From: a virus
IMG/VR virus record: IMGVR_UViG_3300013233_000137
Location: 5,053-69,052 of that record
Direction: 5' to 3' (one strand)
DNA length: 64,000 nucleotides
This document shows positions 1 through 64,000 of this stretch, piece by piece; the stretch's first letter is position 1; the number at the start of each line of letters is the position of its first letter. The translations under genes were made by a program, and so were the position numbers. The notes under the pieces are model-generated. The model saw only the letters and a list, made by a program, of their open reading frames with translations. It did no database searches and was not told the origin of the DNA.

Positions 1-89
1 GCCTGGAACTTTAGTCCAATAGCGGCCTCGATATCCACCTCAATAGGTACATTCCATTTCTTAATCATCATTTCTCCTGATTTGGTAAA

Positions 90-296
90 TCACTCTATCT
101 CAAAAATATTTTCCTGTGGAAAACACTTCAGCCAAACTTTCCCGAGCCTTTCATTGTATCTAAAAGCTGGACACCAGTTCCCGCACATAATCTTGCGGTT
201 CTTCTTATGAGGCTGGAATGGACACATGAAAGGTAAGTAACGCTCCTTTGCCAACATCGCTTTAGTCGCTTCATAATCATCGTCATATATTTTCAT
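90..296 (-). CDS. Small Cys-rich protein, paralog of 24589..24780
   Basis: Shares MCGNWCPxF...CxPQE with 24589..24780; its TGA stop lies in the palindrome at 78. Confidence 0.7.
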   Translation of the reverse strand: MKIYDDDYEATKAMLAKERYLPFMCPFQPHKKNRKIMCGNWCPAFRYNERLGKVWLKCFPQENIFEIE

Positions 297-721
297 CTCT
301 CAAACCTCACGGCTATGGGCCTCACGGCTTTATATCCCTCTTTCCAGTAGCAATGGTACATTCTGCGCCCTGGCTCAAAGTAACGCACCAACAGATTAGT
401 TACTTCACCATCCTTATACACATATCCGATGAGTTTGAACCTTGGGGCAATGTCAAGTCTCGACTTTTTGCCCTGATATGAAAATTGTGCTAGGCCATTC
501 CTCCATTCAATCGGACAATCCACGTAATCAGACTCCATCTCCGGCTCTTCAATTGTCCAGTCATTGAGCGTAAAATCACGGATGCAAACTCGTGTACCCT
601 CGTCTTTCCAGCGTAGTTGCCCCTCTAGGTAGACAACTGCTTCTTCCATTTCTCCATCATGAATATGCTTTATTATTTTACCATTATCTAACGCCTCATA
701 CGCCTCTGCTAATGTACTCAT
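293..721 (-). CDS. Hypothetical protein
   Basis: ORF; start moved to MSTLAE after an AGGAGA RBS; ATGA overlap with next gene. Confidence 0.65.
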   Translation of the reverse strand: MSTLAEAYEALDNGKIIKHIHDGEMEEAVVYLEGQLRWKDEGTRVCIRDFTLNDWTIEEPEMESDYVDCPIEWRNGLAQFSYQGKKSRLDIAPRFKLIGYVYKDGEVTNLLVRYFEPGRRMYHCYWKEGYKAVRPIAVRFER

Positions 722-755
722 TTCATTTCTCCTTGGCCATTGATTTAGTAAATCA

Positions 756-989
756 TTAATCCATATATCCAACACCCTCTTCCTGCTCAATCAGCATATA
801 CCAAGTTCCTTCACTGGCTACGCGTCCACCTCCCGCCAGTATCCACTTCCAAGGGTCACTGGTTCGAGGTACTATACCAGTAGCTTTGAGTTCTTTGACG
901 TTGGGTTTGTGACTCCATGCCGCAACAAAGTACTTTCCGAACTGGTCGTATTCGTTCTCTTCACGTAACAAGACCCAGAGTGTAGCCAT
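756..989 (-). CDS. Hypothetical protein
   Basis: 77-aa ORF in a tightly packed operon. Confidence 0.65.
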   Translation of the reverse strand: MATLWVLLREENEYDQFGKYFVAAWSHKPNVKELKATGIVPRTSDPWKWILAGGGRVASEGTWYMLIEQEEGVGYMD

Positions 990-990
990 T

Positions 991-1167
991 TCATTTATCC
1001 TTTCTCAACCTGTTCCAGATTTTGATTGCCTTTTTTGGCGTACTCCGAAAAGGACCACATAACGCACACTCAGCCTCGCGGCATCGTGCGTAATATGATG
1101 TATCAATACCGCCGATACATACCTCAGTGTATTTGGCCCCACACACCGGACACTTTTTAATCTTCAT
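991..1167 (-). CDS. Lar-like restriction-alleviation zinc-ribbon protein (58 aa, not in ORF track)
   Basis: Hand translation MKIKKCPVCG...RCREAECALCGPFRSTPKKAIKIWNRLRKDK fits the CPxCG...C..C...AxxxWNxR pattern; ATGA overlap with 1164..1415. Confidence 0.6.
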   Translation of the reverse strand: MKIKKCPVCGAKYTEVCIGGIDTSYYARCREAECALCGPFRSTPKKAIKIWNRLRKDK

Positions 1168-1415
1168 TTTTCATCCTCCTGCTCCACCTCAACGACACAA
1201 ACCTCGTTTTCCAGCTTAACAGTCTTGTATTTCTTGTCGGGATCAAGTTCAAAAACCGTGCATAAATCTTTCCAAAACTCTTCCCTCTGCTTTTCAATTT
1301 CGACAAGCCGATTGCTGTAATAGTCCATGGCTTGCATAAACACTCTCTGCGCTGCAAGTTTATCCCTGCCGACAGATTGCATCCAATCAATTTGCCTCGC
1401 TGATAATTTTTTCAT
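1164..1415 (-). CDS. Hypothetical protein
   Basis: 83-aa ORF with ATGA overlaps. Confidence 0.65.
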   Translation of the reverse strand: MKKLSARQIDWMQSVGRDKLAAQRVFMQAMDYYSNRLVEIEKQREEFWKDLCTVFELDPDKKYKTVKLENEVCVVEVEQEDEK

Positions 1416-1669
1416 CTCGCATCCTCCTCAATCTCCAAAACCCATCCTCTGGATTTCACCTGCGCCACAATGCCCCTCAGTATCGGGGATTGTCCATTTG
1501 ATCTCAACATGCCGTCGCGGTCCACCGGCGCCGTGGCGAATATTGCTTTGCCATCTGCATCGCGGATCAAATTAAATTTGCCCCTGTATAGCTCCCAGTG
1601 TACGGCGTCACCAGGCTTGCCGTGTGCCACTTGGGGCTGCTCAGGGTAGGTGTTTCTGATTATTTTCAT
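1412..1669 (-). CDS. Hypothetical protein
   Basis: ORF from MKIIRN, GGAGG RBS. Confidence 0.6.
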   Translation of the reverse strand: MKIIRNTYPEQPQVAHGKPGDAVHWELYRGKFNLIRDADGKAIFATAPVDRDGMLRSNGQSPILRGIVAQVKSRGWVLEIEEDAR

Positions 1670-2049
1670 CCTGCATCCTCCATAGCTTTGCTCAACCAAT
1701 CAGAACCATATTCCTGCTCCCAGCGTTCCTGAATTTCGGCGCGGCTGAAAGCCGATTCTTCCCATGTGTCACATTCAAAGTCGATCTTAATATTAAGCCA
1801 GACGCCTGTACTAACCCACGTCTCATGGCGCACTTTTGGCGCCCAAAGACAACAGCCCCAATTCGTATACCGATCCATTGCAATCCCCCACCAGTCAATA
1901 GGTATCCGCAACGGATTAACCAGCGGCACGATGCGCTTGAACAGGGGCTCTGCTTTGGTTTTGCTCGGGCAGTACACGCCGCTTTCATAATCATGCGTCC
2001 AACCGATAGGCGTTTTATGTATCGCCTCACCACAATGTTTACATATCAT
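1666..2049 (-). CDS. Hypothetical protein with N-terminal CxxC
   Basis: ORF from MICKHCG, AGGAGA RBS. Confidence 0.6.
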   Translation of the reverse strand: MICKHCGEAIHKTPIGWTHDYESGVYCPSKTKAEPLFKRIVPLVNPLRIPIDWWGIAMDRYTNWGCCLWAPKVRHETWVSTGVWLNIKIDFECDTWEESAFSRAEIQERWEQEYGSDWLSKAMEDAG

Positions 2050-2192
2050 TTCTTCTCCTAAAAAGCTCAGCGGCTGGCCGGGATTTCTCATTCAGCATAC
2101 TGCTTTTGTGAGCACCAAATCCACGGTAAATCCTCCATGCTGAATGTCGCAGCCGCCAAGCAAAGATTGATTTACTAAATCACTTATTCTCT

Positions 2193-2483
2193 TCACACAA
2201 AAGTAAGCCCCAGATTACTTAACATATGTTGATTTACTTTATGTGCAGATATAATTCTTTTGTAGAGGGACGTGGCCTTGTCAATCTCCTGGCTCTTAAA
2301 AAACTTATCCATAAGACAATCATCCATACCACGAACAACAACAAGATGACATCCATTTGGAAGATTTATATCACATCTAACCAAAACTTGTTTATTAGGA
2401 TAACACGGATACCAATCATCATCTGTATCTTTGAGCTGTTCATACTTGCAGTAAGCATTTTCTTTACAAATATCACATCTCAT
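2193..2483 (-). CDS. Hypothetical protein
   Basis: 96-aa ORF, AGGAGA RBS. Confidence 0.6.
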   Translation of the reverse strand: MRCDICKENAYCKYEQLKDTDDDWYPCYPNKQVLVRCDINLPNGCHLVVVRGMDDCLMDKFFKSQEIDKATSLYKRIISAHKVNQHMLSNLGLTFV

Positions 2484-2495
2484 TTCTGTTCTCCT

Positions 2496-3020
2496 TTACT
2501 TCAAAATCCGTGAACCAGGTAATTTGCCGGAAGGTTCACGTAACCATTCCAGAATGGCCTTCATAATTTGTCCAATAGCACTTGGACTAACACTATACTT
2601 TTTTGCGAGATCCTTCTTCTGGACGCCATGAATATGGTGCGCTACAACCAGCTCCTTATAAACAGGTGGCAATTGTCTAAGAAGGTACTCCACTTGATCC
2701 TTACATATTAGCTCCTTGACGAAGGACTCCGTAGCCCACCACTCTTCGACCTGGTCTAAAGCCACAGGCTCATTAGTTGTATCCTGACGGGTCTTGAGAT
2801 GCCAACGTATGTAGTCGGTGAACGCCCCCATTATAGCTGGAGCACAGAATGTAGTGAACTTGACCCTACGCCCTTCATCGAAGTTCCTTGAACATCTAAA
2901 CATGGCGTAACGACCTTCGGCCTCTAGCTCCACGGCCAAATACCTATAATTCTCATGGTCCTTCAGGTAACGTATCAGAAGTATTTCAACGAAGTTTAGA
3001 TGCTCAGAGGTCAGTAGCAT
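2496..3020 (-). CDS. Sigma-70 family sigma factor-like protein
   Basis: Region-2-like AEGRYAM...NFDEGRRVKFTTF...IMGAFTDYIR; region-4 HTH KKDLAKKYSVSPSAIGQI. Confidence 0.8.
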   Translation of the reverse strand: MLLTSEHLNFVEILLIRYLKDHENYRYLAVELEAEGRYAMFRCSRNFDEGRRVKFTTFCAPAIMGAFTDYIRWHLKTRQDTTNEPVALDQVEEWWATESFVKELICKDQVEYLLRQLPPVYKELVVAHHIHGVQKKDLAKKYSVSPSAIGQIMKAILEWLREPSGKLPGSRILK

Positions 3021-3807
3021 TAGGTGGTAGCTCCTGATTTAGTAAATCAATATAGCAAGAGATAAACAGGGCAGCTACTTGTGGCACTATAGCATTGCCG
3101 TATGCAGCAATTTCAGATGAATATCTGGGTACCCCATAAGCCACTGGATGAAGGCCGGATTTAGTTGGGCGGAGTTTTCCATCTCGACATTTAAGCCAGT
3201 CACAATTATACCAAGAATTTGGCGTGGAAGGGAGTCTAATCTTTTTTGCTTTATCCAATAACTGGTATTTATATTGTCCTTCCAATCTCTTGCACAAGGA
3301 GTTATCCATCCTTTCAGCAATAAACCAGAGTCTGGATCTTTTATGTGGCGCTCCGATACTTGCAGCGCATATATCCACCGCCGCAATGGCGTAGCCTTCA
3401 TCTTCCAAGTTAGTCGATACAATATCGAACCATGCGAGCCCACCCTTCGACGCAACTTGCTCGCCAAAGATGATTGGAGGTAAGCACTTCTTGATGAGAT
3501 CGTACCAGATAGGCCACAAGTGTCTTTCATCTTTAACTCCTTTCCTTTTTCCTGCCCTACTAAAAGGTTGACAAGGGCAAGAACCTGTCCATACCGGGAT
3601 ATTTGGCCAGTTAGCCATTCGTAATGCTATACTCCACCCTCCTATTCCAGCGAAAAAATGACATTGCTCATAATGGATTAAATCTTTAGCTTTGACATCT
3701 AATATACTTCTATTATCTATTACGCCTGGTTTGATAACATTAGCTTGAGCAAGATACCGTAAAGCTGCTGAACATTTGAGGTTGTTCTCATTGTAATATG
3801 CTGCCAT
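3004..3807 (-). CDS. C5 cytosine DNA methyltransferase (alpha polypeptide)
   Basis: Motif I FFAGIGG, IV GSCPCQPFS, VI GEQV, VIII PHKRSR, X GNAIVP. Confidence 0.92.
   Translation of the reverse strand: MAAYYNENNLKCSAALRYLAQANVIKPGVIDNRSILDVKAKDLIHYEQCHFFAGIGGWSIALRMANWPNIPVWTGSCPCQPFSRAGKRKGVKDERHLWPIWYDLIKKCLPPIIFGEQVASKGGLAWFDIVSTNLEDEGYAIAAVDICAASIGAPHKRSRLWFIAERMDNSLCKRLEGQYKYQLLDKAKKIRLPSTPNSWYNCDWLKCRDGKLRPTKSGLHPVAYGVPRYSSEIAAYGNAIVPQVAALFISCYIDLLNQELPPNATDL
3087..3530 (-). CDS. Nested alternative-frame ORF, candidate methyltransferase beta polypeptide
   Basis: WITPCARDWKD and motif-IX-like QLNPAFIQWLMGYP; true start uncertain. Confidence 0.6.
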   Translation of the reverse strand: MKDTCGLSGTISSRSAYLQSSLASKLRRRVGSHGSILYRLTWKMKATPLRRWIYALQVSERHIKDPDSGLLLKGWITPCARDWKDNINTSYWIKQKRLDSLPRQILGIIVTGLNVEMENSAQLNPAFIQWLMGYPDIHLKLLHTAML

Positions 3808-4054
3808 GGCTCTCCAATTCCTGATTTAGTAAATCAATAATTGCCATAAGGTCCTCATCCTTGCCTTCGGCAAGGCCATGTCGCGTCTCCCTGATCAATG
3901 TTTTGATACTAAGGATATTGCATTCATCTTCGGCTTCCGCGAGATGACCAACAGCTACCCACTTATGAAGTGGGTAGCCTTTCGGAACCTCGCAAAGTAG
4001 CACAAGGGCTTGGGCAACGTGCTTCAAGGCACATTCCAAACAGTGTTTTCTCAT
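3788..4054 (-). CDS. Hypothetical protein
   Basis: ORF from MRKHCLEC, GGAGG RBS. Confidence 0.6.
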   Translation of the reverse strand: MRKHCLECALKHVAQALVLLCEVPKGYPLHKWVAVGHLAEAEDECNILSIKTLIRETRHGLAEGKDEDLMAIIDLLNQELESHGSILQ

Positions 4055-4284
4055 TGGGGCCTCCAATTGTATGTACTATCACATTCATCACAGAGCCAAT
4101 AGTCAGCATGCCATGGCTCCAATATTCCTTTCTTGCAATGTGGGCATGTTGGTGGTAGATATGACACTCGGATCTCGGAAGTTCCCAAAGATACTGCACC
4201 ATAATACTTCTCCACCTTGAACCGATGAAGCCGTAATTTCTTGTCCCCACATATGAGAGTTACATAACCATCGTCATCATACAT
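4051..4284 (-). CDS. Zinc-ribbon protein
   Basis: CPHC...CDEC. Confidence 0.55.
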   Translation of the reverse strand: MYDDDGYVTLICGDKKLRLHRFKVEKYYGAVSLGTSEIRVSYLPPTCPHCKKGILEPWHADYWLCDECDSTYNWRPQ

Positions 4285-4507
4285 ACCACTCCTCCCACAA
4301 TTCCGCCATCTCTCTACGGATCTTGGCATTCCATAGCTCCTTGATATCCCTCTGCATAGCCAAGGACTCCTCGTAGTCAGCCGGTTGTTCATATGGCCAA
4401 AGACCTAAGAGCATGCCCAATAGTACGATGTCCAACATGGCATTACCGTCAGGTGGCTCCACGTAATCAATATCTGGTAATTCCAATTCTCCCCAGTCTA
4501 GGTCCAT
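4277..4507 (-). CDS. Hypothetical acidic protein
   Basis: ORF overlapping its neighbours. Confidence 0.55.
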   Translation of the reverse strand: MDLDWGELELPDIDYVEPPDGNAMLDIVLLGMLLGLWPYEQPADYEESLAMQRDIKELWNAKIRREMAELWEEWYV

Positions 4508-4935
4508 GGTGCAATAACTCCTACAAAACCACCATTCTTATACAACTTAATAGCCTTGCCCTTGCCCATATACATGGGGGCGAAGGGTTTTACAGCACTT
4601 CGATACTTCTTATCGATCTTGACCTTAACCCGGAATGCAGTAACCCAGGTATCAAGTCCATTTCGTGTGCCACTGTATGTGAGGGCTTCTCCAGGGCCTT
4701 CTCCTCTTACTGCACCAATAGCATCTCCAATACTCAGAATCTCATTACGATAATCAAGGGGTTCGTCCTTGATGATGTTGATAACTTGCCTAGCCAGCAG
4801 TAACTTATTGAGTCGTACAGAGTTGAAGCAGAAGTTCTTCTTGAAGAACCTACGGATGAAGGCCCAATGACCATTGGTCACCCAGGTATCATCCATTTGA
4901 ATGCAGTCGCTCGCTCCATATCCTATCCTGATCAT
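4498..4935 (-). CDS. Hypothetical protein
   Basis: 145-aa ORF, AGGAGA RBS. Confidence 0.65.
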   Translation of the reverse strand: MIRIGYGASDCIQMDDTWVTNGHWAFIRRFFKKNFCFNSVRLNKLLLARQVINIIKDEPLDYRNEILSIGDAIGAVRGEGPGEALTYSGTRNGLDTWVTAFRVKVKIDKKYRSAVKPFAPMYMGKGKAIKLYKNGGFVGVIAPWT

Positions 4936-4947
4936 GATTGTTCTCCT

Positions 4948-4999
4948 TGGCCTTGGCCTTGGCCTCGGCCTTGGCCTCGGCCTTTGATTTAGTAAATTA
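4948..4999. repeat. (T[T/C]GGCC)n microrepeat ending in a palindrome variant
   Basis: tggccttggccttggcctcggccttggcctcggcctttgatttagtaaatta. Confidence 0.85.
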
Positions 5000-5010
5000 A
5001 ATTAGATCGA

Positions 5011-5502
5011 CTAAAGTCTCATAAGTACCTCGCCCTCTGGTAATGGGCAGTTCTTTATCCATACCATATTCTCTTTCACTTTCCAACCTTGGGTGTTGAC
5101 CCCGTCCAAATTAACTCCTTGGAAGACGTTAAGTCGAAGGGATTTATTTGCCTGTGGATGCAGCAAGAGTATATTTTGTAGACTTATATAAGGCCCTACA
5201 TCTCGCTGCTCGTGTAATGTCAAGGTCACACCATCGAGGAGACTAAGAACCGCTAAAAAAGCCAGATACTCATCACATTTAGCCGAGTACATTATGACCT
5301 TGGCACTTGTCTCTTTTCTTATTTTGCAGATGGTACTGATGACCCATTTTTGCCTTAGCATTGGCTCCCCACCGGTTAGGTAGATTTCACTATAACCCTC
5401 ATAGCTATCAATAATAGGAAGGGAAGAGAGGTCCCAATCTTTATTGCAGCATCCAGCGCAATTCCTATTACATAGTTCAAACATCAAGAGTCGAAGTTTC
5501 AT
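5011..5502 (-). CDS. Radical SAM protein
   Basis: CNRNCAGC (CxxxCxxC) and LTGGEP. Confidence 0.85.
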   Translation of the reverse strand: MKLRLLMFELCNRNCAGCCNKDWDLSSLPIIDSYEGYSEIYLTGGEPMLRQKWVISTICKIRKETSAKVIMYSAKCDEYLAFLAVLSLLDGVTLTLHEQRDVGPYISLQNILLLHPQANKSLRLNVFQGVNLDGVNTQGWKVKENMVWIKNCPLPEGEVLMRL

Positions 5503-5520
5503 TTTGAACTCCTCGGCCTT

Positions 5521-5615
5521 GGCCATTGATTTGGCCTACGGCCTTTGATTTGGCCCATGGCCTTTGATTTGACCTCGGCCTTTGATTTGACCTCGGCCTT
5601 TGATTTAGTAAATCA
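5521..5615. repeat. Half-site array: TGATTT at 5527, 5546, 5565, 5583, then full palindrome at 5601
   Basis: 18-19-bp units such as GGCCTTTGATTTGACCTC. Confidence 0.9.
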
Positions 5616-5666
5616 CTCAATATAAGTACCGTAAACAGTGATACCCTTTCCTGTTAGTATTAGTTC

Positions 5667-5840
5667 CTAGGTGGCTCTGTCGCCCTTCTTAAGCATCTGC
5701 CAAACACGGCCATAGTAGCCGTGGTCGATCCACCGTTGGATCTTGCGATACATGTACCAGCTAACATCCTCGTACCGATATATCTTGTCATTTGCCAGGA
5801 TTTTCAGCTCCCCGTAATCGTTCCACATCAGTACTCGCAT
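5667..5840 (-). CDS. Hypothetical protein
   Basis: ORF with AGGAGG RBS. Confidence 0.55.
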   Translation of the reverse strand: MRVLMWNDYGELKILANDKIYRYEDVSWYMYRKIQRWIDHGYYGRVWQMLKKGDRAT

Positions 5841-5851
5841 GGCTCCTCCTT

Positions 5852-6076
5852 TCAATCCATAGCATCCATTAAAAGATTTATTTGCCTTTGGGACATTACG
5901 AGTAACTCATCGCATATTTCTTCCGCTTCTTTGTCCTTGTTTTTAATACTAACTTCCCTGCAAAACTTTATTGTATGTTTTTCTGGATTGCCATCTAAAA
6001 AGCAATGTAAACTTGGATGGCTATCTCTTTGAGTTTTAAGCTCATAAGCAAGTAATCTTTTTAATATAGAGGTCAT
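5852..6076 (-). CDS. Hypothetical protein
   Basis: ORF with ATGA overlap. Confidence 0.55.
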   Translation of the reverse strand: MTSILKRLLAYELKTQRDSHPSLHCFLDGNPEKHTIKFCREVSIKNKDKEAEEICDELLVMSQRQINLLMDAMD

Positions 6077-6462
6077 TGTGATCTTTTCTCCTTAGGGCGG
6101 CTCTGCCTCCTCTCAATATGCGTCTTACCCCAAACCCGTAGATTCTTGAGGTCCCCATCGACCAACTCCCCTGTACCCTTTTGACCTGTTACCTTGGTTA
6201 CTATCCCTTCACCGTAGTAGAAGATCGTGGGGTTGTCGAGCTCCACTCCTTGGCCATCATCACTACGGGCTTCGTCGGCGAATATCTCGCAAACCAATTT
6301 GCCCCGGAATACCGGGATACGTAACTTGGATACATTCCAAGTGACAGTTGGCTTCCCCCGTCTTGGGACGGTGATGTGAACCTTGTCTACTTGCTTACAG
6401 GAAAGTAGATATGCACACCATAGCAGTAGGGCTATGAGAACTGCAATTAAGGCCTTAGTCAT
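6073..6462 (-). CDS. Membrane-anchored or exported protein, possibly LptC-like
   Basis: N-terminal hydrophobic helix followed by a beta-rich IFADEA...LDNPTIFYY...VTGQKG...LRVWG segment. Confidence 0.5.
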   Translation of the reverse strand: MTKALIAVLIALLLWCAYLLSCKQVDKVHITVPRRGKPTVTWNVSKLRIPVFRGKLVCEIFADEARSDDGQGVELDNPTIFYYGEGIVTKVTGQKGTGELVDGDLKNLRVWGKTHIERRQSRPKEKRSQ

Positions 6463-6588
6463 AGTCTCCTTCCTCTAGGCCGAAGAATCTGGCGGCCTTC
6501 GTCATCAAACAGAATCCCCACCTTCCGTACTTTGCCTTTGGAATCCGGTACAAGCTTCGTGGTCGGGCACAATTTGTTCATTGGTTTA

Positions 6589-6840
6589 TTATTCATTCCA
6601 TCCCTCCAAAATATCGACAAATTCTGAGACCGTATAGACCTCATCCAAGACCGAACCAACCATGAATCGGACCCTACCCGTACCACATAAATGGACTGAG
6701 ACAGGGTCATGCTCATCTACTTTCCCCAGTATAGCCACTACATACTCCAAGCATTCTCTCATTTTCTGCTTGTCATAGGTTATGGTCACCTTATTCTCCT
6801 TTTTAATTGAATACACGTTTGAGCATCTTCCTCTTGCCAT
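6589..6840 (-). CDS. Hypothetical protein
   Basis: 83-aa ORF. Confidence 0.5.
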   Translation of the reverse strand: MARGRCSNVYSIKKENKVTITYDKQKMRECLEYVVAILGKVDEHDPVSVHLCGTGRVRFMVGSVLDEVYTVSEFVDILEGWNE

Positions 6841-6979
6841 TTACTTCTTGCCAAACAGTTCCCCGCCAAAGGTTGATACCCCTGGCATGGTAGAAATTAC
6901 TTGTCACTGTCTTGAAGCGCTTACCATCCCTATCTATACCTGTTATGACGTAGCTCACCATGTTCTCCTCTATTCTGTC

Positions 6980-7210
6980 TTAGGATTTAGCTTGTGAGCG
7001 ATGAGTAAAAGTCGAAATGATCACATAACTAGGGAGTAAATCTTTCTCCTTTCTGCAACATCTGGGTCTCTTGCAGTTTTTTATTATTTTAATTTTATGT
7101 CCAATATCCCTTCCATTGACTATTTTACTGCCAACCTTTCTTAATCCCAAACAATCACAATCAAATTCTAATATCTCCATCTCAGTTTTTATAAGATCTT
7201 TTATCACCAT
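6980..7210 (-). CDS. Hypothetical protein
   Basis: ORF with AGGAGA RBS. Confidence 0.5.
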   Translation of the reverse strand: MVIKDLIKTEMEILEFDCDCLGLRKVGSKIVNGRDIGHKIKIIKNCKRPRCCRKEKDLLPSYVIISTFTHRSQAKS

Positions 7211-7446
7211 GTTCTCCTTATCGCAATTTCTCCTGAATGAAATTGACTTACTAAATCAAATTCTTCTTGATACTCACAGATTACAGCTGGGAGCCCTGTA
7301 TCTGGACCACTGAAATACCTGGCCAAATATCCCATGCCATCAACACTACTACCGTCGATAGCCGTGAACTCAATATCCTGGCTCTCCAAGACCTCTTTCA
7401 ACTCCTGACAAGCTCCACACATTGCTCTGGTTATTATCGTCATCAT
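7204..7446 (-). CDS. Glutaredoxin/NrdH-like protein
   Basis: TRAMCGACQELKEVL (CxxC) and cis-Pro-like LPAVI; 80 aa. Confidence 0.75.
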   Translation of the reverse strand: MMTIITRAMCGACQELKEVLESQDIEFTAIDGSSVDGMGYLARYFSGPDTGLPAVICEYQEEFDLVSQFHSGEIAIRRTW

Positions 7447-8174
7447 AGTCCTCCTTGCAGATAAGAACAGATCAGCTCACAAATCGGTGTATACTCTATA
7501 ACCGGGTCCCCACGCCTGAAGTACATCTTGTTCGGCCTATTCTTGGCAGGCCAAGATCCTGGTGCTCTTTGACTGAAGGCCACTGGGTTGGTGGTCTTCT
7601 GTACTTCTCCTCCACTCATCTTCGGCCCAGGAAAGTTGCCCTCCCACTTCTCGCCATATATCCAGAGATAGAAGGGGTTATCATAGGCCAACCATTTCAT
7701 AGAGGCCGGTGGACGCTTCCTCAGAACCATATAGGCCATGAATATGCTATTCATATGTTGATTTAGTAAATCAAACCTGTTCAACCAGCCGAATAGCCAA
7801 CCAAACTTCACCATGAACTCCGCTTGTGGTATTGGATTGAAGGGTAGAGGCAGCTCTGTATACTCACTGGCCCACCATAGTGCCGCCGGTCCAGCAAAGG
7901 ACTGCTTCTTACGTTTTATCCACCATCCGTCACAGGGCTCCCAGTCAGGACCAACTTGAATAGGGGCGAAGTTCCTGGCCTCATCACTAAGCTCAAGGAG
8001 CTGGGTTATCCACTTCTTTGAAGCTGACCAAACTACTTTATCCCCTACTATATGTGCAGCTCCACATAGCATTGAGATGTGGAATAAGCCGTCGATATAG
8101 TTAGAATACCTGAAGGGTATCACCTGACTATATCCGGTCTTGAAACTGCTTAGAACCTTTTCCCTAATACTCAT
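7443..8174 (-). CDS. Hypothetical protein
   Basis: 243-aa Trp-rich ORF with ATGA overlaps. Confidence 0.7.
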   Translation of the reverse strand: MSIREKVLSSFKTGYSQVIPFRYSNYIDGLFHISMLCGAAHIVGDKVVWSASKKWITQLLELSDEARNFAPIQVGPDWEPCDGWWIKRKKQSFAGPAALWWASEYTELPLPFNPIPQAEFMVKFGWLFGWLNRFDLLNQHMNSIFMAYMVLRKRPPASMKWLAYDNPFYLWIYGEKWEGNFPGPKMSGGEVQKTTNPVAFSQRAPGSWPAKNRPNKMYFRRGDPVIEYTPICELICSYLQGGL

Positions 8175-8683
8175 GGTGCCCTTTCCATATCAAAAGGAAA
8201 ACGTCTACGAATAGCTTCTATCTCCTTCGCTGTGAAGATGTGCTTACGCTTGGCCGCAGTGATGTTGAGATGTGGTAACTTATAGTGAGTAACATCGAGG
8301 CACTCAAGTAGAATGTCAAAGTCTCGTTGGAAATGGTAGTAGTTAATAAGCTGTATACAATCCTCCAAATGGAAATGTATACGATCCTGGAAATAGGTAT
8401 GCCGATATTGATTTATGAAATCAAGCATACCATATCGCCACCATTCACGATTCAAGTAATACCAGGACGTTATCACGTCGAAGATACATCGAGTATTGGA
8501 TACGATGATCTCCCCTCCTATAATGGCCTTCTGGACTTCTTCACTACCATATCTAATATGGTGTTCCTCCGTTACGATGGCTTCGGGGTAGATATCATTG
8601 AGAGCCGTTTGAACGGATGTCGAGCCTGTGCGCGGTGTACAGAGGTAGACCACTTTCCCTGGGACAATCAGTGCCATTGGCAT
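8171..8683 (-). CDS. Sulfotransferase-family protein
   Basis: PAPS 5'-PSB-like TPRTGSTSV and 3'-PB-like RCIFDVITSWY. Confidence 0.7.
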   Translation of the reverse strand: MPMALIVPGKVVYLCTPRTGSTSVQTALNDIYPEAIVTEEHHIRYGSEEVQKAIIGGEIIVSNTRCIFDVITSWYYLNREWWRYGMLDFINQYRHTYFQDRIHFHLEDCIQLINYYHFQRDFDILLECLDVTHYKLPHLNITAAKRKHIFTAKEIEAIRRRFPFDMERAP

Positions 8684-8788
8684 CTCCTACATAGACCAGA
8701 ATATTGGAACTCCTCCACCTCTTCGGAGTTACGGAAGCTTGAGATCTTTACCCAGCTTCCACATTTCACACATGGTTTACCTTTGTCC

Positions 8789-9850
8789 TTAATCCTGACG
8801 CGTTCTCCAGAATCGCGCTTCTTGCGGGATGCCATCTTTAGTTACTCCTCTATATCTAAACGTTATAATCATGCCACGTGGGAAGTGGACCGCTTCCACT
8901 TCTTCAGGGCATATCGTCTCGGGGTGCTCAATAGCCCACTCCGTGTCATTGAGCACTCGCTCCTCATCAGTGAATCCTGATAATTCAAGCCTCTTACCAT
9001 TGGAGAGCTTCACGATCATGGCCCCCATTTTCCCAAGGAGCTTCGACCCCTTATTCGTTTGCCTACCAGTGATGTAGCCGATAACCGTACCTTCCGCGTC
9101 CTCGGTCTTCTTCATCTTAAGCAGATCATGGCTTCTAATGGACCCCCACATGCTTTCTGGTTTGCGAAGCATGACACCTTCTCCTCCGGCTTCGCTAATC
9201 TCGTCAAGTGTTTGATTTACTAAATCAAGGGCCGCTGAACTCTGGAACGGTAGTTGCATTTGTGGATGTGGCCTGGTAACAGCACTTCTGGCGTATTTCT
9301 GTAGCAGCCTATAGACACTTGTGAAAGGCGTCCCCCGCTTCGGGATGTAGACCAAGCTCGAGATATCCGTATCCTCATAGATCCATTTCTGAATATCGGT
9401 GAATCGCTTTTGGAAGTTGATTACATCTATTAGTCCATCGTCGAAGACCACATCCAAACAGGGCATATCAAAGGCCCGAAGGGTGATGCCATCCCAATTA
9501 ACGCCATGGGTATTCTTGACCTTGCTCATGAGATCCTGACGCTTCATATTTCCATAAAGTTCCCCGTCTAAGGGAACTTTGGGCATAAGATCCAGATAAT
9601 CAGGAGGAGCATGGATAACATTGCCATAGCGTGACCACAAGCCAGTAGCAATTGGTTTAGCAACATACCGTTCATCCTTATCCGTATTAGCCCAAGGCAC
9701 ATTCTCCTTGAGCATCCCGCGAGTTAACCCGCCGTCCCAAAAGCATCTCATACCGTCGAGCTTCTCCGATAGGAACCAACCACCTAGACTTGGGGCTCTA
9801 GGCCCGGCTTTATAGGTTTGGGCGAGCATCAGGAATTGTCGTTTAGCCAT
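8789..9850 (-). CDS. ATP-dependent DNA ligase
   Basis: SEKLDGMR (KxDG), LDGEL, AFD, EGVMLR, LKMK. Confidence 0.92.
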   Translation of the reverse strand: MAKRQFLMLAQTYKAGPRAPSLGGWFLSEKLDGMRCFWDGGLTRGMLKENVPWANTDKDERYVAKPIATGLWSRYGNVIHAPPDYLDLMPKVPLDGELYGNMKRQDLMSKVKNTHGVNWDGITLRAFDMPCLDVVFDDGLIDVINFQKRFTDIQKWIYEDTDISSLVYIPKRGTPFTSVYRLLQKYARSAVTRPHPQMQLPFQSSAALDLVNQTLDEISEAGGEGVMLRKPESMWGSIRSHDLLKMKKTEDAEGTVIGYITGRQTNKGSKLLGKMGAMIVKLSNGKRLELSGFTDEERVLNDTEWAIEHPETICPEEVEAVHFPRGMIITFRYRGVTKDGIPQEARFWRTRQD

Positions 9851-9858
9851 TGGTTCTC

Positions 9859-10404
9859 CTAGTAAACTGGATTGCAAAACTCCACGGTACAACCACACTC
9901 ACATAGATAATCCCCATCGGCATCGGGTTCGAGCCGTTTGATAACATCGCACTCTGGACATTGGATCTCAATGACATCATCCATAAGAATATCTTCAGGT
10001 TCTGAGAGTACCTCACCCTCAACAGTCTTATCCTTGGGAGCCTCTTGCACGCGCTGAGCCAATTTGCTCCCACAACTAAGGGCCACGGGTGCAGCATTGA
10101 GCTCGAAATGTTCTTGACACATATAGCCCCATCGTCCACTTGTAGTCGGGGCGTCATAAACTGCTGGCTTGTTACAAAAGGTGCACTTCGGTATGGTGTT
10201 GAGTCTTACGATCTTCATTTTTGGTCTCCTGAGTTTGCTTCCACAAATAGACGCCCATGGTAGGGCATTAAGATTGAAATGCTTTTGACATAGGTTTTGC
10301 CACTTTATACCTTTCACAGGGGCATTATAGAGTGCAGGCTTATTGCAAAAGGTACATCTCGGTATTGTGCTAACAATAAAGGTACTCATCTCACCAGTGC
10401 TCAT
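9859..10404 (-). CDS. Multi-zinc-finger protein with internal duplication
   Basis: Two IPxCTFCNKPA.Y.AP....W...CQxHF repeats, then CPEC/CECG. Confidence 0.7.
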   Translation of the reverse strand: MSTGEMSTFIVSTIPRCTFCNKPALYNAPVKGIKWQNLCQKHFNLNALPWASICGSKLRRPKMKIVRLNTIPKCTFCNKPAVYDAPTTSGRWGYMCQEHFELNAAPVALSCGSKLAQRVQEAPKDKTVEGEVLSEPEDILMDDVIEIQCPECDVIKRLEPDADGDYLCECGCTVEFCNPVY

Positions 10405-10443
10405 CCTGTTCTCCCTGGGCAGGGCCGCCTCTGATTTAGTAAA

Positions 10444-11253
10444 TCATTTGAAATACCATTTCCATTTGGAGGGGAACTTTTCCATCCGCTTGGTAATGAG
10501 TTCTTTCTCTTCCCCAGGGATAGAACCTTGCCAACCGAAGTATAGCTCATGGGAATGATCATACCAAATTACGTTGTCAATTGGTACATGATTATCAATA
10601 AGCCACTTAAAGATATTATACTCCATTTTAGCATCTTCGACCTTCATTGAGAGACACTCTAACTTCTTTTCATAACTTGCTTCAAGATGTTTGAGTTCGG
10701 CCTCTTTACTAATAGCCAAGTAACGATCAATAAACTCCTTTGAAGGCATCTTATCCCTCTTGACCTTGTACTCATTGACTATAGCAATAAGTTGTAGAAG
10801 TGGCAAGTCGGCTTCCTTTAGGTACGAGACACCTAAACAAGCCTCGCACCACTCCCCTTCCTTACGATCTGTATATTGCTTTCCGCAATAACCACACCTT
10901 ACTGTTTGTGAACGGGTCTCAACCATCTCAGATGTTTGTTCTAACCAGTAACCGGTGTAGGTTAGGCCATGAGAATCACGGTAGTGCCGCCAGTCAAAGA
11001 TACGTGCACCAGATTCAGCGATGCAACCATCTACAGTATTCCATTGATCTTGGAATAGGAACAAGGGATCGAGCTCGACATCTTTGCCGTCATACTCTTT
11101 AACTTGTGCATGAAACTCATAGTGACTCGGATCCATATCATAGGCGTCGAACTCATGTAGGCCCATGCCTTTGAGTTTGGTACGCAATTCTTTATACCCT
11201 TCTTTGGTTGCGAAGTCGAACCAATGTAGCTTAGTCCTTAAGATTGTTTTCAT
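10444..11253 (-). CDS. Hypothetical protein with CxxC pairs
   Basis: 269-aa ORF; stop codon lies in the palindrome at 10432. Confidence 0.7.
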   Translation of the reverse strand: MKTILRTKLHWFDFATKEGYKELRTKLKGMGLHEFDAYDMDPSHYEFHAQVKEYDGKDVELDPLFLFQDQWNTVDGCIAESGARIFDWRHYRDSHGLTYTGYWLEQTSEMVETRSQTVRCGYCGKQYTDRKEGEWCEACLGVSYLKEADLPLLQLIAIVNEYKVKRDKMPSKEFIDRYLAISKEAELKHLEASYEKKLECLSMKVEDAKMEYNIFKWLIDNHVPIDNVIWYDHSHELYFGWQGSIPGEEKELITKRMEKFPSKWKWYFK

Positions 11254-11303
11254 AACGTTCTCCTGATTGATTTAGGCGGCTCTGCCGCCATTGATTTACT
11301 AAA

Positions 11304-11507
11304 TCACACATGTAGAAAAAGTCTTTGTCCTTTGGACTCGATCCAATAGGATGCGACATTGGAGTAACAGGTGGCATATACCCTATACCATCTGTTACTA
11401 TGGAAAGCCTTTTGATTGGTGGCTATCCTTTTCCCATATCCATAGTGAGTACGAGGAGCCGGATCGGCCTTTATCTCTGTATCGTATGGCAAATATTTGA
11501 TGCCCAT
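11304..11507 (-). CDS. Hypothetical protein
   Basis: ORF; stop codon lies in the palindrome at 11292. Confidence 0.6.
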   Translation of the reverse strand: MGIKYLPYDTEIKADPAPRTHYGYGKRIATNQKAFHSNRWYRVYATCYSNVASYWIESKGQRLFLHV

Positions 11508-11845
11508 CTTATTCCCCTAAATCATTGATTCCACGAGATCCACAACGCCTTTGATTGCTTTCACCTCTGCATAACTAAGGATCGTGAAGCACCAGAAAGT
11601 GACTTGATTACTTTCCATAAGCAACTTAAAGTTCTTGTCCTTACGTCTAATGCTCCTCTGTACACCTTCCTTGCAGTACATCTTCGTTCTGATTGCATAC
11701 TTGTTCATGATTGGCCCTCCTGTAGCCATAGAACTCGTCAATATAGTCTACCTCCTCATCTTCAATCAACCCATCCAGGGCTTCCTCGATGAGGCATACC
11801 ATACAATTTAATTCCAATTGCAACTCTAAGACTGTCATTGGTCCC

Positions 11846-12028
11846 TCATTCAATAGACTCAGGATCTTTGCTCTCATGGCAAGCCTCCAGGAATTTCGTG
11901 ACATTGAATCTCCAATTTTGACAAGCAAACCATTGTGCAAAATGGGATACTAGTCTATCCTTTGCAGGACTACTCTCCTCTTCACTGAAGATCTTTGTTA
12001 TTTCTTTGAGGTGTTTTCTTGTAAGCAT
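11846..12028 (-). CDS. Hypothetical protein
   Basis: 60-aa ORF with AGGAGA RBS. Confidence 0.55.
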   Translation of the reverse strand: MLTRKHLKEITKIFSEEESSPAKDRLVSHFAQWFACQNWRFNVTKFLEACHESKDPESIE

Positions 12029-12180
12029 AGTATCTCCTTAGCGATTGAAATGTGTTTACAGGTTCCTCTGTAGAAGAACCCACGGCAAGTGCAACTGAAC
12101 TCGCTATCAATAACTCGTACAATATACTTCTGCCCCTCACCACTTGGTCTACTTATTTCAACCCATGTTTTCTCTCCCAT
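11998..12180 (-). CDS. SWIM zinc-finger protein
   Basis: FSCTCRGFFYRGTCKHI (CxC...CxH). Confidence 0.75.
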   Translation of the reverse strand: MGEKTWVEISRPSGEGQKYIVRVIDSEFSCTCRGFFYRGTCKHISIAKEILCLQENTSKK

Positions 12181-12830
12181 ATCATAGCCACCTCCTTTAG
12201 AATTTGTCCAATACGTGAAGCAGTCAATCCAATCTTGCTCGCAATCTCTCGGTCAGTATATCCTTCCATCTTCATTTGTACTATCTTGGCTTCCCGTTTT
12301 GATAAATGATTTAGGAAATCAGTTACCACTAACTTGTCATCATCAACAGTAAAAGGTAATATAGATATAGGCCCACTATATACATAAGCTGTATTATCTT
12401 CGTCCTCCTTACCATACTCCATACTAAAGTAGGAATGGAAATAGTGCTTAACATCTGAACTTCTCGGTATATGGATTAGCTTATTCTCTCTGAGGAAGTT
12501 CGCAATGTGACCATGTATATGGCTGACGATCCATCCCGATATCCCATTGTCCTTCAGCCGATCGACTTTGCCTATGGCATCGAGAATACCGCAATACATC
12601 TCTGCTAAGATGTCCTCTCGACTATCAGGGAAGTAAGATGCGTATCTTGCTGCTATTGTCACGCCTAGACGCATGTGTCCCATGATAATAATGTCTCGGG
12701 CATGTATGTCGCCCTCACGTAGCTTTTTGATTTGGTAAATCAATTCTTGTTCTGGGAGTGGCGATGGTAGGTTCCCCAGTTCGTGCGCTATGCCATATTT
12801 CTTATGTCCCTTAATACCCCCTAAATACAT
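12153..12830 (-). CDS. Sigma-70 family sigma factor-like protein
   Basis: GDIHARDIIIMGHMRLGVTIAARY (region 2.1-like); HTH LSKREAKIV...YTDREIASKIGLTASRIGQI. Confidence 0.82.
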   Translation of the reverse strand: MYLGGIKGHKKYGIAHELGNLPSPLPEQELIYQIKKLREGDIHARDIIIMGHMRLGVTIAARYASYFPDSREDILAEMYCGILDAIGKVDRLKDNGISGWIVSHIHGHIANFLRENKLIHIPRSSDVKHYFHSYFSMEYGKEDEDNTAYVYSGPISILPFTVDDDKLVVTDFLNHLSKREAKIVQMKMEGYTDREIASKIGLTASRIGQILKEVAMIWERKHGLK

Positions 12831-12872
12831 TCTATTCTCCTGGTTGATTGATTTGGTAAATCACTGCTCTCT

Positions 12873-13145
12873 AATTGATTTGTGTAATTGATTTCCTATA
12901 TTGAGTAAATCAAAATTCTGAATCATCCACACCTGGTTGACATAATAATGTAAAAGGTAAATACATTATTATTATACCACAATAACCGTAATATGCAACT
13001 AAAAAATTTTATAATTCGTGTAACCTATTGGTATATAAGGAATAGAAAAATAAAATTTTACTTGACAAGATTTTGGAATAATAATTGCATATTGTTTTGA
13101 TATCTTGATTAAATCAAAATTCTAAATCAATTACGTAAATCAATT
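12873..13145. promoter_or_regulatory. AT-rich control region bracketed by inverted compound half-site elements
   Basis: 12873-12926 and 13091-13145 are imperfect inverted repeats of TGATTT/AAATCA half-sites at 13-bp pitch. Confidence 0.75.
12971..12998 (-). promoter_or_regulatory. Sigma70-type promoter for the leftward accessory operon
   Basis: Minus strand TTGCAT-16 bp-TATAAT with TG extension. Confidence 0.65.
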
Positions 13146-13557
13146 AAGAACTCTCTATAATCCAGAACTCCTCCCAGCCATATTTGATTTGATAAATCAA
13201 TCCAGAAGGATCATAGATTTGTTTACCATCCCAAGCAACGACATGCTGAGATTCCGCATACATGAATATACCGGTATGGCTTAAAGCCTCATAGCAAATT
13301 GGAATGTCAATAACTTTGCCATTGATATATGTCTTAGCGAAGAACGGCATTGCCCAATATCCCTTCTTATATATTACAGGTAGGAGGTCTTCGATCTGGA
13401 TACCACGATACTTCCTAGGTCCAATTGCATTGGGCCAGGTCACCTCATGTGGGTCATGGTCTATTTGATTTCGTAAATCAGAAACCTGTATATCCATACA
13501 CATTGCAACCGATGTCAACACACATCCGTATACCTCGCTTTGTTTTTGAAGCTCCAT
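13144..13557 (-). CDS. Peptidase C39-like cysteine protease
   Basis: Q.....GC (QKQSEVYGCVLTSVAM), HVVAWDG, IYDP. Confidence 0.65.
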   Translation of the reverse strand: MELQKQSEVYGCVLTSVAMCMDIQVSDLRNQIDHDPHEVTWPNAIGPRKYRGIQIEDLLPVIYKKGYWAMPFFAKTYINGKVIDIPICYEALSHTGIFMYAESQHVVAWDGKQIYDPSGLIYQIKYGWEEFWIIESS

Positions 13558-13574
13558 TTCTCCTCCAAAAGAAA

Positions 13575-13592
13575 AGGGCGGGTTGCCCCGCC
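13575..13592 (-). terminator. GC hairpin with U-tract
   Basis: Minus strand GGGCGGG-GCAA-CCCGCCC-TTTTCTTTT. Confidence 0.5.
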
Positions 13593-13820
13593 CCGGGATC
13601 AAGAACTATTTGATGGCCAAATACTCTTCGATAAGGCCATAGACTTCATCAGTTGTATGGACTCTGGACAGGGTGACGACATTCTCACGCTTACTAAGCC
13701 ATTTAATGAAGCCAGTGATGATATCCTTCTTGCTTTGGGCAGGCTGCGGCTTAGATTTGGACTGGGACTCAGATGTGGACTGGGATGGGAACTTCTTTGT
13801 ATCCATATTCTCTCCTAAAA

Positions 13821-14168
13821 TCAGTGTAAGTAGAACATCCAATTACATGGCTTATGTAACCGTAGGAATTCCAGATCATTATTGCCGGTTAAAATCCATA
13901 CCCCACTCCCGAAAGCGCACAACTTCGGAAAGGTTTCGATCTGGGCAGGTGTGAATCGAGAGCCTTTCATGTCAGGAAGTTTGACTTCGATCCAACGATG
14001 CCCATATCTAGTATGGGTTGCAAACAAATCTGGGAACCCCGATTGATACATATTGCCATGTGTTACCAAGACAAACCAATTCTCCTTTCTAAGTCTATTG
14101 ACTATTTTTTGTTGGATAACTGCTTCTGGCCCTTTTGTACCGTACTTCTTAAATTTTGTTGTTCGCAT
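13821..14168 (-). CDS. VRR-NUC (PD-D/ExK) nuclease
   Basis: EAVIQQKIV, GFPDL, IEVK, TPAQ. Confidence 0.85.
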   Translation of the reverse strand: MRTTKFKKYGTKGPEAVIQQKIVNRLRKENWFVLVTHGNMYQSGFPDLFATHTRYGHRWIEVKLPDMKGSRFTPAQIETFPKLCAFGSGVWILTGNNDLEFLRLHKPCNWMFYLH

Positions 14169-14398
14169 TTTGCCCTCACTATATTCAGAAGTATCTGAGC
14201 CATTTTCAATTTCTCGTTGACCAATTTACCAAGGGACATGTCCAGACAACCCGTTATCAACTCCTTGGCACGTAGTAAATAGTATGCCTCATTATCCGCA
14301 TCAAGAATCACTTGTAGTTGAGGGTTTTCTTTTCCTCTTACTACACACTCTCTTAGTAATTTTTGCTGAACCTTTATTGGTAGTTTTCTTTTTGGCAT
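14102..14398 (-). CDS. Hypothetical protein
   Basis: ORF with AGGAGA RBS. Confidence 0.55.
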   Translation of the reverse strand: MPKRKLPIKVQQKLLRECVVRGKENPQLQVILDADNEAYYLLRAKELITGCLDMSLGKLVNEKLKMAQILLNIVRAKCEQQNLRSTVQKGQKQLSNKK

Positions 14399-14705
14399 CT
14401 CCTATCTCCTTTTGACGTTTGGCTTCGGCCCTCAAATCCTTTAATGCCTTACGAAGCATCACTTGTTCTCTTAAATCTTTGACTCCTAGCAATACGTAGT
14501 TCTGCCACATGACTTCGGGTATTAGCGATCTTACTGCTATATACCTATCGTAATATTTTACCAATGGCTTAATTGGTAGGCTCTTACGATAACGAATGCC
14601 AAGTGACCTGATCCCTTGCCTAACAGATTCTTCATCGTGCTCTCGAACTCTCATTGGCTCTGGTGCCTCTCGCATATCGTTCTCCTTTTTCGATAAAATC
14701 CCCAA
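14301..14705 (-). CDS. Hypothetical basic protein
   Basis: ORF; start uncertain. Confidence 0.5.
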   Translation of the reverse strand: MGILSKKENDMREAPEPMRVREHDEESVRQGIRSLGIRYRKSLPIKPLVKYYDRYIAVRSLIPEVMWQNYVLLGVKDLREQVMLRKALKDLRAEAKRQKEIGDAKKKTTNKGSAKITKRVCSKRKRKPSTTSDS

Positions 14706-15024
14706 GAATACTATCTTGGTGTTTTATGGCTATAACTAAATCTTCTCGGCTTAATTGGGAATACCTTGGAATACGTAGCTTACATCCAAGGGTCTTCAAC
14801 GTGGTATATGCTATAGGTCTTGAGTCCTTTCCTTCCTCGATGATCAGGTCAATAAAACAATCACTAACAGATATTCTAAGCATCTTGGAGATTGACTCGA
14901 CGGCTTCTTCCGGTACATCATTGACCTCTAGGAAGTAATCCAGCCGCCTTAACTTCTTAATCAAATTTCCAAGGGCAATACGTAAATCTATTTTTCCCCC
15001 CATGATTGGATGCCCTCCTTCCAT
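14632..15024 (-). CDS. Hypothetical protein
   Basis: ORF; C-terminal LRIPRYSQLSREDL resembles a Rho-N-like helix pair. Confidence 0.5.
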   Translation of the reverse strand: MEGGHPIMGGKIDLRIALGNLIKKLRRLDYFLEVNDVPEEAVESISKMLRISVSDCFIDLIIEEGKDSRPIAYTTLKTLGCKLRIPRYSQLSREDLVIAIKHQDSILGDFIEKGERYARGTRANESSRAR

Positions 15025-17165
15025 TTTATCTTAAGAAGTGGAATTATTTCCTTGTTCTTCTTCACAAATGTCTCCACGATGTTGGTAGCTTGATTTACTA
15101 AATCAGGAAGCATAGGTGCCATTATCTCATCATGGACATTCATAGGCATTATATGCCACTTACAAATGCCTCTTGGCTGTAACTCCCATAACTCATACTG
15201 TAGTTGCTTGGTCAGTGTCGCTCCTGGAGACTGGATAACATGGTTACCAGCAGCCCGCATATTAGCACTTTGAATCTGGAAGGCCGCGCCGTATAGGGCA
15301 CTTTGCAATGCCCCTACAGCCGTTTGTTGGCGGTCACGCCTAGTGACCTTGAGCTTGTAGCGCTTCCACTCTTTAGGTGGCTCTTGGGCCAGATCATATA
15401 GGGCTTTACAAATCTTATTCTCAAGGGTGAAGTATCTCTTGAAGCCAAACATACTTTCAATATATTCTTTGGGTTCATGCCATTCCACGGCGGTGCCGAT
15501 GCCATTAGGCTGACGCATACTGCAAAACATGTCAAAGATCTTTTGCCTAGCGGCGGCCACCCCAGTGTAATCTTTACCGAAGTCCTCGAAAGCCTTGACC
15601 GCGATGTCATGCGGTATGCCAAGCTTCGACTCTAAAGTAAACTCTGTACCCCCATAACCCATACCAAATATACCTTGCTTACCATCTTTATACCGCGTTC
15701 CGTTGATGTACTTGTTATTGAATACTCCGGCCTTCTCCTCGGCCATCACCTCCTCATATGTGCATCCGGGATACAACTTCGTGGCGAAGATCGCATGGAT
15801 CTTCTTACCAGATAGTAATTGCTCTCGGAGGTTCTTATCTTTCCACTCCGCCTCCATAAGACTTACCTCAAAGGAGGAGAAGTCGCCTCCACATAATACC
15901 ATGCCGTCAGGGGACAGAGGGAATTTCGATCGAACCTTACCATCTTTCTTGATACCTTGGGGGTTGAGACCATCGGAACCGGACATCCTTGTACTTTTGG
16001 TGCCGATGATTCGGAAGCCGGCGTGGAACTTTCCAGCTTTGATAAGCTTGTCATATAATTCAACTTCCTTTTGGGCTTCACGGGCATTCATAACTTCTCT
16101 AGCGGCCTTAGCAGCGGGGTGGTCGCCCCACTTCATTACCTCTTGTAGTATGACCTTCCCCGTTCCTTTCATCACGATCTTCTCGGTATCACTCATATTC
16201 ATAGTGATATACTTCATAACCATATTGGGGGCAGTAGGGGTACCCTCGAAGGCCAAATGTGCTTGCTTCCTTAGTTCCTTCAGGCCTGAGATATCGACCT
16301 TATAGCCTTTCCATCTTACGGCGGCAACCATACAAGCTAATTCGGAATCTACATCCCCAGTAGGAGGGGAGCCAAAGTATTTATACAAATCCCTGGTGTA
16401 GATAACATCGTTCTCAGCGTACATCTTACCGAAACGATTGAAGGCCCAGTAGGAGATATGGTGCCTAATGACCTCTGGCCAGTTGCTACCATAGGGAACG
16501 TACTTATCCTCCTTTGGATACCAGGTCTTGTCGATACCAATGTCCCCTAGCAGTAGTATTCGATCTTCCTCAATACCAAGCGCATGTAAGGCCAAGGCTT
16601 TCAGGGCTGTACTTGGCTCGAACTTCATCTCCAAATCCTTGAACATCGGATCATCGGTGTCTCGGACTTGCCATTGTGGAGCCTTGCGTTTACGTCTTGC
16701 AAAGTAAATATTATTAAGCGGTATAAGTTCCTCAAGCTTCTTGGCCAGGTTCTCTGCCAATATAGTTGGTATACGTTTAATACGTATTGGCTTACGATTC
16801 ATCGTCGATTGAAAAGGACCTTTACGAGCATGGAGCATTAGGTCTAAGGCAGCTTTAGGACGTAAGCATGGTCCCTCTTGAGATGGCACTTCTTGATTCG
16901 CTAAATCAATTATGATATCTTCAGGATATGCGTCGTAATCATGGTGCAGACGTAACATATTATAGATCTTGGAGAGCTGGAACTGGTCGAAGACCAGATT
17001 GAAGCCACATACCTCATTAGCCATCATATCCTCGATGAGAGTTAAGGTATCTATAATCGGCAGCTTCCAAATGTTATGGAGGACAACTGGGCCATCATCA
17101 ATGGCATACTGGATTAAGACTGCTGGACCGTGGAGACCGCAGGTTTCGGTGTCATAGAAGTACAT
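14988..17165 (-). CDS. polA: Family A DNA polymerase with 3'-5' exonuclease
   Basis: Exo YDTETCGL, FNLVFD, YAENDV; pol motif A DFSSFE, B KDGKQGIFGMGYG, C VHDE. Confidence 0.92.
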   Translation of the reverse strand: MYFYDTETCGLHGPAVLIQYAIDDGPVVLHNIWKLPIIDTLTLIEDMMANEVCGFNLVFDQFQLSKIYNMLRLHHDYDAYPEDIIIDLANQEVPSQEGPCLRPKAALDLMLHARKGPFQSTMNRKPIRIKRIPTILAENLAKKLEELIPLNNIYFARRKRKAPQWQVRDTDDPMFKDLEMKFEPSTALKALALHALGIEEDRILLLGDIGIDKTWYPKEDKYVPYGSNWPEVIRHHISYWAFNRFGKMYAENDVIYTRDLYKYFGSPPTGDVDSELACMVAAVRWKGYKVDISGLKELRKQAHLAFEGTPTAPNMVMKYITMNMSDTEKIVMKGTGKVILQEVMKWGDHPAAKAAREVMNAREAQKEVELYDKLIKAGKFHAGFRIIGTKSTRMSGSDGLNPQGIKKDGKVRSKFPLSPDGMVLCGGDFSSFEVSLMEAEWKDKNLREQLLSGKKIHAIFATKLYPGCTYEEVMAEEKAGVFNNKYINGTRYKDGKQGIFGMGYGGTEFTLESKLGIPHDIAVKAFEDFGKDYTGVAAARQKIFDMFCSMRQPNGIGTAVEWHEPKEYIESMFGFKRYFTLENKICKALYDLAQEPPKEWKRYKLKVTRRDRQQTAVGALQSALYGAAFQIQSANMRAAGNHVIQSPGATLTKQLQYELWELQPRGICKWHIMPMNVHDEIMAPMLPDLVNQATNIVETFVKKNKEIIPLLKIKWKEGIQSWGEK

Positions 17166-17632
17166 ACTCCTCTCCTCCAAACCCCTACAAGATACCATGG
17201 ACGCTCGACTTTGTGTAGTTCAAAATCTGGCAGATCAGCTTTACCCCATAGACTACGGTGACGATTGTAGATATTACCATAGTAGAAAGAGTTAGGGCCT
17301 ATATTCAAATTCTGTGACCATTTATAAGGCGTTAAGAGGATTATCTCCTTATCGCATATCTTCTTGGCCTGCTCAAGAACCTGGAAGCCACGTGGCTTAG
17401 TGAGATGCTCAATAAAGTCCAGCATTAGAATAATATCGAACTTCCATGACATGTCCAAATCTCCGAACTCCATATTACGGACAATGGTGGGGCTATATGA
17501 CTCCTCGACATCAATGGTAGTAACCCTATTGAAATGCTTCGAGATCTTCTTGTCACCACAACCTATATCAAGTATTGTGGGATTCTCATATAAGGCAACA
17601 CGTTGATTTACGAAATCAGCTAGACTTTTCAT
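17114..17632 (-). CDS. Class I SAM-dependent methyltransferase
   Basis: ILDIGCG, FDIILMLDFIEHL. Confidence 0.85.
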   Translation of the reverse strand: MKSLADFVNQRVALYENPTILDIGCGDKKISKHFNRVTTIDVEESYSPTIVRNMEFGDLDMSWKFDIILMLDFIEHLTKPRGFQVLEQAKKICDKEIILLTPYKWSQNLNIGPNSFYYGNIYNRHRSLWGKADLPDFELHKVERPWYLVGVWRRGVCTSMTPKPAVSTVQQS

Positions 17633-18525
17633 ACGCTCTCCATACCTGACATGCTTGAGACGCTTTCATGTGGAACAATATAGGGTCGTCCTAGTTTCGC
17701 AGCTTGTGCACGGATTTCCTGGTAGACTGAATTATCGCTGATCTCCCCAGAGGCCCAGGCTAAGCAGCGAGTACCGAAGTTATTGCCAATGGACTTCTGA
17801 ATATGGTCCATCATGCAGAAGATCTCATTACGTTTACGATGCCGTTTGATTAAGGAGTTCTCACTATGTTTTTTCTTGATTATTGGAGCGCGATTGCCCT
17901 TCTCCTTGGCATTTTTAATTTGCCTTACTGCCTCGAACTGCATCTCCTTCGTTGGCAGTTTCGAGATGTCCCGAATATTGTATTGGGTCAGAACTCCAGC
18001 GGCAGCTTGCTGCTGAATCTCATGTGGGAGTTCCAGGAGTTTTATACGCATCTGGACCCAAGTTGTGGACTTCCCTAACTCATTAGCTATTTGCTGATAG
18101 GTTAGTTTGAAGGAGGCCAAATGTTCAACAGCTTTGGCCTCCTCCATGATGTTGAGGTCTTTACGTAGGAGGTTCTCCCGGAGGTTGATAAGCCTAGCAT
18201 CGCATTCATCAGCAGAGGTAGTCACCGTTGCACGAATGGTTGCCCAGTTAAGGATCTTATGACAGGTGAACCTCCGGAACCCCGCTATAAGACGGTATTT
18301 GTATTTCTTACCGAAGTGATCCCCAGAATGTCTCTGAACAATAACAGGTGATAGTAGGCCATTGTTGCTGATATCCCGAACAAGATCCTGTACATCTATT
18401 GGGGCTATTGCACCACGGCAGTTCAGACCCTCATCCATGAGAATCTCCTTGAGTGGAATATCTAGTATCTCATTACTTGTTTGCTGACCTTTTAGTGGTA
18501 CGCCAATGTCTGCGCTCTTAGTCAT
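17629..18525 (-). CDS. ParB/Spo0J-family protein 1
   Basis: GLLSPVIV, LIAGFRRF (GxRR), ENLLRKDL, HTH LTYQQIANELGKSTTWV. Confidence 0.9.
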   Translation of the reverse strand: MTKSADIGVPLKGQQTSNEILDIPLKEILMDEGLNCRGAIAPIDVQDLVRDISNNGLLSPVIVQRHSGDHFGKKYKYRLIAGFRRFTCHKILNWATIRATVTTSADECDARLINLRENLLRKDLNIMEEAKAVEHLASFKLTYQQIANELGKSTTWVQMRIKLLELPHEIQQQAAAGVLTQYNIRDISKLPTKEMQFEAVRQIKNAKEKGNRAPIIKKKHSENSLIKRHRKRNEIFCMMDHIQKSIGNNFGTRCLAWASGEISDNSVYQEIRAQAAKLGRPYIVPHESVSSMSGMESV

Positions 18526-20447
18526 GATTTCTCCCAGGTTATTATGTCCTCGGTTCTCTTAGCTCGTTCATTCCAATGGTACTTGAAGTCCCCAAGGCTT
18601 ATGGCCTGTAGCTTACGCTTGGCCTTGAGGTTCTTCATAATCATATAGTCCGTTTCCAAATGTACCAAATCAATGATTGTTGCTCCTCGGTTAGTATCCA
18701 TCCCTGTACGGTGAATACGATCTTCACTTTGTATTCGGGACTCCGCGTTGAAATCATTACTGTAATAGATGATTACCGGTGAAGCCGTAAGGTTCAGACC
18801 CATGCCAGCTGCCCCTGGTTGACCAACAAATGCTAAGCGGGGATATTGATTTAGTAAATCAATTCTTTTGGGATGGGTTCTATCGAAGGCTTCAAGGTAT
18901 TCTCCGGAATCACCATCTCCTATTGTATGCCAACCACGTCCATCAACACGTAGTACGTCCCATTTCTGCTTTTGGCAGACTTTGACAATACGGTCTATAG
19001 AACCAGTAAACCCACCATAGATTACTACACGGCCTTGCTCACTATATTCATCAAGCAGGTCAATAAGCACATCTTCCTTCGGACAAGGAACCTCTGTAGT
19101 CACGCGTTGGAACTTCGGTATCTTCTTGAACCCACCGCATTTATCGCAGATGACGTTTTCAGTCTCGGCTTCCGCCCCGTCGAACTCAGCTGTATTCTCT
19201 GGTTTCTCATATATCGGTACGTCAATACGGCCAGTACCCTTGCATAATGGACATTCCTCCATACCTATCTGCTCCTCGGAATACTGGAATCCATCACTCA
19301 ACTCCCTCATGGACTCAAGACCCGTGATGACCCTCGGAGCTGTATCCACTAGAACCTGTGCCACTCTCAATATCTCATCAGAAGGCTTACACTCGATAAC
19401 CTTATAGGTCTTCTCTGGAAGGTCGAGGCAATCCTTCTTGAAGAATACCTTAACCAATCCAGTCATTCGTCTATATAGGGTTTCAACCTCGTTTATCGAG
19501 GTCTTAAAGAGATGATCGGCTATGGTCACATGGTCAGCTTCATATAATCCGCACTTAGCGCACTTCTTCTCGTCATCAAGCCAAGTTACTAGATGAGGAT
19601 ATACTCCACCAGTTATGGGTTGCTCACGCTGTTCAACTATCGACATGCGATTCTTGAACTTATGTATATCGCCTTCACGGAGATACCCTGGACAAGCTAT
19701 AGAACATTGCATCCACCAGTCAGCAGGGGATTTCGGAGCCGGTGAGCCTGACATCAATATTACGAATCCCTTATCTCCCCAGTCTTCGCGGACACCTTCT
19801 GCTAACTGCATAGCGGCTTGACTACGTAGGGCTGTAGGGGTTTTGACACGGCTTGACTCATCGAAGATCACGACATGTGGGGCTTTACGACCTTCAGGCC
19901 ATTTATCTATAACGCCCCTTAATTTGGCGTATGTCATGAACTCGGGCCTTACGTCACATCCCCATTTCCTGAACTCCAATTTCACGGCTTGAAGCGCACT
20001 TCGTGGACCTATCCAGAATACATCTTCAAAACCACTTTCCTCGATAAGTTCAATGGCAGCCAGAGTTTTACCACATCCCATCTCGGCAGCCCAAATTCCG
20101 TAGTGAACAAGGAGCCCATGGGCTACCATCTCAAGCTGATGTTTGAATAATGTTCTTGTAGTGATATAAGGGGCAGGAGCCTGGTCATAGATCTCAAATG
20201 GATCGTTACCCATGAGGTAATTGAGTTGGAACCAATTATGTCTACAATCCTTTACTGACCAGACCTTACGGGGTGGGGCCTCGAAGCCATGCCATTTGGC
20301 ACCTTGCATAGCTTTGACTTCGTCTTTTAGCACTTCATTATATGGGAAGGACAAGAATAATCTGTCTCCTTCTTTCGCTATCTTAGTAGTCACCCAACGA
20401 TTTCCTCCTCGCAACTTACATTCTCTAACATCGGTAGGCATGTTCAT
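18522..20447 (-). CDS. SNF2-like superfamily 2 helicase
   Basis: EMGCGKT, DESS, SGSP, GMGLNL, QSEDRIHR; CxxCxGxG zinc insertion. Confidence 0.9.
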   Translation of the reverse strand: MNMPTDVRECKLRGGNRWVTTKIAKEGDRLFLSFPYNEVLKDEVKAMQGAKWHGFEAPPRKVWSVKDCRHNWFQLNYLMGNDPFEIYDQAPAPYITTRTLFKHQLEMVAHGLLVHYGIWAAEMGCGKTLAAIELIEESGFEDVFWIGPRSALQAVKLEFRKWGCDVRPEFMTYAKLRGVIDKWPEGRKAPHVVIFDESSRVKTPTALRSQAAMQLAEGVREDWGDKGFVILMSGSPAPKSPADWWMQCSIACPGYLREGDIHKFKNRMSIVEQREQPITGGVYPHLVTWLDDEKKCAKCGLYEADHVTIADHLFKTSINEVETLYRRMTGLVKVFFKKDCLDLPEKTYKVIECKPSDEILRVAQVLVDTAPRVITGLESMRELSDGFQYSEEQIGMEECPLCKGTGRIDVPIYEKPENTAEFDGAEAETENVICDKCGGFKKIPKFQRVTTEVPCPKEDVLIDLLDEYSEQGRVVIYGGFTGSIDRIVKVCQKQKWDVLRVDGRGWHTIGDGDSGEYLEAFDRTHPKRIDLLNQYPRLAFVGQPGAAGMGLNLTASPVIIYYSNDFNAESRIQSEDRIHRTGMDTNRGATIIDLVHLETDYMIMKNLKAKRKLQAISLGDFKYHWNERAKRTEDIITWEKS

Positions 20448-20941
20448 TTCTCCTCTAAGATGAAAGTCCCATCGGGTAACATCGTCTTGGCGTAGGAGTC
20501 CCAGATTAAGCCATAACCATGGGCCTCGAACTCCAATAGTAATGTACCAAATAGTGTCCGTCTAACTTGTTCCTCATCTTCTTTGAAGATCAAATTAGTA
20601 CGTATGGTGTCCTTCCACTTCCTAAGTGTCCCATATAATAAGTAAAGTTGATTTGATAAATCAATTTTACTTATCGAGGCGTACCATCCTTTGTTGATCT
20701 CATCAACCAATATTGAAATGTTTATCGCCTCCAAAAATAAATGGCCATTACGTATAGTACGCATTGGCTCCTCGGTCCTACCTGTTAATTCGTTTAATGT
20801 CAGAGCATAAGTTAGTGGCTCATTGAACTTTAGACTAGAGTTATCTAGTGTTCTGGTTGGATATCCATTATTGGAGGTCTTGCAGAACTCCAAATATTTT
20901 GGCCAGTTGATTCGAGATTCACTAACCCATACTATTTCCAT
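20444..20941 (-). CDS. Hypothetical protein
   Basis: 165-aa ORF with GGAGA RBS. Confidence 0.65.
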   Translation of the reverse strand: MEIVWVSESRINWPKYLEFCKTSNNGYPTRTLDNSSLKFNEPLTYALTLNELTGRTEEPMRTIRNGHLFLEAINISILVDEINKGWYASISKIDLSNQLYLLYGTLRKWKDTIRTNLIFKEDEEQVRRTLFGTLLLEFEAHGYGLIWDSYAKTMLPDGTFILEEK

Positions 20942-20959
20942 GTGTTCTCCAAGAAATAA

Positions 20960-21027
20960 CTAGGGGAGAGGCAATCAGGTTCAGGAGGAACCTTGTGGGC
21001 CTCACAGCTACCACCCTCTCCCCTAGT
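20960..21027 (-). other. Multi-branch stem-loop downstream of the SSB-like gene
   Basis: 12-bp stem CTAGGGGAGAGG/CCTCTCCCCTAG enclosing two small hairpins. Confidence 0.6.
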
Positions 21028-21038
21028 GAGCGATTGCA

Positions 21039-21671
21039 CTACCGATCGCGTTTGTCGTCCTCGGCTACCTCTTCACTCTCGGCGCTTGCGAACTTTAGTG
21101 CCTGCTTCTTGATCTCCTCCATAGGCGGTGTCTCGAGAGGCGTTGAACATTCAACGACCAACGGACCATACCATGAGTACTTCTTCGTCTCGATGAAATG
21201 AGTCTTAAACGTGGCGGCTTTGTGCATCAGCTTAAAGATGTTCTTAGCCTCACGTCTTGCGGTGATACTGCAACAGAAATATGTTGCAAAGGTCTTGGCA
21301 GTGGGGATGTATACCAGGAACTCTGGGCCCCACAGGCACCCTGAATCCTTTACCGTGGAATTATCGGCAATAGTCTTGAAGGTATCGCTCTCTTTCTCAT
21401 GTGAGAATATAGGTTTCTCACCATTGGTATCTAATGCTGTCCAGCGCATATGAATAATCAAGATATCTACTTGATTTGATAAATCAACGACATCATCTTC
21501 ATTACGAACCAGGCCCCAATTACCGGCCTCAACTTGTTTTCTTTTACAGATTTTGGAATTCGTATCTGCGACTTGCAGACGGGGAAGAAACTCCCCACTC
21601 GAAACTTCTTCATTAAATGCCTCTTGGGTCACTGGCAATGCTGGCATGTCCTCGAATTTAACAACGTCCAT
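21039..21671 (-). CDS. Putative ssDNA-binding protein
   Basis: Replication-module position, LPRLQ motif, acidic C-terminal tail. Confidence 0.55.
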   Translation of the reverse strand: MDVVKFEDMPALPVTQEAFNEEVSSGEFLPRLQVADTNSKICKRKQVEAGNWGLVRNEDDVVDLSNQVDILIIHMRWTALDTNGEKPIFSHEKESDTFKTIADNSTVKDSGCLWGPEFLVYIPTAKTFATYFCCSITARREAKNIFKLMHKAATFKTHFIETKKYSWYGPLVVECSTPLETPPMEEIKKQALKFASAESEEVAEDDKRDR

Positions 21672-21754
21672 TTGAGCTCCTTGAGATTAGTATGGCCTGG
21701 GACCATCACTAGGCCCCAGGCTGATTTAGTAAATCACTTCCAAGCCATACAATG

Positions 21755-21943
21755 CTATCCTATACCATATCTTACGAGATTATGGGCATGTAGAAAACTA
21801 GCCCACCCTCGTTTAAGGCCCTCTGCAATTATCCATGAAAGAAATTCCTCTTCATGTTGTTTACAAAGCCAGATAGGATTGCCCTGGATATAGACCTTTT
21901 CTGCTGGTAATTTGAAGTAACGATCACAGGCTATACAGTCCAT
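21755..21943 (-). CDS. Small Cys/His protein
   Basis: CIAC...LCKQH. Confidence 0.5.
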   Translation of the reverse strand: MDCIACDRYFKLPAEKVYIQGNPIWLCKQHEEEFLSWIIAEGLKRGWASFLHAHNLVRYGIG

Positions 21944-21979
21944 AGTATCCCCATATAAGTATGGCTTAAACGTTTGTCA

Positions 21980-22930
21980 CTATGCTACGGCTTCGGCGGT
22001 CTTCTCTGCTGCCGCTGCCGCTTTCTTTGCCTCACGCTCGGCCTTACGCTTGGCCTTAAGCTCATCCTGTTCAGCCTTCTTCTGTTCCCAGGTTGCCTTG
22101 GCAACCTCGATAGTCTCGGGGTCCATACGCAGAACCCACTTCATCGCCATACCAAATCCCTCTTCAGGCGTTGACAGGGAATGAGCTGCACAGAGTGCGC
22201 TTGCTGTGGTGCCACCTGCCAGTTCCTCTTTCAGTTCAGCGAGAGGACGAAGACGCGGGGCTGCAACGAACTCCTCGGGCTTCGCATCCCGGCCTTCACG
22301 CTTGGCAGCACGGATCTCGGCCAGACGGGCTTTGACCTCTGGAATGAACTTCTGGGGCGTATCAGTCTGGGCGCGATCCAGGAAGTTTTCCTGCTCATCT
22401 TCAGGGAGCTTTGCAAGGTGGTTAGCATTGCTGACACAAATGTCACCATCATCTACCAATGCCGCAATCTTCTCATTGAGCTTAACCAGACCCAAACGAT
22501 CATGCAGCCATCCGGTACTTACGGAGAGCTTCTCGGCCAGTGCTGACATGGAGAGGAACGGATCAATACTCAGAAGGCGGTTAAGCTGCTTGGCATACTC
22601 CGCCGGACGGGTTTCGATCTTATGCAGATTGGTAGCCAACTGAGCTTCCAGAACACCTGCTTCATCCATGTCCTTCATAAGCATCGGGATCTCATTCAGG
22701 CCAGCATCCTTCGCTGCATTGAATCGCTGCAAGCCATCAATAAGGCCGATGTACTCTTCCCCAGTTTCCGGGTCCTTACACATACGGCCCAGAGGCGGAT
22801 TCAAAATACCTTTGGTACGTATGGAGTCCACCAACTCCAGATAGCCTTCGCTGTCACGCTTCACCTCGCGCAATGCTGATGGATTCTCACGAATCCGATG
22901 CAAAGCAACCATTTCCATCGTTTCTGCCAT
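21980..22930 (-). CDS. ParB/Spo0J-family protein 2
   Basis: ELVDSIRTKGILNP, LIDGLQR, ATNLHK, HTH LSMSALAEKLSVSTGWL, Lys/Ala-rich tail. Confidence 0.88.
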   Translation of the reverse strand: MAETMEMVALHRIRENPSALREVKRDSEGYLELVDSIRTKGILNPPLGRMCKDPETGEEYIGLIDGLQRFNAAKDAGLNEIPMLMKDMDEAGVLEAQLATNLHKIETRPAEYAKQLNRLLSIDPFLSMSALAEKLSVSTGWLHDRLGLVKLNEKIAALVDDGDICVSNANHLAKLPEDEQENFLDRAQTDTPQKFIPEVKARLAEIRAAKREGRDAKPEEFVAAPRLRPLAELKEELAGGTTASALCAAHSLSTPEEGFGMAMKWVLRMDPETIEVAKATWEQKKAEQDELKAKRKAEREAKKAAAAAEKTAEAVA

Positions 22931-22984
22931 TTTGTTTCTCCTATATTAAAACGACTATCAATCTACATAGATTGATTTGATTTA

Positions 22985-23671
22985 CTAAATCAACGTAAAT
23001 AACTTCTCGATATTCTTCTTATTTCCAATGGCTAGATCAAGGGTCGAATACATCTGCCTTGAGAATATGCACTTGAAATCCTCTGGAGCATTGTACTCCG
23101 AGATGTATACCTTATGCCCTTCTGCTGTTTTAGCCCTACACCACTTCCAGAAGGCACTATGATCAAATGTCATACCATATCCCTGTGTACCTTGATAAGG
23201 TGGATCGCAATATATTATACTATTGGATGGGATATCCAAATAGCAATAATCTTGGAATATTAATTGGGCACCTTGTAATTTCTTAGATTGCTTTACCGCT
23301 GATCTGTATGCCTCTGCCACCTCATCTATACCCTTACCTCTACGCCACCCACCAAAGAACTTACCACCAAAGGATAAGGCGAACCCCACATATGAGGCCA
23401 AAGGGCCCAAGGAGTATTGTAGCATACCATATTGGTATTCATTTAACTCTGCTTCGCTCTTAGGTATAAGATCAATATGATCACGAATGAGGCGCAAGGC
23501 TGCTATGGCATGACTATTTACGTCTGCTCCTATTCGTGGGCCGGTGACTTGGCAGATACTATTCCCGCCTCCAACGAAGGGCTCTACATAGTATTGTCCT
23601 GGTTTACGGGACCTCAATATCTTAGGAAGGATGAGCCTAGCTATTCTAGTCTTACTGCCGATGTACTTCAT
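22985..23671 (-). CDS. dam: DNA adenine methyltransferase (Dam-like)
   Basis: KYIGSK, YVEPFVGGG, YCDPPY. Confidence 0.9.
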   Translation of the reverse strand: MKYIGSKTRIARLILPKILRSRKPGQYYVEPFVGGGNSICQVTGPRIGADVNSHAIAALRLIRDHIDLIPKSEAELNEYQYGMLQYSLGPLASYVGFALSFGGKFFGGWRRGKGIDEVAEAYRSAVKQSKKLQGAQLIFQDYCYLDIPSNSIIYCDPPYQGTQGYGMTFDHSAFWKWCRAKTAEGHKVYISEYNAPEDFKCIFSRQMYSTLDLAIGNKKNIEKLFTLI

Positions 23672-23683
23672 TCTCTGTCCTTA

Positions 23684-23873
23684 TGATTTACTAAATCAGG
23701 GCCGGGTGTGAGCCATATATACATGGGTTTAAGGGTCTTCGCCCTCCCATAGCTTGTATACTTGGGTCAGATATACAACGGCGACATAGGCCACTACGGG
23801 GTACTTCCTTCCTCGTATATTAGGATGCCCGGTCTTTGCCTCCCATGACTCGCGGCCCTGATTTAGTAAATCA
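23684..23873. other. 190-bp element with 21-bp perfect terminal inverted repeats; candidate structured RNA
   Basis: TGATTTACTAAATCAGGGCCG...CGGCCCTGATTTAGTAAATCA with internal complementary segments. Confidence 0.5.
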
Positions 23874-23879
23874 CCCTCT

Positions 23880-23932
23880 TCTCAAATTGATTTGGTATCT
23901 TGATTAAATCAAAATAGTAAATCAATTTGAGA
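23880..23932. repeat. Compound palindrome of half-sites
   Basis: TCTCAAATTGATTT-GGTATC-TTGATTAAATCAA-AATAGT-AAATCAATTTGAGA. Confidence 0.85.
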
Positions 23933-23964
23933 CTTGTGCCACTGTCACTTGTCGCGCACCTTAC

Positions 23965-23993
23965 ATTATAGGTATTTAGCCCCTAGAAGTAAA
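23965..23993 (-). promoter_or_regulatory. Leftward sigma70-type promoter (dam/parB/polA operon)
   Basis: Minus strand TTTACT-17 bp-TATAAT. Confidence 0.65.
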
Positions 23994-24025
23994 ATGGTTT
24001 TCAGAATTATTTTCAAAAGGCCCAA

Positions 24026-24245
24026 GTGTAACGTTTCGTTACACTGTAACATATCTTTACCTACTACTAGGGCCCTTAAACTTCTCTCTATAGGGATTTT
24101 TTTTCTTTTTTTCTCTATAGAGCAACTTAATATATAAAAATAGTAAGTTGTAAGTGACTATATACCAACATGTTACAAGGGCCTATTTACTGTTTTCTGG
24201 AAAACCTGGTAACCGGCTTGTAACATGTTGTCATATAACGACTTA
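24026..24245. other. Candidate replication origin
   Basis: Noncoding; GTGTAACG-TTT-CGTTACAC palindrome, T-tracts, inverted 29-mers at 24151 and 24217; upstream of the primase-helicase operon. Confidence 0.45.
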
Positions 24246-24254
24246 GAAAAACGC

Positions 24255-24283
24255 TTGACTTACTGCTTTGAAATGCCTATAAT
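24255..24283 (+). promoter_or_regulatory. Rightward sigma70-type promoter (primase operon)
   Basis: TTGACT-17 bp-TATAAT. Confidence 0.75.
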
Positions 24284-24308
24284 ACATTATACAGCAAGGG
24301 GTTATGGG

Positions 24309-24362
24309 ATTGATTTGATATTTTGATTTGAATCAAAATACTAAATCAATTATAGAAATCAA
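24309..24362. repeat. Compound palindrome of half-sites
   Basis: ATTGATTT-GATATT-TTGATTTGAATCAA-AATACT-AAATCAAT plus a further AAATCA 13 bp on. Confidence 0.85.
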
Positions 24363-24418
24363 ATAGGAAGACGTATTAGTCGCTGGAAATTGATTTAGTA
24401 AATCAGAAAGGAGGACCA

Positions 24419-24592
24419 ATGATAAAACGTCAATGTGATACGTGTTTCTCTTGGATAGATTTCTGCCAATTTTATGACGATCCGGAGGAACCAAGGGACC
24501 ATGGGTTTTGTCAGAACAGAAAAGTGGAAACGGAAATCACCCATGGGGATGAGAGTTGTGAGTTCTGGATGTATTATAAGGAGGACCAATGA
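24419..24592 (+). CDS. Small Cys-rich protein (57 aa, not in ORF track)
   Basis: AGGAGGACCAATG start; MIKRQCDTC...GFC...SCEFW; ATGA overlap with next gene. Confidence 0.65.
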   Translation: MIKRQCDTCFSWIDFCQFYDDPEEPRDHGFCQNRKVETEITHGDESCEFWMYYKEDQ

Positions 24593-24780
24593 AACTGTAT
24601 ACGAGTTTTGAGGCAGCAAGAAACAGTATTGAGCCAGTGTTTTTACCTAAATTCTGTTACCTAAAGGACAATGAGGCGATGTGTGGAAACTGGTGCCCAC
24701 ACTTCCATATCATTAAAACCGGTAGTGTGAAGATAACATGTAGTCCACAAGAGGTTTTCATTAAAGTCGAGGAGCAATGA
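24589..24780 (+). CDS. Small Cys-rich protein, paralog of 90..296
   Basis: MCGNWCPHF...CSPQE; AGGAGG RBS. Confidence 0.7.
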   Translation: MKLYTSFEAARNSIEPVFLPKFCYLKDNEAMCGNWCPHFHIIKTGSVKITCSPQEVFIKVEEQ

Positions 24781-27464
24781 TGCCCACAAGAACTGAAGCC
24801 ATTAAACGCTTTCTCACCGCCAAAACCCATGCCGATCTGGCAGGTCTGTACTCCCATGATATGGAATGTCAGGTCAACGTGGCCCAGGATGATGGCGAAC
24901 GTGTAGAAGGTGACTACCAAGGTAGGCAGTGGCATGGTTGGAGTAATGGTTTGGAGACCTGGAAGAGCTTCCGAATACCGTATAAAGCAAACTCCAAGCC
25001 AGAGTATACCGATAAGGAGATGTCCTTTGATTTAGTAAATCATTCCGAAGGTATAGGGATGACTGGATGGAACTGGAAACTAGGAGTTAGTAAGTGGGTT
25101 GCCTTCGACTTCGATGCCATCACGGGTCATAGTGATAAGCATGCCAGTAAACTAACCCCCAATGAGCTTGAGGAGATCAAAAATGTTACAATGGCTGTGG
25201 ATTGGATTACAATTCGTAAGAGTACATCGGGAAAGGGGTTACACCTATACGTTTATCTTGATGACATTAGGACGGTTAATCATACGGAGCATTCAGCATT
25301 GGCAAGGGCCATTCTCGGGAAGCTCTCCGCTATAACAGGATATGATTTCCAGTCAAAGGTCGATGGGTGCGGGGGTAACATGTGGGTATGGCACCGTAAG
25401 ATGACCAACACCGATGGCCTAACACTTATAAAGAAAGGTATAAAACTCTATGACATACCTCCGAATTGGCGTGATCACCTGCAAGTAGTTACCGGAAAAA
25501 GGCGAAAGGTCAACATCCCGGATGTAGACAATATCGATGATTTCGAGGAACTACTGGGGCAGGGTACGTATGTCACTTTGGATGAGGAGCATAAGGCACT
25601 AATCACCTACCTCACGGAGAAGAACCTCTTCTACTGGTGGGATCAAGACCATCATATGTTGGTTACCCATACGCTTAACCTCCAGGACGCCTACGATGAT
25701 CTGAATATGAAGGGGATCTTCAAGACCAATTCCCCTGGGACTAATCGTGATGAGCAGAACTGCTTTGCCTATCCGATCAAGAACGGCGGCTGGGTGGTAA
25801 GGCGATTCACGAAGGGGATCAATGAGGACCTATCATGGGAGCAAGACGGCAATGGCTGGACGAAATGCTTTCTAAACCGTTCTCCTAACCTCAAGATCGC
25901 AGCTGTGAGTTCCGGTGGTCTTGAAAATGAGAGAGGGGAGTTCATCTTCCGCCACGCTCAGATGGCCCAAGACGCCGCTCTCAAGCTGAATGCCAATGTG
26001 ACCTTGCCTCCTTGGGCACTTGGACGTAAGGCCAGTATTAAACAACATAAAGACGGTAGGCGAATCGTATTGGAGATGGATCATCAGGCCGAGGATAGTA
26101 TGGAGAAGGGCTTACAAGGTTGGCTACTGGAAAAGGGTAAGTGGAAGAGGATCTTCGACGTGGCAGCTACGGAAACCCGTGCTGAGCTTACTAACTATGA
26201 TGATTTAGTAAGACATTTAGTGACCGAGGGATCAGATGACGCAGGATGGGTGATTAAAACCGATGAGGAATGGCAGCAAGAGCCTTACCAGCATATCAAG
26301 GTCGCCGTGGAAAGCCTTGGCTTCAAGGCCACAGAGGTTCGCGGGATACTTGGGGCCAGTATCTTCAAGCCCTGGAAACTGGTTAATCAGCCATTTCAAC
26401 CGGAATACATCGGTGATAGGCAGTGGAATCGGGACGCCTCCCAATATCGTTTTATGCCTACTCTAAACCGCGATGACTTGAGCTACCCTTGTTGGATGGC
26501 TATTCTAGATCACATAGGTAAGAATCTCCAAGAAGCCGTAGCCAACAATGGTTGGGCCAAGGCCAATGGCATTCTCACTGGTGCTGATTATCTCAAATGC
26601 TGGATAGCTTCCCTACTGCAAGAGCCATTACAGCCACTACCTTACCTGTTTCTCTACGGTCCGCAAGGTAGTGGTAAATCCATTCTACCCGAGGCGCTGA
26701 GTCTGTTGTTCACCAAGGGCTACGCTAGAGCAGACATGGCCTTGAAATCTAAAGATGGTTTTAATGGCGAACTACGTAGTGCTATATTGTGTTCTATTGA
26801 GGAGACGGACTTAAACCGTAATAAGCAAGCATCGTCACGTATCAAGGACTGGGTGACCAGTCTTCAACTACCTGTTCATGTGAAGTGTAAAACCCCGTTC
26901 TTAGTACCGAACTCCACACATTGGATTCAGACTGATAACGACCAGGCGGCATGTCCAGTATTTCCGGGCGACACCCGTGTCGTGGTGATCTACGTTGAGA
27001 GCGTCGATCCCATTAAGTTAATCCCAAAGAAGAAGTTGATACCAATGCTAGAGAAGGAGGCCCCGGACTTCTTATCAAGTTGTCTTGGCATCGAATTACC
27101 GGCCTCCCCTGATAGGCTTAACATCCCAGTTGTGACAACGGCGGAGAAACACTCCATCGAACTAGGTAACCGTACAATGCTTGAGGTCTTCATCGAAGAA
27201 CAATGCCACCATGTCCCCGGGGAGATGATCAAGTTCTCAGCGCTTTATGACCGATTTCGAGAATGGTTAGAACCAAGTGACGTCAATAGCTGGTCGAAAA
27301 TACGTTTTGGCCAATACTTCTCTGCCAATATGCATAAGTACCCCAAGGGCCGTTCAACTAAGAATGGGCAATGGCATATCGGTAATATAAGTTTAACTAA
27401 GGTTCCAGTCACAGGGGCTCCCTATATTGTTCAAGATGATATGCTTAGGGAGGGTAAACTATGA
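24777..27464 (+). CDS. Primase-helicase (AEP/prim-pol N-terminus, SF3/D5-like helicase C-terminus)
   Basis: FDFD, STSGKGLHLY, Walker A GPQGSGKS, Walker B IEE, TDN. Confidence 0.88.
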   Translation: MMPTRTEAIKRFLTAKTHADLAGLYSHDMECQVNVAQDDGERVEGDYQGRQWHGWSNGLETWKSFRIPYKANSKPEYTDKEMSFDLVNHSEGIGMTGWNWKLGVSKWVAFDFDAITGHSDKHASKLTPNELEEIKNVTMAVDWITIRKSTSGKGLHLYVYLDDIRTVNHTEHSALARAILGKLSAITGYDFQSKVDGCGGNMWVWHRKMTNTDGLTLIKKGIKLYDIPPNWRDHLQVVTGKRRKVNIPDVDNIDDFEELLGQGTYVTLDEEHKALITYLTEKNLFYWWDQDHHMLVTHTLNLQDAYDDLNMKGIFKTNSPGTNRDEQNCFAYPIKNGGWVVRRFTKGINEDLSWEQDGNGWTKCFLNRSPNLKIAAVSSGGLENERGEFIFRHAQMAQDAALKLNANVTLPPWALGRKASIKQHKDGRRIVLEMDHQAEDSMEKGLQGWLLEKGKWKRIFDVAATETRAELTNYDDLVRHLVTEGSDDAGWVIKTDEEWQQEPYQHIKVAVESLGFKATEVRGILGASIFKPWKLVNQPFQPEYIGDRQWNRDASQYRFMPTLNRDDLSYPCWMAILDHIGKNLQEAVANNGWAKANGILTGADYLKCWIASLLQEPLQPLPYLFLYGPQGSGKSILPEALSLLFTKGYARADMALKSKDGFNGELRSAILCSIEETDLNRNKQASSRIKDWVTSLQLPVHVKCKTPFLVPNSTHWIQTDNDQAACPVFPGDTRVVVIYVESVDPIKLIPKKKLIPMLEKEAPDFLSSCLGIELPASPDRLNIPVVTTAEKHSIELGNRTMLEVFIEEQCHHVPGEMIKFSALYDRFREWLEPSDVNSWSKIRFGQYFSANMHKYPKGRSTKNGQWHIGNISLTKVPVTGAPYIVQDDMLREGKL

Positions 27465-27667
27465 TAGCAGATATCCTTAATGCCCTTGAACCAGAACAGC
27501 ATAGTCAACTTATGTATGCCTTCGAGCAGGGGTTCTCCCAGATTATTATCTATGAACCTGGACGATTCATAGGGGTCAACATCTCGAATATTAAGAATCT
27601 TGATTTAGTAAATCAGGAAGGAGACTGGTCATGCGGAACGGTAAGAAATACGACACGGGGAAACTGA
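27461..27667 (+). CDS. Hypothetical protein
   Basis: ORF with ATGA overlap. Confidence 0.6.
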   Translation: MIADILNALEPEQHSQLMYAFEQGFSQIIIYEPGRFIGVNISNIKNLDLVNQEGDWSCGTVRNTTRGN

Positions 27668-27993
27668 GGTGGTGCCTACTGCCCTGGAAGCAAGTAGGTA
27701 AGATCGTAGGGGTACTCAACTTCGGTGCTGAGAAGTACGGCGATGACAATTGGAAGGAGGTTGAAAATGGCCGGCAACGGTACTTCTCCGCTGCCATACG
27801 TCATCTGAGCGCATGGTGGGAAGGGGAGTCTAAGGACCAGGAATCTGGGCTCCACCATCTCGCCCATGCAGGTTGTTGTATACTTTTTCTTTTATGGATG
27901 GAGGATTGCGATGAGACTATTAGCAATAGCCATGGTCATGACTATGGCTCTGATAGGGTGCCAGAATCAGGGTCAGAGGGCGTTGCCCTCTGA
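27631..27993 (+). CDS. dATP/dGTP diphosphohydrolase domain protein (DUF5664-like)
   Basis: KYDTGK, GAEKYGDDNW, AAIRHL, DQESGLHHLAHA. Confidence 0.85.
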   Translation: MRNGKKYDTGKLRWCLLPWKQVGKIVGVLNFGAEKYGDDNWKEVENGRQRYFSAAIRHLSAWWEGESKDQESGLHHLAHAGCCILFLLWMEDCDETISNSHGHDYGSDRVPESGSEGVAL

Positions 27994-28132
27994 GCAGTTC
28001 CAAATCATCAAAGGGGTTACGACCCTTGCCCAGCATGGCACTGAGATAGTGGAGCTGACCCTGCCCAAGGGATGTGTGATAACTGTTGAAGCCAAGAAGG
28101 AAAGGAGCAAACAATATGCCTCCATACGCTAA
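27911..28132 (+). CDS. Lipoprotein
   Basis: Signal peptide with lipobox LIGC. Confidence 0.6.
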   Translation: MRLLAIAMVMTMALIGCQNQGQRALPSEQFQIIKGVTTLAQHGTEIVELTLPKGCVITVEAKKERSKQYASIR

Positions 28133-28721
28133 GGTAGATTACTATATGTATAAGAACCCGATCTTCGCCGTGGATGTGGAGACCACAGGTCTCGACCCCA
28201 AGAAGCAGGATGTCATCCAAGTTGCTATACTGCCTTTGGATAGGGCATATAGACCAGATAAGTCCTATATGCCTTTCAATATGCATATAAAACCAATGAG
28301 ACCGGAGAATGCCACGGTACGTGGCGTATATAAGGAGAAGCTCAACCATGCCATCGTCAATGGTCTTGACGCCTTCCAAGCCGCCGACCTCTTGGATGAA
28401 TGGTTTGATAAATTGCATCTTGGTAATGGGGTCAAGATCACACCCTTGGGACATAATTATGGCTTCGATAAAGCCTTCCTAGAGGAATGGATGGGTAAGC
28501 TTAGTTACGATCGCATCTTCCACTATCAGTACCGCGATACCATGCGCACAGCTATATACCTAAATGATAAGGCAACGAGCAATGGTGACTCGTTGCCTTA
28601 CACTCGATTCTCGCTTAACGTCGTATCCAAGAGGCACTCGGTAACTAACCAACAAGCTCATGATGCCCTTAGTGATTGCGTCACGACTGCTGAGGTTTAT
28701 CATCGGATGATGGGTTACTAG
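28116..28721 (+). CDS. DEDDh 3'-5' exonuclease (DnaQ-like)
   Basis: DVETTG, HNYGFD, HDALSD. Confidence 0.9.
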   Translation: MPPYAKVDYYMYKNPIFAVDVETTGLDPKKQDVIQVAILPLDRAYRPDKSYMPFNMHIKPMRPENATVRGVYKEKLNHAIVNGLDAFQAADLLDEWFDKLHLGNGVKITPLGHNYGFDKAFLEEWMGKLSYDRIFHYQYRDTMRTAIYLNDKATSNGDSLPYTRFSLNVVSKRHSVTNQQAHDALSDCVTTAEVYHRMMGY

Positions 28722-29967
28722 TGGCCGGGATCACCCACTCCGGACTATAACGTCTTAGGTCTGTATCAAGCATCTTACGGTGACGTAAGAAACGTTCGGG
28801 CTTACCATGTTCTTCAGGTTTACTGCCTACGCATTCCGCGTAGGCAGTTTTCTTGTTGACACAGGCATCAAAGCATACCATACGAATCTTCGTAATGCCG
28901 AATACCTTACACAAACCAATAGCTATCTGGGCAGATAGACTAGAATCCCGTAGACCGAGGCTCACTGCCTTGTAGACCACGCGATTGGCGAAGTCCTTAC
29001 CACATTGGCTTGCCATAGTGCTTATGAACATCTTGGTCTTGGTCTTACTGGGAACACACTTCTCACCTAAATGGGAATCCTGCTGAACTACTATAGTGCT
29101 ATTAGGTAGGTCCAAGGACTCTACCTTATGGATCGCCTCGTTCAGGGCGATGATTGGGCCATCGACGATATCGGCAGCGGTAAGGTTGTCAAGACTAGGC
29201 CCTTTACCGATGATATTAGCTGTTTGTCCTTTGAAGATATCACGTAGCAGATCGAGGTCGGTATCCTTGACATCTGGATACCACTTCCGCTCATTGGGGT
29301 ATCTGGTGAGGTTGCTATCCATATATTCCTCGATAGCTTTATCTCTACGAACCAGATAAAATGTCCCATCAGCTAAGATACGTATCTTACTGGGCAATAC
29401 AAATCCGGTACTCATAATTTTCTCCTTAACCTTGTTTTTACGATATTTCCTACTTGCCTGGTAATGTGTTATCACGGGGTCCTTGATCTTTCGCATGAGG
29501 TCGAAGATCTTGATATACTTATCTGGCAATGGCTTGATACTCATCTGGGACTGGAACTTCGGGATCAAGGTCGCCATGACTTCCTGATCGAAGACCCTAG
29601 TATGCTCCTTCTGGAGCATTACCCATGCCTCAATGAACGGCATAGCATTACGGTTGAAGTATAGCGTCCCGGAAAGAGGCTCCTCACCGCGAAACTTGTA
29701 GTAGTGCATATCTCCGGTGAAGATATCCTCGGGCTTCCGATCGAAGATCGCATCGGCATCGACGTACAGTATCTTCTCGAAACGTTCGAGACAATGTAGT
29801 ATGAACTCGGGCTTTATAGCGCAATTCTCAATCCATAGTCCACGACTTGGATACTTCTTGATATAATGCTCGATGTCAAGATGTTTAAGACTCTCTTGAA
29901 GTGGCTTAACTACCTCCTCATAGTCTCCTTCCGTGTAGTAGGCACACACTGTATATGGTACGGTCAT
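28681..29967 (-). CDS. Two-domain glycosyltransferase (GT-A plus MAF/GT29-like domain)
   Basis: YVDADA (DxD), FDQ, HYQASR; C-terminal IIGKGPSL, IALNEA. Confidence 0.75.
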   Translation of the reverse strand: MTVPYTVCAYYTEGDYEEVVKPLQESLKHLDIEHYIKKYPSRGLWIENCAIKPEFILHCLERFEKILYVDADAIFDRKPEDIFTGDMHYYKFRGEEPLSGTLYFNRNAMPFIEAWVMLQKEHTRVFDQEVMATLIPKFQSQMSIKPLPDKYIKIFDLMRKIKDPVITHYQASRKYRKNKVKEKIMSTGFVLPSKIRILADGTFYLVRRDKAIEEYMDSNLTRYPNERKWYPDVKDTDLDLLRDIFKGQTANIIGKGPSLDNLTAADIVDGPIIALNEAIHKVESLDLPNSTIVVQQDSHLGEKCVPSKTKTKMFISTMASQCGKDFANRVVYKAVSLGLRDSSLSAQIAIGLCKVFGITKIRMVCFDACVNKKTAYAECVGSKPEEHGKPERFLRHRKMLDTDLRRYSPEWVIPATSNPSSDDKPQQS

Positions 29968-30896
29968 TAGATGAACTCCTTATGCTGTAACTCCTCGGTC
30001 ATATGCTGCAAACAGATGTTATAGTCATTATAGTAACACTTACTACAAATACTGCCATCGAAAACTATGCCAGGGGCATAGTCTTTCCACTTCATCATAC
30101 GGAATCGTTCTGGCATTGTGCGTTGTTCCTCGGTGGCATATTGAACACCACAACAGGGGTATACATACCCATCGACGTTGATCACTGGTTTCACCTGCCC
30201 AATTAGACAACGTTCTGAGCCTTGGGTGAAGATGTTGCGATACTGGAATATACCTTTATTAGATGTACAAACGCGTTTGACCTCGTCCATAGCTTGCATT
30301 GTATCTACATTATTGGCTGTCAGGATATCTGTCACGAAGCGTATATGTGTTATATTCGGGGTCAGCTTCGCGAGTTTATCAATAGCAATGACTGTAGTCA
30401 TATTGACATCTGGTGTTATGGTGAAGCTGACGCCTATATCGCATGTTAGATACTCACTTATCTTCGCTATTATCTCCGCGTCATAATAACCTTGGGTATT
30501 GAACACGGATATTCTTAGCCAAGTTAATGTTTGATTTAGTAAATCAAAATCTATGTGACCTTTCGAGATCTCAATACCATTTGTTACCATACCAATCTTG
30601 TAACCGCGATGCTCAGCGGTGATGAGAATACGATCGAAATCCTTATGCATCGTCGGTTCGCCACCACCTGTGATCGTGATGGCCTCGGCACCTAGCTTCT
30701 TGAAATGTGTCAAACAGTCCCTAATCTCGATTATGCCCATCTCAAGGGACCTATCGACCTCTGAGCAAGAACACCAAGAACATTTACCATTGCAATGATT
30801 AGTTGGTATCAACTGTATATGATACGGGCGAGGGACGAAGTCCTTAGAAACTAATTTCCAAGGCATCGTTCCGGCAGCCGTGTAATTCGTTAGCAT
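29967..30896 (-). CDS. Radical SAM protein with SPASM/twitch-like C-terminus
   Basis: CNGKCSWC, TGGGEP, DGYVYPCC, CSKCYY. Confidence 0.88.
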   Translation of the reverse strand: MLTNYTAAGTMPWKLVSKDFVPRPYHIQLIPTNHCNGKCSWCSCSEVDRSLEMGIIEIRDCLTHFKKLGAEAITITGGGEPTMHKDFDRILITAEHRGYKIGMVTNGIEISKGHIDFDLLNQTLTWLRISVFNTQGYYDAEIIAKISEYLTCDIGVSFTITPDVNMTTVIAIDKLAKLTPNITHIRFVTDILTANNVDTMQAMDEVKRVCTSNKGIFQYRNIFTQGSERCLIGQVKPVINVDGYVYPCCGVQYATEEQRTMPERFRMMKWKDYAPGIVFDGSICSKCYYNDYNICLQHMTEELQHKEFI

Positions 30897-31584
30897 ATTG
30901 GGCTCCTGGCCTGTTATTCCTAACTATAATACCCCTTCTAGCCTCGAATAATCTCTTATTATATTGCAAGGCCCTATGATTCCGTGAAGGGGCTCGACGG
31001 TCATGGAAGAGGTGGACGACCTGTTCTGGGATGGCACGGTAACTAGCTCCCAGGTCTAGGAGTCTAGTTACGAAGTCATCGTCATCATATCCTTGACCGG
31101 TGAAGTCCTCGTCATATCCACCTATCTCCTGGTATAGGGTCTTCTTCAGGGCCATACAGAATGGCAGTTTGGTATTCAATTGTGGTAGGAAGCTATAAGC
31201 TTCGGGGCATCCCTTCTTATATCTCTGGACATAGGCTAGGTACATGCCGTTATCATCCCTACCATTTGGGATCACCATCTCTAGGTCACCGACCTTGAGG
31301 TCGGCGAGCACATCTGTGGTGTGGTAGATCTCTGCACAACTGAGGACCACGGTCTCCCCGTCCGAGGCCGCGACACCCAGGTTGAAGGCCCAAGCTGGGC
31401 ATCTCCACTTCGTATTACCGGTGTAGAGGTAAGTGCAATCATACTTCTTAGCTATGGCTTCCGTGGACCCAGGAGGCCCGTCGTTAACCAATACTATTTG
31501 ACCTTGGAAGTATTCACGAATCCTCGGCAATGTTAGGTGTAGCAGATGATCTCGGTTGTGTGTCGTCAATACTATACTTATCAC
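30844..31584 (-). CDS. GT2/GT7C-type glycosyltransferase
   Basis: ISIVLTTHNR, VNDG, GGYDEDFTGQGYDDDDF, HLFH. Confidence 0.88.
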   Translation of the reverse strand: MISIVLTTHNRDHLLHLTLPRIREYFQGQIVLVNDGPPGSTEAIAKKYDCTYLYTGNTKWRCPAWAFNLGVAASDGETVVLSCAEIYHTTDVLADLKVGDLEMVIPNGRDDNGMYLAYVQRYKKGCPEAYSFLPQLNTKLPFCMALKKTLYQEIGGYDEDFTGQGYDDDDFVTRLLDLGASYRAIPEQVVHLFHDRRAPSRNHRALQYNKRLFEARRGIIVRNNRPGAQYANELHGCRNDALEISF

Positions 31585-31786
31585 AGTTCGTACACTCCCT
31601 ATTATGGAGACTACATAGTAGCCTCCTAACCTTTCGGCAACATCCCTTTGTTACTATTTTGCTAACAGAATATTTACACTTACGAAGTGTAAAGACAAAT
31701 GGGTCTTTCGTTGGCTGATAACCATCGGGACAAGCTGGTGGCTTGCCCCGATGGGGGAAGAATGCCTTATCACCTATTACTCGCAT
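31514..31786 (-). CDS. Cys-rich hypothetical protein
   Basis: ORF with PPACPDGY and GCC. Confidence 0.5.
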   Translation of the reverse strand: MRVIGDKAFFPHRGKPPACPDGYQPTKDPFVFTLRKCKYSVSKIVTKGCCRKVRRLLCSLHNRECTNCDKYSIDDTQPRSSATPNIAEDS

Positions 31787-32057
31787 CTAGCATCCCTTTC
31801 AAATCCTGGGCCTTGATAGCATAGTAACCGCCGAGGTCCATTGTCGTGTCGATATCCTTCTTGCCCTCGATAGTTACGGGGATCTTCTTATTCGTTGCTA
31901 TCTTGATCGCACCATGTAGTTCCTTGGGAATCTTATACTGACTGACGTAGATTACTCTAACCTTCTCCTTGATCCCGACGGTGCATCCAATCGCCATACT
32001 GACTATTGATAGCATCGCTAGAGCTAGAAGGCATTTCCTTAGTACCGGTATCTTCAA
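31770..32057 (-). CDS. Lipoprotein, o-spanin-like
   Basis: Lipobox AIGC; overlaps the upstream membrane ORF; near the holin-like gene. Confidence 0.5.
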   Translation of the reverse strand: MKIPVLRKCLLALAMLSIVSMAIGCTVGIKEKVRVIYVSQYKIPKELHGAIKIATNKKIPVTIEGKKDIDTTMDLGGYYAIKAQDLKGMLDASNR

Positions 32058-32151
32058 CTGTGACCTCCTTTGCTGGGGTTGATAGTGCCGCCATGATGAC
32101 CTTGGCTATGATGCCCTTGAAGAAGTTAAGTACCGCTAGGATAACTGGCAT
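31957..32151 (-). CDS. Small membrane protein, i-spanin-like position
   Basis: Hydrophobic N-terminus; overlaps the lipoprotein gene. Confidence 0.4.
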   Translation of the reverse strand: MPVILAVLNFFKGIIAKVIMAALSTPAKEVTVEDTGTKEMPSSSSDAINSQYGDWMHRRDQGEG

Positions 32152-32153
32152 AG

Positions 32154-32351
32154 TTACTTCCTCCTTAGCTTCCTTAGCGTCTTGGCGAGGTTGACACGCC
32201 TTGCCAAAGTGGTGTTACCAGTTTTCTTTGCCCTAGCAGCCAACTTCGTGAGGTTGAGCGTACCATTCTTATTGATCTCCTTCTTCTTAGCTGAACGTCG
32301 AAGGGCTCCGGGGTTCTTTATTGCTTGTTTGATGAAGTTCTTCTTAGCCAT
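32154..32351 (-). CDS. Small highly basic protein
   Basis: MAKKNFIKQAIKNPGALRR...LAKTLRKLRRK. Confidence 0.7.
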   Translation of the reverse strand: MAKKNFIKQAIKNPGALRRSAKKKEINKNGTLNLTKLAARAKKTGNTTLARRVNLAKTLRKLRRK

Positions 32352-32353
32352 GA

Positions 32354-32734
32354 TCACTTTCCTTTATGCTTAGACAACAACTGCTTCACAAGACTACTTA
32401 CCTTACGGGTGGTCCATGCCATAACGACATCTTTAGCGGGACCAGTGGCAGCTTCCTTAGCTATATTCCAAGCTGCCTGCTCAAGGTTCTTGGCCTCTTC
32501 CTTAGTGATCTTACCATCTGCTGCCGCTTTCTTCATGCCATTAGCGAAGGGCTGTTGCTCAGCCATACCCTCAAGCAGGGCCTCGATAGCCTTACGCTCT
32601 GCTTCATCGGCACCTAACTTGGTAAGCAATACTCCGATGTACTTCCTAACCAGCAACCACATGCCGCCAATAGCAAAGGCCATGATAACACTTGCACCCT
32701 GTACCCACCATCCTTGTACGATTGTTTCTTCCAT
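32354..32734 (-). CDS. Holin-like membrane protein
   Basis: Single N-terminal TM helix plus helical soluble domain. Confidence 0.45.
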   Translation of the reverse strand: MEETIVQGWWVQGASVIMAFAIGGMWLLVRKYIGVLLTKLGADEAERKAIEALLEGMAEQQPFANGMKKAAADGKITKEEAKNLEQAAWNIAKEAATGPAKDVVMAWTTRKVSSLVKQLLSKHKGK

Positions 32735-32744
32735 GACATTCTCC

Positions 32745-33260
32745 TCAGAATTCCAAACAATACAGATCGCCATCGACCTGTCTAGAAGTTATTGATGCCC
32801 CTAATAGCTGTTCATAATCAACTATACTACGTCTGATATAGTATACATCATACTGACTACCATCTCCAATGTCCTCGTAGATAAAGATCTTCTTCCCCAC
32901 TCGAAGCATCTCGGTACAAAGGATATCTGGGGCTACTGTAACGTGCTGTAAACAGGTTACTGTGAATACGATATCGAATTGATCAGTAATGTATGGCAGA
33001 AGATTATCGGAAATGATATCTACATTAGGTTCTTCGACCTCAGATAAGGCAACCATATTTGGGGAGATATCGCATCCCTTGGTATTAGGATATATCTTGA
33101 GGTTAATACCAGCTCCACATCCTACTTCAAGTATCTGACCTGTCCATCCTTGATTTAGTAAATCAGTTTGAACAATAGCTCTACGCTCAGAGGTGCCTCC
33201 GACCTTACCACCTGCTACGCAACTAGCTGCATAATCATCCCAATATTCTTTTGGTGTCAT
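32745..33260 (-). CDS. Class I SAM-dependent methyltransferase
   Basis: ILEVGCGAG, GCDIS, FDIVFT. Confidence 0.85.
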   Translation of the reverse strand: MTPKEYWDDYAASCVAGGKVGGTSERRAIVQTDLLNQGWTGQILEVGCGAGINLKIYPNTKGCDISPNMVALSEVEEPNVDIISDNLLPYITDQFDIVFTVTCLQHVTVAPDILCTEMLRVGKKIFIYEDIGDGSQYDVYYIRRSIVDYEQLLGASITSRQVDGDLYCLEF

Positions 33261-34051
33261 TATACTAGTCCTAACTGTTGAAATTTTACAACATGTTCAA
33301 GGTTATTATCTTTAATAACCTGATGATAACAAGTTCTTAATGATTGTCCAGGCGCAAGCTCATTATCATCATTAGAACTAGCTCGAACATATTGTAAATT
33401 TCTGAAGAAATCTTCACGTTCATATCTGTGTTTATATGCTAAAAGAATCTCCATTATTAGAGAAGTAGTCTTTCTATCCTTACTTCTAAATCTCTTAAAA
33501 GTTGTTTTGCCACCAGTATGTCTGAAGTAAGAGGATGCGCATCTAAGTATTTTTCCTCCCTTGGCTTTTACCTTATAGGCCCAATCCACTTCTTCAAAAT
33601 CACCCCCTAGCCAACCATTTCGTAGTCCTATATTGTAATCCCATTTTGATTTAGTAGCTGAATGATGGGTATCTATTAGCATACAAGCTGCTGGTCCATA
33701 AGGTATTTCATTATCTTGATTAGGATTTAATTCCAATTCTTGCATTGAATGAATAACTTCTTCCTCAGTACCCCATAACTCTTGTCCAAATACTAAGGCT
33801 GCATTATTATTTTGCATGGTGGCTAGCATTTTAGGTAGCCACTCTGGATCAATCATCTCACTATCATAATCAAGAAAACATACGTATCTGGTATCAATCT
33901 TTGAAAGAATCTTCTCTCTTGCTTCAGCAACATTGATTGATGGATCAATATCTATGAGGAGTTTGAAGCCCTTAGTATATTGATTTACTAAATCAACAGT
34001 TCTATCTAACTGTATAGACTCTTTCTCAACTGGAATTGCTATAGTAATCAT
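33260..34051 (-). CDS. GT2-type glycosyltransferase
   Basis: FLDYD (DxD), FEEVDW, FRH. Confidence 0.75.
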   Translation of the reverse strand: MITIAIPVEKESIQLDRTVDLVNQYTKGFKLLIDIDPSINVAEAREKILSKIDTRYVCFLDYDSEMIDPEWLPKMLATMQNNNAALVFGQELWGTEEEVIHSMQELELNPNQDNEIPYGPAACMLIDTHHSATKSKWDYNIGLRNGWLGGDFEEVDWAYKVKAKGGKILRCASSYFRHTGGKTTFKRFRSKDRKTTSLIMEILLAYKHRYEREDFFRNLQYVRASSNDDNELAPGQSLRTCYHQVIKDNNLEHVVKFQQLGLV

Positions 34052-34059
34052 ATTTGTCC

Positions 34060-34710
34060 TTAATACCAGAGATGGAGATTTGCCATAGATGCCCTAAAAA
34101 GTCTATGTCCTTTGTCTATATATGGAAATGTAACATTTCCATAGGTCAACCAAGTTAATAATTGAGTACCTGATAATGAGTTAATAACTGATGGATCAAG
34201 ATCAAGCATATAGTAATCTGGGGAACTATATTTATAAGGGTTTGAAGCAGCAAAAGGTATCTGCATGTCTATAGGAGCGGCTTCTAATGCACTTCCACTT
34301 CCAAAACTAACAGTCTCTGTAAATTTAAGATTTAACACATTTTCATTGATATCTGACCAGCCTGAACCTTGAATATATAAAGAATGATATCCTCGTATAG
34401 ATAACTTAGCTACTTGAGTATTACCTATTGCTGCTGGGGGTATATTGTATATACTATATCTACTAGACCTCTCACAAAATGCAAAATTATACCCTAATCC
34501 AGTGTATAAATTTAATAAATCACTATTGGCTCCGACCAAAGTAGTATCTGCTAAATAGGTATTGTAGGCATTGACCTGAGCATTAAGGGTATCAGCAGTT
34601 TGGTTCCCTGTTTCCTCTGTGTCTACGCCATAGTATTCCTGTGCAGTAGTAATACTTATATTGGAATACGTTAATCCTATAGATGAGTTTACGCTTCCTG
34701 ATAACATCAT
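34060..34710 (-). CDS. Hypothetical tail-associated protein
   Basis: ATGA overlap with the large tail gene. Confidence 0.6.
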   Translation of the reverse strand: MMLSGSVNSSIGLTYSNISITTAQEYYGVDTEETGNQTADTLNAQVNAYNTYLADTTLVGANSDLLNLYTGLGYNFAFCERSSRYSIYNIPPAAIGNTQVAKLSIRGYHSLYIQGSGWSDINENVLNLKFTETVSFGSGSALEAAPIDMQIPFAASNPYKYSSPDYYMLDLDPSVINSLSGTQLLTWLTYGNVTFPYIDKGHRLFRASMANLHLWY

Positions 34711-37700
34711 ACCTCCTGTGCTGTTAGAGTGAATCCCTTATTGCCTGTTCCACCAGATAAGGTGATGCTTACTATCTTCCTACCATTAGTCCATCCAGTA
34801 TTATCAGTTGAGGAAGGAGTAAGAATCTCTCCATTAAGTCCAGTACCAGATAGAGTGAAGTTTATATTCCCTGCAAATGTAGTATTAGCAGAGCCATCTC
34901 CATTTATAGCTTGAATATCTAGACTAAAGGCAGACCCTCTTGATATTGAACCTGGCATAGTCATGGCAAGATAAGGAGTCTCAACACCAACTACTACCGA
35001 GTCATTGAAGCGCGTCTCCTGATATAAGACCTCAGCATTGATGCGAATATTGGTTGCCAATCCGACATCGATCTCACATGTCGAGCAGGTCCACTCCCCA
35101 TTCTGCATATCGGCATAGAGGAACCCACCATAGTTACTGGCATTGGGGCCACCATCTAGCCAAGATAACAGGGTATTGGTGTCATCATCATAAGCCTCAA
35201 CACGAATAGTCTCGATATAACTGGTGTCTACCGTATCATCGGGGTTCAGAATCTGGATGGTGAGGGCGAAGTCCGTGGTATCCTCGATAGCACTTGGAGG
35301 AGTGATCTTAAGATAATCCTCATCGGCTGCCGACGTCTGACTGAAGGCCACGGTTGTTACCACCGTTACAGCAGATAACCCGGAGAGGGCGAACTGACTA
35401 CTCTGCTTGAAGACGTATTTATTCTGAGTTGTATCAACGGCAGTTAGAGTACCAACATCGGCACCATTACCGCCTTTGATATATGTACCTGAGAAGGTGT
35501 AACTACCAGAGCCATCAAGGGTCACTTGGGTTATGACACTGTCACTGCTATCATATAAGATGTCGGCACCATCTGAACTGGCGAGGATGATATCAATAAT
35601 CTCTCCAGCAGCTCCGCCTGTGAGGGTGTAATTGGCTATCACCACATCCCGGACCACGGTAGCAGGGGTGCCAACCCATGCTAAGGTATCCATCCTAGCG
35701 TCTATAATCGTGAAGCTCGAAGTCGTAGCCCCGGTATACCCGCCAGCAGCTACGGATATCGTACCGGCATCTGAGCCTGCTCCCGTGTTGATCTGCACAG
35801 CGGAGCTTGACCAAGTGCCATTGACGATGCTGATGTTAATGGTGTTGAGCACATCCCCGCCATCTGTGGAGGTAAGTCCAAGAGTAGCAGAGGTGCTTTC
35901 ATAGACAGTATTCCCAAGGCTATCTTTGATCCTAACGGCGAGATCGAAGGCGACTCCACGCTGTACCTCAGTAGGTTGAGAAGTGAACTCCAGTTCATAG
36001 ACATCGGGGTCTCCTTTTCCAGTACCAGTTCCAGTCTCGGGTTCACTAGTAGTCTGACCCTGAGTAGGTACGGTATAGTCAATCTGACTACGCCCAGCAC
36101 CTACATCACTTGGCATTGGGTTGCCATTGATAGCATGACTTGGGTCACCGGTGAAGTAGTTTAGATTCTCGGTCGGCTCCCCACTACTTGCATCCCCTGC
36201 TCTGGAGGCCATTTGCGCTTGGAGAGCAATCTCATTGTCAATTGGATTATGATTTACTAAATCAATAACGCCACGTATGGTATTCGCGCTGAAGATGCTT
36301 ACACCCATAGCTATGGGGTCGAAGGCCTCCAGAGCCAACTCCTCAAGGAAAGCTGTGAATGCCACGATACGCCAGGAATTGCTATAACGATAACCCCAGA
36401 AGGCTGCTGAGAGAATGACTAAGGACTCGATATTATAGATGTAGAAGTCCTTCTCCAGCTCTCGAAGGCCATAGGTGCTGACGTTATTGCTATAGAGATA
36501 TTGGGGCGTGGGTTCAGCCTCATAATCACGTTGCCATTTGGCGATGAGTTTGGTGTAGATATCCTCCGTAGAGGTGAAGCTAAGCTTCATGCTCTTCAGC
36601 AGGATGCTACTCTCATTGAGAGTAGCCACAGCAGTGGGTGTCTCACTGAGGTACTTAATAAACACCTCGCCATTAACGATATATAGAGCACAACGTGCTT
36701 GCCATGCGGTCTCCTCAATAAGGTCCAGAACTTCCCGCAAGTCGAATAGCGTGAAGCCCACTGGGTATCGACTGGTCTTGCTGGCAACGGTGTTGAAGCT
36801 ATTACTATCGGCGGTCAGCGTCGACCAGTTATTGATCAGATACTCGATGACCCTAGCGACATTTGGTCCAACTGTAGATCGCAAGGACACATAGACATCG
36901 GCCTCCCACGCCTCGCCGACGTAATCTTCAAGAGCAGTTGTGAACTCGATGCTCGTGACATTATAACCTGCCAAGGAGTTCGAGAGGTTGACCGTATAGT
37001 AACTACTCGGTATTGGTGCGAAGATCCTCTGTCCTCGATAAGTACGATGTCCATATACCTCTAGGACCTCTGTACTTGGAAGCAGATTCGCGATGTAGAG
37101 GTTATTGAAGTCAGCCATGTACTTGACCTCTGTACTAACAGGTATCACCCAACTACCCCGTAATACTACAGTAATACCTACAAGCTGCTCGTAGTCAATA
37201 CCATACCAAGTCGAATTATCCCATTTCGCTATGTGTTCGACAACATAGTTGACAGCCCATGAACCCCTAACTACTGGACATACCTCAGATATCGTGGAGC
37301 CAAAACTGAGTTTCACCTCCAAGGTTGTACTCTGAGGCCTCCAGGGCTGGATGAAATAACATTTATTACCTTCCTGCTTATAGCAGAGGTTGACCATCCA
37401 TCCATAGGTTGCATGGTTGACTATGCAGTATAGTCCAGGGAGCCTAACAGTGGTACCGGCAGTAAGCCAAATGACACTGGAATCATTATAGTTGGCGTCA
37501 TTCATTGGCCTATTGGCGATGACGACATTAGTATAGTAGGGAATGTTGCCCTCGGTGATCGTGAATATGTCATCGGTGAAACTACCATTGAAACGGATAG
37601 CTCCGACCTGAACCTGTATCGGCGTACTCTGAATAAAGGTCTCACCCTTCTCGACCTGGAACTGGGTGAAATTGGCATTGATGCCATAGGTCAAGGTTCC

Positions 37701-38258
37701 GAGTTGACGATTACGAACACGAACTGCTGGGCTCTTCAGCACTGTTCCGAAAGCCATTGGCCAGGGGACGTCGATAGCCTCTTCCCAGAGGTTCGTTATA
37801 TCCCCGGCTTTCGGGGCGTAGCCTACAATACCATCTGCTGTCAAGGATTCCAGGTCGAAGGATAATTGACGTAGCCCTTCACTCCAAGATATATCTCCAG
37901 CTATACGGCCTTTGAGTATCGTGGTTAGATCACCAGTGCTTAGCCCCTCGTAATGATGATATAGTGTTACTGACCTACCTTCGATAACCTCGGTATTCAC
38001 CTTGGATTTGATCAAACCCTCACTATCATCGAGCGTTATCCCGATACTGGATACCTCACCAGTGACTTCCTGCTTAAGCTGTGAGACTATCGACGAGGCG
38101 TCGAGAATCCCACCTTGAACACTCCACGCCCCAAGGGTAAACGTCTTATAGCCGTAATACTCCGTGCCACCGGCCCAATTGATTTGTAAAATCAATTGGG
38201 GTTCGGTCCCCAGGGCCGTATCCAATTTAATCTGAGTTGATGAGGTTATGGAACGCAT
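34707..38258 (-). CDS. Large tail tip/hub protein with C-terminal Ig-like domains
   Basis: 1183 aa, downstream of the tape measure; PWPMAFG; Thr/Ser/Gly-rich beta C-terminus. Confidence 0.75.
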   Translation of the reverse strand: MRSITSSTQIKLDTALGTEPQLILQINWAGGTEYYGYKTFTLGAWSVQGGILDASSIVSQLKQEVTGEVSSIGITLDDSEGLIKSKVNTEVIEGRSVTLYHHYEGLSTGDLTTILKGRIAGDISWSEGLRQLSFDLESLTADGIVGYAPKAGDITNLWEEAIDVPWPMAFGTVLKSPAVRVRNRQLGTLTYGINANFTQFQVEKGETFIQSTPIQVQVGAIRFNGSFTDDIFTITEGNIPYYTNVVIANRPMNDANYNDSSVIWLTAGTTVRLPGLYCIVNHATYGWMVNLCYKQEGNKCYFIQPWRPQSTTLEVKLSFGSTISEVCPVVRGSWAVNYVVEHIAKWDNSTWYGIDYEQLVGITVVLRGSWVIPVSTEVKYMADFNNLYIANLLPSTEVLEVYGHRTYRGQRIFAPIPSSYYTVNLSNSLAGYNVTSIEFTTALEDYVGEAWEADVYVSLRSTVGPNVARVIEYLINNWSTLTADSNSFNTVASKTSRYPVGFTLFDLREVLDLIEETAWQARCALYIVNGEVFIKYLSETPTAVATLNESSILLKSMKLSFTSTEDIYTKLIAKWQRDYEAEPTPQYLYSNNVSTYGLRELEKDFYIYNIESLVILSAAFWGYRYSNSWRIVAFTAFLEELALEAFDPIAMGVSIFSANTIRGVIDLVNHNPIDNEIALQAQMASRAGDASSGEPTENLNYFTGDPSHAINGNPMPSDVGAGRSQIDYTVPTQGQTTSEPETGTGTGKGDPDVYELEFTSQPTEVQRGVAFDLAVRIKDSLGNTVYESTSATLGLTSTDGGDVLNTINISIVNGTWSSSAVQINTGAGSDAGTISVAAGGYTGATTSSFTIIDARMDTLAWVGTPATVVRDVVIANYTLTGGAAGEIIDIILASSDGADILYDSSDSVITQVTLDGSGSYTFSGTYIKGGNGADVGTLTAVDTTQNKYVFKQSSQFALSGLSAVTVVTTVAFSQTSAADEDYLKITPPSAIEDTTDFALTIQILNPDDTVDTSYIETIRVEAYDDDTNTLLSWLDGGPNASNYGGFLYADMQNGEWTCSTCEIDVGLATNIRINAEVLYQETRFNDSVVVGVETPYLAMTMPGSISRGSAFSLDIQAINGDGSANTTFAGNINFTLSGTGLNGEILTPSSTDNTGWTNGRKIVSITLSGGTGNKGFTLTAQEV

Positions 38259-38623
38259 TGAAACTCCAGGCTAAGATCGTAAGTATCACTACACTCGTCA
38301 CTACCAGTTGTGGTGGCTTCTATGGGGTTGGTGAAGATGATTCCCTTCCAAAGTACGGCCTCATGGTCATTATATCCTACTATACTTCCACTACTTGTAC
38401 CCAGGAAGGTGAGGAAGTTCTCAACATCCGTTTTACTAAGGTTCTTGAAGCTAAGCAGTAGCCGCTGGTTCATTGGTGTTCGCTTATGACTATGCACACT
38501 TCCATCCATGGCTATCTTGAACATGGTCTTCACATCTACCTGCTCATTATTGCCTAACTCCGGATTACGTAAGGTCACGGTAGTAGTTGGAGTGGTATAG
38601 GGATATTGGAAGCTTACACTCAT
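38246..38623 (-). CDS. Distal-tail-like protein, paralog of 44515..44946
   Basis: LRNPELGN vs IRNPEYGD; WKG.I.TNP vs WDG.I.SNP. Confidence 0.6.
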   Translation of the reverse strand: MSVSFQYPYTTPTTTVTLRNPELGNNEQVDVKTMFKIAMDGSVHSHKRTPMNQRLLLSFKNLSKTDVENFLTFLGTSSGSIVGYNDHEAVLWKGIIFTNPIEATTTGSDECSDTYDLSLEFQCVP

Positions 38624-39108
38624 ATCACTACTTTCTTTAGCTTATCGAAAACAGGTTTGTGCTTCACTATGTCATCATATTTGGAAGTGGCATTGATACT
38701 TGCTTCATTAGTAAGGATATCTGCCCGAATCTGATCACGTTCAGCAGCGATGTCTGCCGGTATTGGGGTCCCCTTCTCCGCTTTCCGAATAACATAGTAA
38801 TCAGTTTGATTTAGTAAATCACGAGCTATAGCATTAAGTTCCTCGACACGGTTAGCTTTGGCATCTGCTACCGTGTCTTTGGGTTCGGTGGTATGGGTAC
38901 GGACTACAGTACCATTAACATCTTCAGAATCGGTATATCCTGTGCTCTTGTAACCTTCAGTAATTTGGGCCTCATGGAAGGGCTTGACTCCGATCTCTGC
39001 CAAGGCTTCTTTGCTCCACTTCACCAGAACCGCACCTCTACGCCTCTGGCCATTGCCGTCTGTGAAGTCCTTCTGGCGATTGATAACTTGACCATTGACT
39101 ATCCACAT
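38620..39108 (-). CDS. Tail fibre assembly-like protein
   Basis: LLNQTDYYVIRKAE...R..IR motif, following the fibre gene. Confidence 0.65.
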   Translation of the reverse strand: MWIVNGQVINRQKDFTDGNGQRRRGAVLVKWSKEALAEIGVKPFHEAQITEGYKSTGYTDSEDVNGTVVRTHTTEPKDTVADAKANRVEELNAIARDLLNQTDYYVIRKAEKGTPIPADIAAERDQIRADILTNEASINATSKYDDIVKHKPVFDKLKKVVI

Positions 39109-39123
39109 ATGTTTCTCCTTAAG

Positions 39124-41289
39124 TTAGCGTGCCCTAGCATAAATAAACGGGCTTTCTGCGAATGCAGCGTAAATATATGTGCCACCGTTGGTGTTATATG
39201 ATGAATCATTTAATCTTATTTTAAAGCCATTTGATACATAATCAAGATAATCAAATGTAGTTTCTGCATTAGATGTGTTTGCAAGAAGTGACTTATTATT
39301 GGCATTATAACTACCTCTTCTTGCATCTGACATATACCAATCAGCTGGGGCATCAATCTTCTTCACCATAACATAAGCAGGACGGAATCCGCACCAGATG
39401 AATGGACCATCTGCGCTGCCATTCCCTGTGTACTTACCGAACTTACTGAAGCCTGGTACACTGGTAAAGAGGTAGGCTATGAAATTGTCTGTATTAGTAT
39501 TGACAAGTCCATTAGAACCAAGACTAAATACAGTACTTGTTGGAGCAGTGCTATTCCACATTGTGGCATCCGTTTGCTCTGCCTGAGTTCCATCCAAATA
39601 TAAGAATTTTGTAAGAGCTGTTAAATCCTTATGGTAAACAGCCCAATCAAATGCTGTTGTCCTATCTTTTATAATCATCATCTCAAGCACAGCACCAAGA
39701 CTATGGGCTATCGTTCTATTTGTGGCATTACCAGTATAACTAACGATGTCGAAGCCTGGGATTGCACCTTTCTTCCAGCACCATGCTGCATATGTTTCGC
39801 CACTATTATTATAGTCAGTAGTTGTGCCTACAGTGAAGCCATTAGTATCAAAAGATGTCAGGCCATTGGGATCAGTTGCTTCAGCTACCATTAAGTCTGA
39901 TGACAATCTTTTGGTAGCACCTCGTACCGTGTCTGTGAGCATATGACTACGAGCATTACTGCGATCCTTAATCCAGGCTAAATCAGGCGAGAAGTCCAAA
40001 GCAGCACGAGCCAACGTAGCACCAGTACCAGTGTAGAGGTCAACATCAAAATAATCACTTGGCTTCGTGATTGCTGGAGTAGATAGATTACTGGTGCTGA
40101 GTGCCGAGCCAGAGGCCGTCCCTGCGAAGGTGCTGGCCCCGAAATTCCAAGTCGTAGCTTGAGCAGTACCATAAGGGAACCATAAGCCTGTTAGTGAAGT
40201 AGCGATACTGGTCCATGACCCTGCATCCGTGATGTTGATATAGTCAAGATTCCCCGCCGCAGTCATGCGAAAACCAAAGGTTTTATTGGCGGTTACAGTC
40301 GTAGTATGAGTGGTACCGCCATCCTCACTAATTACTCCGCAGGTTGGCGCACTTGCCCCAGCAGTTACTTCCCAATAGCTGGCGAAGGCATTAGCATCAA
40401 ATGTGCCTTGACATGTTCCAGTTGCCTTCAAATTTCCATCACTCAAAGTGCTAACACTTGGATGAACACCATTGAGAACAGCATAATTATCCTCAGGGCT
40501 ATCACTCACTTGACTCGAAGTCGTCAGCCCACTGGTCGTGTAATTATTACCATTACCACTAACATCTGTACCAAGTGCCCCTGAGTTGGCGTAGTCCATC
40601 CTGAAACCATTTGTTCCAAACGTTCCAGTGTACCCCTGTGGACGCCAGTTACCATTAGTGTCAAACTGTCCGAAGCTGGAGGGAGTTAAAGCCTGGCCGT
40701 CAACCAGAATTGTCTCAGCGAGGTAGCCGTCGAATAATGAGCTACTAGATAATACGTACCTACCTATATAATGTACAGTCGTATTATTTACACTATAGTC
40801 AACATTGGCAGGTTGCGCACCTGTTGCAGCCGCCTCTATCCCATTAATATATATTTTAATATTGGTGTTTGCTGCATCAAAGGCTACCACAATATGCATC
40901 CAGGCACTTATGTCTCTAAATACCGCAGAAGTTACACGATTAAAGGGGTTAGCATTTCCAGGGTCATTTGTTACAGATATTTTATCTGTATCAGTGCTAT
41001 TTGAGAATGCAATCATCGTACCCTTTTCAGTTCCTGATTTATATGCATTAAATAGTATTCGTCTTGTAGCACTCAAATCTCCCCTCTTCACCCAAGTAGA
41101 AAAAGTCCAAGCCTTACGATTGCCAGCAACACTAGGAGTACGTGACATATAGTCACTATTGCCACTGTCGAAGAGCACAGAATTGGGAATGTTAAGATAA
41201 GATGACATGGCAGTATCGCTACCATTCGGGCCATTACGCACGAACTTCTTCAGATAGTCATTTTGAGTTACAGTTGATCGTCTAATCAT
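39124..41289 (-). CDS. Tail fibre/receptor-binding protein with LamG-like domain
   Basis: WTFSTWVKR, WMHIVVAFD, FDGYLAE, repeated YTGNG/PDL.WIK modules. Confidence 0.78.
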   Translation of the reverse strand: MIRRSTVTQNDYLKKFVRNGPNGSDTAMSSYLNIPNSVLFDSGNSDYMSRTPSVAGNRKAWTFSTWVKRGDLSATRRILFNAYKSGTEKGTMIAFSNSTDTDKISVTNDPGNANPFNRVTSAVFRDISAWMHIVVAFDAANTNIKIYINGIEAAATGAQPANVDYSVNNTTVHYIGRYVLSSSSLFDGYLAETILVDGQALTPSSFGQFDTNGNWRPQGYTGTFGTNGFRMDYANSGALGTDVSGNGNNYTTSGLTTSSQVSDSPEDNYAVLNGVHPSVSTLSDGNLKATGTCQGTFDANAFASYWEVTAGASAPTCGVISEDGGTTHTTTVTANKTFGFRMTAAGNLDYINITDAGSWTSIATSLTGLWFPYGTAQATTWNFGASTFAGTASGSALSTSNLSTPAITKPSDYFDVDLYTGTGATLARAALDFSPDLAWIKDRSNARSHMLTDTVRGATKRLSSDLMVAEATDPNGLTSFDTNGFTVGTTTDYNNSGETYAAWCWKKGAIPGFDIVSYTGNATNRTIAHSLGAVLEMMIIKDRTTAFDWAVYHKDLTALTKFLYLDGTQAEQTDATMWNSTAPTSTVFSLGSNGLVNTNTDNFIAYLFTSVPGFSKFGKYTGNGSADGPFIWCGFRPAYVMVKKIDAPADWYMSDARRGSYNANNKSLLANTSNAETTFDYLDYVSNGFKIRLNDSSYNTNGGTYIYAAFAESPFIYARAR

Positions 41290-41630
41290 ACTTGACTCCC
41301 AAATATCTGGATAGTAACCTTATTGGCATTACTTGTCGCCGCCTGAATCGTGTCATTCGTATTTTCAAGTACCAAGCCAATCTTGGGAACTTCCACAAAG
41401 ACCGTTTCATTTGCTGCAAGGTCATCAGCCCAAAAACGATTAGCATCAGCAGCAGTACCAGCTGATCCAGCATTATCTGGTACATTCCAAAGTTCTACAC
41501 TCTCAGTGACACTATTCGTATTATGCAATACGATTAGCGTCACATAAGAGGTCTTGGAAGCGGGATTAGCGAAGACCGAAGCGGCAGCAGCCGCTATAGT
41601 CGTAATCTCTGTAAGCCTTTTATAATCCAT
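41286..41630 (-). CDS. Tail-associated protein
   Basis: ORF with AGGAGA RBS in the tail cluster. Confidence 0.6.
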   Translation of the reverse strand: MDYKRLTEITTIAAAAASVFANPASKTSYVTLIVLHNTNSVTESVELWNVPDNAGSAGTAADANRFWADDLAANETVFVEVPKIGLVLENTNDTIQAATSNANKVTIQIFGSQV

Positions 41631-41653
41631 AGTATCTCCTTTGATTTACTAAA

Positions 41654-43384
41654 TCAAGCGAAGTTCCATGCTTGTAATTGAGTAATATCATCCAATATCC
41701 TACCCCCAATGATCTTCCAGCCAACAGAGGCATCTACATAAACCAATCCGAAAGTGGCGCCATTCGTTGCGATGATGATATCCTTAGCAAGGCTCTCGAT
41801 ATTCTGACCATTCCTAGCTATCGTAAGGACATATGTAGAGGCCATTAGGGCAGCGTCCGAGAACCATACCTCATCACCTACTGAAGGGGCAATAGGCAGT
41901 GTCAATGTCAGATCAGTAGCGGCCACAGCAGCATATCCATTACCTACTAATGCCGTGGTATCTCCAGTTATCTTCGACCAGGTTAAACCTCCGCCGCCTC
42001 CCCCTCCAACGGCGTAGAGCTGGTTACTGCCATTCTCTTTGATTGTGACGTTATCGATCTTGATCGCCACGCCATTCGTATTAACACTAACAGCCGTAGC
42101 CAAATTAGCGCCGCCAACGGCATCGGGCTTCACACTAAGGGAAGCACCAGCCCCGCCTGTAATGCCATTACCTTGTGTGGCTAGACGCAAATTAGCGGAG
42201 CCATCGGCCTCAATACCAGTACCTGCAATGGCATTGACATCGAGACCAGCGCCATCTGCTGTGAGGTTAACAGGTTGCACGTCGCCACCAGTGATGGCAT
42301 CAGCTTTCACACTTACAACACTACTCGTTATGTCGATGCCATTACCAGCGAATAGACCGCCACCTTGATTTATGAGGTTCCAAGAACCAGTTGGCACCGT
42401 GCCATCGAAGGAATACTGGTTATTGCTATTCACACCTAGACGAACTACTATGGCATTGCCATCTGTGGCATCTGTCCCTGCAGTACCAGTGAGACTTGTA
42501 CCATCGAAGTCTACGACCTTACCATCATCTGTGGCATCGGTATACGGGGCGATCAGTGCAGTTGTCGTAGATAACGATGCCCGTGTCCCCGAGGCCACGA
42601 ACCCGCCACTACCAGTTACAAGTTCAATCCAGCTAGTACCATCGAATTCCGCAACACTACCTGCTACAAGGGCATCTGAGGCTCCAATAGTTGGAGTACC
42701 AGCATCAGTACATACGTAACAATCGCCTGAACTAGGTGTAAGGCCATTCAGTGTTGCTATCGTGGCATTACCAATGAGGTTGACACTCTCCAAAGGGAGC
42801 TTCCAACTTGTGCCAGCTACCGCATTGGCAATGGCCACTGCTACCTTGCTGGCGGTCCAAAGTTCGGAAGTCGTAGTACCTGTGTCATCGACGGTTACCC
42901 CTGCATCCTGGGGATGCCCATTGGCGTCGATACTAACGAGATTGTCTTGTGTACCGGAGATGTCACTGATAGCAGCTTTGGTCCAGACAGCGCCAGTATC
43001 GTAGTATATGTCATCGGTATCTGTGGCTATGAAAAGCCGGCCCCTCTCTGCCGCAGCAGGGAGATTAGCTATAACATCCAATAGTACTTTGCCAACTAAG
43101 ATATTGCTGACTCCATCCCCGACGTAGATCTCCTTCTCATTATCAGTAGTGAAGTACATCTCACCGGAAGCCAAGGTGATACTGCCAAGGGCTACTTTCG
43201 AGCCCCGTCTAACTTGGACTGTAGTTGTATCGCCATCAGTCCCAGCAGTATCGAGCTTCCCCTTGATGTAGATATAAAGAGAAGCCAACGTACTCTTAAA
43301 CGAGGACAAGGCATTGACGATATACATCTCGGAGGCATCATTTGGTGCACCTACTGAGAGGTCTGATAATTTTTGATCAGCCAT
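41654..43384 (-). CDS. Tail fibre protein
   Basis: VQVRRG...LASGE N-terminal motif, AGNGI repeats, poly-Gly hinge. Confidence 0.75.
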   Translation of the reverse strand: MADQKLSDLSVGAPNDASEMYIVNALSSFKSTLASLYIYIKGKLDTAGTDGDTTTVQVRRGSKVALGSITLASGEMYFTTDNEKEIYVGDGVSNILVGKVLLDVIANLPAAAERGRLFIATDTDDIYYDTGAVWTKAAISDISGTQDNLVSIDANGHPQDAGVTVDDTGTTTSELWTASKVAVAIANAVAGTSWKLPLESVNLIGNATIATLNGLTPSSGDCYVCTDAGTPTIGASDALVAGSVAEFDGTSWIELVTGSGGFVASGTRASLSTTTALIAPYTDATDDGKVVDFDGTSLTGTAGTDATDGNAIVVRLGVNSNNQYSFDGTVPTGSWNLINQGGGLFAGNGIDITSSVVSVKADAITGGDVQPVNLTADGAGLDVNAIAGTGIEADGSANLRLATQGNGITGGAGASLSVKPDAVGGANLATAVSVNTNGVAIKIDNVTIKENGSNQLYAVGGGGGGGLTWSKITGDTTALVGNGYAAVAATDLTLTLPIAPSVGDEVWFSDAALMASTYVLTIARNGQNIESLAKDIIIATNGATFGLVYVDASVGWKIIGGRILDDITQLQAWNFA

Positions 43385-43393
43385 GATTTATCC

Positions 43394-43564
43394 TTACAGA
43401 AGTAAACTATCTCCGGATTCAAGTAGTAATCCACCACCATCTTCCTTCAATAACCTGCCAACAGTGGCTATAATCTCCTCCCCAAGTATAGGGAGTAGGA
43501 TATTATCTCGAATCGGAGAGCCAAGAATAACGTCCCTTATTATACCTTTGAAACGCTTGAACAT
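43394..43564 (-). CDS. Small tail-associated protein (56 aa, not in ORF track)
   Basis: AGGAGA RBS; ends LLKEDGGGLLLESGDSLLL. Confidence 0.6.
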   Translation of the reverse strand: MFKRFKGIIRDVILGSPIRDNILLPILGEEIIATVGRLLKEDGGGLLLESGDSLLL

Positions 43565-43572
43565 GTCGTCTC

Positions 43573-44427
43573 CTAAACAGTATATACTAATCTCAATCCC
43601 AGAAGAGAATGTGTGTTGACGCTATTATTCGTAATCTTAACCCCTACAATATCTCCAGCAGCAAGTGACCCCAATTGACTTGATAAATCAATTTCAAAAA
43701 GCTGATCTAGGGTTACATTATAAGTAGTAGTGGTATCACTTCCAGTATTGGTATTCTTTGCCTCACCAACTGCCGCATACTGGAGGTCATAGTCTATATT
43801 CTCGGTACCACCAGTTGCTCCACCAATTAGAACTAATTTGGCAGATGTTAAAATGGCGAAGTCATAAGGCACATTGAAACTTAGGTACCCTACTCCAGCA
43901 GCGGCAATATCCTGGGATGCATAGTCTCCATTATTATTACCAGTATTACAAGAGATCCAAGTTTCCTTCTTTGGGGCTGCCCACTTCACACCAGCAGCCT
44001 GGGCTGAATCCGCCACCAGCAATTGGTTATTGGCTCCAACACCTAAACGGGCTAAGGCATTGGCACCAGTGGCTGCGAGGATATCCCCCTTAGTCGTTGC
44101 CAAGGACTGCATAACAGCGCCAGCGGAAGCCACATTAGTGGCATCGGTGACATCGGCTAAAGCCTCGACAGCATCAAGCTTCGTGATCTGTGCAGCAGTT
44201 GCTAGGCCCTTCTGTGCGGCGGTAGCATCCTGGATATCATCGGTACCATCTGTATGATTAGCAGCATGTGTTGAACCGGCCTTGAGGTCCAGAGCATCAC
44301 GGATAGCTTTCTCAGTTGCTAAAGCAGTATCAACACCTGGAGTACCTACTGCTGTATTAGCATCGTAGCCATCCTGTATATGGTCCGCACTTGCGGCCTT
44401 TGGTATTTTTCCAGCAGTAAGTCCCAT
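43573..44427 (-). CDS. Tail fibre-like protein
   Basis: TTKGDIL...RLGVG...GVKW motif; start MGLTAGK after AGGAG. Confidence 0.7.
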   Translation of the reverse strand: MGLTAGKIPKAASADHIQDGYDANTAVGTPGVDTALATEKAIRDALDLKAGSTHAANHTDGTDDIQDATAAQKGLATAAQITKLDAVEALADVTDATNVASAGAVMQSLATTKGDILAATGANALARLGVGANNQLLVADSAQAAGVKWAAPKKETWISCNTGNNNGDYASQDIAAAGVGYLSFNVPYDFAILTSAKLVLIGGATGGTENIDYDLQYAAVGEAKNTNTGSDTTTTYNVTLDQLFEIDLSSQLGSLAAGDIVGVKITNNSVNTHSLLGLRLVYTV

Positions 44428-44514
44428 CTTTGCTCCTTGCGGCAGGGCCGCTTGATGCTGGCCTTGCCAGCTTTGATTTACTAAATCAATGGCCACGGGC
44501 CAAATCAATGGCCG

Positions 44515-44946
44515 CTAAATCACCTTAACAGTGTCCTCATCGCCATTATATACTTGTGCACCAACATCATTTAGTAGGAGTTGTGCAACTCCTGAATAAA
44601 TGGCCATCATCTCGAAGTCAACATCATAGTTACAATCATCCTTGATGGTGACGATATCGCTAGGATTCGAGATTATATAGCCATCCCAAAGCTCATCATT
44701 AGAATCACTAATTGTCACTTGTAATCCGGCAGCAGCTTGCAGAGCTGATCGGAAGGTGACCATCTGGGCACGACGTAAAGACCTGAAGGTGAAAACCCTA
44801 AATTGCTTATCGGGCCAGTCATCAACCGTCTTATACTCCCCTCCAACTGTTGGACGGTTCTCGACATTGGTATCCAAACGGCGTATATCCCCGTATTCGG
44901 GGTTACGTATTGTTAGATATCCGCCTGGATAGAATAGTGTGAACAT
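44515..44946 (-). CDS. Distal-tail-like protein
   Basis: Position after the tape measure; paralog of 38246..38623. Confidence 0.6.
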   Translation of the reverse strand: MFTLFYPGGYLTIRNPEYGDIRRLDTNVENRPTVGGEYKTVDDWPDKQFRVFTFRSLRRAQMVTFRSALQAAAGLQVTISDSNDELWDGYIISNPSDIVTIKDDCNYDVDFEMMAIYSGVAQLLLNDVGAQVYNGDEDTVKVI

Positions 44947-44955
44947 AGTGATCCC

Positions 44956-45453
44956 TTAACCAGCAGCGCCAGTAACAGTATATGTCACATTGAGAGTATC
45001 GCCAGATACGGCGGAGACATCTCCATCCGTGAAAAGCCCAGTGGCCCAAAGTGTCCCAGCAGTTCCACCCTTGGTGCTATCGCTACAGCAGAATAGTCCA
45101 CTTATAGTTACAGTGGCATTGATGCTGTAGACTACGTAAGCCGCATTGGTGACGCTCTTACTTGCAGCAGCTCCAACAGTCCATGTCTGCCTGACCGCTT
45201 CGGTATAGCTCTGTTCCTCAGTCCAACCAGCATGGCTTGCCATAGTATCACCATCTACCAAATCCCCAGCAACAGCACTTCCTATAAGGCCCAAATACCA
45301 TGTTGCTACTTGGGCAGAGGAGTTGAAATATGTATCCAGAATGGCATTGACACCTTCAGCTACAACGGCATTGTCAATATGTTTGGTAGCAAGTAGCTTA
45401 CCATCTCGATGATGTTCGACAACAAAATGTCCTTTGAATTTTAGTTTGTTCAT
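44956..45453 (-). CDS. Tail protein
   Basis: NAVVAEG, WYLGLI, GDTLNVTY; directly follows the tape measure. Confidence 0.65.
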   Translation of the reverse strand: MNKLKFKGHFVVEHHRDGKLLATKHIDNAVVAEGVNAILDTYFNSSAQVATWYLGLIGSAVAGDLVDGDTMASHAGWTEEQSYTEAVRQTWTVGAAASKSVTNAAYVVYSINATVTISGLFCCSDSTKGGTAGTLWATGLFTDGDVSAVSGDTLNVTYTVTGAAG

Positions 45454-45463
45454 ATTCTCCTCC

Positions 45464-48400
45464 CTAATTCAGCTTCAATGTTCCTCGGCGTATTTGCCTT
45501 CTAAGTAATTTTCCGAATTTCGTCACATCATAATTCTCATTACCACTGCTCTGCATGGAGACATTAACATCTCCAACATTATTGTTTACAAGTCCGCCTC
45601 TAGCAAAAGGAGTGGCGTTCATGGCTACCAGTTGACTATAGAAACGCTTCGAGGAACGGGCGTTCATCACGAACTCGCCAGGACTAAGCATAGCGGGTAT
45701 TGAGTCCATACCTATCTGGCCCCCATGGGCTTTGCCTATTGTCTTAGGATTAGTCCCATTAAACTTTTGCAGCTCTTGCAGGATCTTTACAAGGGTCAAG
45801 GTCTGCTTGGGTAGTTCTTCCTTTATAACATTACTAAATCCTAGCTTTTTCTGTATGGCTTCGATCTTCTTCAAAGTTCTAGCAGACTCCCTGCCTTTCT
45901 CTAGAGTTTTCTTCTGGGCCTCTACAACCTTATTTTGAAGTGCATGTAAAGATACAATAGCCTTCCCTATCAAATCTACTGAAGGCAAAGATGTAGCCCC
46001 TATTGCCCCAGTCGCCCTCTCAAATTTACGGAGATTATCTTGCAAAGCCCCAATATTCGTGGCAGTGATGTCTTCAAATGTAGACTGGAGTTGTTTTAGT
46101 GCATCCTTTTTAACAGTTACTGGCACCACTGCCCTATCCAATAAAGTTTTAACGCTCTCAGTTATAGCATTCTTTACCCCTTCAACTCTGGCTATTGCAT
46201 CTGCACCTTGAGTTTTAAGGGCCTTTTTCTCCTTGGCAATGATCTCAAGGCGTTTCTTCAATTGATCATCAAGACCACGGAGTTTTTGCTCATTGTCATT
46301 TGCTGTAAGAAGAGCATTGAGTTGTCCTCGACGATCTGCAAGCTTCTGTTCAAGTCTAAAGCGTGTAGCCTCATCGAGTCCAGCGCCCTTCTCTGCGAGG
46401 GTCTCTCTGAAGGCTTTAATACTCTTTAAGGAGTCTTCGATATTTTTCTTCTGCTTCTTGAGATCATCTTCCTTAACAAGTCCCGTAGCAGTGATGTTGG
46501 CTACTTCAACATAGGCATCTTGGATATCAGCAATATTCTTCCTCTGAATAGCTGCTGCAGCTTCACGCTCTTGGGTAACTTTCTTAGCCTTAATACGTAG
46601 TTCTTCCTCAAACTTAATTTGGTCCTTTAGAAGTTTGAGACGCGCACTCTGAATATTGAATAATTTGACCCCTATTCCTATTTCCTTCTTCTTGGTCTTG
46701 GTCAATTGATTTACTAAATCATTTCTCTTTTTAACCAGATTAGCGATCCGTTGTTCCGAATCTGCTTGTTTCTGAAGACGGGCAGCATCAGCGGCCTGGG
46801 CTCTGGTGTTAGAGGTATCTACTATAGTCTTACCATTCTTAGTGGTAATCCCTACAGCTTCACCAGATTTACTGGCTCTACGGATTTTATCAAGGGCCTT
46901 GAGTTCATCAGAATGCTGCTTCCGACGTACTTTAGCTATATCTTCATCGGCCCGTTTTATCTTCTCACGGAGTTCCAGTTCACGTTTAGAGTTCTTGTTC
47001 GCGCCCTTCTGAATATTATCGATAAGAGTTTGAAGAGTGGCAATCTCCTTATAAGCATTTCGAGCGTCATCTACAGCCTGCTTATCGACCCCAACGTTAA
47101 TCGTGCGTAACTTCAGATTCTTGATACGGGCTTTGATGGCTTCTATCTGCCTAGTGGGATCTTCTATCTTACCAAGGACGCCTTCAAACAGTTTACGTTC
47201 AAGCTCACGGCGTAAGTCTACAATCCTATTTGCAGCATCATCCGCGAGTTTGTTGGCTTCTTTAATGGAGTCCGTGATGCCCTTTAGACCTGCTTTCAAG
47301 GACTTCTTGACCTCGCCATATGCACTGGCAATTCCTTTACCGATGTTCTTATCTAGAGCTATTTGATCATCTGAGAGTTTGAAATTCGCTGAACGTATAG
47401 CTGCAATGGCTTTAAGAGCAATAGTTTTGATCTTATCATAAGATTTGAAGGCATTGTTAACAAGTGCATCAGTGATCTTCTTGGCATCTTCAATTTGTCG
47501 TAGTCGGAATTTCTCTGAGGCCTTTGCAGCTTCCTCTAGAGATGAGGTATATGAATCTATAGCTACTTTTAATACCCCTCCAATTATGGATGCGACCACA
47601 ACAGCAATATTTAAAGAGGTAAGAGCACGTTTTAATGTCTTAGTTGCTGCTATGGCTAAGAAAATAGCTGGAACTAAAACTATCTCAAAAGCACTAGCAA
47701 GAGTCTTCACAATGGTTGTTAAAGAAATTAGTTTCCTATTCACTAAGGATAGAACTTCGACTACATCCTTACCAAAATCATTTGTGAAAAAGTTCTTGAT
47801 CTTATTGACTTCAACCTGAATATTTTTACCAGCACTTTGGAAGATGATCTTCTGAGCATTTGCAAAGGATTTTCCTGCATTTTCAATCTTCTTGAAGTTC
47901 TCTCGGTAGTCCTTCAGTCCTTTACCTGCAAAGACCATATCACCAACCGTACCACGAATACGCCTAAAGAACTTCGCAATCTCGGTACTACTTCCCTTAG
48001 TTCGTTTCTCAATTTCAGCTAGGGCCCCGCCGAATCCTAGGGCAGCAATCATTGCCTCGCCAGAGGAGAATCCCAATTCCCTAATTAGACCTTTCATCGT
48101 ATCCGTAGGACGAATGAGGCTTAGCATAACGTTACGAAGTAAGGTCTGGGCCTCATTAAAAGGTATACCTCGTTTAGTTATGGTATCAACAGCCGCACCT
48201 AATTCACTGAAACGGATATTCAACTGCTTTGCAGGTACTGCAAGTTGACCTATAGTCTGGGACATCTCATTCAGACGCACGCGGCCTAGTTCTACGATCT
48301 TAAATGCCTTGGCAGCATTCTTACCAGTTTCCTCTAAAGAGAAATTGTAAGCATTCTGAATAGCTGTTAAGAACTGCACAGCGGTTGCCGAGTCGGAGAC

Positions 48401-49474
48401 CGTAGCCAGTGCCAATCTATTGGCCTGCTCAAGGAAACCAAAGACCTCTGCACCATGGGCAACCTGATTTGAGAGAGTCTGATAGGCCGCTTCAGTTTGA
48501 TTTAGTAAATCAATTCCAAAGGAATCACTAAGCTCCCTCAATCCTCTGGCCCATTCCTCTGTAGACAATTGGTTCTGCTGGGAGATCGTACGAACCTCTG
48601 CTATCTTAATACTGAATTCCGTGGCCCTTGTTATAGACTCCTTTAACTGACTAATAAAGGTGAAGAGCACACGGCGAATAGCCTGAGCCGCAATAATACG
48701 CAGCATAGACTTCCAAGATAACGTGAACTCCGCAAGCCGTTTACCGGTTTTCTGTAGACTTCGATCTAAGGTCGGAAGGTTACCAGAAATATTAGTTATC
48801 CGGCCATTAGTTCTTGTTATTGTAGCATTGAAAGTCTTACCTTGTGCATCTAAGCCTTTCCAGGTCTCGATAAGCCTATTATTACTTGTACTAATCCTCG
48901 GAATGATCTGTAGATTCTTGAGCAATCCGCGATTACGTAAATCAGTAAGTGCAGCAAATTGAGCAGTAGCCCTAGCTACCTGGGCTTCCAACTTCTTCTG
49001 GGCATTGATTTGGGCGTGAGTGGCAAATATTTCTTTGGTCTTGACACCGAGCAATTTACCTTCTGCATCGGCATCAATAGTGATCTTCTTTGCGGCACTA
49101 TCAAGACCTTTTATTTGTTGTTTAACTAATCTATTTTGTTCATCATATGCTTTATTTTGTTCCAGAATTGTCCCTATTAGCTTCTTCCGGATAGCATTGG
49201 CATTTGCAGCTTCCTTATTGCCCTTACCAGTTGAGGGACCTAATTTAGCTTGAGTCGCAAGAAGTTGCTCAATAGTTTTTATGAGATTAGAGAGGTTAGC
49301 AGTTTTATTCACTGATTCATTAAACAGAGCTGCTTGCTTAGTGAATACCTCCATAGCGGAGTTTACAGCTATTAAGGCATCTCTTAATGTATTTAATTTC
49401 GTAGCAGAGTCTCCGACATTGAAAACAATGTCGGCTCCAAACTGCTCAATGCCATACCATAATCTATATCTCAT
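45464..49474 (-). CDS. Tape measure protein
   Basis: 1336 aa, helical/coiled-coil, hydrophobic mid-segment, C-terminal DSIPAMLSPGEFV. Confidence 0.9.
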   Translation of the reverse strand: MRYRLWYGIEQFGADIVFNVGDSATKLNTLRDALIAVNSAMEVFTKQAALFNESVNKTANLSNLIKTIEQLLATQAKLGPSTGKGNKEAANANAIRKKLIGTILEQNKAYDEQNRLVKQQIKGLDSAAKKITIDADAEGKLLGVKTKEIFATHAQINAQKKLEAQVARATAQFAALTDLRNRGLLKNLQIIPRISTSNNRLIETWKGLDAQGKTFNATITRTNGRITNISGNLPTLDRSLQKTGKRLAEFTLSWKSMLRIIAAQAIRRVLFTFISQLKESITRATEFSIKIAEVRTISQQNQLSTEEWARGLRELSDSFGIDLLNQTEAAYQTLSNQVAHGAEVFGFLEQANRLALATVSDSATAVQFLTAIQNAYNFSLEETGKNAAKAFKIVELGRVRLNEMSQTIGQLAVPAKQLNIRFSELGAAVDTITKRGIPFNEAQTLLRNVMLSLIRPTDTMKGLIRELGFSSGEAMIAALGFGGALAEIEKRTKGSSTEIAKFFRRIRGTVGDMVFAGKGLKDYRENFKKIENAGKSFANAQKIIFQSAGKNIQVEVNKIKNFFTNDFGKDVVEVLSLVNRKLISLTTIVKTLASAFEIVLVPAIFLAIAATKTLKRALTSLNIAVVVASIIGGVLKVAIDSYTSSLEEAAKASEKFRLRQIEDAKKITDALVNNAFKSYDKIKTIALKAIAAIRSANFKLSDDQIALDKNIGKGIASAYGEVKKSLKAGLKGITDSIKEANKLADDAANRIVDLRRELERKLFEGVLGKIEDPTRQIEAIKARIKNLKLRTINVGVDKQAVDDARNAYKEIATLQTLIDNIQKGANKNSKRELELREKIKRADEDIAKVRRKQHSDELKALDKIRRASKSGEAVGITTKNGKTIVDTSNTRAQAADAARLQKQADSEQRIANLVKKRNDLVNQLTKTKKKEIGIGVKLFNIQSARLKLLKDQIKFEEELRIKAKKVTQEREAAAAIQRKNIADIQDAYVEVANITATGLVKEDDLKKQKKNIEDSLKSIKAFRETLAEKGAGLDEATRFRLEQKLADRRGQLNALLTANDNEQKLRGLDDQLKKRLEIIAKEKKALKTQGADAIARVEGVKNAITESVKTLLDRAVVPVTVKKDALKQLQSTFEDITATNIGALQDNLRKFERATGAIGATSLPSVDLIGKAIVSLHALQNKVVEAQKKTLEKGRESARTLKKIEAIQKKLGFSNVIKEELPKQTLTLVKILQELQKFNGTNPKTIGKAHGGQIGMDSIPAMLSPGEFVMNARSSKRFYSQLVAMNATPFARGGLVNNNVGDVNVSMQSSGNENYDVTKFGKLLRRQIRRGTLKLN

Positions 49475-49477
49475 AAT

Positions 49478-49996
49478 TTATCCTACACTTATGACTGTTT
49501 TAAGAAGAGGTTTCTGATTTAGTAAATCACGTAGAACAGGGAATAAAGTGCTTACAATATACTTCTCTGTTTCTTCTCCTGCTTCATCCAGTGTTTGCCA
49601 AGGTGTATTCTTTATCTCTGTAGCCTCTTCCTCATTCTCAAGTAAGTAGTTAATCCCATTATGTTTATTCAGATCTTCGACCCATGATCTAAGAGAAAAA
49701 CCATATTCCTTAGAGTCCTTGAAAAATCTAGCAGAGCCTTGTCCTATGCCTGTCTGTCTGGTTTTCCCTTTACGGTTAGGTTCTTGAATGTCTGGATACT
49801 GAATAGTTACACCTACAATTATGGCTGCACGTGTTAAAGAGGCTCTAGCTTGGCCAGTCCAAGTAGGTATTGAATAGGCAACCCCTTGAACAAAATATTG
49901 TGCTGCATCTTTTAACATGAAACGAATAACTTCATCTAAAAGATTTGGAAACTCAGGATTTATACTTGGCATCTTAGATCGAACTATCCACTTCAT
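49478..49996 (-). CDS. Neck/tail completion-like protein
   Basis: IPTWTGQARAS resembles the P..TG.L..S motif of HK97 gp10-like proteins. Confidence 0.5.
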   Translation of the reverse strand: MKWIVRSKMPSINPEFPNLLDEVIRFMLKDAAQYFVQGVAYSIPTWTGQARASLTRAAIIVGVTIQYPDIQEPNRKGKTRQTGIGQGSARFFKDSKEYGFSLRSWVEDLNKHNGINYLLENEEEATEIKNTPWQTLDEAGEETEKYIVSTLFPVLRDLLNQKPLLKTVISVG

Positions 49997-50223
49997 ATCT
50001 GAACCCCTTGAGAATTGGCCAAGATCTCCATCTCCTCATGCTCCCTGATCTGATTATATGCTATCAGGAGAGCTTGTGCCCATACATTACAGTCTTCCCA
50101 CTTATTATCAATACCTGTTGGCAAAACCGCAAAACGTTCACAGGCCCTCCATTCAGCATATGCCTCTTTCCGGAACTGGGGGAAGATAGCTTTCCTTACT
50201 CCTTCCCCTGACCAGCTAAAAAA
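49993..50223 (-). CDS. Tail assembly chaperone -1 frameshift extension (gpT-like)
   Basis: Slippery T-TTT-TTA at 50223-50217; -1 frame open to a TGA at 49993 that overlaps the next ATG. Confidence 0.75.
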   Translation of the reverse strand, partial: FFSWSGEGVRKAIFPQFRKEAYAEWRACERFAVLPTGIDNKWEDCNVWAQALLIAYNQIREHEEMEILANSQGVQI

Positions 50224-50660
50224 TGTTTCAGTGCCTCTTGAATCTTGACATCATTAAGACCTTGAGCCTGGGAGATCGCAGCCACAATGCGGAATATCTC
50301 GGACTCAGTGAAGAACGAGGCTTTAAGCTCTTCCTCGAACTTATCCCAAGTCTCTGGTTTCCCCATATCAATGGTGTTCCATTCCAGCCCCTCAGTGGCC
50401 TCAAGACTCTTTAGGCACATCCAGTTATATTTCAAAGTAGAATGCCTATTAACCTTCTCTAAATAGTCTTTGTCATTGATGTCTACAGACTTATCCCCAC
50501 CTGGACGAATAACCTCTGGAGGTTTAGGACTCGGGCAGAGTTTCTCGAATTCTGAGTAATCTAATACGGCCTGTGCTCTAAGGAAGAACTCCTCACCATT
50601 ACGAATGAAAGGAATAACTTCAACATTCGGACACTTAAACTCTGTACCATTAATCTTCAT
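50196..50660 (-). CDS. Tail assembly chaperone (gpG-like)
   Basis: Follows the tail tube gene and ends just after the slippery site. Confidence 0.75.
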   Translation of the reverse strand: MKINGTEFKCPNVEVIPFIRNGEEFFLRAQAVLDYSEFEKLCPSPKPPEVIRPGGDKSVDINDKDYLEKVNRHSTLKYNWMCLKSLEATEGLEWNTIDMGKPETWDKFEEELKASFFTESEIFRIVAAISQAQGLNDVKIQEALKHFLAGQGKE

Positions 50661-50684
50661 ATTATTTCCTCGGCTAGATAAAAT

Positions 50685-50724
50685 CCCTCCCAGAAATTGA
50701 TTTACTAAATCAATCCTGGGAGGG
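50685..50724 (-). terminator. Hairpin after the tail tube gene with the palindrome as apical stem
   Basis: CCCTCCCAG-(palindrome at 50698)-CTGGGAGGG then ATTTT on the minus strand. Confidence 0.6.
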
Positions 50725-50730
50725 TTAAAA

Positions 50731-51249
50731 TTACTGTCGGACATCTACCGCTTGAGTAGCATTACACTGACCAGTCACCGCTACAGTACCTGCACGCAGA
50801 TCATGTGCCAAACTTGTATAACGGAAATCTGGCAAAGTAATAACCTCATCAAGTTCTCCACCACAAGGAGGCACATAGTGGACCTCTACGTCCACAGCAA
50901 AGGGCTCACAAGGGTCACTTGAGCTACTAACCCAGGCTGAAGCCTCACCGCGCTGTTTAAGTACGTCTTCGATAGTTGGGGTACCAGCACCCGTGGTACT
51001 AACTGCCTTCAGAAATTCCCATGTGAAGTCAAAACGAACATCCATGGGCTCCTCATCCCCCTCTTTAACGGTATCAAGAACACTACGATTGAGAACGTAG
51101 TTGATATTCCGTTTCTCGTCATAGGTGAGATTTCCTTCACCAATCTTTACCTCGAGGGACTGCTGGGCAGAACCAGTGCCACCATCTTTAAGGTATACTG
51201 TGGCATTCTTCAAATCAATCTGTGCCCCATACCAATTTCTAATTCGCAT
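50731..51249 (-). CDS. Major tail tube protein
   Basis: Position before chaperone and tape measure; 172 aa; start MRIRNWYG after AGGAG. Confidence 0.7.
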   Translation of the reverse strand: MRIRNWYGAQIDLKNATVYLKDGGTGSAQQSLEVKIGEGNLTYDEKRNINYVLNRSVLDTVKEGDEEPMDVRFDFTWEFLKAVSTTGAGTPTIEDVLKQRGEASAWVSSSSDPCEPFAVDVEVHYVPPCGGELDEVITLPDFRYTSLAHDLRAGTVAVTGQCNATQAVDVRQ

Positions 51250-51253
51250 ATTC

Positions 51254-52039
51254 TTACTCCTTCGCAAGAACCATATGATAATGTCTCTCAATACTTGCCA
51301 TGAGGATATCATCTGATGGTTGTAATTGTCCAAAATGACTTATTTGAAGCCGTCTTCTGAAACCATCCATAGCATGTAAACATTCTATGAATGTGCTGTC
51401 ATCGAGAACTCCATTGCCATACTTATACACCTCAATATCATTAGTAAAAATTGCAGCTACAGCATCGGTAACTCGTCTAATAGCATGGAAATCTTGATCA
51501 CTTTTAGCCACTGTGACAATGGTGTTCACCTCAACAATCAAATCCCACCATCCCTTCTGATATTGCGTATAAAATGGCCCATCTACACGGAGTTCAAAGA
51601 ACTGTTGGAAATCTTGAGTCTGACGCTGTTCCCCTTCGAGAAACATATGTAGACTACCTCGATTTGCCTCGAAGTGTTGACAAATTGAAGCATAGCACCA
51701 TCGGCCCCAATTAGGGTCGATACCGCCACTCAAAGTACCCCCTGATATTACGAAGTCTACGGAGTCACTAACTGTCCCAGGTGAACCAGTGAGCATTATA
51801 CGTGCCGTATAATTCCCAGCAGCTAATCCTGTTATCTCAATAATACCGTCCCCAATTCTTGATCCAATTTGTCTCCATACACTCTTCCCCTGAAGAGTTA
51901 TAAGAAGACTATTGGTATAAATTGGTCCGGTATTGGATATTGTAGCAGTCGTACCTACGATATTAAGAATGGGAGTAGGTATGCTCGTGCCACTTTGACC
52001 TATAGCACGTAAGATTTGACCAAAGGTTGTAGGCATCAC
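51254..52039 (-). CDS. Tail terminator-like protein with extra N-terminal beta domain
   Basis: Directly upstream of the tail tube gene. Confidence 0.5.
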   Translation of the reverse strand: MMPTTFGQILRAIGQSGTSIPTPILNIVGTTATISNTGPIYTNSLLITLQGKSVWRQIGSRIGDGIIEITGLAAGNYTARIMLTGSPGTVSDSVDFVISGGTLSGGIDPNWGRWCYASICQHFEANRGSLHMFLEGEQRQTQDFQQFFELRVDGPFYTQYQKGWWDLIVEVNTIVTVAKSDQDFHAIRRVTDAVAAIFTNDIEVYKYGNGVLDDSTFIECLHAMDGFRRRLQISHFGQLQPSDDILMASIERHYHMVLAKE

Positions 52040-53076
52040 TACTCCAAGTAATTTCCAATTAAGTCATTGACACTAACTACATTAGTACCATCTGCCTGTG
52101 TCAAGTTCTTACGGTATAATTCAACGGCTGTTCCTCGCTGGTAATAGACGGCTTGCCAAGGTGTGGCCGTGGTATCTACTCCAACATCGCACTCTACCGA
52201 CTTCTGAATGGTACCTTGGTTGGCAAGCACCGTGGTTTGGTTTGCTGCGGTTGCGTATTCTGAAGCAAGCAAAGTCCTTGCTGTCATTTCCGCATTGGTC
52301 GGTCCATCGTATGAAAGCAAAGCAGAAGAACATTGTGCCAAAACGTCCGCAGTGGAAATATCATTAAGACCATTTACCAATGCAGCATTAGCAAGCACAT
52401 TATTATTGATAGTGGTCTGATTTGCATCAGTGGCGTAGTTTGCTGCCAGCAAAGTTCGTGCAACCATCTCAGCATTGGTCGGACCATCATATGTATTAAG
52501 CGCGGATGAGCATTGTGCTAAGACATCGCCGGTTGAAATATCGTTCAATGCATTTATCAAAACAGCATTGGCAAGAACATTGCCGTCTATTGTGGATTGC
52601 CCTGCTGCAGTCGCGTAACTAGCCGCAAGCAGAGTTCTGGCATTCATCTCTGCATTAGTTGGCCCATCGTACGTGTTCAATGCTGAGGTGCATTGTGCTA
52701 GGACATCGCCTGTGGAGATATTATTCAATGCATTTATCAGAACTGCATTCGCGGCAATCGAAGCATCAACATTGGCGCCTGGGAATGCGGTTGAGTCAGA
52801 AAGAATGGCATCCCGAATATCCGTCCTAAAACTATCATTCCCTGCAAACACATATCGGTCTGGCGCTGTCAATGCGGCAGTACCATCACACCGAATGGCG
52901 TAATCCAAGGTTGGGTCGTACGTAGTAAAATCATACTTATACCAACCGTCACCAATCTCGGTCATTGCAGCATCCGTCACCACCAATGCACCAGTAGCCA
53001 CATTACGAATTCTGATAGTGGGCGATAATCCTGTAGCCGGTGTGCCTGTATTAGTAAAGTATGCGACTATATTCAT
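52039..53076 (-). CDS. Virion protein with three 60-aa repeats
   Basis: ANA.L.N.LN.IST.DVLAQC.SAL..YDGPTNAEM.ARTLLA..YAT x3, 180-bp DNA period. Confidence 0.75.
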   Translation of the reverse strand: MNIVAYFTNTGTPATGLSPTIRIRNVATGALVVTDAAMTEIGDGWYKYDFTTYDPTLDYAIRCDGTAALTAPDRYVFAGNDSFRTDIRDAILSDSTAFPGANVDASIAANAVLINALNNISTGDVLAQCTSALNTYDGPTNAEMNARTLLAASYATAAGQSTIDGNVLANAVLINALNDISTGDVLAQCSSALNTYDGPTNAEMVARTLLAANYATDANQTTINNNVLANAALVNGLNDISTADVLAQCSSALLSYDGPTNAEMTARTLLASEYATAANQTTVLANQGTIQKSVECDVGVDTTATPWQAVYYQRGTAVELYRKNLTQADGTNVVSVNDLIGNYLE

Positions 53077-53082
53077 ATCAAA

Positions 53083-53262
53083 TTACCTCGCAATAAAAGA
53101 TACCTGTGGGACATTGCCTTGCTGACAAATCAGCATTGAGACGTTGAGCAGGATGCCGTCCGCTTCGGCTTCAGCCACCAACTTCTTGAGCCTGGCTGTA
53201 TATTCATCAACCAATTTTTGCTTCTGCTCCTGGATTATTTCTGTAGGTTTTTTCTCGCTCAT
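53083..53262 (-). CDS. Hypothetical protein (59 aa, not in ORF track)
   Basis: MSEKKPTEII...; AGGAG RBS, ATGA overlap. Confidence 0.55.
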   Translation of the reverse strand: MSEKKPTEIIQEQKQKLVDEYTARLKKLVAEAEADGILLNVSMLICQQGNVPQVSFIAR

Positions 53263-53681
53263 ATGTCTATCGCTCCTGAGAATTTGTTGGCGTCGATCTG
53301 CTTCTTGGTGACGTCAACTTCAGCACCATCGACCAAAACATACACAGTCCCATCCGCGCGTTGAGTGCCTTGCTCAACTGGATATTCATTGGCGTTGACA
53401 TCAACCCAGATGATATTATTAGATGCGTCAATAGCATCGGTCATCTGAGGTTTTTTGATCTCTGTGTATACGTCCGACATAGCAACCAATTCTGCAACGG
53501 GAAACGTCACAACCTGCTCACTATAGATAATAGCATTGAGATCCGCTTGGCGGGTTGCAGAATCTTTATACAGATCAAGACGAACTGTAAGACTGCCTGC
53601 AAACCGGTCATAAACAATCAGGCCAATTCTCCAATAGTTTGCGATAAACCCCTTGATTGTTTCCTGTAATTGCAATGCCAT
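53259..53681 (-). CDS. Hypothetical fibre-associated protein
   Basis: ORF with AGGAGA RBS. Confidence 0.6.
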   Translation of the reverse strand: MALQLQETIKGFIANYWRIGLIVYDRFAGSLTVRLDLYKDSATRQADLNAIIYSEQVVTFPVAELVAMSDVYTEIKKPQMTDAIDASNNIIWVDVNANEYPVEQGTQRADGTVYVLVDGAEVDVTKKQIDANKFSGAIDI

Positions 53682-53689
53682 TTTATCTC

Positions 53690-54682
53690 CTATACAATAC
53701 TGGTTATTAGGCCATTGGTGACCGTGACAGTTTTGCCGTCAGTCGTTGTGAATGTTCCACTTGCTCCAGCCACACCGCCAACTTGATATGCCACAGCATT
53801 TGCAGTACCGAGTATGTCTGCAATACCTGTGCCGACTTCTTTTGGATTTATCTTGAGGTCAGTGCCATCATAATAAATTGAGGCATCTGCATTCTGCCCA
53901 AACATGACTTTGGCGTTATCTGTAAAATATGCACCACCCCATTTACCAGTTACAAGATCTCCTGTATGTTTTCCAAGTTTTCCTGTTATGGCTTGAGGGT
54001 ATATTGAGGCCCCATAGGTAGTATCCTCATAAAAATGGAACATATTCATTGCACCACTTGACCGCCCAAATATAATATCAGCAGGATTCGCATCAGTGCC
54101 CGTAGCCTCTGTCATAAACTGAGGTCCACTGGGAAGAATACCTAACCTTGTCCCAGTGGCACCTGCAGTGGTTTGAAACCAAATCACACCAAGTGTATTT
54201 GTCTGTAGTACCCCGCCTGCAAATATTCCACCAGTCCCCGAATTCGAGAAATCCAGCATGCCAATATCGGCACCAAAAGACCCCAATCCAGTAGCAACAT
54301 TAAAGCTGCATATCTCATTGACGCCGGATTTGATCCTCACTACCTTGGCGCCGGTAGTCCCTAGATTATTAGTTGCAATTAAATCAAAACCAATTGCACT
54401 CGCGCCATCAACTACATCTGTCCTGGCCTGGAATGTATATGCACCTGCTTGGATTGCACCCGCTTGATTCGATACTTGAATCGGGTCTGACGCAATGATT
54501 AACCCACGTGTTGCATGAGCAGTGGATTGTAGCGTAAGATTCTCGCCTGCTGCAATGCCGCCAATCTGTACTTGCCCTCCTGCTCGTCCTGCAAGCAGAG
54601 TATATTGAGTATGGTCATCATCAGCCAAACCAATGAGCACGCCATGGTCAAGATTAGATGTAGGCTTTCGCGTGATTATCAT
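53690..54682 (-). CDS. Fibre/decoration protein
   Basis: DHG.L.GLADDDHTQY N-terminus, Gly-rich body, GKTVTVTNGLITSI C-terminus. Confidence 0.65.
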   Translation of the reverse strand: MIITRKPTSNLDHGVLIGLADDDHTQYTLLAGRAGGQVQIGGIAAGENLTLQSTAHATRGLIIASDPIQVSNQAGAIQAGAYTFQARTDVVDGASAIGFDLIATNNLGTTGAKVVRIKSGVNEICSFNVATGLGSFGADIGMLDFSNSGTGGIFAGGVLQTNTLGVIWFQTTAGATGTRLGILPSGPQFMTEATGTDANPADIIFGRSSGAMNMFHFYEDTTYGASIYPQAITGKLGKHTGDLVTGKWGGAYFTDNAKVMFGQNADASIYYDGTDLKINPKEVGTGIADILGTANAVAYQVGGVAGASGTFTTTDGKTVTVTNGLITSIV

Positions 54683-55104
54683 TACACCACTCCAAGAGAG
54701 TCTATTAAAGCTATTTTTGATATGTCAGACATCACATTCATATGAGGATATTTTCTTTTATATTCCTTACGTATCTTCTCGCTCCTTGAGTAGGCTACAT
54801 ACGGAATATTCGTATCTTCTATCTCCTCTACTACTCTTTGATTTACTAAATCAATATTAACTAGGGCACAAATTATATCTTTTTGATTGCGGCGTAAAAC
54901 AAAGATCGCATCTTCATTGGTATCGGCACATTTACTATCCATATTGCGGTAGCTAAGAGCCTTCCTTAAATAGGAACTTACGCTCCAATCATTATCTACT
55001 ATAAGGCAAAATCCTTCTGTGCAAGTCATCTGACGAATTATTACACGCGTATTTTGAGCCTTCAAGAAATAGGAGTCCACGATCTTTTTATCAAGCATCT
55101 TCAA
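54682..55104 (-). CDS. Degenerate response-regulator receiver-like protein
   Basis: CLIVDND, ALVNIDL, IPYVAYS spaced as in the REC fold. Confidence 0.5.
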   Translation of the reverse strand: MKMLDKKIVDSYFLKAQNTRVIIRQMTCTEGFCLIVDNDWSVSSYLRKALSYRNMDSKCADTNEDAIFVLRRNQKDIICALVNIDLVNQRVVEEIEDTNIPYVAYSRSEKIRKEYKRKYPHMNVMSDISKIALIDSLGVV

Positions 55105-55315
55105 CCCTCGTGCAAGCAGTCATAACATCTTTAACTTCTACCATAAGGCCATTACAAGCGCGTACTAACTCAGCTAAACTCCCCATTAATTCTTTACTCT
55201 CGGAGAGTAGGGACTCGACTTGACCTTGTTGGCGAATATTTTGTTTATATAAAACCCCTATTGTTGCGGCCAGAGCACCTACAACAGAGAGTATAACTGA
55301 TAAAGGTATCATCAT
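55091..55315 (-). CDS. Small membrane protein with coiled coil
   Basis: N-terminal TM helix. Confidence 0.55.
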   Translation of the reverse strand: MMIPLSVILSVVGALAATIGVLYKQNIRQQGQVESLLSESKELMGSLAELVRACNGLMVEVKDVMTACTRVEDA

Positions 55316-55330
55316 GATGGTCGTTCCTTA

Positions 55331-55615
55331 TTATTGGCTAATACGTACAACTGCATTTCCACTGATGTACTCCCCGGACTTGAAACCTATACGGTAATGT
55401 ATACCTTGTTCTGGATCATCACCTACTTTTTGACCACTGGCAGTGAATTGGTATATATCATACCAGTTTGCCCCATCGAAAGAACGTTGGAGGGTTATTG
55501 TTCCAGCCCATGTTCCAGCTACAGAAACATTAAAGGTCGAAGCAGGTAACTGTACTACGGCCCACTGATCTGCACCAGTAAGCGTGGCTTCAACCTCTGC
55601 AATTGCATTACTCAT
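55331..55615 (-). CDS. Small beta-sandwich virion protein
   Basis: VSVAGTWAGTITLQRSFDG. Confidence 0.6.
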   Translation of the reverse strand: MSNAIAEVEATLTGADQWAVVQLPASTFNVSVAGTWAGTITLQRSFDGANWYDIYQFTASGQKVGDDPEQGIHYRIGFKSGEYISGNAVVRISQ

Positions 55616-56100
55616 GATTGTGCTCCCTCGAAAAATGTTATTTGGGCATTCATTGTTTTATTATGCCATTCAAATGGCAAGGCATTCTCTGTCTCATTGG
55701 CGGTGAAGTACACCGCAAGTCTATGGTCATAGAAGTTTATTTCCTTCATCTCAAAACGTCTATGCTCATATACTACGCTCCAACCAAGGTCGATAGTTTT
55801 ATCTTTTGGGACATCACGCAGTTCAATAATGAAATCTCTAACTCCTAAGTCATAATAAGCACCATATTGGAAGTTCTTATTTGCCGCCAAGAAAGTTAAG
55901 TCATACGAGAATTTACGCGTAAGTCTTTTCGGAAGCAAAATAGCTCGCTTTACAGGTATGACCTCATAGGACTTAACTACCTCTCCAGTCTTTACATCAT
56001 TACTAACACTTGTGACCTTATACAGATATACCTTTGTGCCATACTCTCTCTTGAGTCGGTACAAAACGCGTCGCATTTGGATTTTGCCTGTATAAGACAT
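55612..56100 (-). CDS. Head closure-like protein
   Basis: First gene after the capsid gene; start MSYTGK. Confidence 0.55.
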   Translation of the reverse strand: MSYTGKIQMRRVLYRLKREYGTKVYLYKVTSVSNDVKTGEVVKSYEVIPVKRAILLPKRLTRKFSYDLTFLAANKNFQYGAYYDLGVRDFIIELRDVPKDKTIDLGWSVVYEHRRFEMKEINFYDHRLAVYFTANETENALPFEWHNKTMNAQITFFEGAQS

Positions 56101-56108
56101 ACTATTCC

Positions 56109-56231
56109 TTTTGATTTGGCCTCGGCCTTCTTTTGATTTGGCCTTGGCCTTCTTTTGATTTGGTAAATCAATGGCCGCGTAGCGGCGTAAATCAATGGGC
56201 CGCGTAGCGGCGTAAAGAAACGCCGCGTAGC
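56109..56231. repeat. Half-site array around TGATTTGGTAAATCA (56156)
   Basis: TGATTT at 56112, 56134, 56156; AAATCA at 56165, 56189; GC-rich spacers. Confidence 0.88.
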
Positions 56232-56240
56232 AGAAAATGG

Positions 56241-56268
56241 TGGGAGGCCGACCTGGGCCGGCCTCCCA
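56241..56268 (-). terminator. Terminator-like hairpin after the capsid gene
   Basis: TGGGAGGCCG...CGGCCTCCCA. Confidence 0.65.
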
Positions 56269-56278
56269 GCCGATGGCA

Positions 56279-57661
56279 CTAGCCGAGGAGCACAGCACCA
56301 AGATTCGTATCCAGAACCTTCACGCCACCCAGCAGATCGACAGTAACCAAATGACCCTGGTTATTGCCATCATAGGTGATGGTGGTACGAATTGCAATAT
56401 TATTGTAATTCGCAACAGCAGAAAGGGCACCAGCACCAGGACGCGGAGTCGCAAGAGGCCGACTGACAAAGGCAATGGCATTCCGATGGAAAGCGAAGTT
56501 ATAGCTTCCAGCAGGACCAATATTCACGGTGACATTATCAGCAATAGCAGCTTCCAGAGGACGATCAAGAGTGATACCAGTAGTACCAGTAACATCAATA
56601 ATCGTGTATACAGCAGTCGCAGTTGAAGTACCGAATGCCACAAACTGTCCAACCTGTGGAGCAACTGAGAACCCGTCAACGACAATTTCCTTGGCCCAAT
56701 TAGCAGCATAGCCCGCTACCAAATTAACTGCCCCAGGGGTATAGATGGTGATGACTGCATTATCTACAACCGCAGTCTTCAGACCAGTCAGAACAGTAAT
56801 GGCAGTCGGGGTAGCACCACCAACGGTGGACACAACTCGCAGAGGAGTCATATCGCCTGCAATGGTGATATAGCTACCTGCCGAGATCGCTGCACTGAAA
56901 CCATCAACCGTAAAGGTCTTGACTCCAACTGCATACCCTGCAGCATTGTTAATTGCCCCGGTAACAGTGGTATTACCAATTGAGACATAAGGCATATTCT
57001 GAGCCATGAAGTTATTAAAGCCCAGTTTACGCCCCATGCTCGCTTCCCGCAATGCCGTACCATTGTCTCCAACCTTATCAGCGGTGAGGAAGATATCGGT
57101 ATTAAGGGCTTCAGTCTCGCCATCAGAGTTCCAAATGAGGTTACGGCCATTGACAAACGCCTTATTCTCATTCATAACCTTACGAGTATCAAGCATATAC
57201 TGCTTAGCAGTGGTACTTGAAAGGCCACCAAGAATACCTGCACTGTTCGCAAGGAACTGAGGATACTGACCAAGCACGACCTGATCAAGGGCACTGGCAA
57301 TGGAGATGACCGCGGGCTCCAAATGGGTGGTGACCAGGTCCTTCATGGACTTCGATTCCTCACCGTCATAAATCATGAAACTGGTATGGAAATGCTGGTC
57401 CAACTTGACCTGAATATCAGTGGTATTCGCAGCCTGAACGGTGACCGAATCTGAATCAGTTTTCCGTTTAGCAGTAAAAGACCCGGGTTGACTGGTGTGA
57501 ACCATATCGCCAAACCTCGCAATCTCATCAGAGAAATCGCGGTGAACCAAATTGGTAACCACCATATTCTCAGTCAGAATTGCGAGTGCCTCATTCGACC
57601 AGATCTCCGGAATGAGGGCATCATTAGAGTTACCATACCACAGTCTGTTACGTTTGAACAT
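56279..57661 (-). CDS. Major capsid protein (P22-coat-like, with inserted beta domains)
   Basis: LIPEIWS, LVHRDFS, GDMV, NFAFHRNAIAFVSRPL, DLLGGVK. Confidence 0.88.
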   Translation of the reverse strand: MFKRNRLWYGNSNDALIPEIWSNEALAILTENMVVTNLVHRDFSDEIARFGDMVHTSQPGSFTAKRKTDSDSVTVQAANTTDIQVKLDQHFHTSFMIYDGEESKSMKDLVTTHLEPAVISIASALDQVVLGQYPQFLANSAGILGGLSSTTAKQYMLDTRKVMNENKAFVNGRNLIWNSDGETEALNTDIFLTADKVGDNGTALREASMGRKLGFNNFMAQNMPYVSIGNTTVTGAINNAAGYAVGVKTFTVDGFSAAISAGSYITIAGDMTPLRVVSTVGGATPTAITVLTGLKTAVVDNAVITIYTPGAVNLVAGYAANWAKEIVVDGFSVAPQVGQFVAFGTSTATAVYTIIDVTGTTGITLDRPLEAAIADNVTVNIGPAGSYNFAFHRNAIAFVSRPLATPRPGAGALSAVANYNNIAIRTTITYDGNNQGHLVTVDLLGGVKVLDTNLGAVLLG

Positions 57662-57670
57662 GTTGCTCTC

Positions 57671-58480
57671 CTATATTTTACTGAGGTCAATCTTGCCCTC
57701 TTTACGGGCCTTAAGATATTCCTCTGTAGTCATCTTCGCGGGGTTTACACTACCTCCGCCAGTATCACCCTGAGTATTCATTCCCAAGCCACCTTTGACA
57801 TTGGATTTGAAGAGGTTACCATACTTCTCAGGCATCTTCTTCATTACTTCCACTGCCTCATTGACTTTAAGATCCAACTCAGTATCTTTACCATCTTGAT
57901 CTTTACCAGTGATCTTGACCCGTGAGACCAAGTTCCCTGTGGGATTACCGTCCTTATCCAATTCATCAGTTAAGGTCGTATTTGGACGCAAGATCGCAAC
58001 AATTTGTTCAGGGGAAAACGCATCACTTGCAACAGCTGCATCCGTTATAGTTCGTTGAATAGTCTCTCCAGTGTATCTATTTTGGAGAGACTCTAATTGA
58101 TTTTGTAAATCAGAAATCTTCTTCTCATTCTCGGCTTTGATTGCTTCCTCATTCTGTTTGGCCAGCTCCTCTTTGGTCTTGAGGCTATCTGAGAGCTCCT
58201 TAACACGCTTCTGAAGGGTGATCTTCTCTTCAGCGGTTAGAGAACCTGACTTGGCCTCTGAGAGTTGTCCTTCAAGCTCTGTAACCTTCGTCTGCAAATT
58301 ACGACGATTCTTTGCCATAATTGCATTGACTTCATCCTGAGTGAAGGTCTTAACTGGCGGATCTCCTGCTGGCGGATCTCCTGCTGGCGGATCTCCTGCT
58401 GGCGGATCTCCTGCTGGCGGATCTCCTGCTCCAGTATCCTCACCATACCACAAACGGCTCCTCGGCATTTCCTCGTACAT
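57671..58480 (-). CDS. Head scaffolding protein
   Basis: KTFTQDEVNAI, coiled coil, C-terminal MTTEEYLKARK; upstream of the capsid gene. Confidence 0.85.
   Translation of the reverse strand: MYEEMPRSRLWYGEDTGAGDPPAGDPPAGDPPAGDPPAGDPPVKTFTQDEVNAIMAKNRRNLQTKVTELEGQLSEAKSGSLTAEEKITLQKRVKELSDSLKTKEELAKQNEEAIKAENEKKISDLQNQLESLQNRYTGETIQRTITDAAVASDAFSPEQIVAILRPNTTLTDELDKDGNPTGNLVSRVKITGKDQDGKDTELDLKVNEAVEVMKKMPEKYGNLFKSNVKGGLGMNTQGDTGGGSVNPAKMTTEEYLKARKEGKIDLSKI
58354..58428. repeat. 15-bp tandem repeat x5 (AGDPP)
   Basis: CTGGCGGATCTCCTG x5. Confidence 0.95.
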
Positions 58481-58490
58481 TCCTATTCTC

Positions 58491-58937
58491 CTATGTTGCC
58501 CTATTAACCTGCATCGTCTCTGGGTCATCTAAATACGGCTTCAAATATTGCCAAGCTAAGGAGCTAGGAATACCGGCCAAAAGATGCTCTGGAACGAATG
58601 AACGGTCATAGGTAGACCTCGCACTTGCGAGTCCTTGTGATTTCATACTTAATAATTCCACTTCACGCTCAGGCTCGATACCATCAAGCAATGCAAATGC
58701 GGCTTCGGCGCAGGCATACTGGATATCGTCGGGGATCGTGGTGTCGTCATAGCGCGGAAACTGATTTGCTTGGGTATCACTATTCTTCCTACCAACGAAA
58801 TTCAGTCTATCAATACGTATCGTGGACTCTGCGAGGGCTTTGGTCTTATCGGCATCACTAGCATTATCCCAGGAATCCACATTATATCTGGAAGTGAAAT
58901 AGGTATCGGCATCAGCTACGGTAATATATGCAGTCAT
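58491..58937 (-). CDS. Head-tail adaptor (DnaT-like family)
   Basis: YITVADADTYF, QFPR, IQYACAE, LKPYL. Confidence 0.75.
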   Translation of the reverse strand: MTAYITVADADTYFTSRYNVDSWDNASDADKTKALAESTIRIDRLNFVGRKNSDTQANQFPRYDDTTIPDDIQYACAEAAFALLDGIEPEREVELLSMKSQGLASARSTYDRSFVPEHLLAGIPSSLAWQYLKPYLDDPETMQVNRAT

Positions 58938-60703
58938 TTCGCACTCCCACGGGTTTTATCTTTAATAACTACATCTTGTGTCTTGTCCTTCTGGGACTGG
59001 GTCTTCTCCAAAACTGGAGAAGAAGGATTGGCATCCAGAGCTGCTACACCTCTGGCAGCCGCATTAGTTTGAGCAAGGACTATACGGGCTGCACGTTCCG
59101 CATGTTCAACCTTGGCCTTCTCAACCTCCCCTTCGGGGTAACCCTTAGCCTCAGATGCAGTCTCAACACTTAATAGTCCCTGCTCAATATCTTGAGATAT
59201 CGTATCGGGATCAAGAACCGGAATATCGGAGTTATCGACCTCACCATATATGGTATTAAGGGTCTCTACACCAACTTTATCGGTAAGAAGTGCATGAGCA
59301 ATATCCTTTGAAAGTTCCTTCTGATAGGTCTTCGACCCCACTTGGCTACGCAGTTTGGCTTTCGACTCTGCCTCCACAACTCGTTGTGCGTCGGTTTTAA
59401 GACTATAATGAGTTGGGTACTTCACCGTAGCAGATCGTCTTGAGGACTCGTACATCGCCCATAGTTCCGCTATGCGATTCTCCCCAGATTCCAATTCCTG
59501 TCCAATGTAACTCAACCCAGCCTCCAATGACTGGGAATCCATGGCCTTCGACTCGGCACTAGCTTCACGCCTCGGGATAAGGTTTGATACGGCGAGGTTT
59601 ACGAGGAGCTTGATATCCCGTTTCAACTGCTCTTGCTTCTCCATGCTGACTCGGAGAGGCTCTGGACTGGGACTAATATAGGCAGGTCTCTCGGTGTTGA
59701 TTGGATAACGACGCCCCCGTGTCGCACCCGTCACTAACTCCTGGGCCTTACCTGTTGCCGCAGAAGCCGCAGTTCCCGGTTGATTTACTAAATCAGTTTC
59801 CGAACCATCGGCATTGTAGGTCGGGCTCGAATATGTATTATTCTGACGTAGATGACCGGAGACTCGCCTTGGGTCATACTGCTCTGTATAGAATGGGAAA
59901 TTGGATTTGAAGCTATAGTTCATATCCGCCGAGGCGAGGTTCAGAAGTGATATCTGAATATCAGCCACGTCTGTTAGGAGGGACTGACTTAACTCCATAG
60001 TAAGGAATGGGATATTAGGGATGTTGAGTACTCTCTCCGATATCTGCTCACCGTCCTTATCATACAAGATCGCCAATACGCCTTCGGAGACTAACCGCAG
60101 ATAACGGTACTGCTTGACCAATTTGATTGGGAGCTGTGTTAGGGGATCGGTCTCATACACATGGTCTCTAAGTAGTATCGCAGCAAACTGCCCGGGGTTG
60201 TCATCTAAATACGACCAAGAACGAATGTCTTGAGCCTCATAGGTATAGATATAAGGGTTCTTACCTATCTGCTCAAGCTGTGTGGCTCCGGGCTCATTAG
60301 TCATATCGACGAAGATCCCTACCTTCCCGATGGAGAGCAAACCTGGAAGGACGCTTGCACCAATAAAATTATTCATGGTACTTGACTTCCGGTCCACGCC
60401 TTTGTCTCTACCAGCCACGGCATTCATATAGCTCGGAGTGCCCTCGCGACGGGTGATGTCCACCATCCTCTGGAAGATCGAGTTCTTGATCTCGTTGATA
60501 GCCGCCTTAGCGAAGGCTGGGACATAGGAGATCTTCTTACGGTTAGAGAAATCCCACTTGTCCTCCCGCTGAGAGAACTTCTGAAGGTACTCCTCAAGGA
60601 AGGCATGACCACCCTCATAGGCTAAGGCATACTTATCCCAGAGTTCTATCATCTTCTCGTAAGTGGGGTGTTTAACTTGGTAGATCATTCTATATCCTAT
60701 CAA
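58934..60703 (-). CDS. Portal protein
   Basis: 589 aa following the terminase; HPTY, YEGG, SAESK. Confidence 0.82.
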   Translation of the reverse strand: MIGYRMIYQVKHPTYEKMIELWDKYALAYEGGHAFLEEYLQKFSQREDKWDFSNRKKISYVPAFAKAAINEIKNSIFQRMVDITRREGTPSYMNAVAGRDKGVDRKSSTMNNFIGASVLPGLLSIGKVGIFVDMTNEPGATQLEQIGKNPYIYTYEAQDIRSWSYLDDNPGQFAAILLRDHVYETDPLTQLPIKLVKQYRYLRLVSEGVLAILYDKDGEQISERVLNIPNIPFLTMELSQSLLTDVADIQISLLNLASADMNYSFKSNFPFYTEQYDPRRVSGHLRQNNTYSSPTYNADGSETDLVNQPGTAASAATGKAQELVTGATRGRRYPINTERPAYISPSPEPLRVSMEKQEQLKRDIKLLVNLAVSNLIPRREASAESKAMDSQSLEAGLSYIGQELESGENRIAELWAMYESSRRSATVKYPTHYSLKTDAQRVVEAESKAKLRSQVGSKTYQKELSKDIAHALLTDKVGVETLNTIYGEVDNSDIPVLDPDTISQDIEQGLLSVETASEAKGYPEGEVEKAKVEHAERAARIVLAQTNAAARGVAALDANPSSPVLEKTQSQKDKTQDVVIKDKTRGSAK

Positions 60704-62306
60704 AAATGTCCTGGCTACCTGCCATCTCCGCCGCGAAGTTCAAGGCCACCTCATTATATACACGTGAATGAGTGTAATGATCGGCACTCGACCCCTCTAC
60801 ATACCTCGCTACGGGGTTGCCATTGCCGTCTTTCTTGTAAATCCGCACTGGAGCCTTAATCTGATCGCGATACTCAATGCCGGTATCCACTGGGAGGGTT
60901 ATCGACTTGTTCCGAAAACGGCTCAAGGCGACATCCATCCAGGATGTTCTATCTACTGTAACGGTATGCTCCATCTCCTTGTGAATCGAGATTTGTTTAC
61001 CTTGTATCCCTTGTCCATAGAAACAGGTTTTCACATATCCGTTGAAATTCTGAGCGAACTCGAAGCTTTTCCGGCGTTCAGGCTGGGCATCGATAACCGC
61101 GTACTGCACGGCCCATTTCCTCATAAGGGCGTTCAGTTCATTAAATGTCCTCACTTTACCGAACTCCAAAACCTTGCATCGGGCTTCGATGTTCAGGTCA
61201 TCTGTGACCATATTGGCCGGGAAACGCCACTCATCGACCTCATAGTTAATCCAAGTACCAACGTCAACACCCATAGTCACGATACCTGTGGGGGTTGACA
61301 TCTGGTTCTTATGTTCTCCAATACATTGATCCAGGTCACCATCCGTGACACGCGCACCATCAATAATATGCGTTAGGCCGAGCTTCGAGTTGAAGAACTC
61401 CTGTTCATCGGCGACGTTATTCAGGGACCCCTCATACGCCTTCGATAACTCCGCAGGCGTTATCATCATGCTGTAGAGCTGGTTGATATAGAATCCACGG
61501 TCATCGGCTTCTTGGGTAGGCATCCAGAAGCCATCTGCTAGCCATTCTTGTTTGGTTTCATGGGACAGCGTGCTTTTGCACGCTGTGCAGATCAGATGGC
61601 TATCCTTACCATCGAAGACTATGGAATCCGGATACTGGAGTTCTATGCTCCTCGAACAATGAGGGCATCTAAACATGAAATGTTCTTGTGTAGATGTCTT
61701 GAACCGCTTATTAATGCCGTGGTCATCTATACTCGGGGTCGAAATGCCCCAAGTTTGTTTCTCCAATTGTCCACTTGTGCGCTCGAAGACCAGCGGTATA
61801 TTGTCTTGGGTCATCTCCTCGATCTCGTCGAGGATTATGAGTCCCACTGGTACGCTCTTCAAACCTGCCCGTGACCGACTGCCACGTATGTAGATGTTCG
61901 CAGTTCCAGCTCTCTTATGGCCTATGTTCTTAGTGTCCGTGAATAACGTCTGGAGGTAAGGGCTTAACTCCACCGCCGGGTCGAAACGGGCAGAGGAGAA
62001 GTCACTGGCGTCAGGCGTTTTCGCAGGTAGAACATAGAGCACTGAAACCGCGTTTATACCGACCTCGTAGAATACCTTATTAAGAACTGTCTCAGTATAA
62101 CCCATCTGGGCCGCTTTCTGGCCCCATACAAATGGGCTTTTGGCGTCGTGCATCTCCCGTAACCAAGGGTGATGCTCAAACGTCCAAGGACCGGAGAACT
62201 GACCGCCCATTACGCGGTACGTTTCGGCCCATTTCGAGCAACTGGTTATCGACCTCTTAGTGAGACCTGCCGCGATACGCGACACGAATTGCTCGGCGAT
62301 GTCCAT
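60690..62306 (-). CDS. terL: Terminase large subunit (lambda gpA-like)
   Basis: KAAQMGYTE, LDEIEE, ISTP, CPHC, GVDVG, DHYTH. Confidence 0.92.
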   Translation of the reverse strand: MDIAEQFVSRIAAGLTKRSITSCSKWAETYRVMGGQFSGPWTFEHHPWLREMHDAKSPFVWGQKAAQMGYTETVLNKVFYEVGINAVSVLYVLPAKTPDASDFSSARFDPAVELSPYLQTLFTDTKNIGHKRAGTANIYIRGSRSRAGLKSVPVGLIILDEIEEMTQDNIPLVFERTSGQLEKQTWGISTPSIDDHGINKRFKTSTQEHFMFRCPHCSRSIELQYPDSIVFDGKDSHLICTACKSTLSHETKQEWLADGFWMPTQEADDRGFYINQLYSMMITPAELSKAYEGSLNNVADEQEFFNSKLGLTHIIDGARVTDGDLDQCIGEHKNQMSTPTGIVTMGVDVGTWINYEVDEWRFPANMVTDDLNIEARCKVLEFGKVRTFNELNALMRKWAVQYAVIDAQPERRKSFEFAQNFNGYVKTCFYGQGIQGKQISIHKEMEHTVTVDRTSWMDVALSRFRNKSITLPVDTGIEYRDQIKAPVRIYKKDGNGNPVARYVEGSSADHYTHSRVYNEVALNFAAEMAGSQDIFDRI

Positions 62307-62322
62307 CGTTGTCGGCTCCTCG

Positions 62323-62464
62323 GCCTGTCGGGCTTTGATTTGCCCTGTCGGGCTTTGATTTGCCCTGTCGGGCTTTGATTTGCCCTGTCGGGCTTTGATT
62401 TAGTAAATCAAAGGCCGGGGACCGGCCTAAATCAAAGGCCGGGGACCGGCCTAAATCAAAGCCC
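62323..62464. repeat. Symmetric half-site array between terS and terL
   Basis: 20-bp unit (G)CCCTGTCGGGCTTTGATTT x4, the last running into the core at 62396, then 24-bp unit TAAATCAAAGGCCGGGGACCGGCC x2. Confidence 0.93.
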
Positions 62465-62502
62465 ATCGGGCATGGCCGGGGACCGGCCGGCGCTAGCGCC
62501 CA

Positions 62503-62997
62503 TCAGGGCGCCACGGTTATCCGGTTCATGGCCGCCGTTATCTGGGCCGCGACCTTGGCTACCGCTTCCTCGTCCTGAACCTCGGCTACGATGATCTGGA
62601 TAATCTCGTCAGCCAACTGGATTGCCTTGTTACGGTCAAGCAACTGACCCAGATTTATATCCAATTTGTTGGTGCTCATGACCAGGCGTTCAATACTATT
62701 GACTAATGTGCTAATCTGGGTGCTTGCCAGAAGCAGATCGTGCTCATCCTTACAGCGATTCAAGCATGTCTCCAGCACCATACGCAGAACTCCAACCTCT
62801 TCACTCAGGGTTTTCAGGGCGGAGTTCGTAGATAGCTCCTCAAAACGGCTTTTGAACCGCGTCAACTGGTAGTTGAATACTTTTTTCCTTTCCTTCTGCT
62901 CCTTCTCAATGGTGTTATGTGTCTCGCAATACTGGAAGCCTTCGGGGGCCTCGTTTTTGCACGGTCCGAACTGGGTAGTGTATTGGCAGAGACTCAT
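62503..62997 (-). CDS. Terminase small subunit candidate
   Basis: Upstream of terL; N-terminal C...C...YCETH; helical body. Confidence 0.6.
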   Translation of the reverse strand: MSLCQYTTQFGPCKNEAPEGFQYCETHNTIEKEQKERKKVFNYQLTRFKSRFEELSTNSALKTLSEEVGVLRMVLETCLNRCKDEHDLLLASTQISTLVNSIERLVMSTNKLDINLGQLLDRNKAIQLADEIIQIIVAEVQDEEAVAKVAAQITAAMNRITVAP

Positions 62998-63043
62998 AAT
63001 GTGACTTTCGGCGAAGAAAAAAAGAAGAAAACTCCTCTAATTT

Positions 63044-63072
63044 ATAGTAGGTGTAAAAAGTGGAAAAATCAA
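63044..63072 (-). promoter_or_regulatory. Promoter for the packaging/structural operon
   Basis: Minus strand TTGATT-17 bp-TACTAT with AT-rich upstream element. Confidence 0.5.
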
Positions 63073-63177
63073 GGAAAATTTTTATTTTTTTCTTCGGCGG
63101 AAAGCTTGTTTCGGGGTTGATTTAGTAAATCAGACAGCCATATAACCCACCCTCCCACCCCTTGGCGTCGGGCACCA

Positions 63178-63290
63178 TCTCACTTGCTCACTATCTAGCA
63201 TAGGCCATAGGCCATTATCTTGGCCTCGGGAATCGTCTCACTTGCTTGCTATCTATATATCTAGCATAGGCCATAGGCCATTGTCTTGGC
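63178..63290. repeat. Imperfect ~50-bp direct repeat upstream of terS
   Basis: TCTCACTTGCT...TATCTAGCATAGGCCATAGGCCATT.TCTTGGC at 63178 and 63236. Confidence 0.85.
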
Positions 63291-63403
63291 ATTGGGCATT
63301 GGCTGTTTGTTGGTTGGAAAATTTTCAGAAGTGTGGGATAGTGTAGGGGAGCCGTAGGCTCACATAACAAGCCTACCTTACTTGACTAGGAAAACCCTCC
63401 CTC

Positions 63404-63610
63404 CTATAGTGACGCCTTGGCAAAGCAAGTCAACATCCTTGCTTGGCCAAAGGTGATCTCGTCCTCTTCGAACGCTGAATCTATCAGCACCTTACATAAC
63501 TCAAGAGTATCCTTACTAGGCTCAAGCTCCATGTACAGACCTATTACCCGAGCAAGGCGCCAATAGATACCGGCACAAGCCGGCAATGAAATTGTTTGAG
63601 CGGTCATCAT
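63404..63610 (-). CDS. Hypothetical protein
   Basis: ORF with AGGAGA RBS. Confidence 0.55.
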   Translation of the reverse strand: MMTAQTISLPACAGIYWRLARVIGLYMELEPSKDTLELCKVLIDSAFEEDEITFGQARMLTCFAKASL

Positions 63611-63629
63611 ATCTCCTTAGCATAAGAAT

Positions 63630-63653
63630 CCCGGCCGGGAAATCCCGGCCGGG
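63630..63653 (-). terminator. GC hairpin
   Basis: CCCGGCCGGG-AAAT-CCCGGCCGGG. Confidence 0.5.
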
Positions 63654-63672
63654 CGGTAAATGGCAATGGTAA

Positions 63673-63999
63673 TCACGTGATGCTTGCGTCGAGCTCCTTA
63701 ACGAGCTTGACTGCATCACGGTCGGCCTGGTCTTCGTCTGGTGCGGCGAAGAGCGCTGCAAGCTTGCGCATGGTGGGACTACTGAAATCCTGCAGCATAT
63801 CAGCAAAGACCTTACCGGTCAGCTTATTAGCCGGCTTAGTGTCCGGATTATCGAGCTCATCCTTGCGAGCGGTGATAATCTTGTCGTAGGCCGCAGCTGC
63901 TATCTCTGGAGTATCACCCTTGACGCCACAAAGTTTTTTGATTGTGTCACCGTCATAGACCTTTCCCTTCCTCGTCCCTTCATTGTGTTCAGCATAGAC
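63673..63999 (-). CDS. 3' part of a hypothetical gene cut by the window edge
   Basis: Open frame VYAEHNEG...ELDASIT* from the window end. Confidence 0.6.
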   Translation of the reverse strand, partial: VYAEHNEGTRKGKVYDGDTIKKLCGVKGDTPEIAAAAYDKIITARKDELDNPDTKPANKLTGKVFADMLQDFSSPTMRKLAALFAAPDEDQADRDAVKLVKELDASIT

Positions 64000-64000
64000 T

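What the first reader, a model, noticed from the sequence alone, without database searches (positions are those of the whole stretch)
78..63132. Genome-wide 15-bp palindrome (about 50 sites) in a phage with two ParB proteins: candidate parS/KorB-like system
Seen: 33 exact TGATTTA(G/C)TAAATCA copies, 12 further TGATTT-N3-AAATCA copies and 5 arm-mismatch copies by manual count. That is roughly one per 1.3 kb, in the accessory, replication and structural modules alike. Assuming about 56% AT, the 12 fixed bases would occur about 0.01 times per window by chance. Known: RK2 KorB (ParB family) binds dispersed palindromes with a central G/C (TTTAGCSGCTAAA), and phage N15 SopB uses dispersed sites, but both use far fewer sites. 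Inference: these are loading sites for one or both phage ParB proteins, serving genome compaction or localisation, global regulation, or self-marking against nucleases.
Basis: partly seen in the sequence, partly recalled or inferred. Interest (0 to 1): 0.95.

Follow-up and report, generated by a model that had tools for sequence, protein, structure and literature searches.

The report
Phage-wide palindrome, likely ParB docking sites
An uncultured tailed phage repeats one 15-letter DNA palindrome about every 1.3 kb, even rewriting its own proteins to carry it, and the most likely reader is one of its two partner-less ParB DNA-clamp proteins, although this is not proven.

Summary
TGATTTASTAAATCA occurs 33 times in the window, against 0 in 100 shuffles. 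TGATTT-N3-AAATCA occurs 46 times. The whole 69-kb record has 37 exact copies and 54 copies within 2 mismatches.

- Spacing is more even than chance: CV about 0.6 against 0.97, p<=0.001.
- 35 of 54 sites lie deep inside ORFs.
- 23 of 25 DL[VL]N[QH] peptides use exactly the motif codons, where 1-2% is expected.
- Two relatives with only 65-70% nucleotide identity keep the motif at the same density. Only 10 of 24 intragenic sites are in the same position.

The phenomenon is family-wide. Phages sharing a PolA-ParB2-SNF2-ParB1-primase module carry lineage-specific words such as GATG-N4-CATC, GATT-N4/5-AATC, or lone 8-mers ending in ATCA.

No ParA, no integrase and no conserved methylase were found. 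One relative's putative host genome is not enriched.

Which protein reads the sites is unproven. Co-variation tests favour ParB2 weakly and give no support for ParB1.

The closest precedents are KorB/OB and the unexplained Cluster O mycobacteriophage repeats. This scan noted similar orphan-ParB palindrome systems in at least 8 other windows.

The parts
78..92 (.). variant site TGATTTGGTAAATCA
741..755 (.). exact site (centre G)
2168..2182 (.). exact site (centre C), intergenic
3035..3049 (.). exact site
3822..3836 (.). exact site
4985..4999 (.). one-mismatch site TGATTTAGTAAATTA, intergenic
5601..5615 (.). exact site, intergenic
7244..7258 (.). one-mismatch site TGACTTACTAAATCA
7759..7773 (.). 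exact site inside 243-aa ORF
8409..8423 (.). variant site TGATTTATGAAATCA
9213..9227 (.). exact site inside the DNA ligase gene; same aligned position in G001
10432..10446 (.). exact site overlapping a stop codon
11292..11306 (.). exact site, intergenic, next to a half-site plus GC hairpin
12307..12321 (.). variant site inside the sigma-like gene
12728..12742 (.). variant site TGATTTGGTAAATCA
12849..12863 (.). variant site, intergenic
12874..12926 (.). compound array of half-sites (about 13-bp pitch) in the large intergenic region
   Evidence: read; half-sites listed
13096..13146 (.). compound array of half-sites (TAAATCA x3 at 13-bp pitch)
13185..13199 (.). variant site
13466..13480 (.). variant site
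15091..15105 (.). exact site inside the PolA gene; not shared with G001
16894..16908 (.). two-mismatch site TGATTCGCTAAATCA (one arm base and one inner base changed) inside PolA
17604..17618 (.). variant site just downstream of the ParB2 stop
17629..18525 (-). ParB2, 298 aa: ParB_N + HTH_ParB (+KorB HTH). Canonical GFRR and ENLLRKDL motifs. Best candidate reader.
18847..18861 (.). exact site inside the SNF2 helicase gene
20649..20663 (.). variant site
21472..21486 (.). variant site inside the Pam3_Gp34-like 210-aa gene
21722..21736 (.). exact site, intergenic
21980..22930 (-). ParB1, 316 aa: ParB_N + HTH_ParB. GLQR replaces GxRR and TNLHK replaces ENLxR. Lys/Ala-rich C-terminal tail.
22978..22992 (.). 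exact site between the methylase stop and the ParB1 start
23684..23698 (.). exact site just upstream of the methylase start
23859..23873 (.). exact site in the leader of the leftward operon
23884..23928 (.). 45-bp compound palindrome of four half-sites, downstream of the leftward promoter
23965..23993 (-). sigma-70-like promoter TTTACT-17-TATAAT (10 of 12), leftward. The operon holds the methylase, ParB1, SNF2, ParB2 and PolA.
   Evidence: consensus match only
24255..24283 (+). sigma-70-like promoter TTGACT-17-TATAAT (11 of 12), rightward, towards the primase
   Evidence: consensus match only
24310..24363 (.). compound array of half-sites downstream of the rightward promoter
24391..24405 (.). 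exact site just before an AAAGGAGG ribosome-binding site
25028..25042 (.). exact site inside the primase gene; shared position in G001
27601..27615 (.). exact site inside the 68-aa ORF; shared position in G001
30532..30546 (.). exact site inside the radical-SAM gene
33151..33165 (.). exact site
33981..33995 (.). exact site
36250..36264 (.). exact site inside the 1183-aa gene; shared position in G001
38180..38194 (.). variant site TGATTTGTAAAATCA
38807..38821 (.). exact site
41642..41656 (.). exact site overlapping a stop codon
44474..44488 (.). exact site
46707..46721 (.). exact site inside the tape-measure gene
48498..48512 (.). exact site inside the tape-measure gene
49515..49529 (.). exact site
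50698..50712 (.). exact site
54839..54853 (.). exact site
56156..56170 (.). variant site flanked by half-sites and GC hairpins
58098..58112 (.). variant site
59781..59795 (.). exact site inside the portal gene
62396..62410 (.). exact site, intergenic, followed by tandem GC hairpins each ending in a half-site
63118..63132 (.). exact site, intergenic

Best explanation
The 15-bp palindrome is better written as the 17-mer TTGATTTA-S-TAAATCAA. I read it as the docking site of a phage-encoded DNA-binding protein whose two reading heads each recognise a roughly 7-8-bp half-site. The phage is selected to keep one site about every 1.3 kb over its whole chromosome.

The most likely reader is ParB2, the paralog with intact CTP-clamp motifs. 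ParB1, with degenerate nucleotide motifs and a Lys/Ala-rich tail, would be a partner or second layer.

Proposed mechanism, all inferred:
1. ParB2 dimers nucleate at full sites and at the half-site arrays just downstream of the two divergent early promoters.
2. They close as CTP clamps and slide about a kilobase.
3. With sites 1.3 kb apart, the whole genome is covered.
4. This coat regulates transcription as KorB does, and/or organises or marks phage DNA as self.

What is shown:
- The sites are real and selected at the DNA level.
- They are evenly spread, phage-specific, and turn over while density is kept.
- The ParBs are orphan and universally linked to the phenomenon.

What is not shown: binding, CTP dependence, and function.
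For: 1. DNA-level selection.
- 0 matches in 100 shuffles against 33 observed.
- 23 of 25 DL[VL]N[QH] peptides use the exact motif codons, against 1-2% expected from codon usage.
- Only 1 of 3 frames on either strand is open through the motif (read from the sequence).

2. Coverage is selected, not position.
- Spacing CV is 0.59-0.65 in G000 and 0.67-0.68 in G001 (<=1-2 mismatches), against about 0.97 for random placement. The fraction of simulations at or below the observed value is 0.0002-0.0012.
- G001 shares only 65-70% nucleotide identity, over 20.4 kb of the 69 kb. It still has 60 N3 sites in 84.4 kb.
- Only 10 of 24 G000 intragenic sites in genes with orthologs sit at the same aligned position. 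Elsewhere the ortholog has another peptide.

3. Symmetry and grammar fit loosely tethered reading heads.
- The G000 motif is 7-1-7 with a central G or C in either orientation: 21 G and 16 C.
- Half-site arrays occur at 13-bp pitch.
- Relatives tolerate two spacings in one genome: L282 GATT-N4 x21 and N5 x14; L271 GATG-N4 x34 and N5 x14.

4. Both ParBs are full ParB_N+HTH proteins.
- Pfam hits. PDB hits to Noc, Spo0J and ParB at E 1e-13 to 1e-17.
- ParB2 keeps GFRR and ENLLRKDL.

5. They are the only recognisable sequence-specific DNA binders in the module shared by all motif-bearing relatives.
- In 40 long loci: ParB1 40, ParB2 40 (raw tblastn count that can include ParB1 cross-hits; tells the two types apart and finds the ParB2 type in 50 of 83 sources), SNF2 40, primase 40, 210-aa protein 38, PolA 37, exonuclease 37.

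6. No ParA (PF13614) or integrase (PF00589) in G000, the complete G001, or G003. The ParBs are therefore not a partition system.

7. Weak co-variation for ParB2.
- HTH-region distance against motif class: r=0.40, partial r=0.27 given the rest of the protein, permutation p=0.017.
- The ParB2 residue aligned with Caulobacter G201 is a known specificity position (PMC7383237 passages; mapping). It ranks 22 of 270 columns, z=3.1, p=0.006. It is Lys in all 3 GATG lineages and Thr in 9 GATT lineages.

8. Site spacing of 1.3-1.5 kb matches the up-to-1.5-kb sliding range reported for KorB (PMC11790492 abstract).

9. Full sites and arrays lie in the leaders of both divergent sigma-70-like promoters. The leftward operon encodes both ParBs, as expected for autoregulation.
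Against: 1. No binding data exist.

2. The unbiased 40-aa window scan over six module proteins used 17 loci and 166 windows.
- ParB2 HTH windows rank only 24-30.
- ParB1 HTH windows rank 126-163.
- The top windows lie in the PolA N-terminus and in SNF2.
- So the ParB2 signal is not exceptional and may be shared ancestry.

3. The three GATG lineages with ParB2 are one clade. Motif classes were curated by me.

4. ParB1's four specificity-equivalent positions rank 47, 172, 231 and 233 of 317. Its G201 equivalent is Asn in 32 of 34 lineages, whatever the motif.

5. L296 has the same GATG-N4 motif as the L258 clade but a different ParB1 recognition helix. L282 (motif-positive) and L272 (no palindrome) have nearly identical ParB1 HTHs.

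6. Of 40 long relatives with both ParBs, 23 lack a palindrome at p<1e-9. More distant two-ParB phages G004 and G006 have none.

7. At least four of these relatives carry lone asymmetric 8-mers instead: CAGTATCA x17, GCTAATCA x14, CAAAATCA x15, GCTTATCA x15. Canonical clamp loading needs two half-sites.

8. About 60% of ORFs have no annotation, so an unrecognised DNA binder cannot be excluded.
Confidence: 0.5

Rival explanations
1. The sites are bound by another phage protein not recognisable by sequence. This could be a small repressor or a nucleoid-associated protein. It would act like the stoperator system of Cluster A mycobacteriophages, or like whatever reads the Cluster O dyad repeats. 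On this view the ParBs are bystanders of the replication module.
For: - Most ORFs are unannotated: no Pfam or PHROG hit for the small ORFs near the regulatory region, or for the 210-, 165- and 152-aa proteins.
- The ParB co-variation signal is weak and not exceptional.
- ParB-bearing relatives without a palindrome exist: 23 of 40 long loci.
- The 68-aa ORF at 27461-27667 was detected in 10 of 17 motif-positive long loci against 4 of 23 motif-negative ones.
- Cluster O phages have more than 30 similar dyad repeats of unknown reader (PMC4351075 passages).
- Monomeric repressors can read asymmetric sites (PMC9283540, abstract start in the listing only). That would fit the lone 8-mers.
Against: - No such protein is conserved across the ±10-kb loci apart from the replication module.
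- tblastn detection of a 68-aa protein at E 1e-6 depends on divergence, so the 10/17 against 4/23 split may be an artefact.
- There is no integrase or sign of lysogeny, so a prophage-silencing role is unlikely.
- 35 of 54 sites are deep inside genes and are palindromic. Stoperators are oriented and intergenic (PMC4351075 discussion passage).
Confidence: 0.25
2. The words are self-marks read by a phage nuclease or translocase, as Chi is read by RecBCD. A processive enzyme, for example the SNF2 motor with the VRR-NUC nuclease or the exonuclease, would destroy DNA lacking the word (host or rival phage) and be tamed by the phage's own word. Fast lineage-specific change of the word would follow from competition between phages.
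For: - The words are lineage-specific and change fast among relatives with the same gene module.
- Density is similar, about 0.7-0.8 per kb, in palindrome and lone-8-mer lineages.
- Lone asymmetric 8-mers resemble Chi-type words.
- The module always carries an SNF2 helicase and an RNase_T-type exonuclease, and often a VRR-NUC protein: 12 of 17 and 11 of 23 long loci.
- Five of the eight best co-varying windows lie in SNF2.
Against: - The correlation is weak: partial r 0.24-0.32, with no phylogenetic control.
- As far as I recall, SNF2 proteins are not known to read sequence.
- Strict two-fold symmetry and a 15-17-bp length in G000 are unlike Chi.
- Chi-like words should be oriented, whereas these occur on both strands.
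- The half-site arrays at promoters point to a classical DNA-binding regulator.
Confidence: 0.12
3. The motif is a host-factor site or a by-product of methylase-linked repair, like the highly iterated palindrome HIP1 of cyanobacteria. It would then not be a phage-encoded recognition system.
For: - G000 encodes a C5 methylase and a D12 N6-adenine methylase. The latter lies directly upstream of ParB1.
- The 7-1-7 layout recalls Fur-family boxes (my recollection, not from any call).
- The host of G000 is unknown, so its genome could not be tested.
Against: - G001 (complete) and G003 keep the motif but have no PF00145 or PF02086 hit: 1 of 3 records hit in each search, G000 only.
- In the one relative found inside a bacterial assembly, the relative's own word GGTT-N5-AACC occurs 20 times on the 39-kb phage contig. 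It occurs 60 times in the other 3.36 Mb, where the reversed control gives 45.
- The G000 15-mer was found once in 1 of 401 genomes sampled from that phylum.
- Closely related phages carry different words, which a shared host factor would not explain.
Confidence: 0.06

Closest known systems
KorB and its OB operators on IncP-1 plasmid RK2
   Same: - A ParB-family protein with an HTH. ParB2 also scores on the KorB HTH model PF08535 at 25.9 bits.
- An odd-length palindrome with a central G/C, with many dispersed copies on one replicon.
- Sites at and away from promoters.
- A clamp that slides up to 1.5 kb, close to the site spacing here.
   Different: - About 50 sites against about 12.
- Most sites lie inside genes.
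- This is a phage with no sign of lysogeny rather than a plasmid.
- There are two ParB paralogs.
- No KorA or IncC (ParA) homolog was recognised.
- The site sequence is different.
- Binding and CTP dependence are untested.
17-bp dyad repeats of Cluster O mycobacteriophages (Corndog and relatives), 5'-TGTTCGGNNNCCGAACA (PMC4351075; abstract, figure legends and discussion passages read)
   Same: - Siphophages of about 70 kb with more than 30 copies of a 7-N-7 dyad throughout the genome.
- The copies lie both between and within genes.
- No integrase and no parAB, but a ParB-like domain protein is present.
- The authors predict a dimeric DNA-binding protein, and the function is unknown.
   Different: - The sequence and spacing differ (7-3-7 against 7-1-7).
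- About one third of sites are inside genes there, against 35 of 54 here.
- No Mycobacterium phage appears in the organism tallies or listed rows of the ParB1 or ParB2 searches. That covers all 18 ParB1 records and the named groups of the 60 ParB2 records, of which 30 rows were listed.
- Those authors did not link the repeats to the ParB-like protein.
Noc and its dispersed NBS sites; chromosomal ParB/parS; P. aeruginosa ParB on half-parS sites (PMC7383237 passages; PMC5961200 and PMC10419367 from search-listing abstracts only)
   Same: - ParB2's best solved relatives are Noc chains 7ol9 and 7nfu, at E 1e-17 and 2e-16.
- Noc has no ParA partner and many dispersed palindromic sites.
- ParB can occupy half-sites genome-wide.
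- The half-site TGATTTA matches the parS half TGTTTCA (parS consensus recalled) at 5 of 7 positions.
   Different: - Density is 40-50 times higher than I recall for Noc.
- The element is a virus, not a chromosome.
- The palindrome has odd length.
- No membrane-targeting helix was examined.
Stoperators of Cluster A mycobacteriophages (PMC9283540 and PMC6550527, listing abstracts only; comparison in PMC4351075 discussion)
   Same: There are tens of repressor sites distributed across a phage genome. Many are close to gene boundaries.
   Different: Stoperators are asymmetric, oriented with transcription and intergenic. They are read by a monomeric immunity repressor of temperate phages. Here the sites are palindromic, mostly intragenic, and no lysogeny genes were found.

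Membership tests
ParB/KorB-type CTP clamp with cognate palindromic loading sites | A protein with a ParB N-terminal (CTPase-fold) domain plus an HTH DNA-binding domain | tested here: met
   - ParB1: PF02195 at 44.7 bits and PF17762 at 23 bits.
- ParB2: PF02195 at 36.2, PF17762 at 52 and PF08535 at 25.9 bits.
- PDB hits to Noc, Spo0J and ParB.
ParB/KorB-type CTP clamp with cognate palindromic loading sites | Intact nucleotide-binding motifs (GxxRxxA with two Arg; ENLxR) | tested here: inconclusive
   Both were read from alignments. ParB2 has IAGFRRF and RENLLRKDL, aligned to GERRW and ENLQR of Noc and ParB, so it meets the feature. ParB1 has DGLQRF and ATNLHK, so it does not.
ParB/KorB-type CTP clamp with cognate palindromic loading sites | A palindromic site of 13-16 bp present on the same replicon | tested here: met
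   A 15-bp palindrome, with 33 exact copies in the window and 37 in the record.
ParB/KorB-type CTP clamp with cognate palindromic loading sites | The protein binds the site, and CTP-dependent loading and sliding follow | not testable with these tools
ParB/KorB-type CTP clamp with cognate palindromic loading sites | DNA-binding residues co-vary with the site across relatives | tested here: inconclusive
   ParB2:
- Partial Mantel r=0.27, p=0.017.
- The G201-equivalent column ranks 22 of 270.
- Its HTH windows rank only 24-30 of 166 across six proteins.

ParB1: no signal.
ParABS partition system | A ParA (Walker-type ATPase) partner and a lysogenic or plasmid lifestyle | tested here: not met
   PF13614 and PF00589 gave 0 of 3 records (G000, the complete G001, G003), while the controls hit 14 of 14 genomes. 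Neither N-terminus shows the LG[KR]GL ParA-binding motif (motif as given in PMC12704722; read).
Cluster O-type dispersed dyad repeats | More than 30 copies of a 15-17-bp dyad throughout a siphophage genome, both inter- and intragenic, with no lysogeny genes | tested here: met
   against the description in PMC4351075. This is a resemblance of pattern only. No homology of sequence or proteins was shown.
Stoperator system (Cluster A mycobacteriophages) | Asymmetric sites oriented with transcription, in short intergenic gaps, read by an immunity repressor | tested here: not met
   The sites are palindromic, 35 of 54 lie deep in ORFs, and there is no integrase.
Host-wide iterated words (HIP1, Chi, uptake sequences, host-factor boxes) | The host chromosome carries the word at comparable density | tested here: inconclusive
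   - G000's own host is unknown.
- For relative L329, 20 of 80 copies of its word lie on the 39-kb phage contig of a 3.4-Mb MAG. The link between phage contig and MAG rests on binning only.
- The G000 15-mer occurs once in 1 of 401 sampled genomes of that phylum.
Methylase-linked iterated palindromes | A cognate methyltransferase is always present | tested here: not met
   PF00145 and PF02086 were found in G000 only, not in the complete G001 or in G003. Other methylase families were not searched.

The most novel reading that the evidence does not exclude
A whole family of uncultured siphophages, with no cultured member found, may run a virus-encoded chromosome-coating or self-identity system.

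- A pair of orphan ParB paralogs would read a fast-diversifying half-site code. The code appears as 15-17-bp palindromes, as looser GATN-N4/5-NATC dyads, or as lone 8-mers ending in ATCA.
- Each lineage maintains roughly 0.5-2 sites per kb (about 0.7-0.8 per kb in the G000 clade and the lone-8-mer lineages) across its entire genome.
- The pressure is strong enough that protein sequences are rewritten to carry the sites.
- The coat of CTP clamps would control transcription globally and distinguish the phage's own DNA from host and rival-phage DNA.
Probability: 0.33. Interest if true: 0.85.

Novelty: new variant of a known kind. Interest (0 to 1): 0.72.

Why it matters
If a ParB reads these sites, this is a ParB/KorB-type clamp used by a probably lytic virus. 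It would not serve partition. It would cover or mark a whole chromosome at a density far above any described parS, NBS or OB system.

The selection is strong enough to dictate amino-acid sequence in polymerase, helicase, portal and tape-measure genes.

It would also give a candidate reader and function for dispersed dyad repeats in phage genomes. The Cluster O mycobacteriophage repeats have been unexplained since 2015.

The family-wide diversification of the word offers a natural experiment on how DNA-binding specificity and hundreds of cognate sites co-evolve.

Practically, such words are a cheap signature for binning and classifying contigs of these phages.

Tried and rejected
**Methylase target or methylase-driven palindrome.** Rejected as a general cause. 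G001 and G003 keep the motif without PF00145 or PF02086, and the G000 methylases have no blastp hit in G001.

**Promoter or terminator element.**
- Rejected as the main role, because 35 of 54 sites are deep in ORFs and the word is symmetric.
- T-rich half-sites do double as the U-tract after GC hairpins at some gene ends.

**RNA hairpin element.** Not pursued. The central base shows no orientation bias (21 G, 16 C on the + strand of a mostly minus-strand genome), and the stem is 6 A-U-rich pairs.

**Peptide-level selection for DL[VL]N[QH].** Rejected.

**'Different palindromes' in distant two-ParB phages G004 and G006.** This was an early lead for co-variation. It turned out to be a terminal 9-bp tandem repeat and collagen-like coding repeats.

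**TerL-based relatives L126-L128** (46-51% identity). They have no motif. They are 14-22-kb fragments whose ParB content I did not check, so this says nothing.

**Single copies of the 15-mer or 17-mer in other IMG/VR contigs.**
- None of the stored loci other than G000-G006 encodes a relative of either ParB, so I treat them as chance.

**ParB1-only pattern search with a two-sequence alignment.** It found nothing. A 21-sequence alignment then worked.

**Automatic assignment of the fourth half-site base from TGATx 5-mer counts.** Too noisy: 56 of 71 sources were unassigned. I used classes curated instead, which is a weakness.

**T-dioxygenase-activating phage ParBs** (PMC13229309, abstract read). 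They lack a DNA-binding domain, unlike both proteins here. I did not search this genome for a 5mYOX gene.

**Sequencing runs.** None was listed, so no read-level test of nicks, ends or expression was made.

**Literature.**
- I found no paper describing orphan phage ParBs with genome-wide cognate palindromes in searches. These cover only the held library.
- Supplements were not opened. The datasets of PMC12704722 (its survey of ParB-fold proteins, which also covers phages) could bear on novelty.
- Elhai's work on HIP1 and methylases, the Fur/PerR/Zur 7-1-7 boxes, the parS consensus, the NBS count and Chi sequences are recalled, not read.

Full report
**1. The observation**

The pattern TGATTTASTAAATCA has 33 exact matches in the 64-kb window. 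None appeared in 100 dinucleotide-preserving shuffles. The looser TGATTT-N3-AAATCA has 46 matches, against a shuffle mean of 0.02.

The window is bases 5053-69052 of a 69,052-bp virus record, G000. IMG/VR classes it as linear and 75% complete. Its G+C content is 45.6%. The whole record has 37 exact sites, 48 within one mismatch and 54 within two.

Flanking bases extend the consensus to TTGATTTA-S-TAAATCAA. The outer T/A is present in 58% of G000 sites and 78% of G001 sites. The central base is G or C in either orientation: 21 G and 16 C on the + strand.

**2. Selection acts on the DNA, and on coverage**

The motif has stop codons in two of three frames on each strand. The one open frame reads D-L-[V/L]-N-[Q/H]; this can be read directly from the sequence.
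- 35 of 54 sites (<=2 mismatches) lie at least 30 nt inside a called ORF. These ORFs include PolA, SNF2 helicase, primase, ligase, radical SAM, tape measure and portal.
- Of 25 DL[VL]N[QH] peptides in called ORFs, 23 are written with exactly the motif codons and the other two are one base away. Codon usage predicts 1-2%.

Inter-site distances are more even than random placement.
- In G000 the CV is 0.59-0.65, against about 0.97 in simulations. At most 0.04% of 5000 simulations were as even.
- In G001 the same holds once one-mismatch sites are counted: CV 0.68, fraction 0.0012. It does not hold for exact sites alone: CV 0.96.

My gene calls are crude. They are greedy longest ORFs, so counts near gene ends are approximate.

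**3. Relatives with the same word**

A scan of IMG/VR for the 15-mer found one 84,413-bp record, G001. It is classed as complete, with a 114-bp terminal repeat, and has 60 N3 sites. An 8-kb fragment, G002, has 4 sites.

G001 is 40.3% G+C. It aligns to G000 only in conserved genes, at 64-76% identity apart from one 74-bp piece at 86%, over 20.4 kb in all. 45 of 106 G000 ORFs have a blastp hit in it.

A third relative, G003, is 59.7 kb and 63% complete. Its version is relaxed to T[G/A]ATTT-N3-AAAT[C/T]A, with 53 ATTT-N3-AAAT sites.

Site positions turn over.
- 10 of 24 G000 intragenic sites in genes with a G001 ortholog sit at the same aligned residue.
- In the reverse direction the count is 10 of 21. 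Against G003 it is 11 of 25 for G000 and 12 of 24 for G001.
- Where a site is not shared, the ortholog has a different peptide, for example DLVNQ against EYAAK in PolA.

Density is therefore conserved while positions are not.

**4. Gene content**

G000 is a siphophage.
- Structural genes: tape measure, major head protein, portal and large terminase.
- Replication genes: PolA, SNF2 helicase, a D5-like primase-helicase, ligase and an RNase_T exonuclease.
- Others: a VRR-NUC protein, two sigma-factor-like proteins, a C5 and a D12 DNA methylase, glycosyltransferases and a radical-SAM enzyme.

There is no megablast match, and no tblastn match for the primase, in 50,697 phage records. The head protein is at most 31% identical to those of Gordonia, Streptomyces and Vibrio siphophages. 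No cultured relative was found in that collection.

Both ParB genes are genuine ParB_N+HTH proteins. Their closest solved relatives are Noc, Spo0J and ParB.
- ParB2 (17629-18525) keeps GFRR and ENLLRKDL.
- ParB1 (21980-22930) has GLQR and TNLHK, plus a Lys/Ala-rich tail.
- G001 and G003 have orthologs of both. ParB1 is 71% and 70% identical; ParB2 is 62-65%.

No ParA (PF13614) and no tyrosine integrase (PF00589) was found in G000, G001 or G003. The same searches hit 14 of 14 control genomes.

**5. The regulatory hub**

Two sigma-70-like promoters face apart between the methylase-ParB1 operon and the primase operon: 23993-23965 on the minus strand (10 of 12) and 24255-24283 on the plus strand (11 of 12). 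These are consensus matches only.

Each is followed, in its leader, by a 45-54-bp compound array of half-sites at about 13-bp pitch (23884-23928 and 24310-24363). Full sites follow at 23859, 23684 and 24391.

Similar arrays bracket the intergenic region 12830-13144. Lone half-sites also end GC hairpins at several gene ends.

Whatever reads the word probably also controls these promoters. The leftward operon contains both ParB genes.

**6. A family-wide phenomenon**

ParB1 has 78 relatives at E<=1e-10 in the protein collection. An alignment of 21 of them retrieved 80 IMG/VR loci with up to ±10 kb of flank.

I scanned each locus for inverted 4-mers at gaps of 1-7, which is 1792 tests per locus. 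22 of 78 loci (L251-L328) have a dispersed dyad at p<1e-9. Of 40 long loci, 17 do.

| Word | Loci | Counts |
|---|---|---|
| GATG-N4-CATC | L258, L259, L271, L280, L296 | 19-35 per 13-21 kb |
| GATT-N5-AATC | L286, L287, L290, L291, L300, L317, L318 | not tallied individually here |
| GATT-N4-AATC | L282, L304 | L282 also has N5 x14 |
| GATC-N4-GATC | L298 | x17 |
| TGATA-N4-TATCA | L275 | GATA-N4-TATC x9 dispersed (10 raw); the looser TGAT-N6-ATCA x15 |
| TGAGTTA-N-TAACTCA | L251 | core x20 |
| CTCTA-N-TAGAG | L306 | x7 exact; the looser CTCT-N3-AGAG x21 |
| GCTC-N4-GAGC | L260 | x14 |
| GGTT-N5-AACC | L329 | x11 |

Sources.

Several 'negative' loci are not truly negative.
- L301/L302 have GAT-N5-ATC x46, against 6.7 expected.
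- L268 and L279 have GAT-N6-ATC x33 and x35.
- Others carry lone asymmetric 8-mers with no inverted partner: CAGTATCA x17 in L311, GCTAATCA x14 in L272, CAAAATCA x15 in L253, and GCTTATCA x15 in L288, which includes an iteron-like cluster.

The common denominator is a half-site ending in ATCA, at about 0.7-0.8 per kb in the lone-8-mer lineages and up to about 2 per kb for the looser dyads. Some lineages arrange it as a strict palindrome.

All long loci share the same module:

| Gene | Present in (of 40 long loci) |
|---|---|
| ParB1 | 40 |
| ParB2 | 40 |
| SNF2 helicase | 40 |
| Primase | 40 |
| Pam3_Gp34-like 210-aa protein | 38 |
| PolA | 37 |
| Exonuclease | 37 |

One search separates true ParB2-type genes, found in 50 of 83 sources; they are missing mostly where the contig ends. 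One search gives the 210-aa resemblance, as a lead only. No gene in these ±10-kb windows separates motif-positive from motif-negative loci. The G000 methylases are not part of the module.

**7. Who reads it: the co-variation tests**

(a) Partial Mantel test, 17-20 loci, with motif classes assigned by me.
- ParB2 HTH region against motif class: r=0.40 (p=0.0004). The partial r, given the rest of the protein, is 0.27 (p=0.017).
- ParB1: partial r=0.07 (p=0.27).

(b) Unbiased 40-aa window scan over PolA, ParB2, SNF2, the 210-aa protein, ParB1 and primase. It used 17 loci and 166 windows and controlled for concatenated distance.
- The best windows are in the PolA N-terminus and SNF2, with partial r 0.24-0.34.
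- ParB2 HTH windows rank 24-30.
- ParB1 HTH windows rank 126-163.

(c) Targeted test. Four Caulobacter ParB positions (173, 179, 184, 201) reprogram parS/NBS specificity (PMC7383237 passages). I mapped them through the phmmer alignment to 6t1f.
- Against the fourth base of GATx, the ParB2 G201 equivalent (Tyr182) ranks 22 of 270 columns (z=3.1, p=0.006). It is Lys in the three GATG lineages and Thr in nine GATT lineages.
- The A184 equivalent ranks 58.
- The R173 and T179 equivalents carry no signal.
- ParB1's four equivalents rank 47, 172, 231 and 233 of 317. Its G201 equivalent is Asn in 32 of 34 lineages.

Caveats: none of these tests controls for the tree, the GATG lineages are one clade, and the classes were curated by hand.

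My reading is that ParB2 is weakly favoured, ParB1 as the specificity reader is disfavoured, and the question stays open.

**8. Rivals tested**

- **Methylases.** G001 and G003 have no PF00145 or PF02086 hit.
- **Host-wide word.**
  - One ParB1 relative lies on a 39-kb contig of a 3.4-Mb MAG. Its word occurs 20 times on that contig and 60 times elsewhere, where the reversed control gives 45. The contig's link to the MAG rests on binning.
  - The G000 15-mer occurs once in 1 of 401 genomes sampled from that phylum.
  - G000's own host is unknown.
- **ParB-less carriers of the motif.** None was found, but none could have been. The only motif-bearing records are G000-G003, and G002 is an 8-kb fragment.

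**9. Comparison with the literature**

- **KorB** is a CTP clamp that loads at OB and slides up to 1.5 kb to repress promoters (PMC11790492, abstract).
- **Cluster O mycobacteriophages** carry more than 30 copies of TGTTCGGNNNCCGAACA of unknown function. They have a ParB-like domain protein, no parAB and no integrase (PMC4351075, passages).
- **A 2025 survey** found orphan ParB-fold proteins common on mobile elements and phages. The passages I read mention no cognate phage-wide sites (PMC12704722).
- **A 2026 paper** shows that phage ParBs without a DNA-binding domain activate thymine dioxygenases (PMC13229309, abstract). That is a different architecture.

My four searches found no description of orphan phage ParBs with genome-wide cognate palindromes.

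Earlier notes of this scan report similar systems in at least eight other windows. They are unchecked AI notes and I do not count them as evidence.

**10. Verdict**

It is best filed as a new variant of a known kind: dispersed dyad sites read by a ParB/KorB-type protein, as on RK2. The Cluster O repeats are an unexplained published look-alike.

| Reading | Probability |
|---|---|
| ParB reader (ParB2 rather than ParB1) | about 0.5 |
| Unrecognised DNA binder | about 0.25 |
| Nuclease or translocase self-mark | about 0.12 |
| Host- or methylase-driven origin | about 0.06 |

Function is inferred, not shown. It could be global transcription control, coating, or self-marking.

Noticed in passing
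G000 record bases 1-84, upstream of the window (window starts at record base 5053): The contig's left end is a run of the 7-bp unit ACCCAAG (about 12 copies). It is followed 4 bases later by an exact copy of the palindrome at record position 89. A distant two-ParB relative, G004, likewise ends in a 9-bp tandem repeat (TTGCAAGTC/TTGCAAGAC, about 12 copies). These could be real genome ends, or places where assembly breaks.
   Followed up: partly
L124:1531-4338 (G001 81531-84338): The SNF2 helicase ortholog in G001 is 935 aa, against 641 aa in G000. The extra stretch begins with Cys and ends in His-Asn-Cys, and looks like an intein with a homing-endonuclease-like middle. This was read by eye only and not tested with Pfam. 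The 114-bp 'terminal repeat' of G001 cuts through this gene, so it is probably a circular-assembly overlap and not a physical end.
   Followed up: no
window 27631-27993 (+): A 120-aa protein has a strong hit to the N-terminal domain of dATP/dGTP diphosphohydrolase (PF18909, E 6.6e-33). I recall this family from phages that replace adenine with 2-aminoadenine. No PurZ-like gene was looked for.
   Followed up: no
window 12153-12830 (-) and 2496-3020 (-): There are two sigma-factor-like proteins. They have sigma-70 region 2 and region 4 hits below the Pfam cut-offs. The first also hits phrog_351, RNA polymerase sigma factor, at E 1.4e-21. The phage therefore probably redirects host RNA polymerase. 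Its own promoter words were not sought.
   Followed up: no
window 13821-14168 (-): A 115-aa VRR-NUC nuclease-fold protein is 76.5% identical in G001, the most conserved small protein. It is present in 23 of 40 long relatives' loci, next to the PolA/SNF2 module.
   Followed up: partly
window 21039-21671 (-): A 210-aa protein lies between ParB1 and the SNF2 helicase. It is conserved in 38 of 40 long relatives and has no Pfam or PHROG hit. The ESM Atlas places it near clusters where 13-32% of members carry PF23977 (Pam3_Gp34). Its function is unknown, and it is a candidate partner of the ParBs.
   Followed up: partly
G004 bases 789-1540 and G006 bases 44500-45000 and 63150-63710: Long collagen-like (Gly-X-Y) coding repeats occur in distant two-ParB relatives. 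In simple palindrome counts they mimic iterated GC-rich palindromes.
   Followed up: yes
L288:9050-9190: There is an iteron-like cluster of the lineage's own 8-mer GCTTATCA. It has six copies at 13- or 32-bp steps, within 1 kb upstream of that phage's ParB1 gene. This could be a nucleation site or an origin.
   Followed up: no
window 28681-34051 (-): A cluster of glycosyltransferases (30844-31584, 33260-34051), a radical-SAM enzyme (29967-30896) and a SAM methyltransferase (32745-33260) lies next to the tail genes. Cluster O mycobacteriophages also carry methyl- and glycosyltransferases among their virion genes (PMC4351075 passage).
   Followed up: no

What the first reader, a model, noticed from the sequence alone, without database searches (positions are those of the whole stretch)
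3035..59795. The palindrome is written into core proteins as DL[VL]N[QH]
Seen: at least 18 exact copies lie inside CDSs, including ligase 9213, polymerase 15091, helicase 18847, primase 25028, radical SAM 30532, tail hub 36250, tape measure 46707 and 48498, and portal 59781. All use the only stop-free frame, GAT TTA STA AAT CA. Variants give DLSNQ, DLRNQ, DLQNQ and DFVNQ. Where the centre change removes the stop, a second frame is used: LIYQIK at 12728 and 13185, LILQIN at 38180. Inference: selection for a DNA site is strong enough to fix codons and probably amino acids, as with DNA uptake sequences. This favours a spacing-dependent role over promoter-proximal repression.
Basis: partly seen in the sequence, partly recalled or inferred. 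Interest (0 to 1): 0.82.

Follow-up and report, generated by a model that had tools for sequence, protein, structure and literature searches.

The report
Phage protein-binding palindrome written into genes
An uncultivated phage keeps about one copy every 2 kb of a 15-base palindrome, most likely a docking site for its own ParB-type DNA-binding proteins, and where no spacer DNA is free it forces the site into essential genes, changing their amino acids.

Summary
Confirmed. The motif is the 15-mer TGATTTASTAAATCA: 33 exact copies in the window and 37 in the 69-kb phage record, against 0.01 expected. Eighteen window copies lie inside genes, all read GAT TTA STA AAT CA. That frame is forced, because the other two hold TGA or TAA.

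Selection acts on the DNA.
- DL[VL]N[QH] is spelled with the motif codons in 24 of 26 cases here and 23 of 23 in a relative with 65-70% nucleotide identity.
- Ligase and primase keep every motif base in three phages. More distant homologues without the motif carry unrelated residues there.
- The helicase site was made from ELLEK.

Half-sites vary independently and the hairpin is weak, so this looks like a site for a dimeric protein.

The only recognised site-specific binders shared by all three phages are two ParB/Noc/KorB-like proteins. No ParA, integrase or Xre-type repressor was found. I read the copies as a tiled ParB loading or operator array (confidence 0.5).

Even spacing is significant in this phage, is only a trend in the second, and is absent in the third.

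The closest precedent is the unexplained 17-bp repeats of Cluster O mycobacteriophages.

The parts
3035..3049 (.). Motif copy inside the C5-methyltransferase gene (aa 253 of 267, DLLNQ). It lies 14 nt before the start of the sigma-like gene 2496-3020.
3822..3836 (.). Motif copy inside the 92-aa ORF 3788-4066 (DLLNQ), 14 nt before the methyltransferase start. The G001 orthologue has ELLME.
7759..7773 (.). Motif copy inside the 243-aa gene 7443-8174 (DLLNQ). Orthologues have KVLRQ and SWLRQ.
9213..9227 (.). Motif copy inside the DNA ligase (DLVNQ). It is exact in G001 and G006. Distant motif-free ligases have QHIED or DQIEE at the five aligned positions.
15091..15105 (.). Motif copy inside the family-A DNA polymerase (DLVNQ). 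G006 has DLANH (1 mismatch) and G001 has EYAAK.
18847..18861 (.). Motif copy inside the SNF2-type helicase (DLLNQ). Both relatives have ELLEK, spelled with different codons.
25028..25042 (.). Motif copy inside the D5-like primase-helicase (DLVNH). It is exact in all three phages. Distant homologues have PLALH or APEEH.
27601..27615 (.). Motif copy inside the 68-aa ORF 27461-27667 (DLVNQ), 15 nt before the next start. It is exact in G001 with the centre base flipped, and has 1 mismatch in G006.
30532..30546 (.). Motif copy inside the radical SAM gene (DLLNQ). It is exact in G006; G001 has SIINN.
33151..33165 (.). Motif copy inside the 171-aa gene 32745-33260 (DLLNQ).
33981..33995 (.). Motif copy inside the 263-aa gene 33260-34051 (aa 19, DLVNQ). 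The start codon is not certain.
36250..36264 (.). Motif copy inside the 1183-aa virion-module protein (DLVNH). It is exact in G001; G006 has centre A (DLINH).
38807..38821 (.). Motif copy inside the 162-aa gene 38620-39108 (DLLNQ).
46707..46721 (.). Motif copy inside the tape measure protein (DLVNQ). It is specific to this phage.
48498..48512 (.). Motif copy inside the tape measure protein (DLLNQ). G001 has DLLDQ (2 mismatches) and G006 has ELLDQ (5 mismatches).
49515..49529 (.). Motif copy near the end of the 172-aa gene 49478-49996 (DLLNQ), 40 nt before the tape measure start.
54839..54853 (.). Motif copy inside the 140-aa gene 54682-55104 (DLVNQ). It is specific to this phage.
59781..59795 (.). 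Motif copy inside the portal protein (DLVNQ), in a variable segment that carries an indel.
741..755 (.). Motif copy, probably upstream of the true start of gene 293-790 (SD+ATG lies 20 nt downstream).
2168..2182 (.). Intergenic motif copy.
5601..5615 (.). Intergenic motif copy, followed by tandem units made of a half-site (AAATCA) plus a GC hairpin.
10432..10446 (.). Motif copy whose TGA is the stop codon of gene 10444-11253.
11292..11306 (.). Motif copy whose TGA is the stop codon of gene 11304-11507.
21722..21736 (.). Intergenic motif copy, 50 nt before the start of gene 21039-21671.
22978..22992 (.). Motif copy holding the TAG stop of the D12 methyltransferase gene, 47 nt before the start of ParB-like gene 2.
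23684..23698 (.). Intergenic motif copy, 12 nt before the start of the D12 methyltransferase gene.
23859..23873 (.). Motif copy in the divergent control region, next to partial copies.
24391..24405 (.). Motif copy directly 5' of the SD of the first rightward gene. It lies 108 nt after the -10 of TTGACT-17-TATAAT and is preceded by a half-site cluster.
41642..41656 (.). Motif copy whose TGA stops gene 41654-43384. It lies 11 nt before the next start.
44474..44488 (.). Motif copy, probably upstream of the true start of gene 43573-44508.
50698..50712 (.). Motif copy, probably upstream of the true start of gene 50196-50744.
62396..62410 (.). Intergenic motif copy, followed by tandem half-site units.
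63118..63132 (.). Intergenic motif copy.
17629..18525 (-). ParB-like protein 1 (298 aa): ParB_N + HTH_ParB + KorB match, with GFRR in the CTP-motif position. Candidate binder.
21980..22930 (-). ParB-like protein 2 (316 aa): ParB_N + HTH_ParB, GLQR in the motif position, Lys/Ala-rich tail. Candidate binder.
12840..13140 (-). Promoter-like region (TTGCAT-17-TATAAT) with half-site clusters on both sides and a 1-mismatch site just before the SD of the sigma-factor gene 12153-12830.

Best explanation
TGATTTASTAAATCA is a double-stranded DNA site read by a symmetric protein dimer. The phage keeps it at about one copy per 1.9 kb.

The site is placed preferentially in the scarce non-coding DNA: between genes, on stop codons, or just 5' of ribosome-binding sites. 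Where genes are long and no such DNA is free, point mutations build the site inside the gene in the only open frame. The protein there then reads D-L-[V/L]-N-[Q/H] whatever stood there before.

The most likely reader is one or both of the phage's two ParB-family proteins, which are relatives of Noc, Spo0J and KorB and have no ParA partner. In that reading the copies are parS/OB-like nucleation or loading sites. They would let a ParB-type protein cover the whole genome, acting at the early promoters as an operator and elsewhere as a tiled array for spreading, silencing or compaction.

Shown: the site, its excess, the DNA-level selection, its origin by substitution, the independence of its two halves, and the presence and conservation of the ParB genes.

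Inferred: that a ParB binds it, that it slides or spreads from it, and what that achieves.
For: Excess: 33 copies against 0.01 expected in the window, 37 in G000 and 40 in the complete relative G001.

DNA-level selection:
- 24 of 26 (G000) and 23 of 23 (G001) DL[VL]N[QH] peptides use the exact motif codons. Codon usage predicts 1-6%, and amino-acid composition predicts 0.04-0.05 such peptides per proteome.
- At identical residues outside motifs, codons are identical in only 21-25% (Leu), 31-32% (Val) and 56-66% (Asp, Asn, Gln) of cases. That gives P about 0.015-0.024 that five codons stay the same. Yet ligase and primase keep all motif bases in three phages.

Origin by substitution. Of the 18 coding sites, 15 have an orthologue. 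Seven of those are specific to this phage and mostly lack indels, for example helicase ELLEK in both relatives against DLLNQ here.

Homologues without the motif differ. At the five motif positions the primase reads PLALH or APEEH and the ligase QHIED or DQIEE.

A protein dimer rather than a hairpin:
- The centre base shows no orientation (20 G:17 C and 21:19 in gene orientation).
- In G006, positions 2 and 14 vary independently (13 GC, 8 GT, 8 AC, 5 AT of 34) and there are no compensatory 7/9 changes.
- The predicted hairpin is worth -1 to -3 kcal/mol.

Preference for non-coding DNA: 19 of 37 copies lie in the 5.2% of the genome that is non-coding.

ParB candidates:
- Two proteins carry ParB_N + HTH_ParB, and one also matches KorB.
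- Their best solved relatives are Noc, Spo0J and ParB, plus KorB for protein 1 only.
- Both are conserved in G001 and G006 at 61-71% identity.
- A site lies 47 nt before the ParB-2 start here. There are sites 55 and 166 nt before it in G001, and three near-sites before it in G006.
- No HTH_3 repressor, tyrosine integrase, resolvase or ParA (AAA_31) was found in the three genomes.

The two DNA methyltransferases and the second sigma factor are absent from G001 and G006, so they cannot be the shared reader.

Spacing:
- CV 0.59 against 0.96 for random placement, P 0.0006.
- With the non-coding copies held fixed, coding copies fill the gaps: 0 of 20,000 simulations reached the observed CV with my manual classification, and P was 0.00015 with an automatic one.
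- KorB is reported to slide up to 1.5 kb from its site (PMC11790492, abstract and passages read).
Against: No binding was tested, so the ParB link rests on co-occurrence in three related genomes. That is phylogenetically a single observation.

More distant relatives (G007-G009) carry homologues of both ParBs at 30-36% identity. They show no iterated palindrome in the loci sampled, about 20-30 kb each. These ParBs therefore do not always come with a genome-wide array.

Many small conserved proteins have no family match and any of them could be the real reader.

Canonical parS, NBS and OB sites have even length (16 bp). This site is 7-1-7.

ParB-2 lacks the second arginine of the CTP motif (GLQR).

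Even spacing is not significant in G001 (P 0.08 and 0.10). G006 has only 4 exact copies, a degenerate consensus and few sites in its virion genes. Full tiling is therefore not required in the clade.

A fragment of a further relative (L125) has a different iterated palindrome and no ParB hit, but that record is only 37% complete.
Confidence: 0.5

Rival explanations
1. The site is read by a different dimeric DNA-binding protein: an unrecognised small phage protein or a host factor. It would act as a dispersed operator or roadblock, in the way Cluster A mycobacteriophage repressors stop transcription at many 'stoperators'. The ParB genes would be unrelated to it.
For: The density, about one site per 2 kb, and the preference for short intergenic spaces next to gene starts resemble what I recall of stoperators. 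The abstract of PMC9283540, seen in the listing, says only that the sites are numerous and distributed across the genome. Six of 37 copies end 8-15 nt before a start codon. Half-site clusters plus a full site follow the two best sigma-70-like promoter regions. Many conserved small proteins have no family match. ParB homologues occur in relatives without an array.
Against: No HTH_3-type repressor, integrase or resolvase was found in the three genomes, including the complete one. A lysogenic immunity system is therefore not visible. As I recall them, stoperators are asymmetric and orientation-dependent; this site is symmetric with no orientation. The ParB proteins are the only recognised site-specific dimeric binders conserved across the three motif-bearing phages.
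Confidence: 0.3
2. The site is the target of a DNA-modifying or DNA-cutting enzyme, such as a methyltransferase, a nickase or the VRR-NUC nuclease. It would mark or nick the genome at intervals for replication, packaging or protection.
For: The phage encodes a C5-cytosine and a D12 adenine methyltransferase, a third methyltransferase-like protein and a VRR-NUC nuclease. The centre base is always G or C in all 37 copies although A or T would also be translatable. Spacing is regular in this phage.
Against: The C5 and D12 methyltransferases have no homologue in G001 or G006, which keep the same site. A modification target gives no reason to accumulate sites. A symmetric nick site would produce double-strand breaks. 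No data on DNA ends could be obtained.
Confidence: 0.07
3. The palindrome acts as a hairpin in RNA or single-stranded DNA: a terminator, a processing site, or a translational control element next to ribosome-binding sites.
For: Several copies lie directly 5' of an SD sequence or on a stop codon. Some intergenic copies adjoin GC-rich hairpins.
Against: The hairpin is worth only -1 to -3 kcal/mol. There are no compensatory changes: positions 2/14 vary independently in G006, and 7/9 variants are never compensated in any of the three genomes. The sequence rather than the pairing is conserved. Eighteen copies lie inside genes, where such a signal would be harmful.
Confidence: 0.05
4. The peptide DL[VL]N[QH] itself is functional, or the 15-mer is a small mobile insertion that happens to keep the reading frame.
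For: Fifteen bases equal five codons, so an insertion would stay in frame. The peptide recurs in unrelated proteins.
Against: Synonymous positions are frozen. Orthologues align without a 5-residue gap at 13 of the 15 comparable sites and carry other residues there. The exceptions are 54839 and 59781, which lie in indel-rich segments. Homologues without the motif lack the peptide.
Confidence: 0.01

Closest known systems
17-bp dyad repeats of Cluster O mycobacteriophages (Corndog and relatives), 5'-TGTTCGGNNNCCGAACA (PMC4351075; section 8 and further passages read)
   Same: More than 30 copies per genome of about 70 kb. The 7-bp arms are invariant and the centre is variable, with no meaningful orientation. 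Copies lie between genes, at 5' ends of genes and inside genes. Sites are lost by single base changes, some of them non-synonymous. A ParB-like domain protein is encoded. The authors suggest a dimeric binding protein, consider a transcriptional role unlikely, and leave the function open.
   Different: The sequence is unrelated, the spacer is 3 bp rather than 1, and the host and phage lineage differ. That comparison was among near-identical genomes, so it could not show that sites are built by amino-acid-changing substitutions or that synonymous sites are frozen across diverged phages. No spacing test was made there.
KorB and its OB operators on plasmid RK2 (PMC11790492; abstract and passages read)
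   Same: A ParB-family CTPase with an HTH binds a palindromic site present many times on a replicon of about 60 kb. Sites lie both next to promoters and far from them. The clamp slides up to 1.5 kb to silence promoters. Phage ParB-like 1 matches the Pfam KorB domain and KorB structure 8qa8.
   Different: KorB also partitions the plasmid with a ParA-type partner and needs KorA as a clamp lock. Here no ParA was found, and a KorA-like partner was not specifically looked for. The paper gives OB as 16 bp; my recollection of 12 copies and a central S is recalled, not checked. Density here is several times higher and copies lie inside essential genes.
Noc and its NBS sites in Bacillus subtilis (PMC8429893 and bioRxiv 10.1101/2022.02.28.481274; abstracts seen in the listing)
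   Same: A ParB paralogue without a ParA partner nucleates on palindromic sites scattered around a chromosome and spreads. Noc structures are the best solved match of ParB-like 1 (E 1e-17).
   Different: Noc is a host protein and its sites are 16 bp. It links DNA to the membrane to block cell division. Nothing here shows membrane binding.
Stoperators of Cluster A mycobacteriophages such as L5 (PMC9283540; abstract seen in the listing)
   Same: Numerous binding sites for one phage protein are distributed across the whole genome.
   Different: Stoperators are asymmetric, are bound by a monomeric immunity repressor, and depend on orientation (the orientation dependence is recalled). They belong to temperate phages. 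This site is symmetric and no lysogeny genes were found.
DNA uptake sequences (DUS/USS) of Neisseria and Haemophilus (recalled; no paper read here)
   Same: A DNA-level signal so abundant that many copies lie in genes, in favoured frames, and shape local peptides.
   Different: Uptake sequences are asymmetric host-genome signals read by the competence machinery. This is a phage-borne palindrome, and the host and its competence are unknown.

Membership tests
ParB-family site array (parS / NBS / OB type) | A protein with the ParB N-terminal (CTPase-fold) domain is encoded. | tested here: met
   Pfam ParB_N matches both proteins (E 6e-9 and 1e-11). Solved-structure matches are to Noc, Spo0J and ParB.
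ParB-family site array (parS / NBS / OB type) | A ParB-type helix-turn-helix DNA-binding domain is present. | tested here: met
   HTH_ParB matches at E 9e-14 (protein 1) and 9e-5 (protein 2). The KorB domain matches protein 1 at E 1e-5.
ParB-family site array (parS / NBS / OB type) | The arginine-rich CTP-binding motif (GxRR, as in GERR) is present. | tested here: inconclusive
   Protein 1 has GFRR and protein 2 has GLQR, read from alignment A1. The motif definition is recalled and nucleotide binding was not tested.
ParB-family site array (parS / NBS / OB type) | The ParB protein binds the palindromic site specifically. | not testable with these tools
   No protein-DNA modelling or assay was available. 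The only support is co-occurrence and a site just upstream of the ParB-2 gene in three genomes.
ParB-family site array (parS / NBS / OB type) | The site is a 16-bp even palindrome. | tested here: not met
   The site is 15 bp, 7-1-7, with a central G or C.
ParABS partition system | A ParA-type Walker ATPase partner is encoded. | tested here: not met
   PF13614 (AAA_31) gave 0 of 3 genomes, including the complete G001, while controls gave 14 of 14. Other ParA models such as CbiA were not searched.
Stoperator / immunity-repressor system | The site is asymmetric and its orientation is tied to the direction of transcription. | tested here: not met
   The site is a perfect palindrome. The centre base in gene orientation is 20 G:17 C in G000 and 21:19 in G001.
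Stoperator / immunity-repressor system | The phage is temperate, with a repressor and an integrase. | tested here: not met
   No Phage_integrase or Resolvase match, and no HTH_3 match over the cut-off, in 3 of 3 genomes.
Stoperator / immunity-repressor system | There are tens of sites spread over the whole genome, mostly in short intergenic spaces. | tested here: met
   37 sites, of which 19 lie in the 5.2% of the genome that is non-coding.
Cluster O-type phage dyad repeat | More than 30 copies with invariant 7-bp inverted arms, no orientation, and copies both between and inside genes. | tested here: met
   compared with PMC4351075 section 8.
Cluster O-type phage dyad repeat | The motif sequence or the phage lineage is shared with Cluster O. 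| tested here: not met
   The arms are TGATTTA rather than TGTTCGG. No Mycobacterium phage appeared among the organisms listed in the polymerase or terminase searches; not every record was listed.
DNA uptake sequence | The signal is enriched in the host genome and is read by the competence machinery. | not testable with these tools
   The host is unknown.

The most novel reading that the evidence does not exclude
A virulent phage, with no ParA and no lysogeny genes, tiles its whole genome with loading sites for its own ParB/KorB/Noc-like clamp, one roughly every sliding-range of about 2 kb. The entire chromosome would then be coated, marked as self, silenced on schedule or condensed. The need for unbroken tiling would be strong enough to overwrite residues in conserved stretches of the helicase, polymerase, primase, ligase, tape measure and portal. 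This would be a virus-encoded whole-genome ParB array. It would also offer a function for the unexplained Cluster O repeats.
Probability: 0.3. Interest if true: 0.8.

Novelty: new variant of a known kind. Interest (0 to 1): 0.55.

Why it matters
Genome-wide palindromes in phages have been described (Cluster O, 2015) but never explained. Here three diverged relatives give a clean natural experiment.
- The same 15 bases are frozen at orthologous codons while surrounding synonymous sites have randomised.
- New sites are made by replacing amino acids in essential enzymes.
- In one lineage the coding copies fall exactly where intergenic copies are missing.

This shows what the phage pays to keep the array, so the array must matter to it. 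It also points to two testable ParB-family readers in a phage that has no partition ATPase.

If a ParB binds these sites, this would extend CTP-clamp biology (KorB, Noc, VirB, BisD) to whole-genome coverage in a lytic virus. Practically, the motif is a ready-made handle: synthetic DNA carrying it, plus the two proteins, would settle the question in vitro without needing the unknown host.

Tried and rejected
Searches that led nowhere:
- Near-identical DNA in the phage collection: no match. Protein-level hits of the polymerase and terminase were all below 30% identity, so no cultured relative was found.
Only the first 80 of 117 stretches were shown, almost all single chance matches. Only L010 (G001) and L048 (G002) had several.
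- The viral scan with the ParB-2 alignment found no relative, although G001 and G006 do encode one. That blank reflects the pattern step, not absence.
- Public sequencing runs: none was listed, and no RNA holder was listed.

Ideas tested and dropped:
- Mobile 15-bp insertion: rejected, because orthologues align without a 5-residue gap at 13 of 15 sites.
- Methyltransferase target: weakened, because both methyltransferases are absent from G001 and G006.
- Promoter element for a phage sigma factor: no conserved flank beyond the 15-mer, and copies end 8-15 nt from start codons, which is too close for a promoter. A crude sigma-70 scan gave 22 hits. Only 3 have an exact site within 110 nt downstream, and one of those is antisense inside the tape measure gene.
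- Recognition-helix covariation across the three phages: both HTH regions differ in all three, so nothing could be concluded.
- Survey of other phages with ParB homologues: hits were about 30% identical. The first record opened looked like a plasmid, so I stopped the survey.
- Host inference: a terminase relative lies in a 698-kb Pirellulales MAG contig and in a contig binned as Saccharibacteria. Neither carries the motif, so no host is claimed. The repeats in L150 are collagen-like coding repeats.

Not done:
- The flanks of coding sites are about as conserved as their proteins overall (0.48 against 0.49; the flank was higher in 6 of 27 comparisons). I therefore claim no preference for variable segments.
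- Complex prediction, structure prediction, fold search, the large protein searches and the protein atlas were not used.
- Supplementary files of papers were not opened. Those of PMC4351075 and PMC11790492 might list site positions that bear on the comparison.

Full report
WHAT IS THERE

The core GATTTASTAAATC occurs 33 times in the 64-kb window, against 0.01 expected from dinucleotide-preserving shuffles. Every copy is preceded by T and followed by A, so the real unit is the 15-mer TGATTTASTAAATCA: two 7-bp arms around a central G or C. Allowing up to 2 mismatches to the 13-mer gives 52 sites against 1.84 expected.

The window is bases 5053-69052 of a 69,052-bp IMG/VR virus record. CheckV puts its completeness at 75%. 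The record holds 37 exact copies, and the reversed control pattern gives none. Nearly all genes lie on the minus strand, apart from a rightward block at 24.4-28.7 kb.

THE OBSERVATION

Placing the copies on ORFs puts 18 of the 33 window copies inside coding sequence. The rest are intergenic, lie just upstream of a better SD+ATG start, or overlap a stop codon. Six of the 37 copies in the record hold a stop codon, one of them for a doubtful ORF.

All coding copies are read GAT TTA STA AAT CA. That is unavoidable: on either strand one frame starts with TGA and another contains TAA.

Pfam and PHROGs confirm the ligase, family-A polymerase, SNF2-type helicase, D5-like primase-helicase (DUF5906), radical SAM enzyme, tape measure and portal. 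The 1183-aa 'tail hub' matched nothing, so that name is unverified.

LILQIN near 38180 is also there.

SELECTION IS ON THE DNA

Three lines of evidence agree.

First, the peptide DL[VL]N[QH] occurs 26 times in this phage's ORF set, and 24 of those are spelled with the exact motif. The other two differ by GAT to GAC. Amino-acid composition predicts 0.04 occurrences, and codon usage predicts this spelling in 1-2% of cases.

Second, I found relatives.
- A scan of viral contigs for the 15-mer led to G001, a complete 84,413-bp genome with terminal repeats and 40 exact copies.
- G001 is syntenic with the window at 64-77% nucleotide identity over most aligned blocks, with two short blocks at 86% and 92%. 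Its proteins are 29-84% identical.
- In G001, 23 of 23 such peptides use the motif spelling.
- A search with ParB-like protein 1 found a third relative, G006 (59.7 kb, 63% complete). It is equally distant from the window, for example polymerase 68% and primase 70% identical.

Third, the orthologue comparison. Of the 18 coding sites, 15 have an orthologue in G001 and/or G006.
- Ligase and primase keep every motif base in all three phages.
- The small ORF at 27601 is exact in G001 with the centre base flipped, turning Val into Leu, and has one mismatch in G006.
- The 1183-aa protein site at 36250 is exact in G001. It differs only at the free third base after the motif (CAT against CAC). G006 has one mismatch.
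- The radical SAM site is exact in G006, but G001 has SIINN.
- The polymerase site has one mismatch in G006 (DLANH), and G001 has EYAAK.
- The second tape measure site declines stepwise: DLLNQ here, DLLDQ (2 mismatches) in G001, ELLDQ (5 mismatches) in G006.
- One site (33151) could be aligned only to a paralogue and is not counted.
- Seven sites are specific to this phage. The clearest is in the helicase. Both relatives read ELLEK there, spelled with different codons, inside a well-conserved stretch, while this phage reads DLLNQ with the exact motif. That is three amino-acid replacements that together create the site.

Outside motifs, identical residues share the same codon in only 21-25% of cases for Leu, 31-32% for Val and 56-66% for Asp, Asn and Gln. 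Five codons staying identical therefore has a probability of about 0.015-0.024 per comparison.

More distant homologues come from G007-G009, whose sampled loci showed no iterated palindrome. At the primase site they read FPLALH or WAPEEH, so only the His is shared. At the ligase site they read TQHIED or ADQIEE.

It is not met anywhere. Sites arise by substitution rather than by insertion of a 15-bp unit: 13 of the 15 alignments have no gap at the site.

WHAT KIND OF SITE

The two halves behave independently.
- G006's consensus is degenerate: T[G/A]ATTT[A/G]S[T/C]AAAT[C/T]A. It has 4 exact sites, 14 with one mismatch, 15 with two and 14 with three.
- In G006, positions 2 and 14 combine as 13 GC, 8 GT, 8 AC and 5 AT of 34. 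That is exactly what independence predicts.
- Changes at positions 7 and 9 are never compensated in any of the three genomes.
- The predicted hairpin is worth only -1 to -3 kcal/mol.
- The central base shows no preference relative to the direction of transcription: 20 G:17 C here and 21:19 in G001.

Sequence is conserved, pairing is not, and there is no strand information. That is the signature of a double-stranded site read by a symmetric dimer.

The centre is G or C in all 37 copies although A or T would still be translatable. The centre base therefore belongs to the recognition.

WHERE THE COPIES SIT

Nineteen of the 37 copies lie in the 5.2% of the record that my ORF set leaves non-coding. 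Six copies end 8-15 nt before a start codon, directly 5' of the Shine-Dalgarno sequence.

The two best sigma-70-like promoter regions are TTGACT-17-TATAAT at about 24,256-24,283 and TTGCAT-17-TATAAT near 12,980. Each is followed by clusters of half-sites (TGATTT/AAATCA) and then a full or one-mismatch site just before the first gene. That first gene is a sigma factor in one case. Half-sites outside full copies are also in excess.

A crude promoter scan finds an exact site within 110 nt downstream of only 3 of 22 hits. Most copies are therefore not next to a recognisable host-type promoter.

SPACING

In this phage the gaps between copies are more even than random placement: CV 0.59 against 0.96 ± 0.15, P 0.0006, with the largest gap 4.9 kb.

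I then held the non-coding copies fixed, which leaves gaps of up to 17 kb over the long virion genes, and re-drew the coding copies at random among coding positions.
- The observed evenness was reached in 0 of 20,000 trials with my manual classification.
- With an automatic classification P was 0.00015.
- The genes that host coding copies are longer than average, median 309 aa against 165 aa.

This supports the idea that coding copies exist because a site is needed there. It does not replicate cleanly, however. In G001 the same tests give P 0.08 and 0.10, its tape measure gene has no exact copy, and most copies in its virion module are intergenic. In G006 only 7 of 47 sites (3 mismatches or fewer) lie beyond 36.4 kb, in the virion genes. 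Even tiling is therefore a feature of this lineage and not a rule of the clade.

WHO READS IT

Annotation of about 70 ORFs found these DNA-related proteins:
- two sigma factors
- a C5 methyltransferase and a D12 methyltransferase
- a VRR-NUC nuclease
- two full-length ParB-family proteins, at 17629-18525 and 21980-22930

Both ParB-like proteins have the ParB N-terminal domain and the ParB HTH, and the first also matches the KorB domain. Their best solved relatives are Noc, Spo0J and ParB, plus KorB for the first only. The first carries GFRR at the CTP-motif position. The second carries GLQR and has a Lys/Ala-rich tail.

Both are conserved in G001 and G006 at 61-71% identity. The two methyltransferases and the second sigma factor have no homologue there, even by tblastn. 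The three genomes have no tyrosine integrase, resolvase, AAA_31-type ParA, or HTH_3 repressor above threshold.

A site lies 47 nt before the ParB-2 start in this phage. In G001 there are sites 55 and 166 nt before it, and in G006 three near-sites precede it.

The ParB proteins are thus the only recognised site-specific dimeric binders shared by the three motif-bearing phages. That makes them the best candidates but does not show binding.

Two observations count against a simple link. G007-G009 carry both ParB homologues at 30-36% identity yet show no iterated palindrome in the loci sampled. Many small conserved proteins also remain unassigned.

One further relative fragment, L125 (terminase 46% identical), has its own iterated palindrome. 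It is built on ACTTAAGT, often (T)GACTTAAGTC(A), with 11 copies in 10 kb. Arrays of this kind may therefore recur with different sequences in the wider group.

MECHANISM

I commit to the following reading. The 15-mer is a nucleation or loading site of a phage ParB-family protein acting without ParA, as Noc, VirB, BisD and the repressor mode of KorB do. At the early promoters, full sites and half-site clusters would act as operators. Elsewhere, the copies would keep every part of the genome within reach of a clamp that spreads only a limited distance. KorB is reported to reach promoters up to 1.5 kb away (PMC11790492, abstract and passages).

Shown: the site, its selection and its placement. 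Inferred: binding by ParB, spreading, and the purpose (silencing, timing, compaction or self-marking).

My confidence is:
- about 0.97 that selection is at the DNA level
- about 0.85 that a dimeric protein reads the site
- about 0.5 that the protein is a ParB
- lower for any specific downstream function

COMPARISON WITH WHAT IS KNOWN

The closest precedent is Cluster O mycobacteriophages. They have 34 copies of TGTTCGGNNNCCGAACA in about 70 kb, lying between and inside genes, with no orientation. A ParB-like protein is encoded. The authors suggested a dimeric binder and doubted a transcriptional role (PMC4351075, section 8 read).

Other parallels:
- KorB-OB and Noc-NBS are the closest mechanistic models.
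- Stoperators resemble the array in being numerous and genome-wide, but not in symmetry or lifestyle.
- Uptake sequences share only the coding side-effect.

My searches found no paper that links a phage genome-wide palindrome to a ParB protein experimentally. They cover open-access papers and bioRxiv only.

VERDICT

The claim that a DNA site overrides codons and residues is well supported by new comparative evidence. The spacing argument holds for this phage only. The thing itself is a new variant of a known but unexplained kind of phage feature.

They are not independent support.

Noticed in passing
L125:3600-13050: A fragment of a more distant relative (terminase 46% identical) has its own iterated palindrome built on ACTTAAGT, often (T)GACTTAAGTC(A). 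There are 11 copies in about 10 kb of virion genes. A 29-bp tandem repeat lies at the end of its locus (L125).
   Followed up: partly
L134-L136 (G006, whole record): The third close relative keeps the same site family in degenerate form: 4 exact, 14 one-mismatch and 15 two-mismatch sites, with G/A at position 2 and C/T at position 14. The sites are concentrated in the replication half of the genome.
   Followed up: yes
window 5616-5690, 62411-62470; G000:1821-1880 and 104-170: Several intergenic copies are followed by tandem units made of the half-site AAATCA plus a short GC-rich hairpin. One copy is followed by a (TCTTGGG)n run.
   Followed up: no
window 24256-24420 and 12840-13140: Near-consensus sigma-70-type promoters are followed by dense clusters of half-sites and then a full or near-full site at the ribosome-binding site. 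This looks like operator architecture at the early promoters.
   Followed up: partly
window 3004-3807 and 22985-23671: The C5-cytosine and D12 adenine methyltransferase genes, and the sigma-like gene 2496-3020, are present only in this phage. They have no tblastn hit in G001 or G006.
   Followed up: yes
window 24419-24592 and 24589-24780: The first genes after the rightward promoter are two small Cys-rich ORFs of 57 and 63 aa. The second has a paralogue at window 90-296 and orthologues in G001 and G006. Neither matches any family.
   Followed up: no
L145 (G007:40720-40810) and L144 (G009:33340-33470): In distant relatives the spacer between ParB-2 and the primase gene holds one long inverted repeat of about 70-110 bp, in place of short iterated sites.
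   Followed up: no
L150:10001-14611 and 15680-20860: Relatives of the terminase (46% identical), the portal and a small-terminase-like gene lie in a 698-kb contig of a Pirellulales MAG. Genes with collagen-like Gly-X-Y repeats lie next to them. This may be a prophage or an assembly chimera.
   Followed up: partly
L151 (ON073792.1, whole record): This record is named as an Aphanizomenon phage. Its annotation shows ParA, ParB, a replication protein and polysaccharide genes but no virion genes, so it looks like a plasmid.
   Followed up: no
window 28681-32057: A radical SAM gene, a glycosyltransferase-like gene and unassigned neighbours lie after the virion genes. Cluster O phages also carry methyltransferase and glycosyltransferase genes within their structural operon (PMC4351075).
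   Followed up: no
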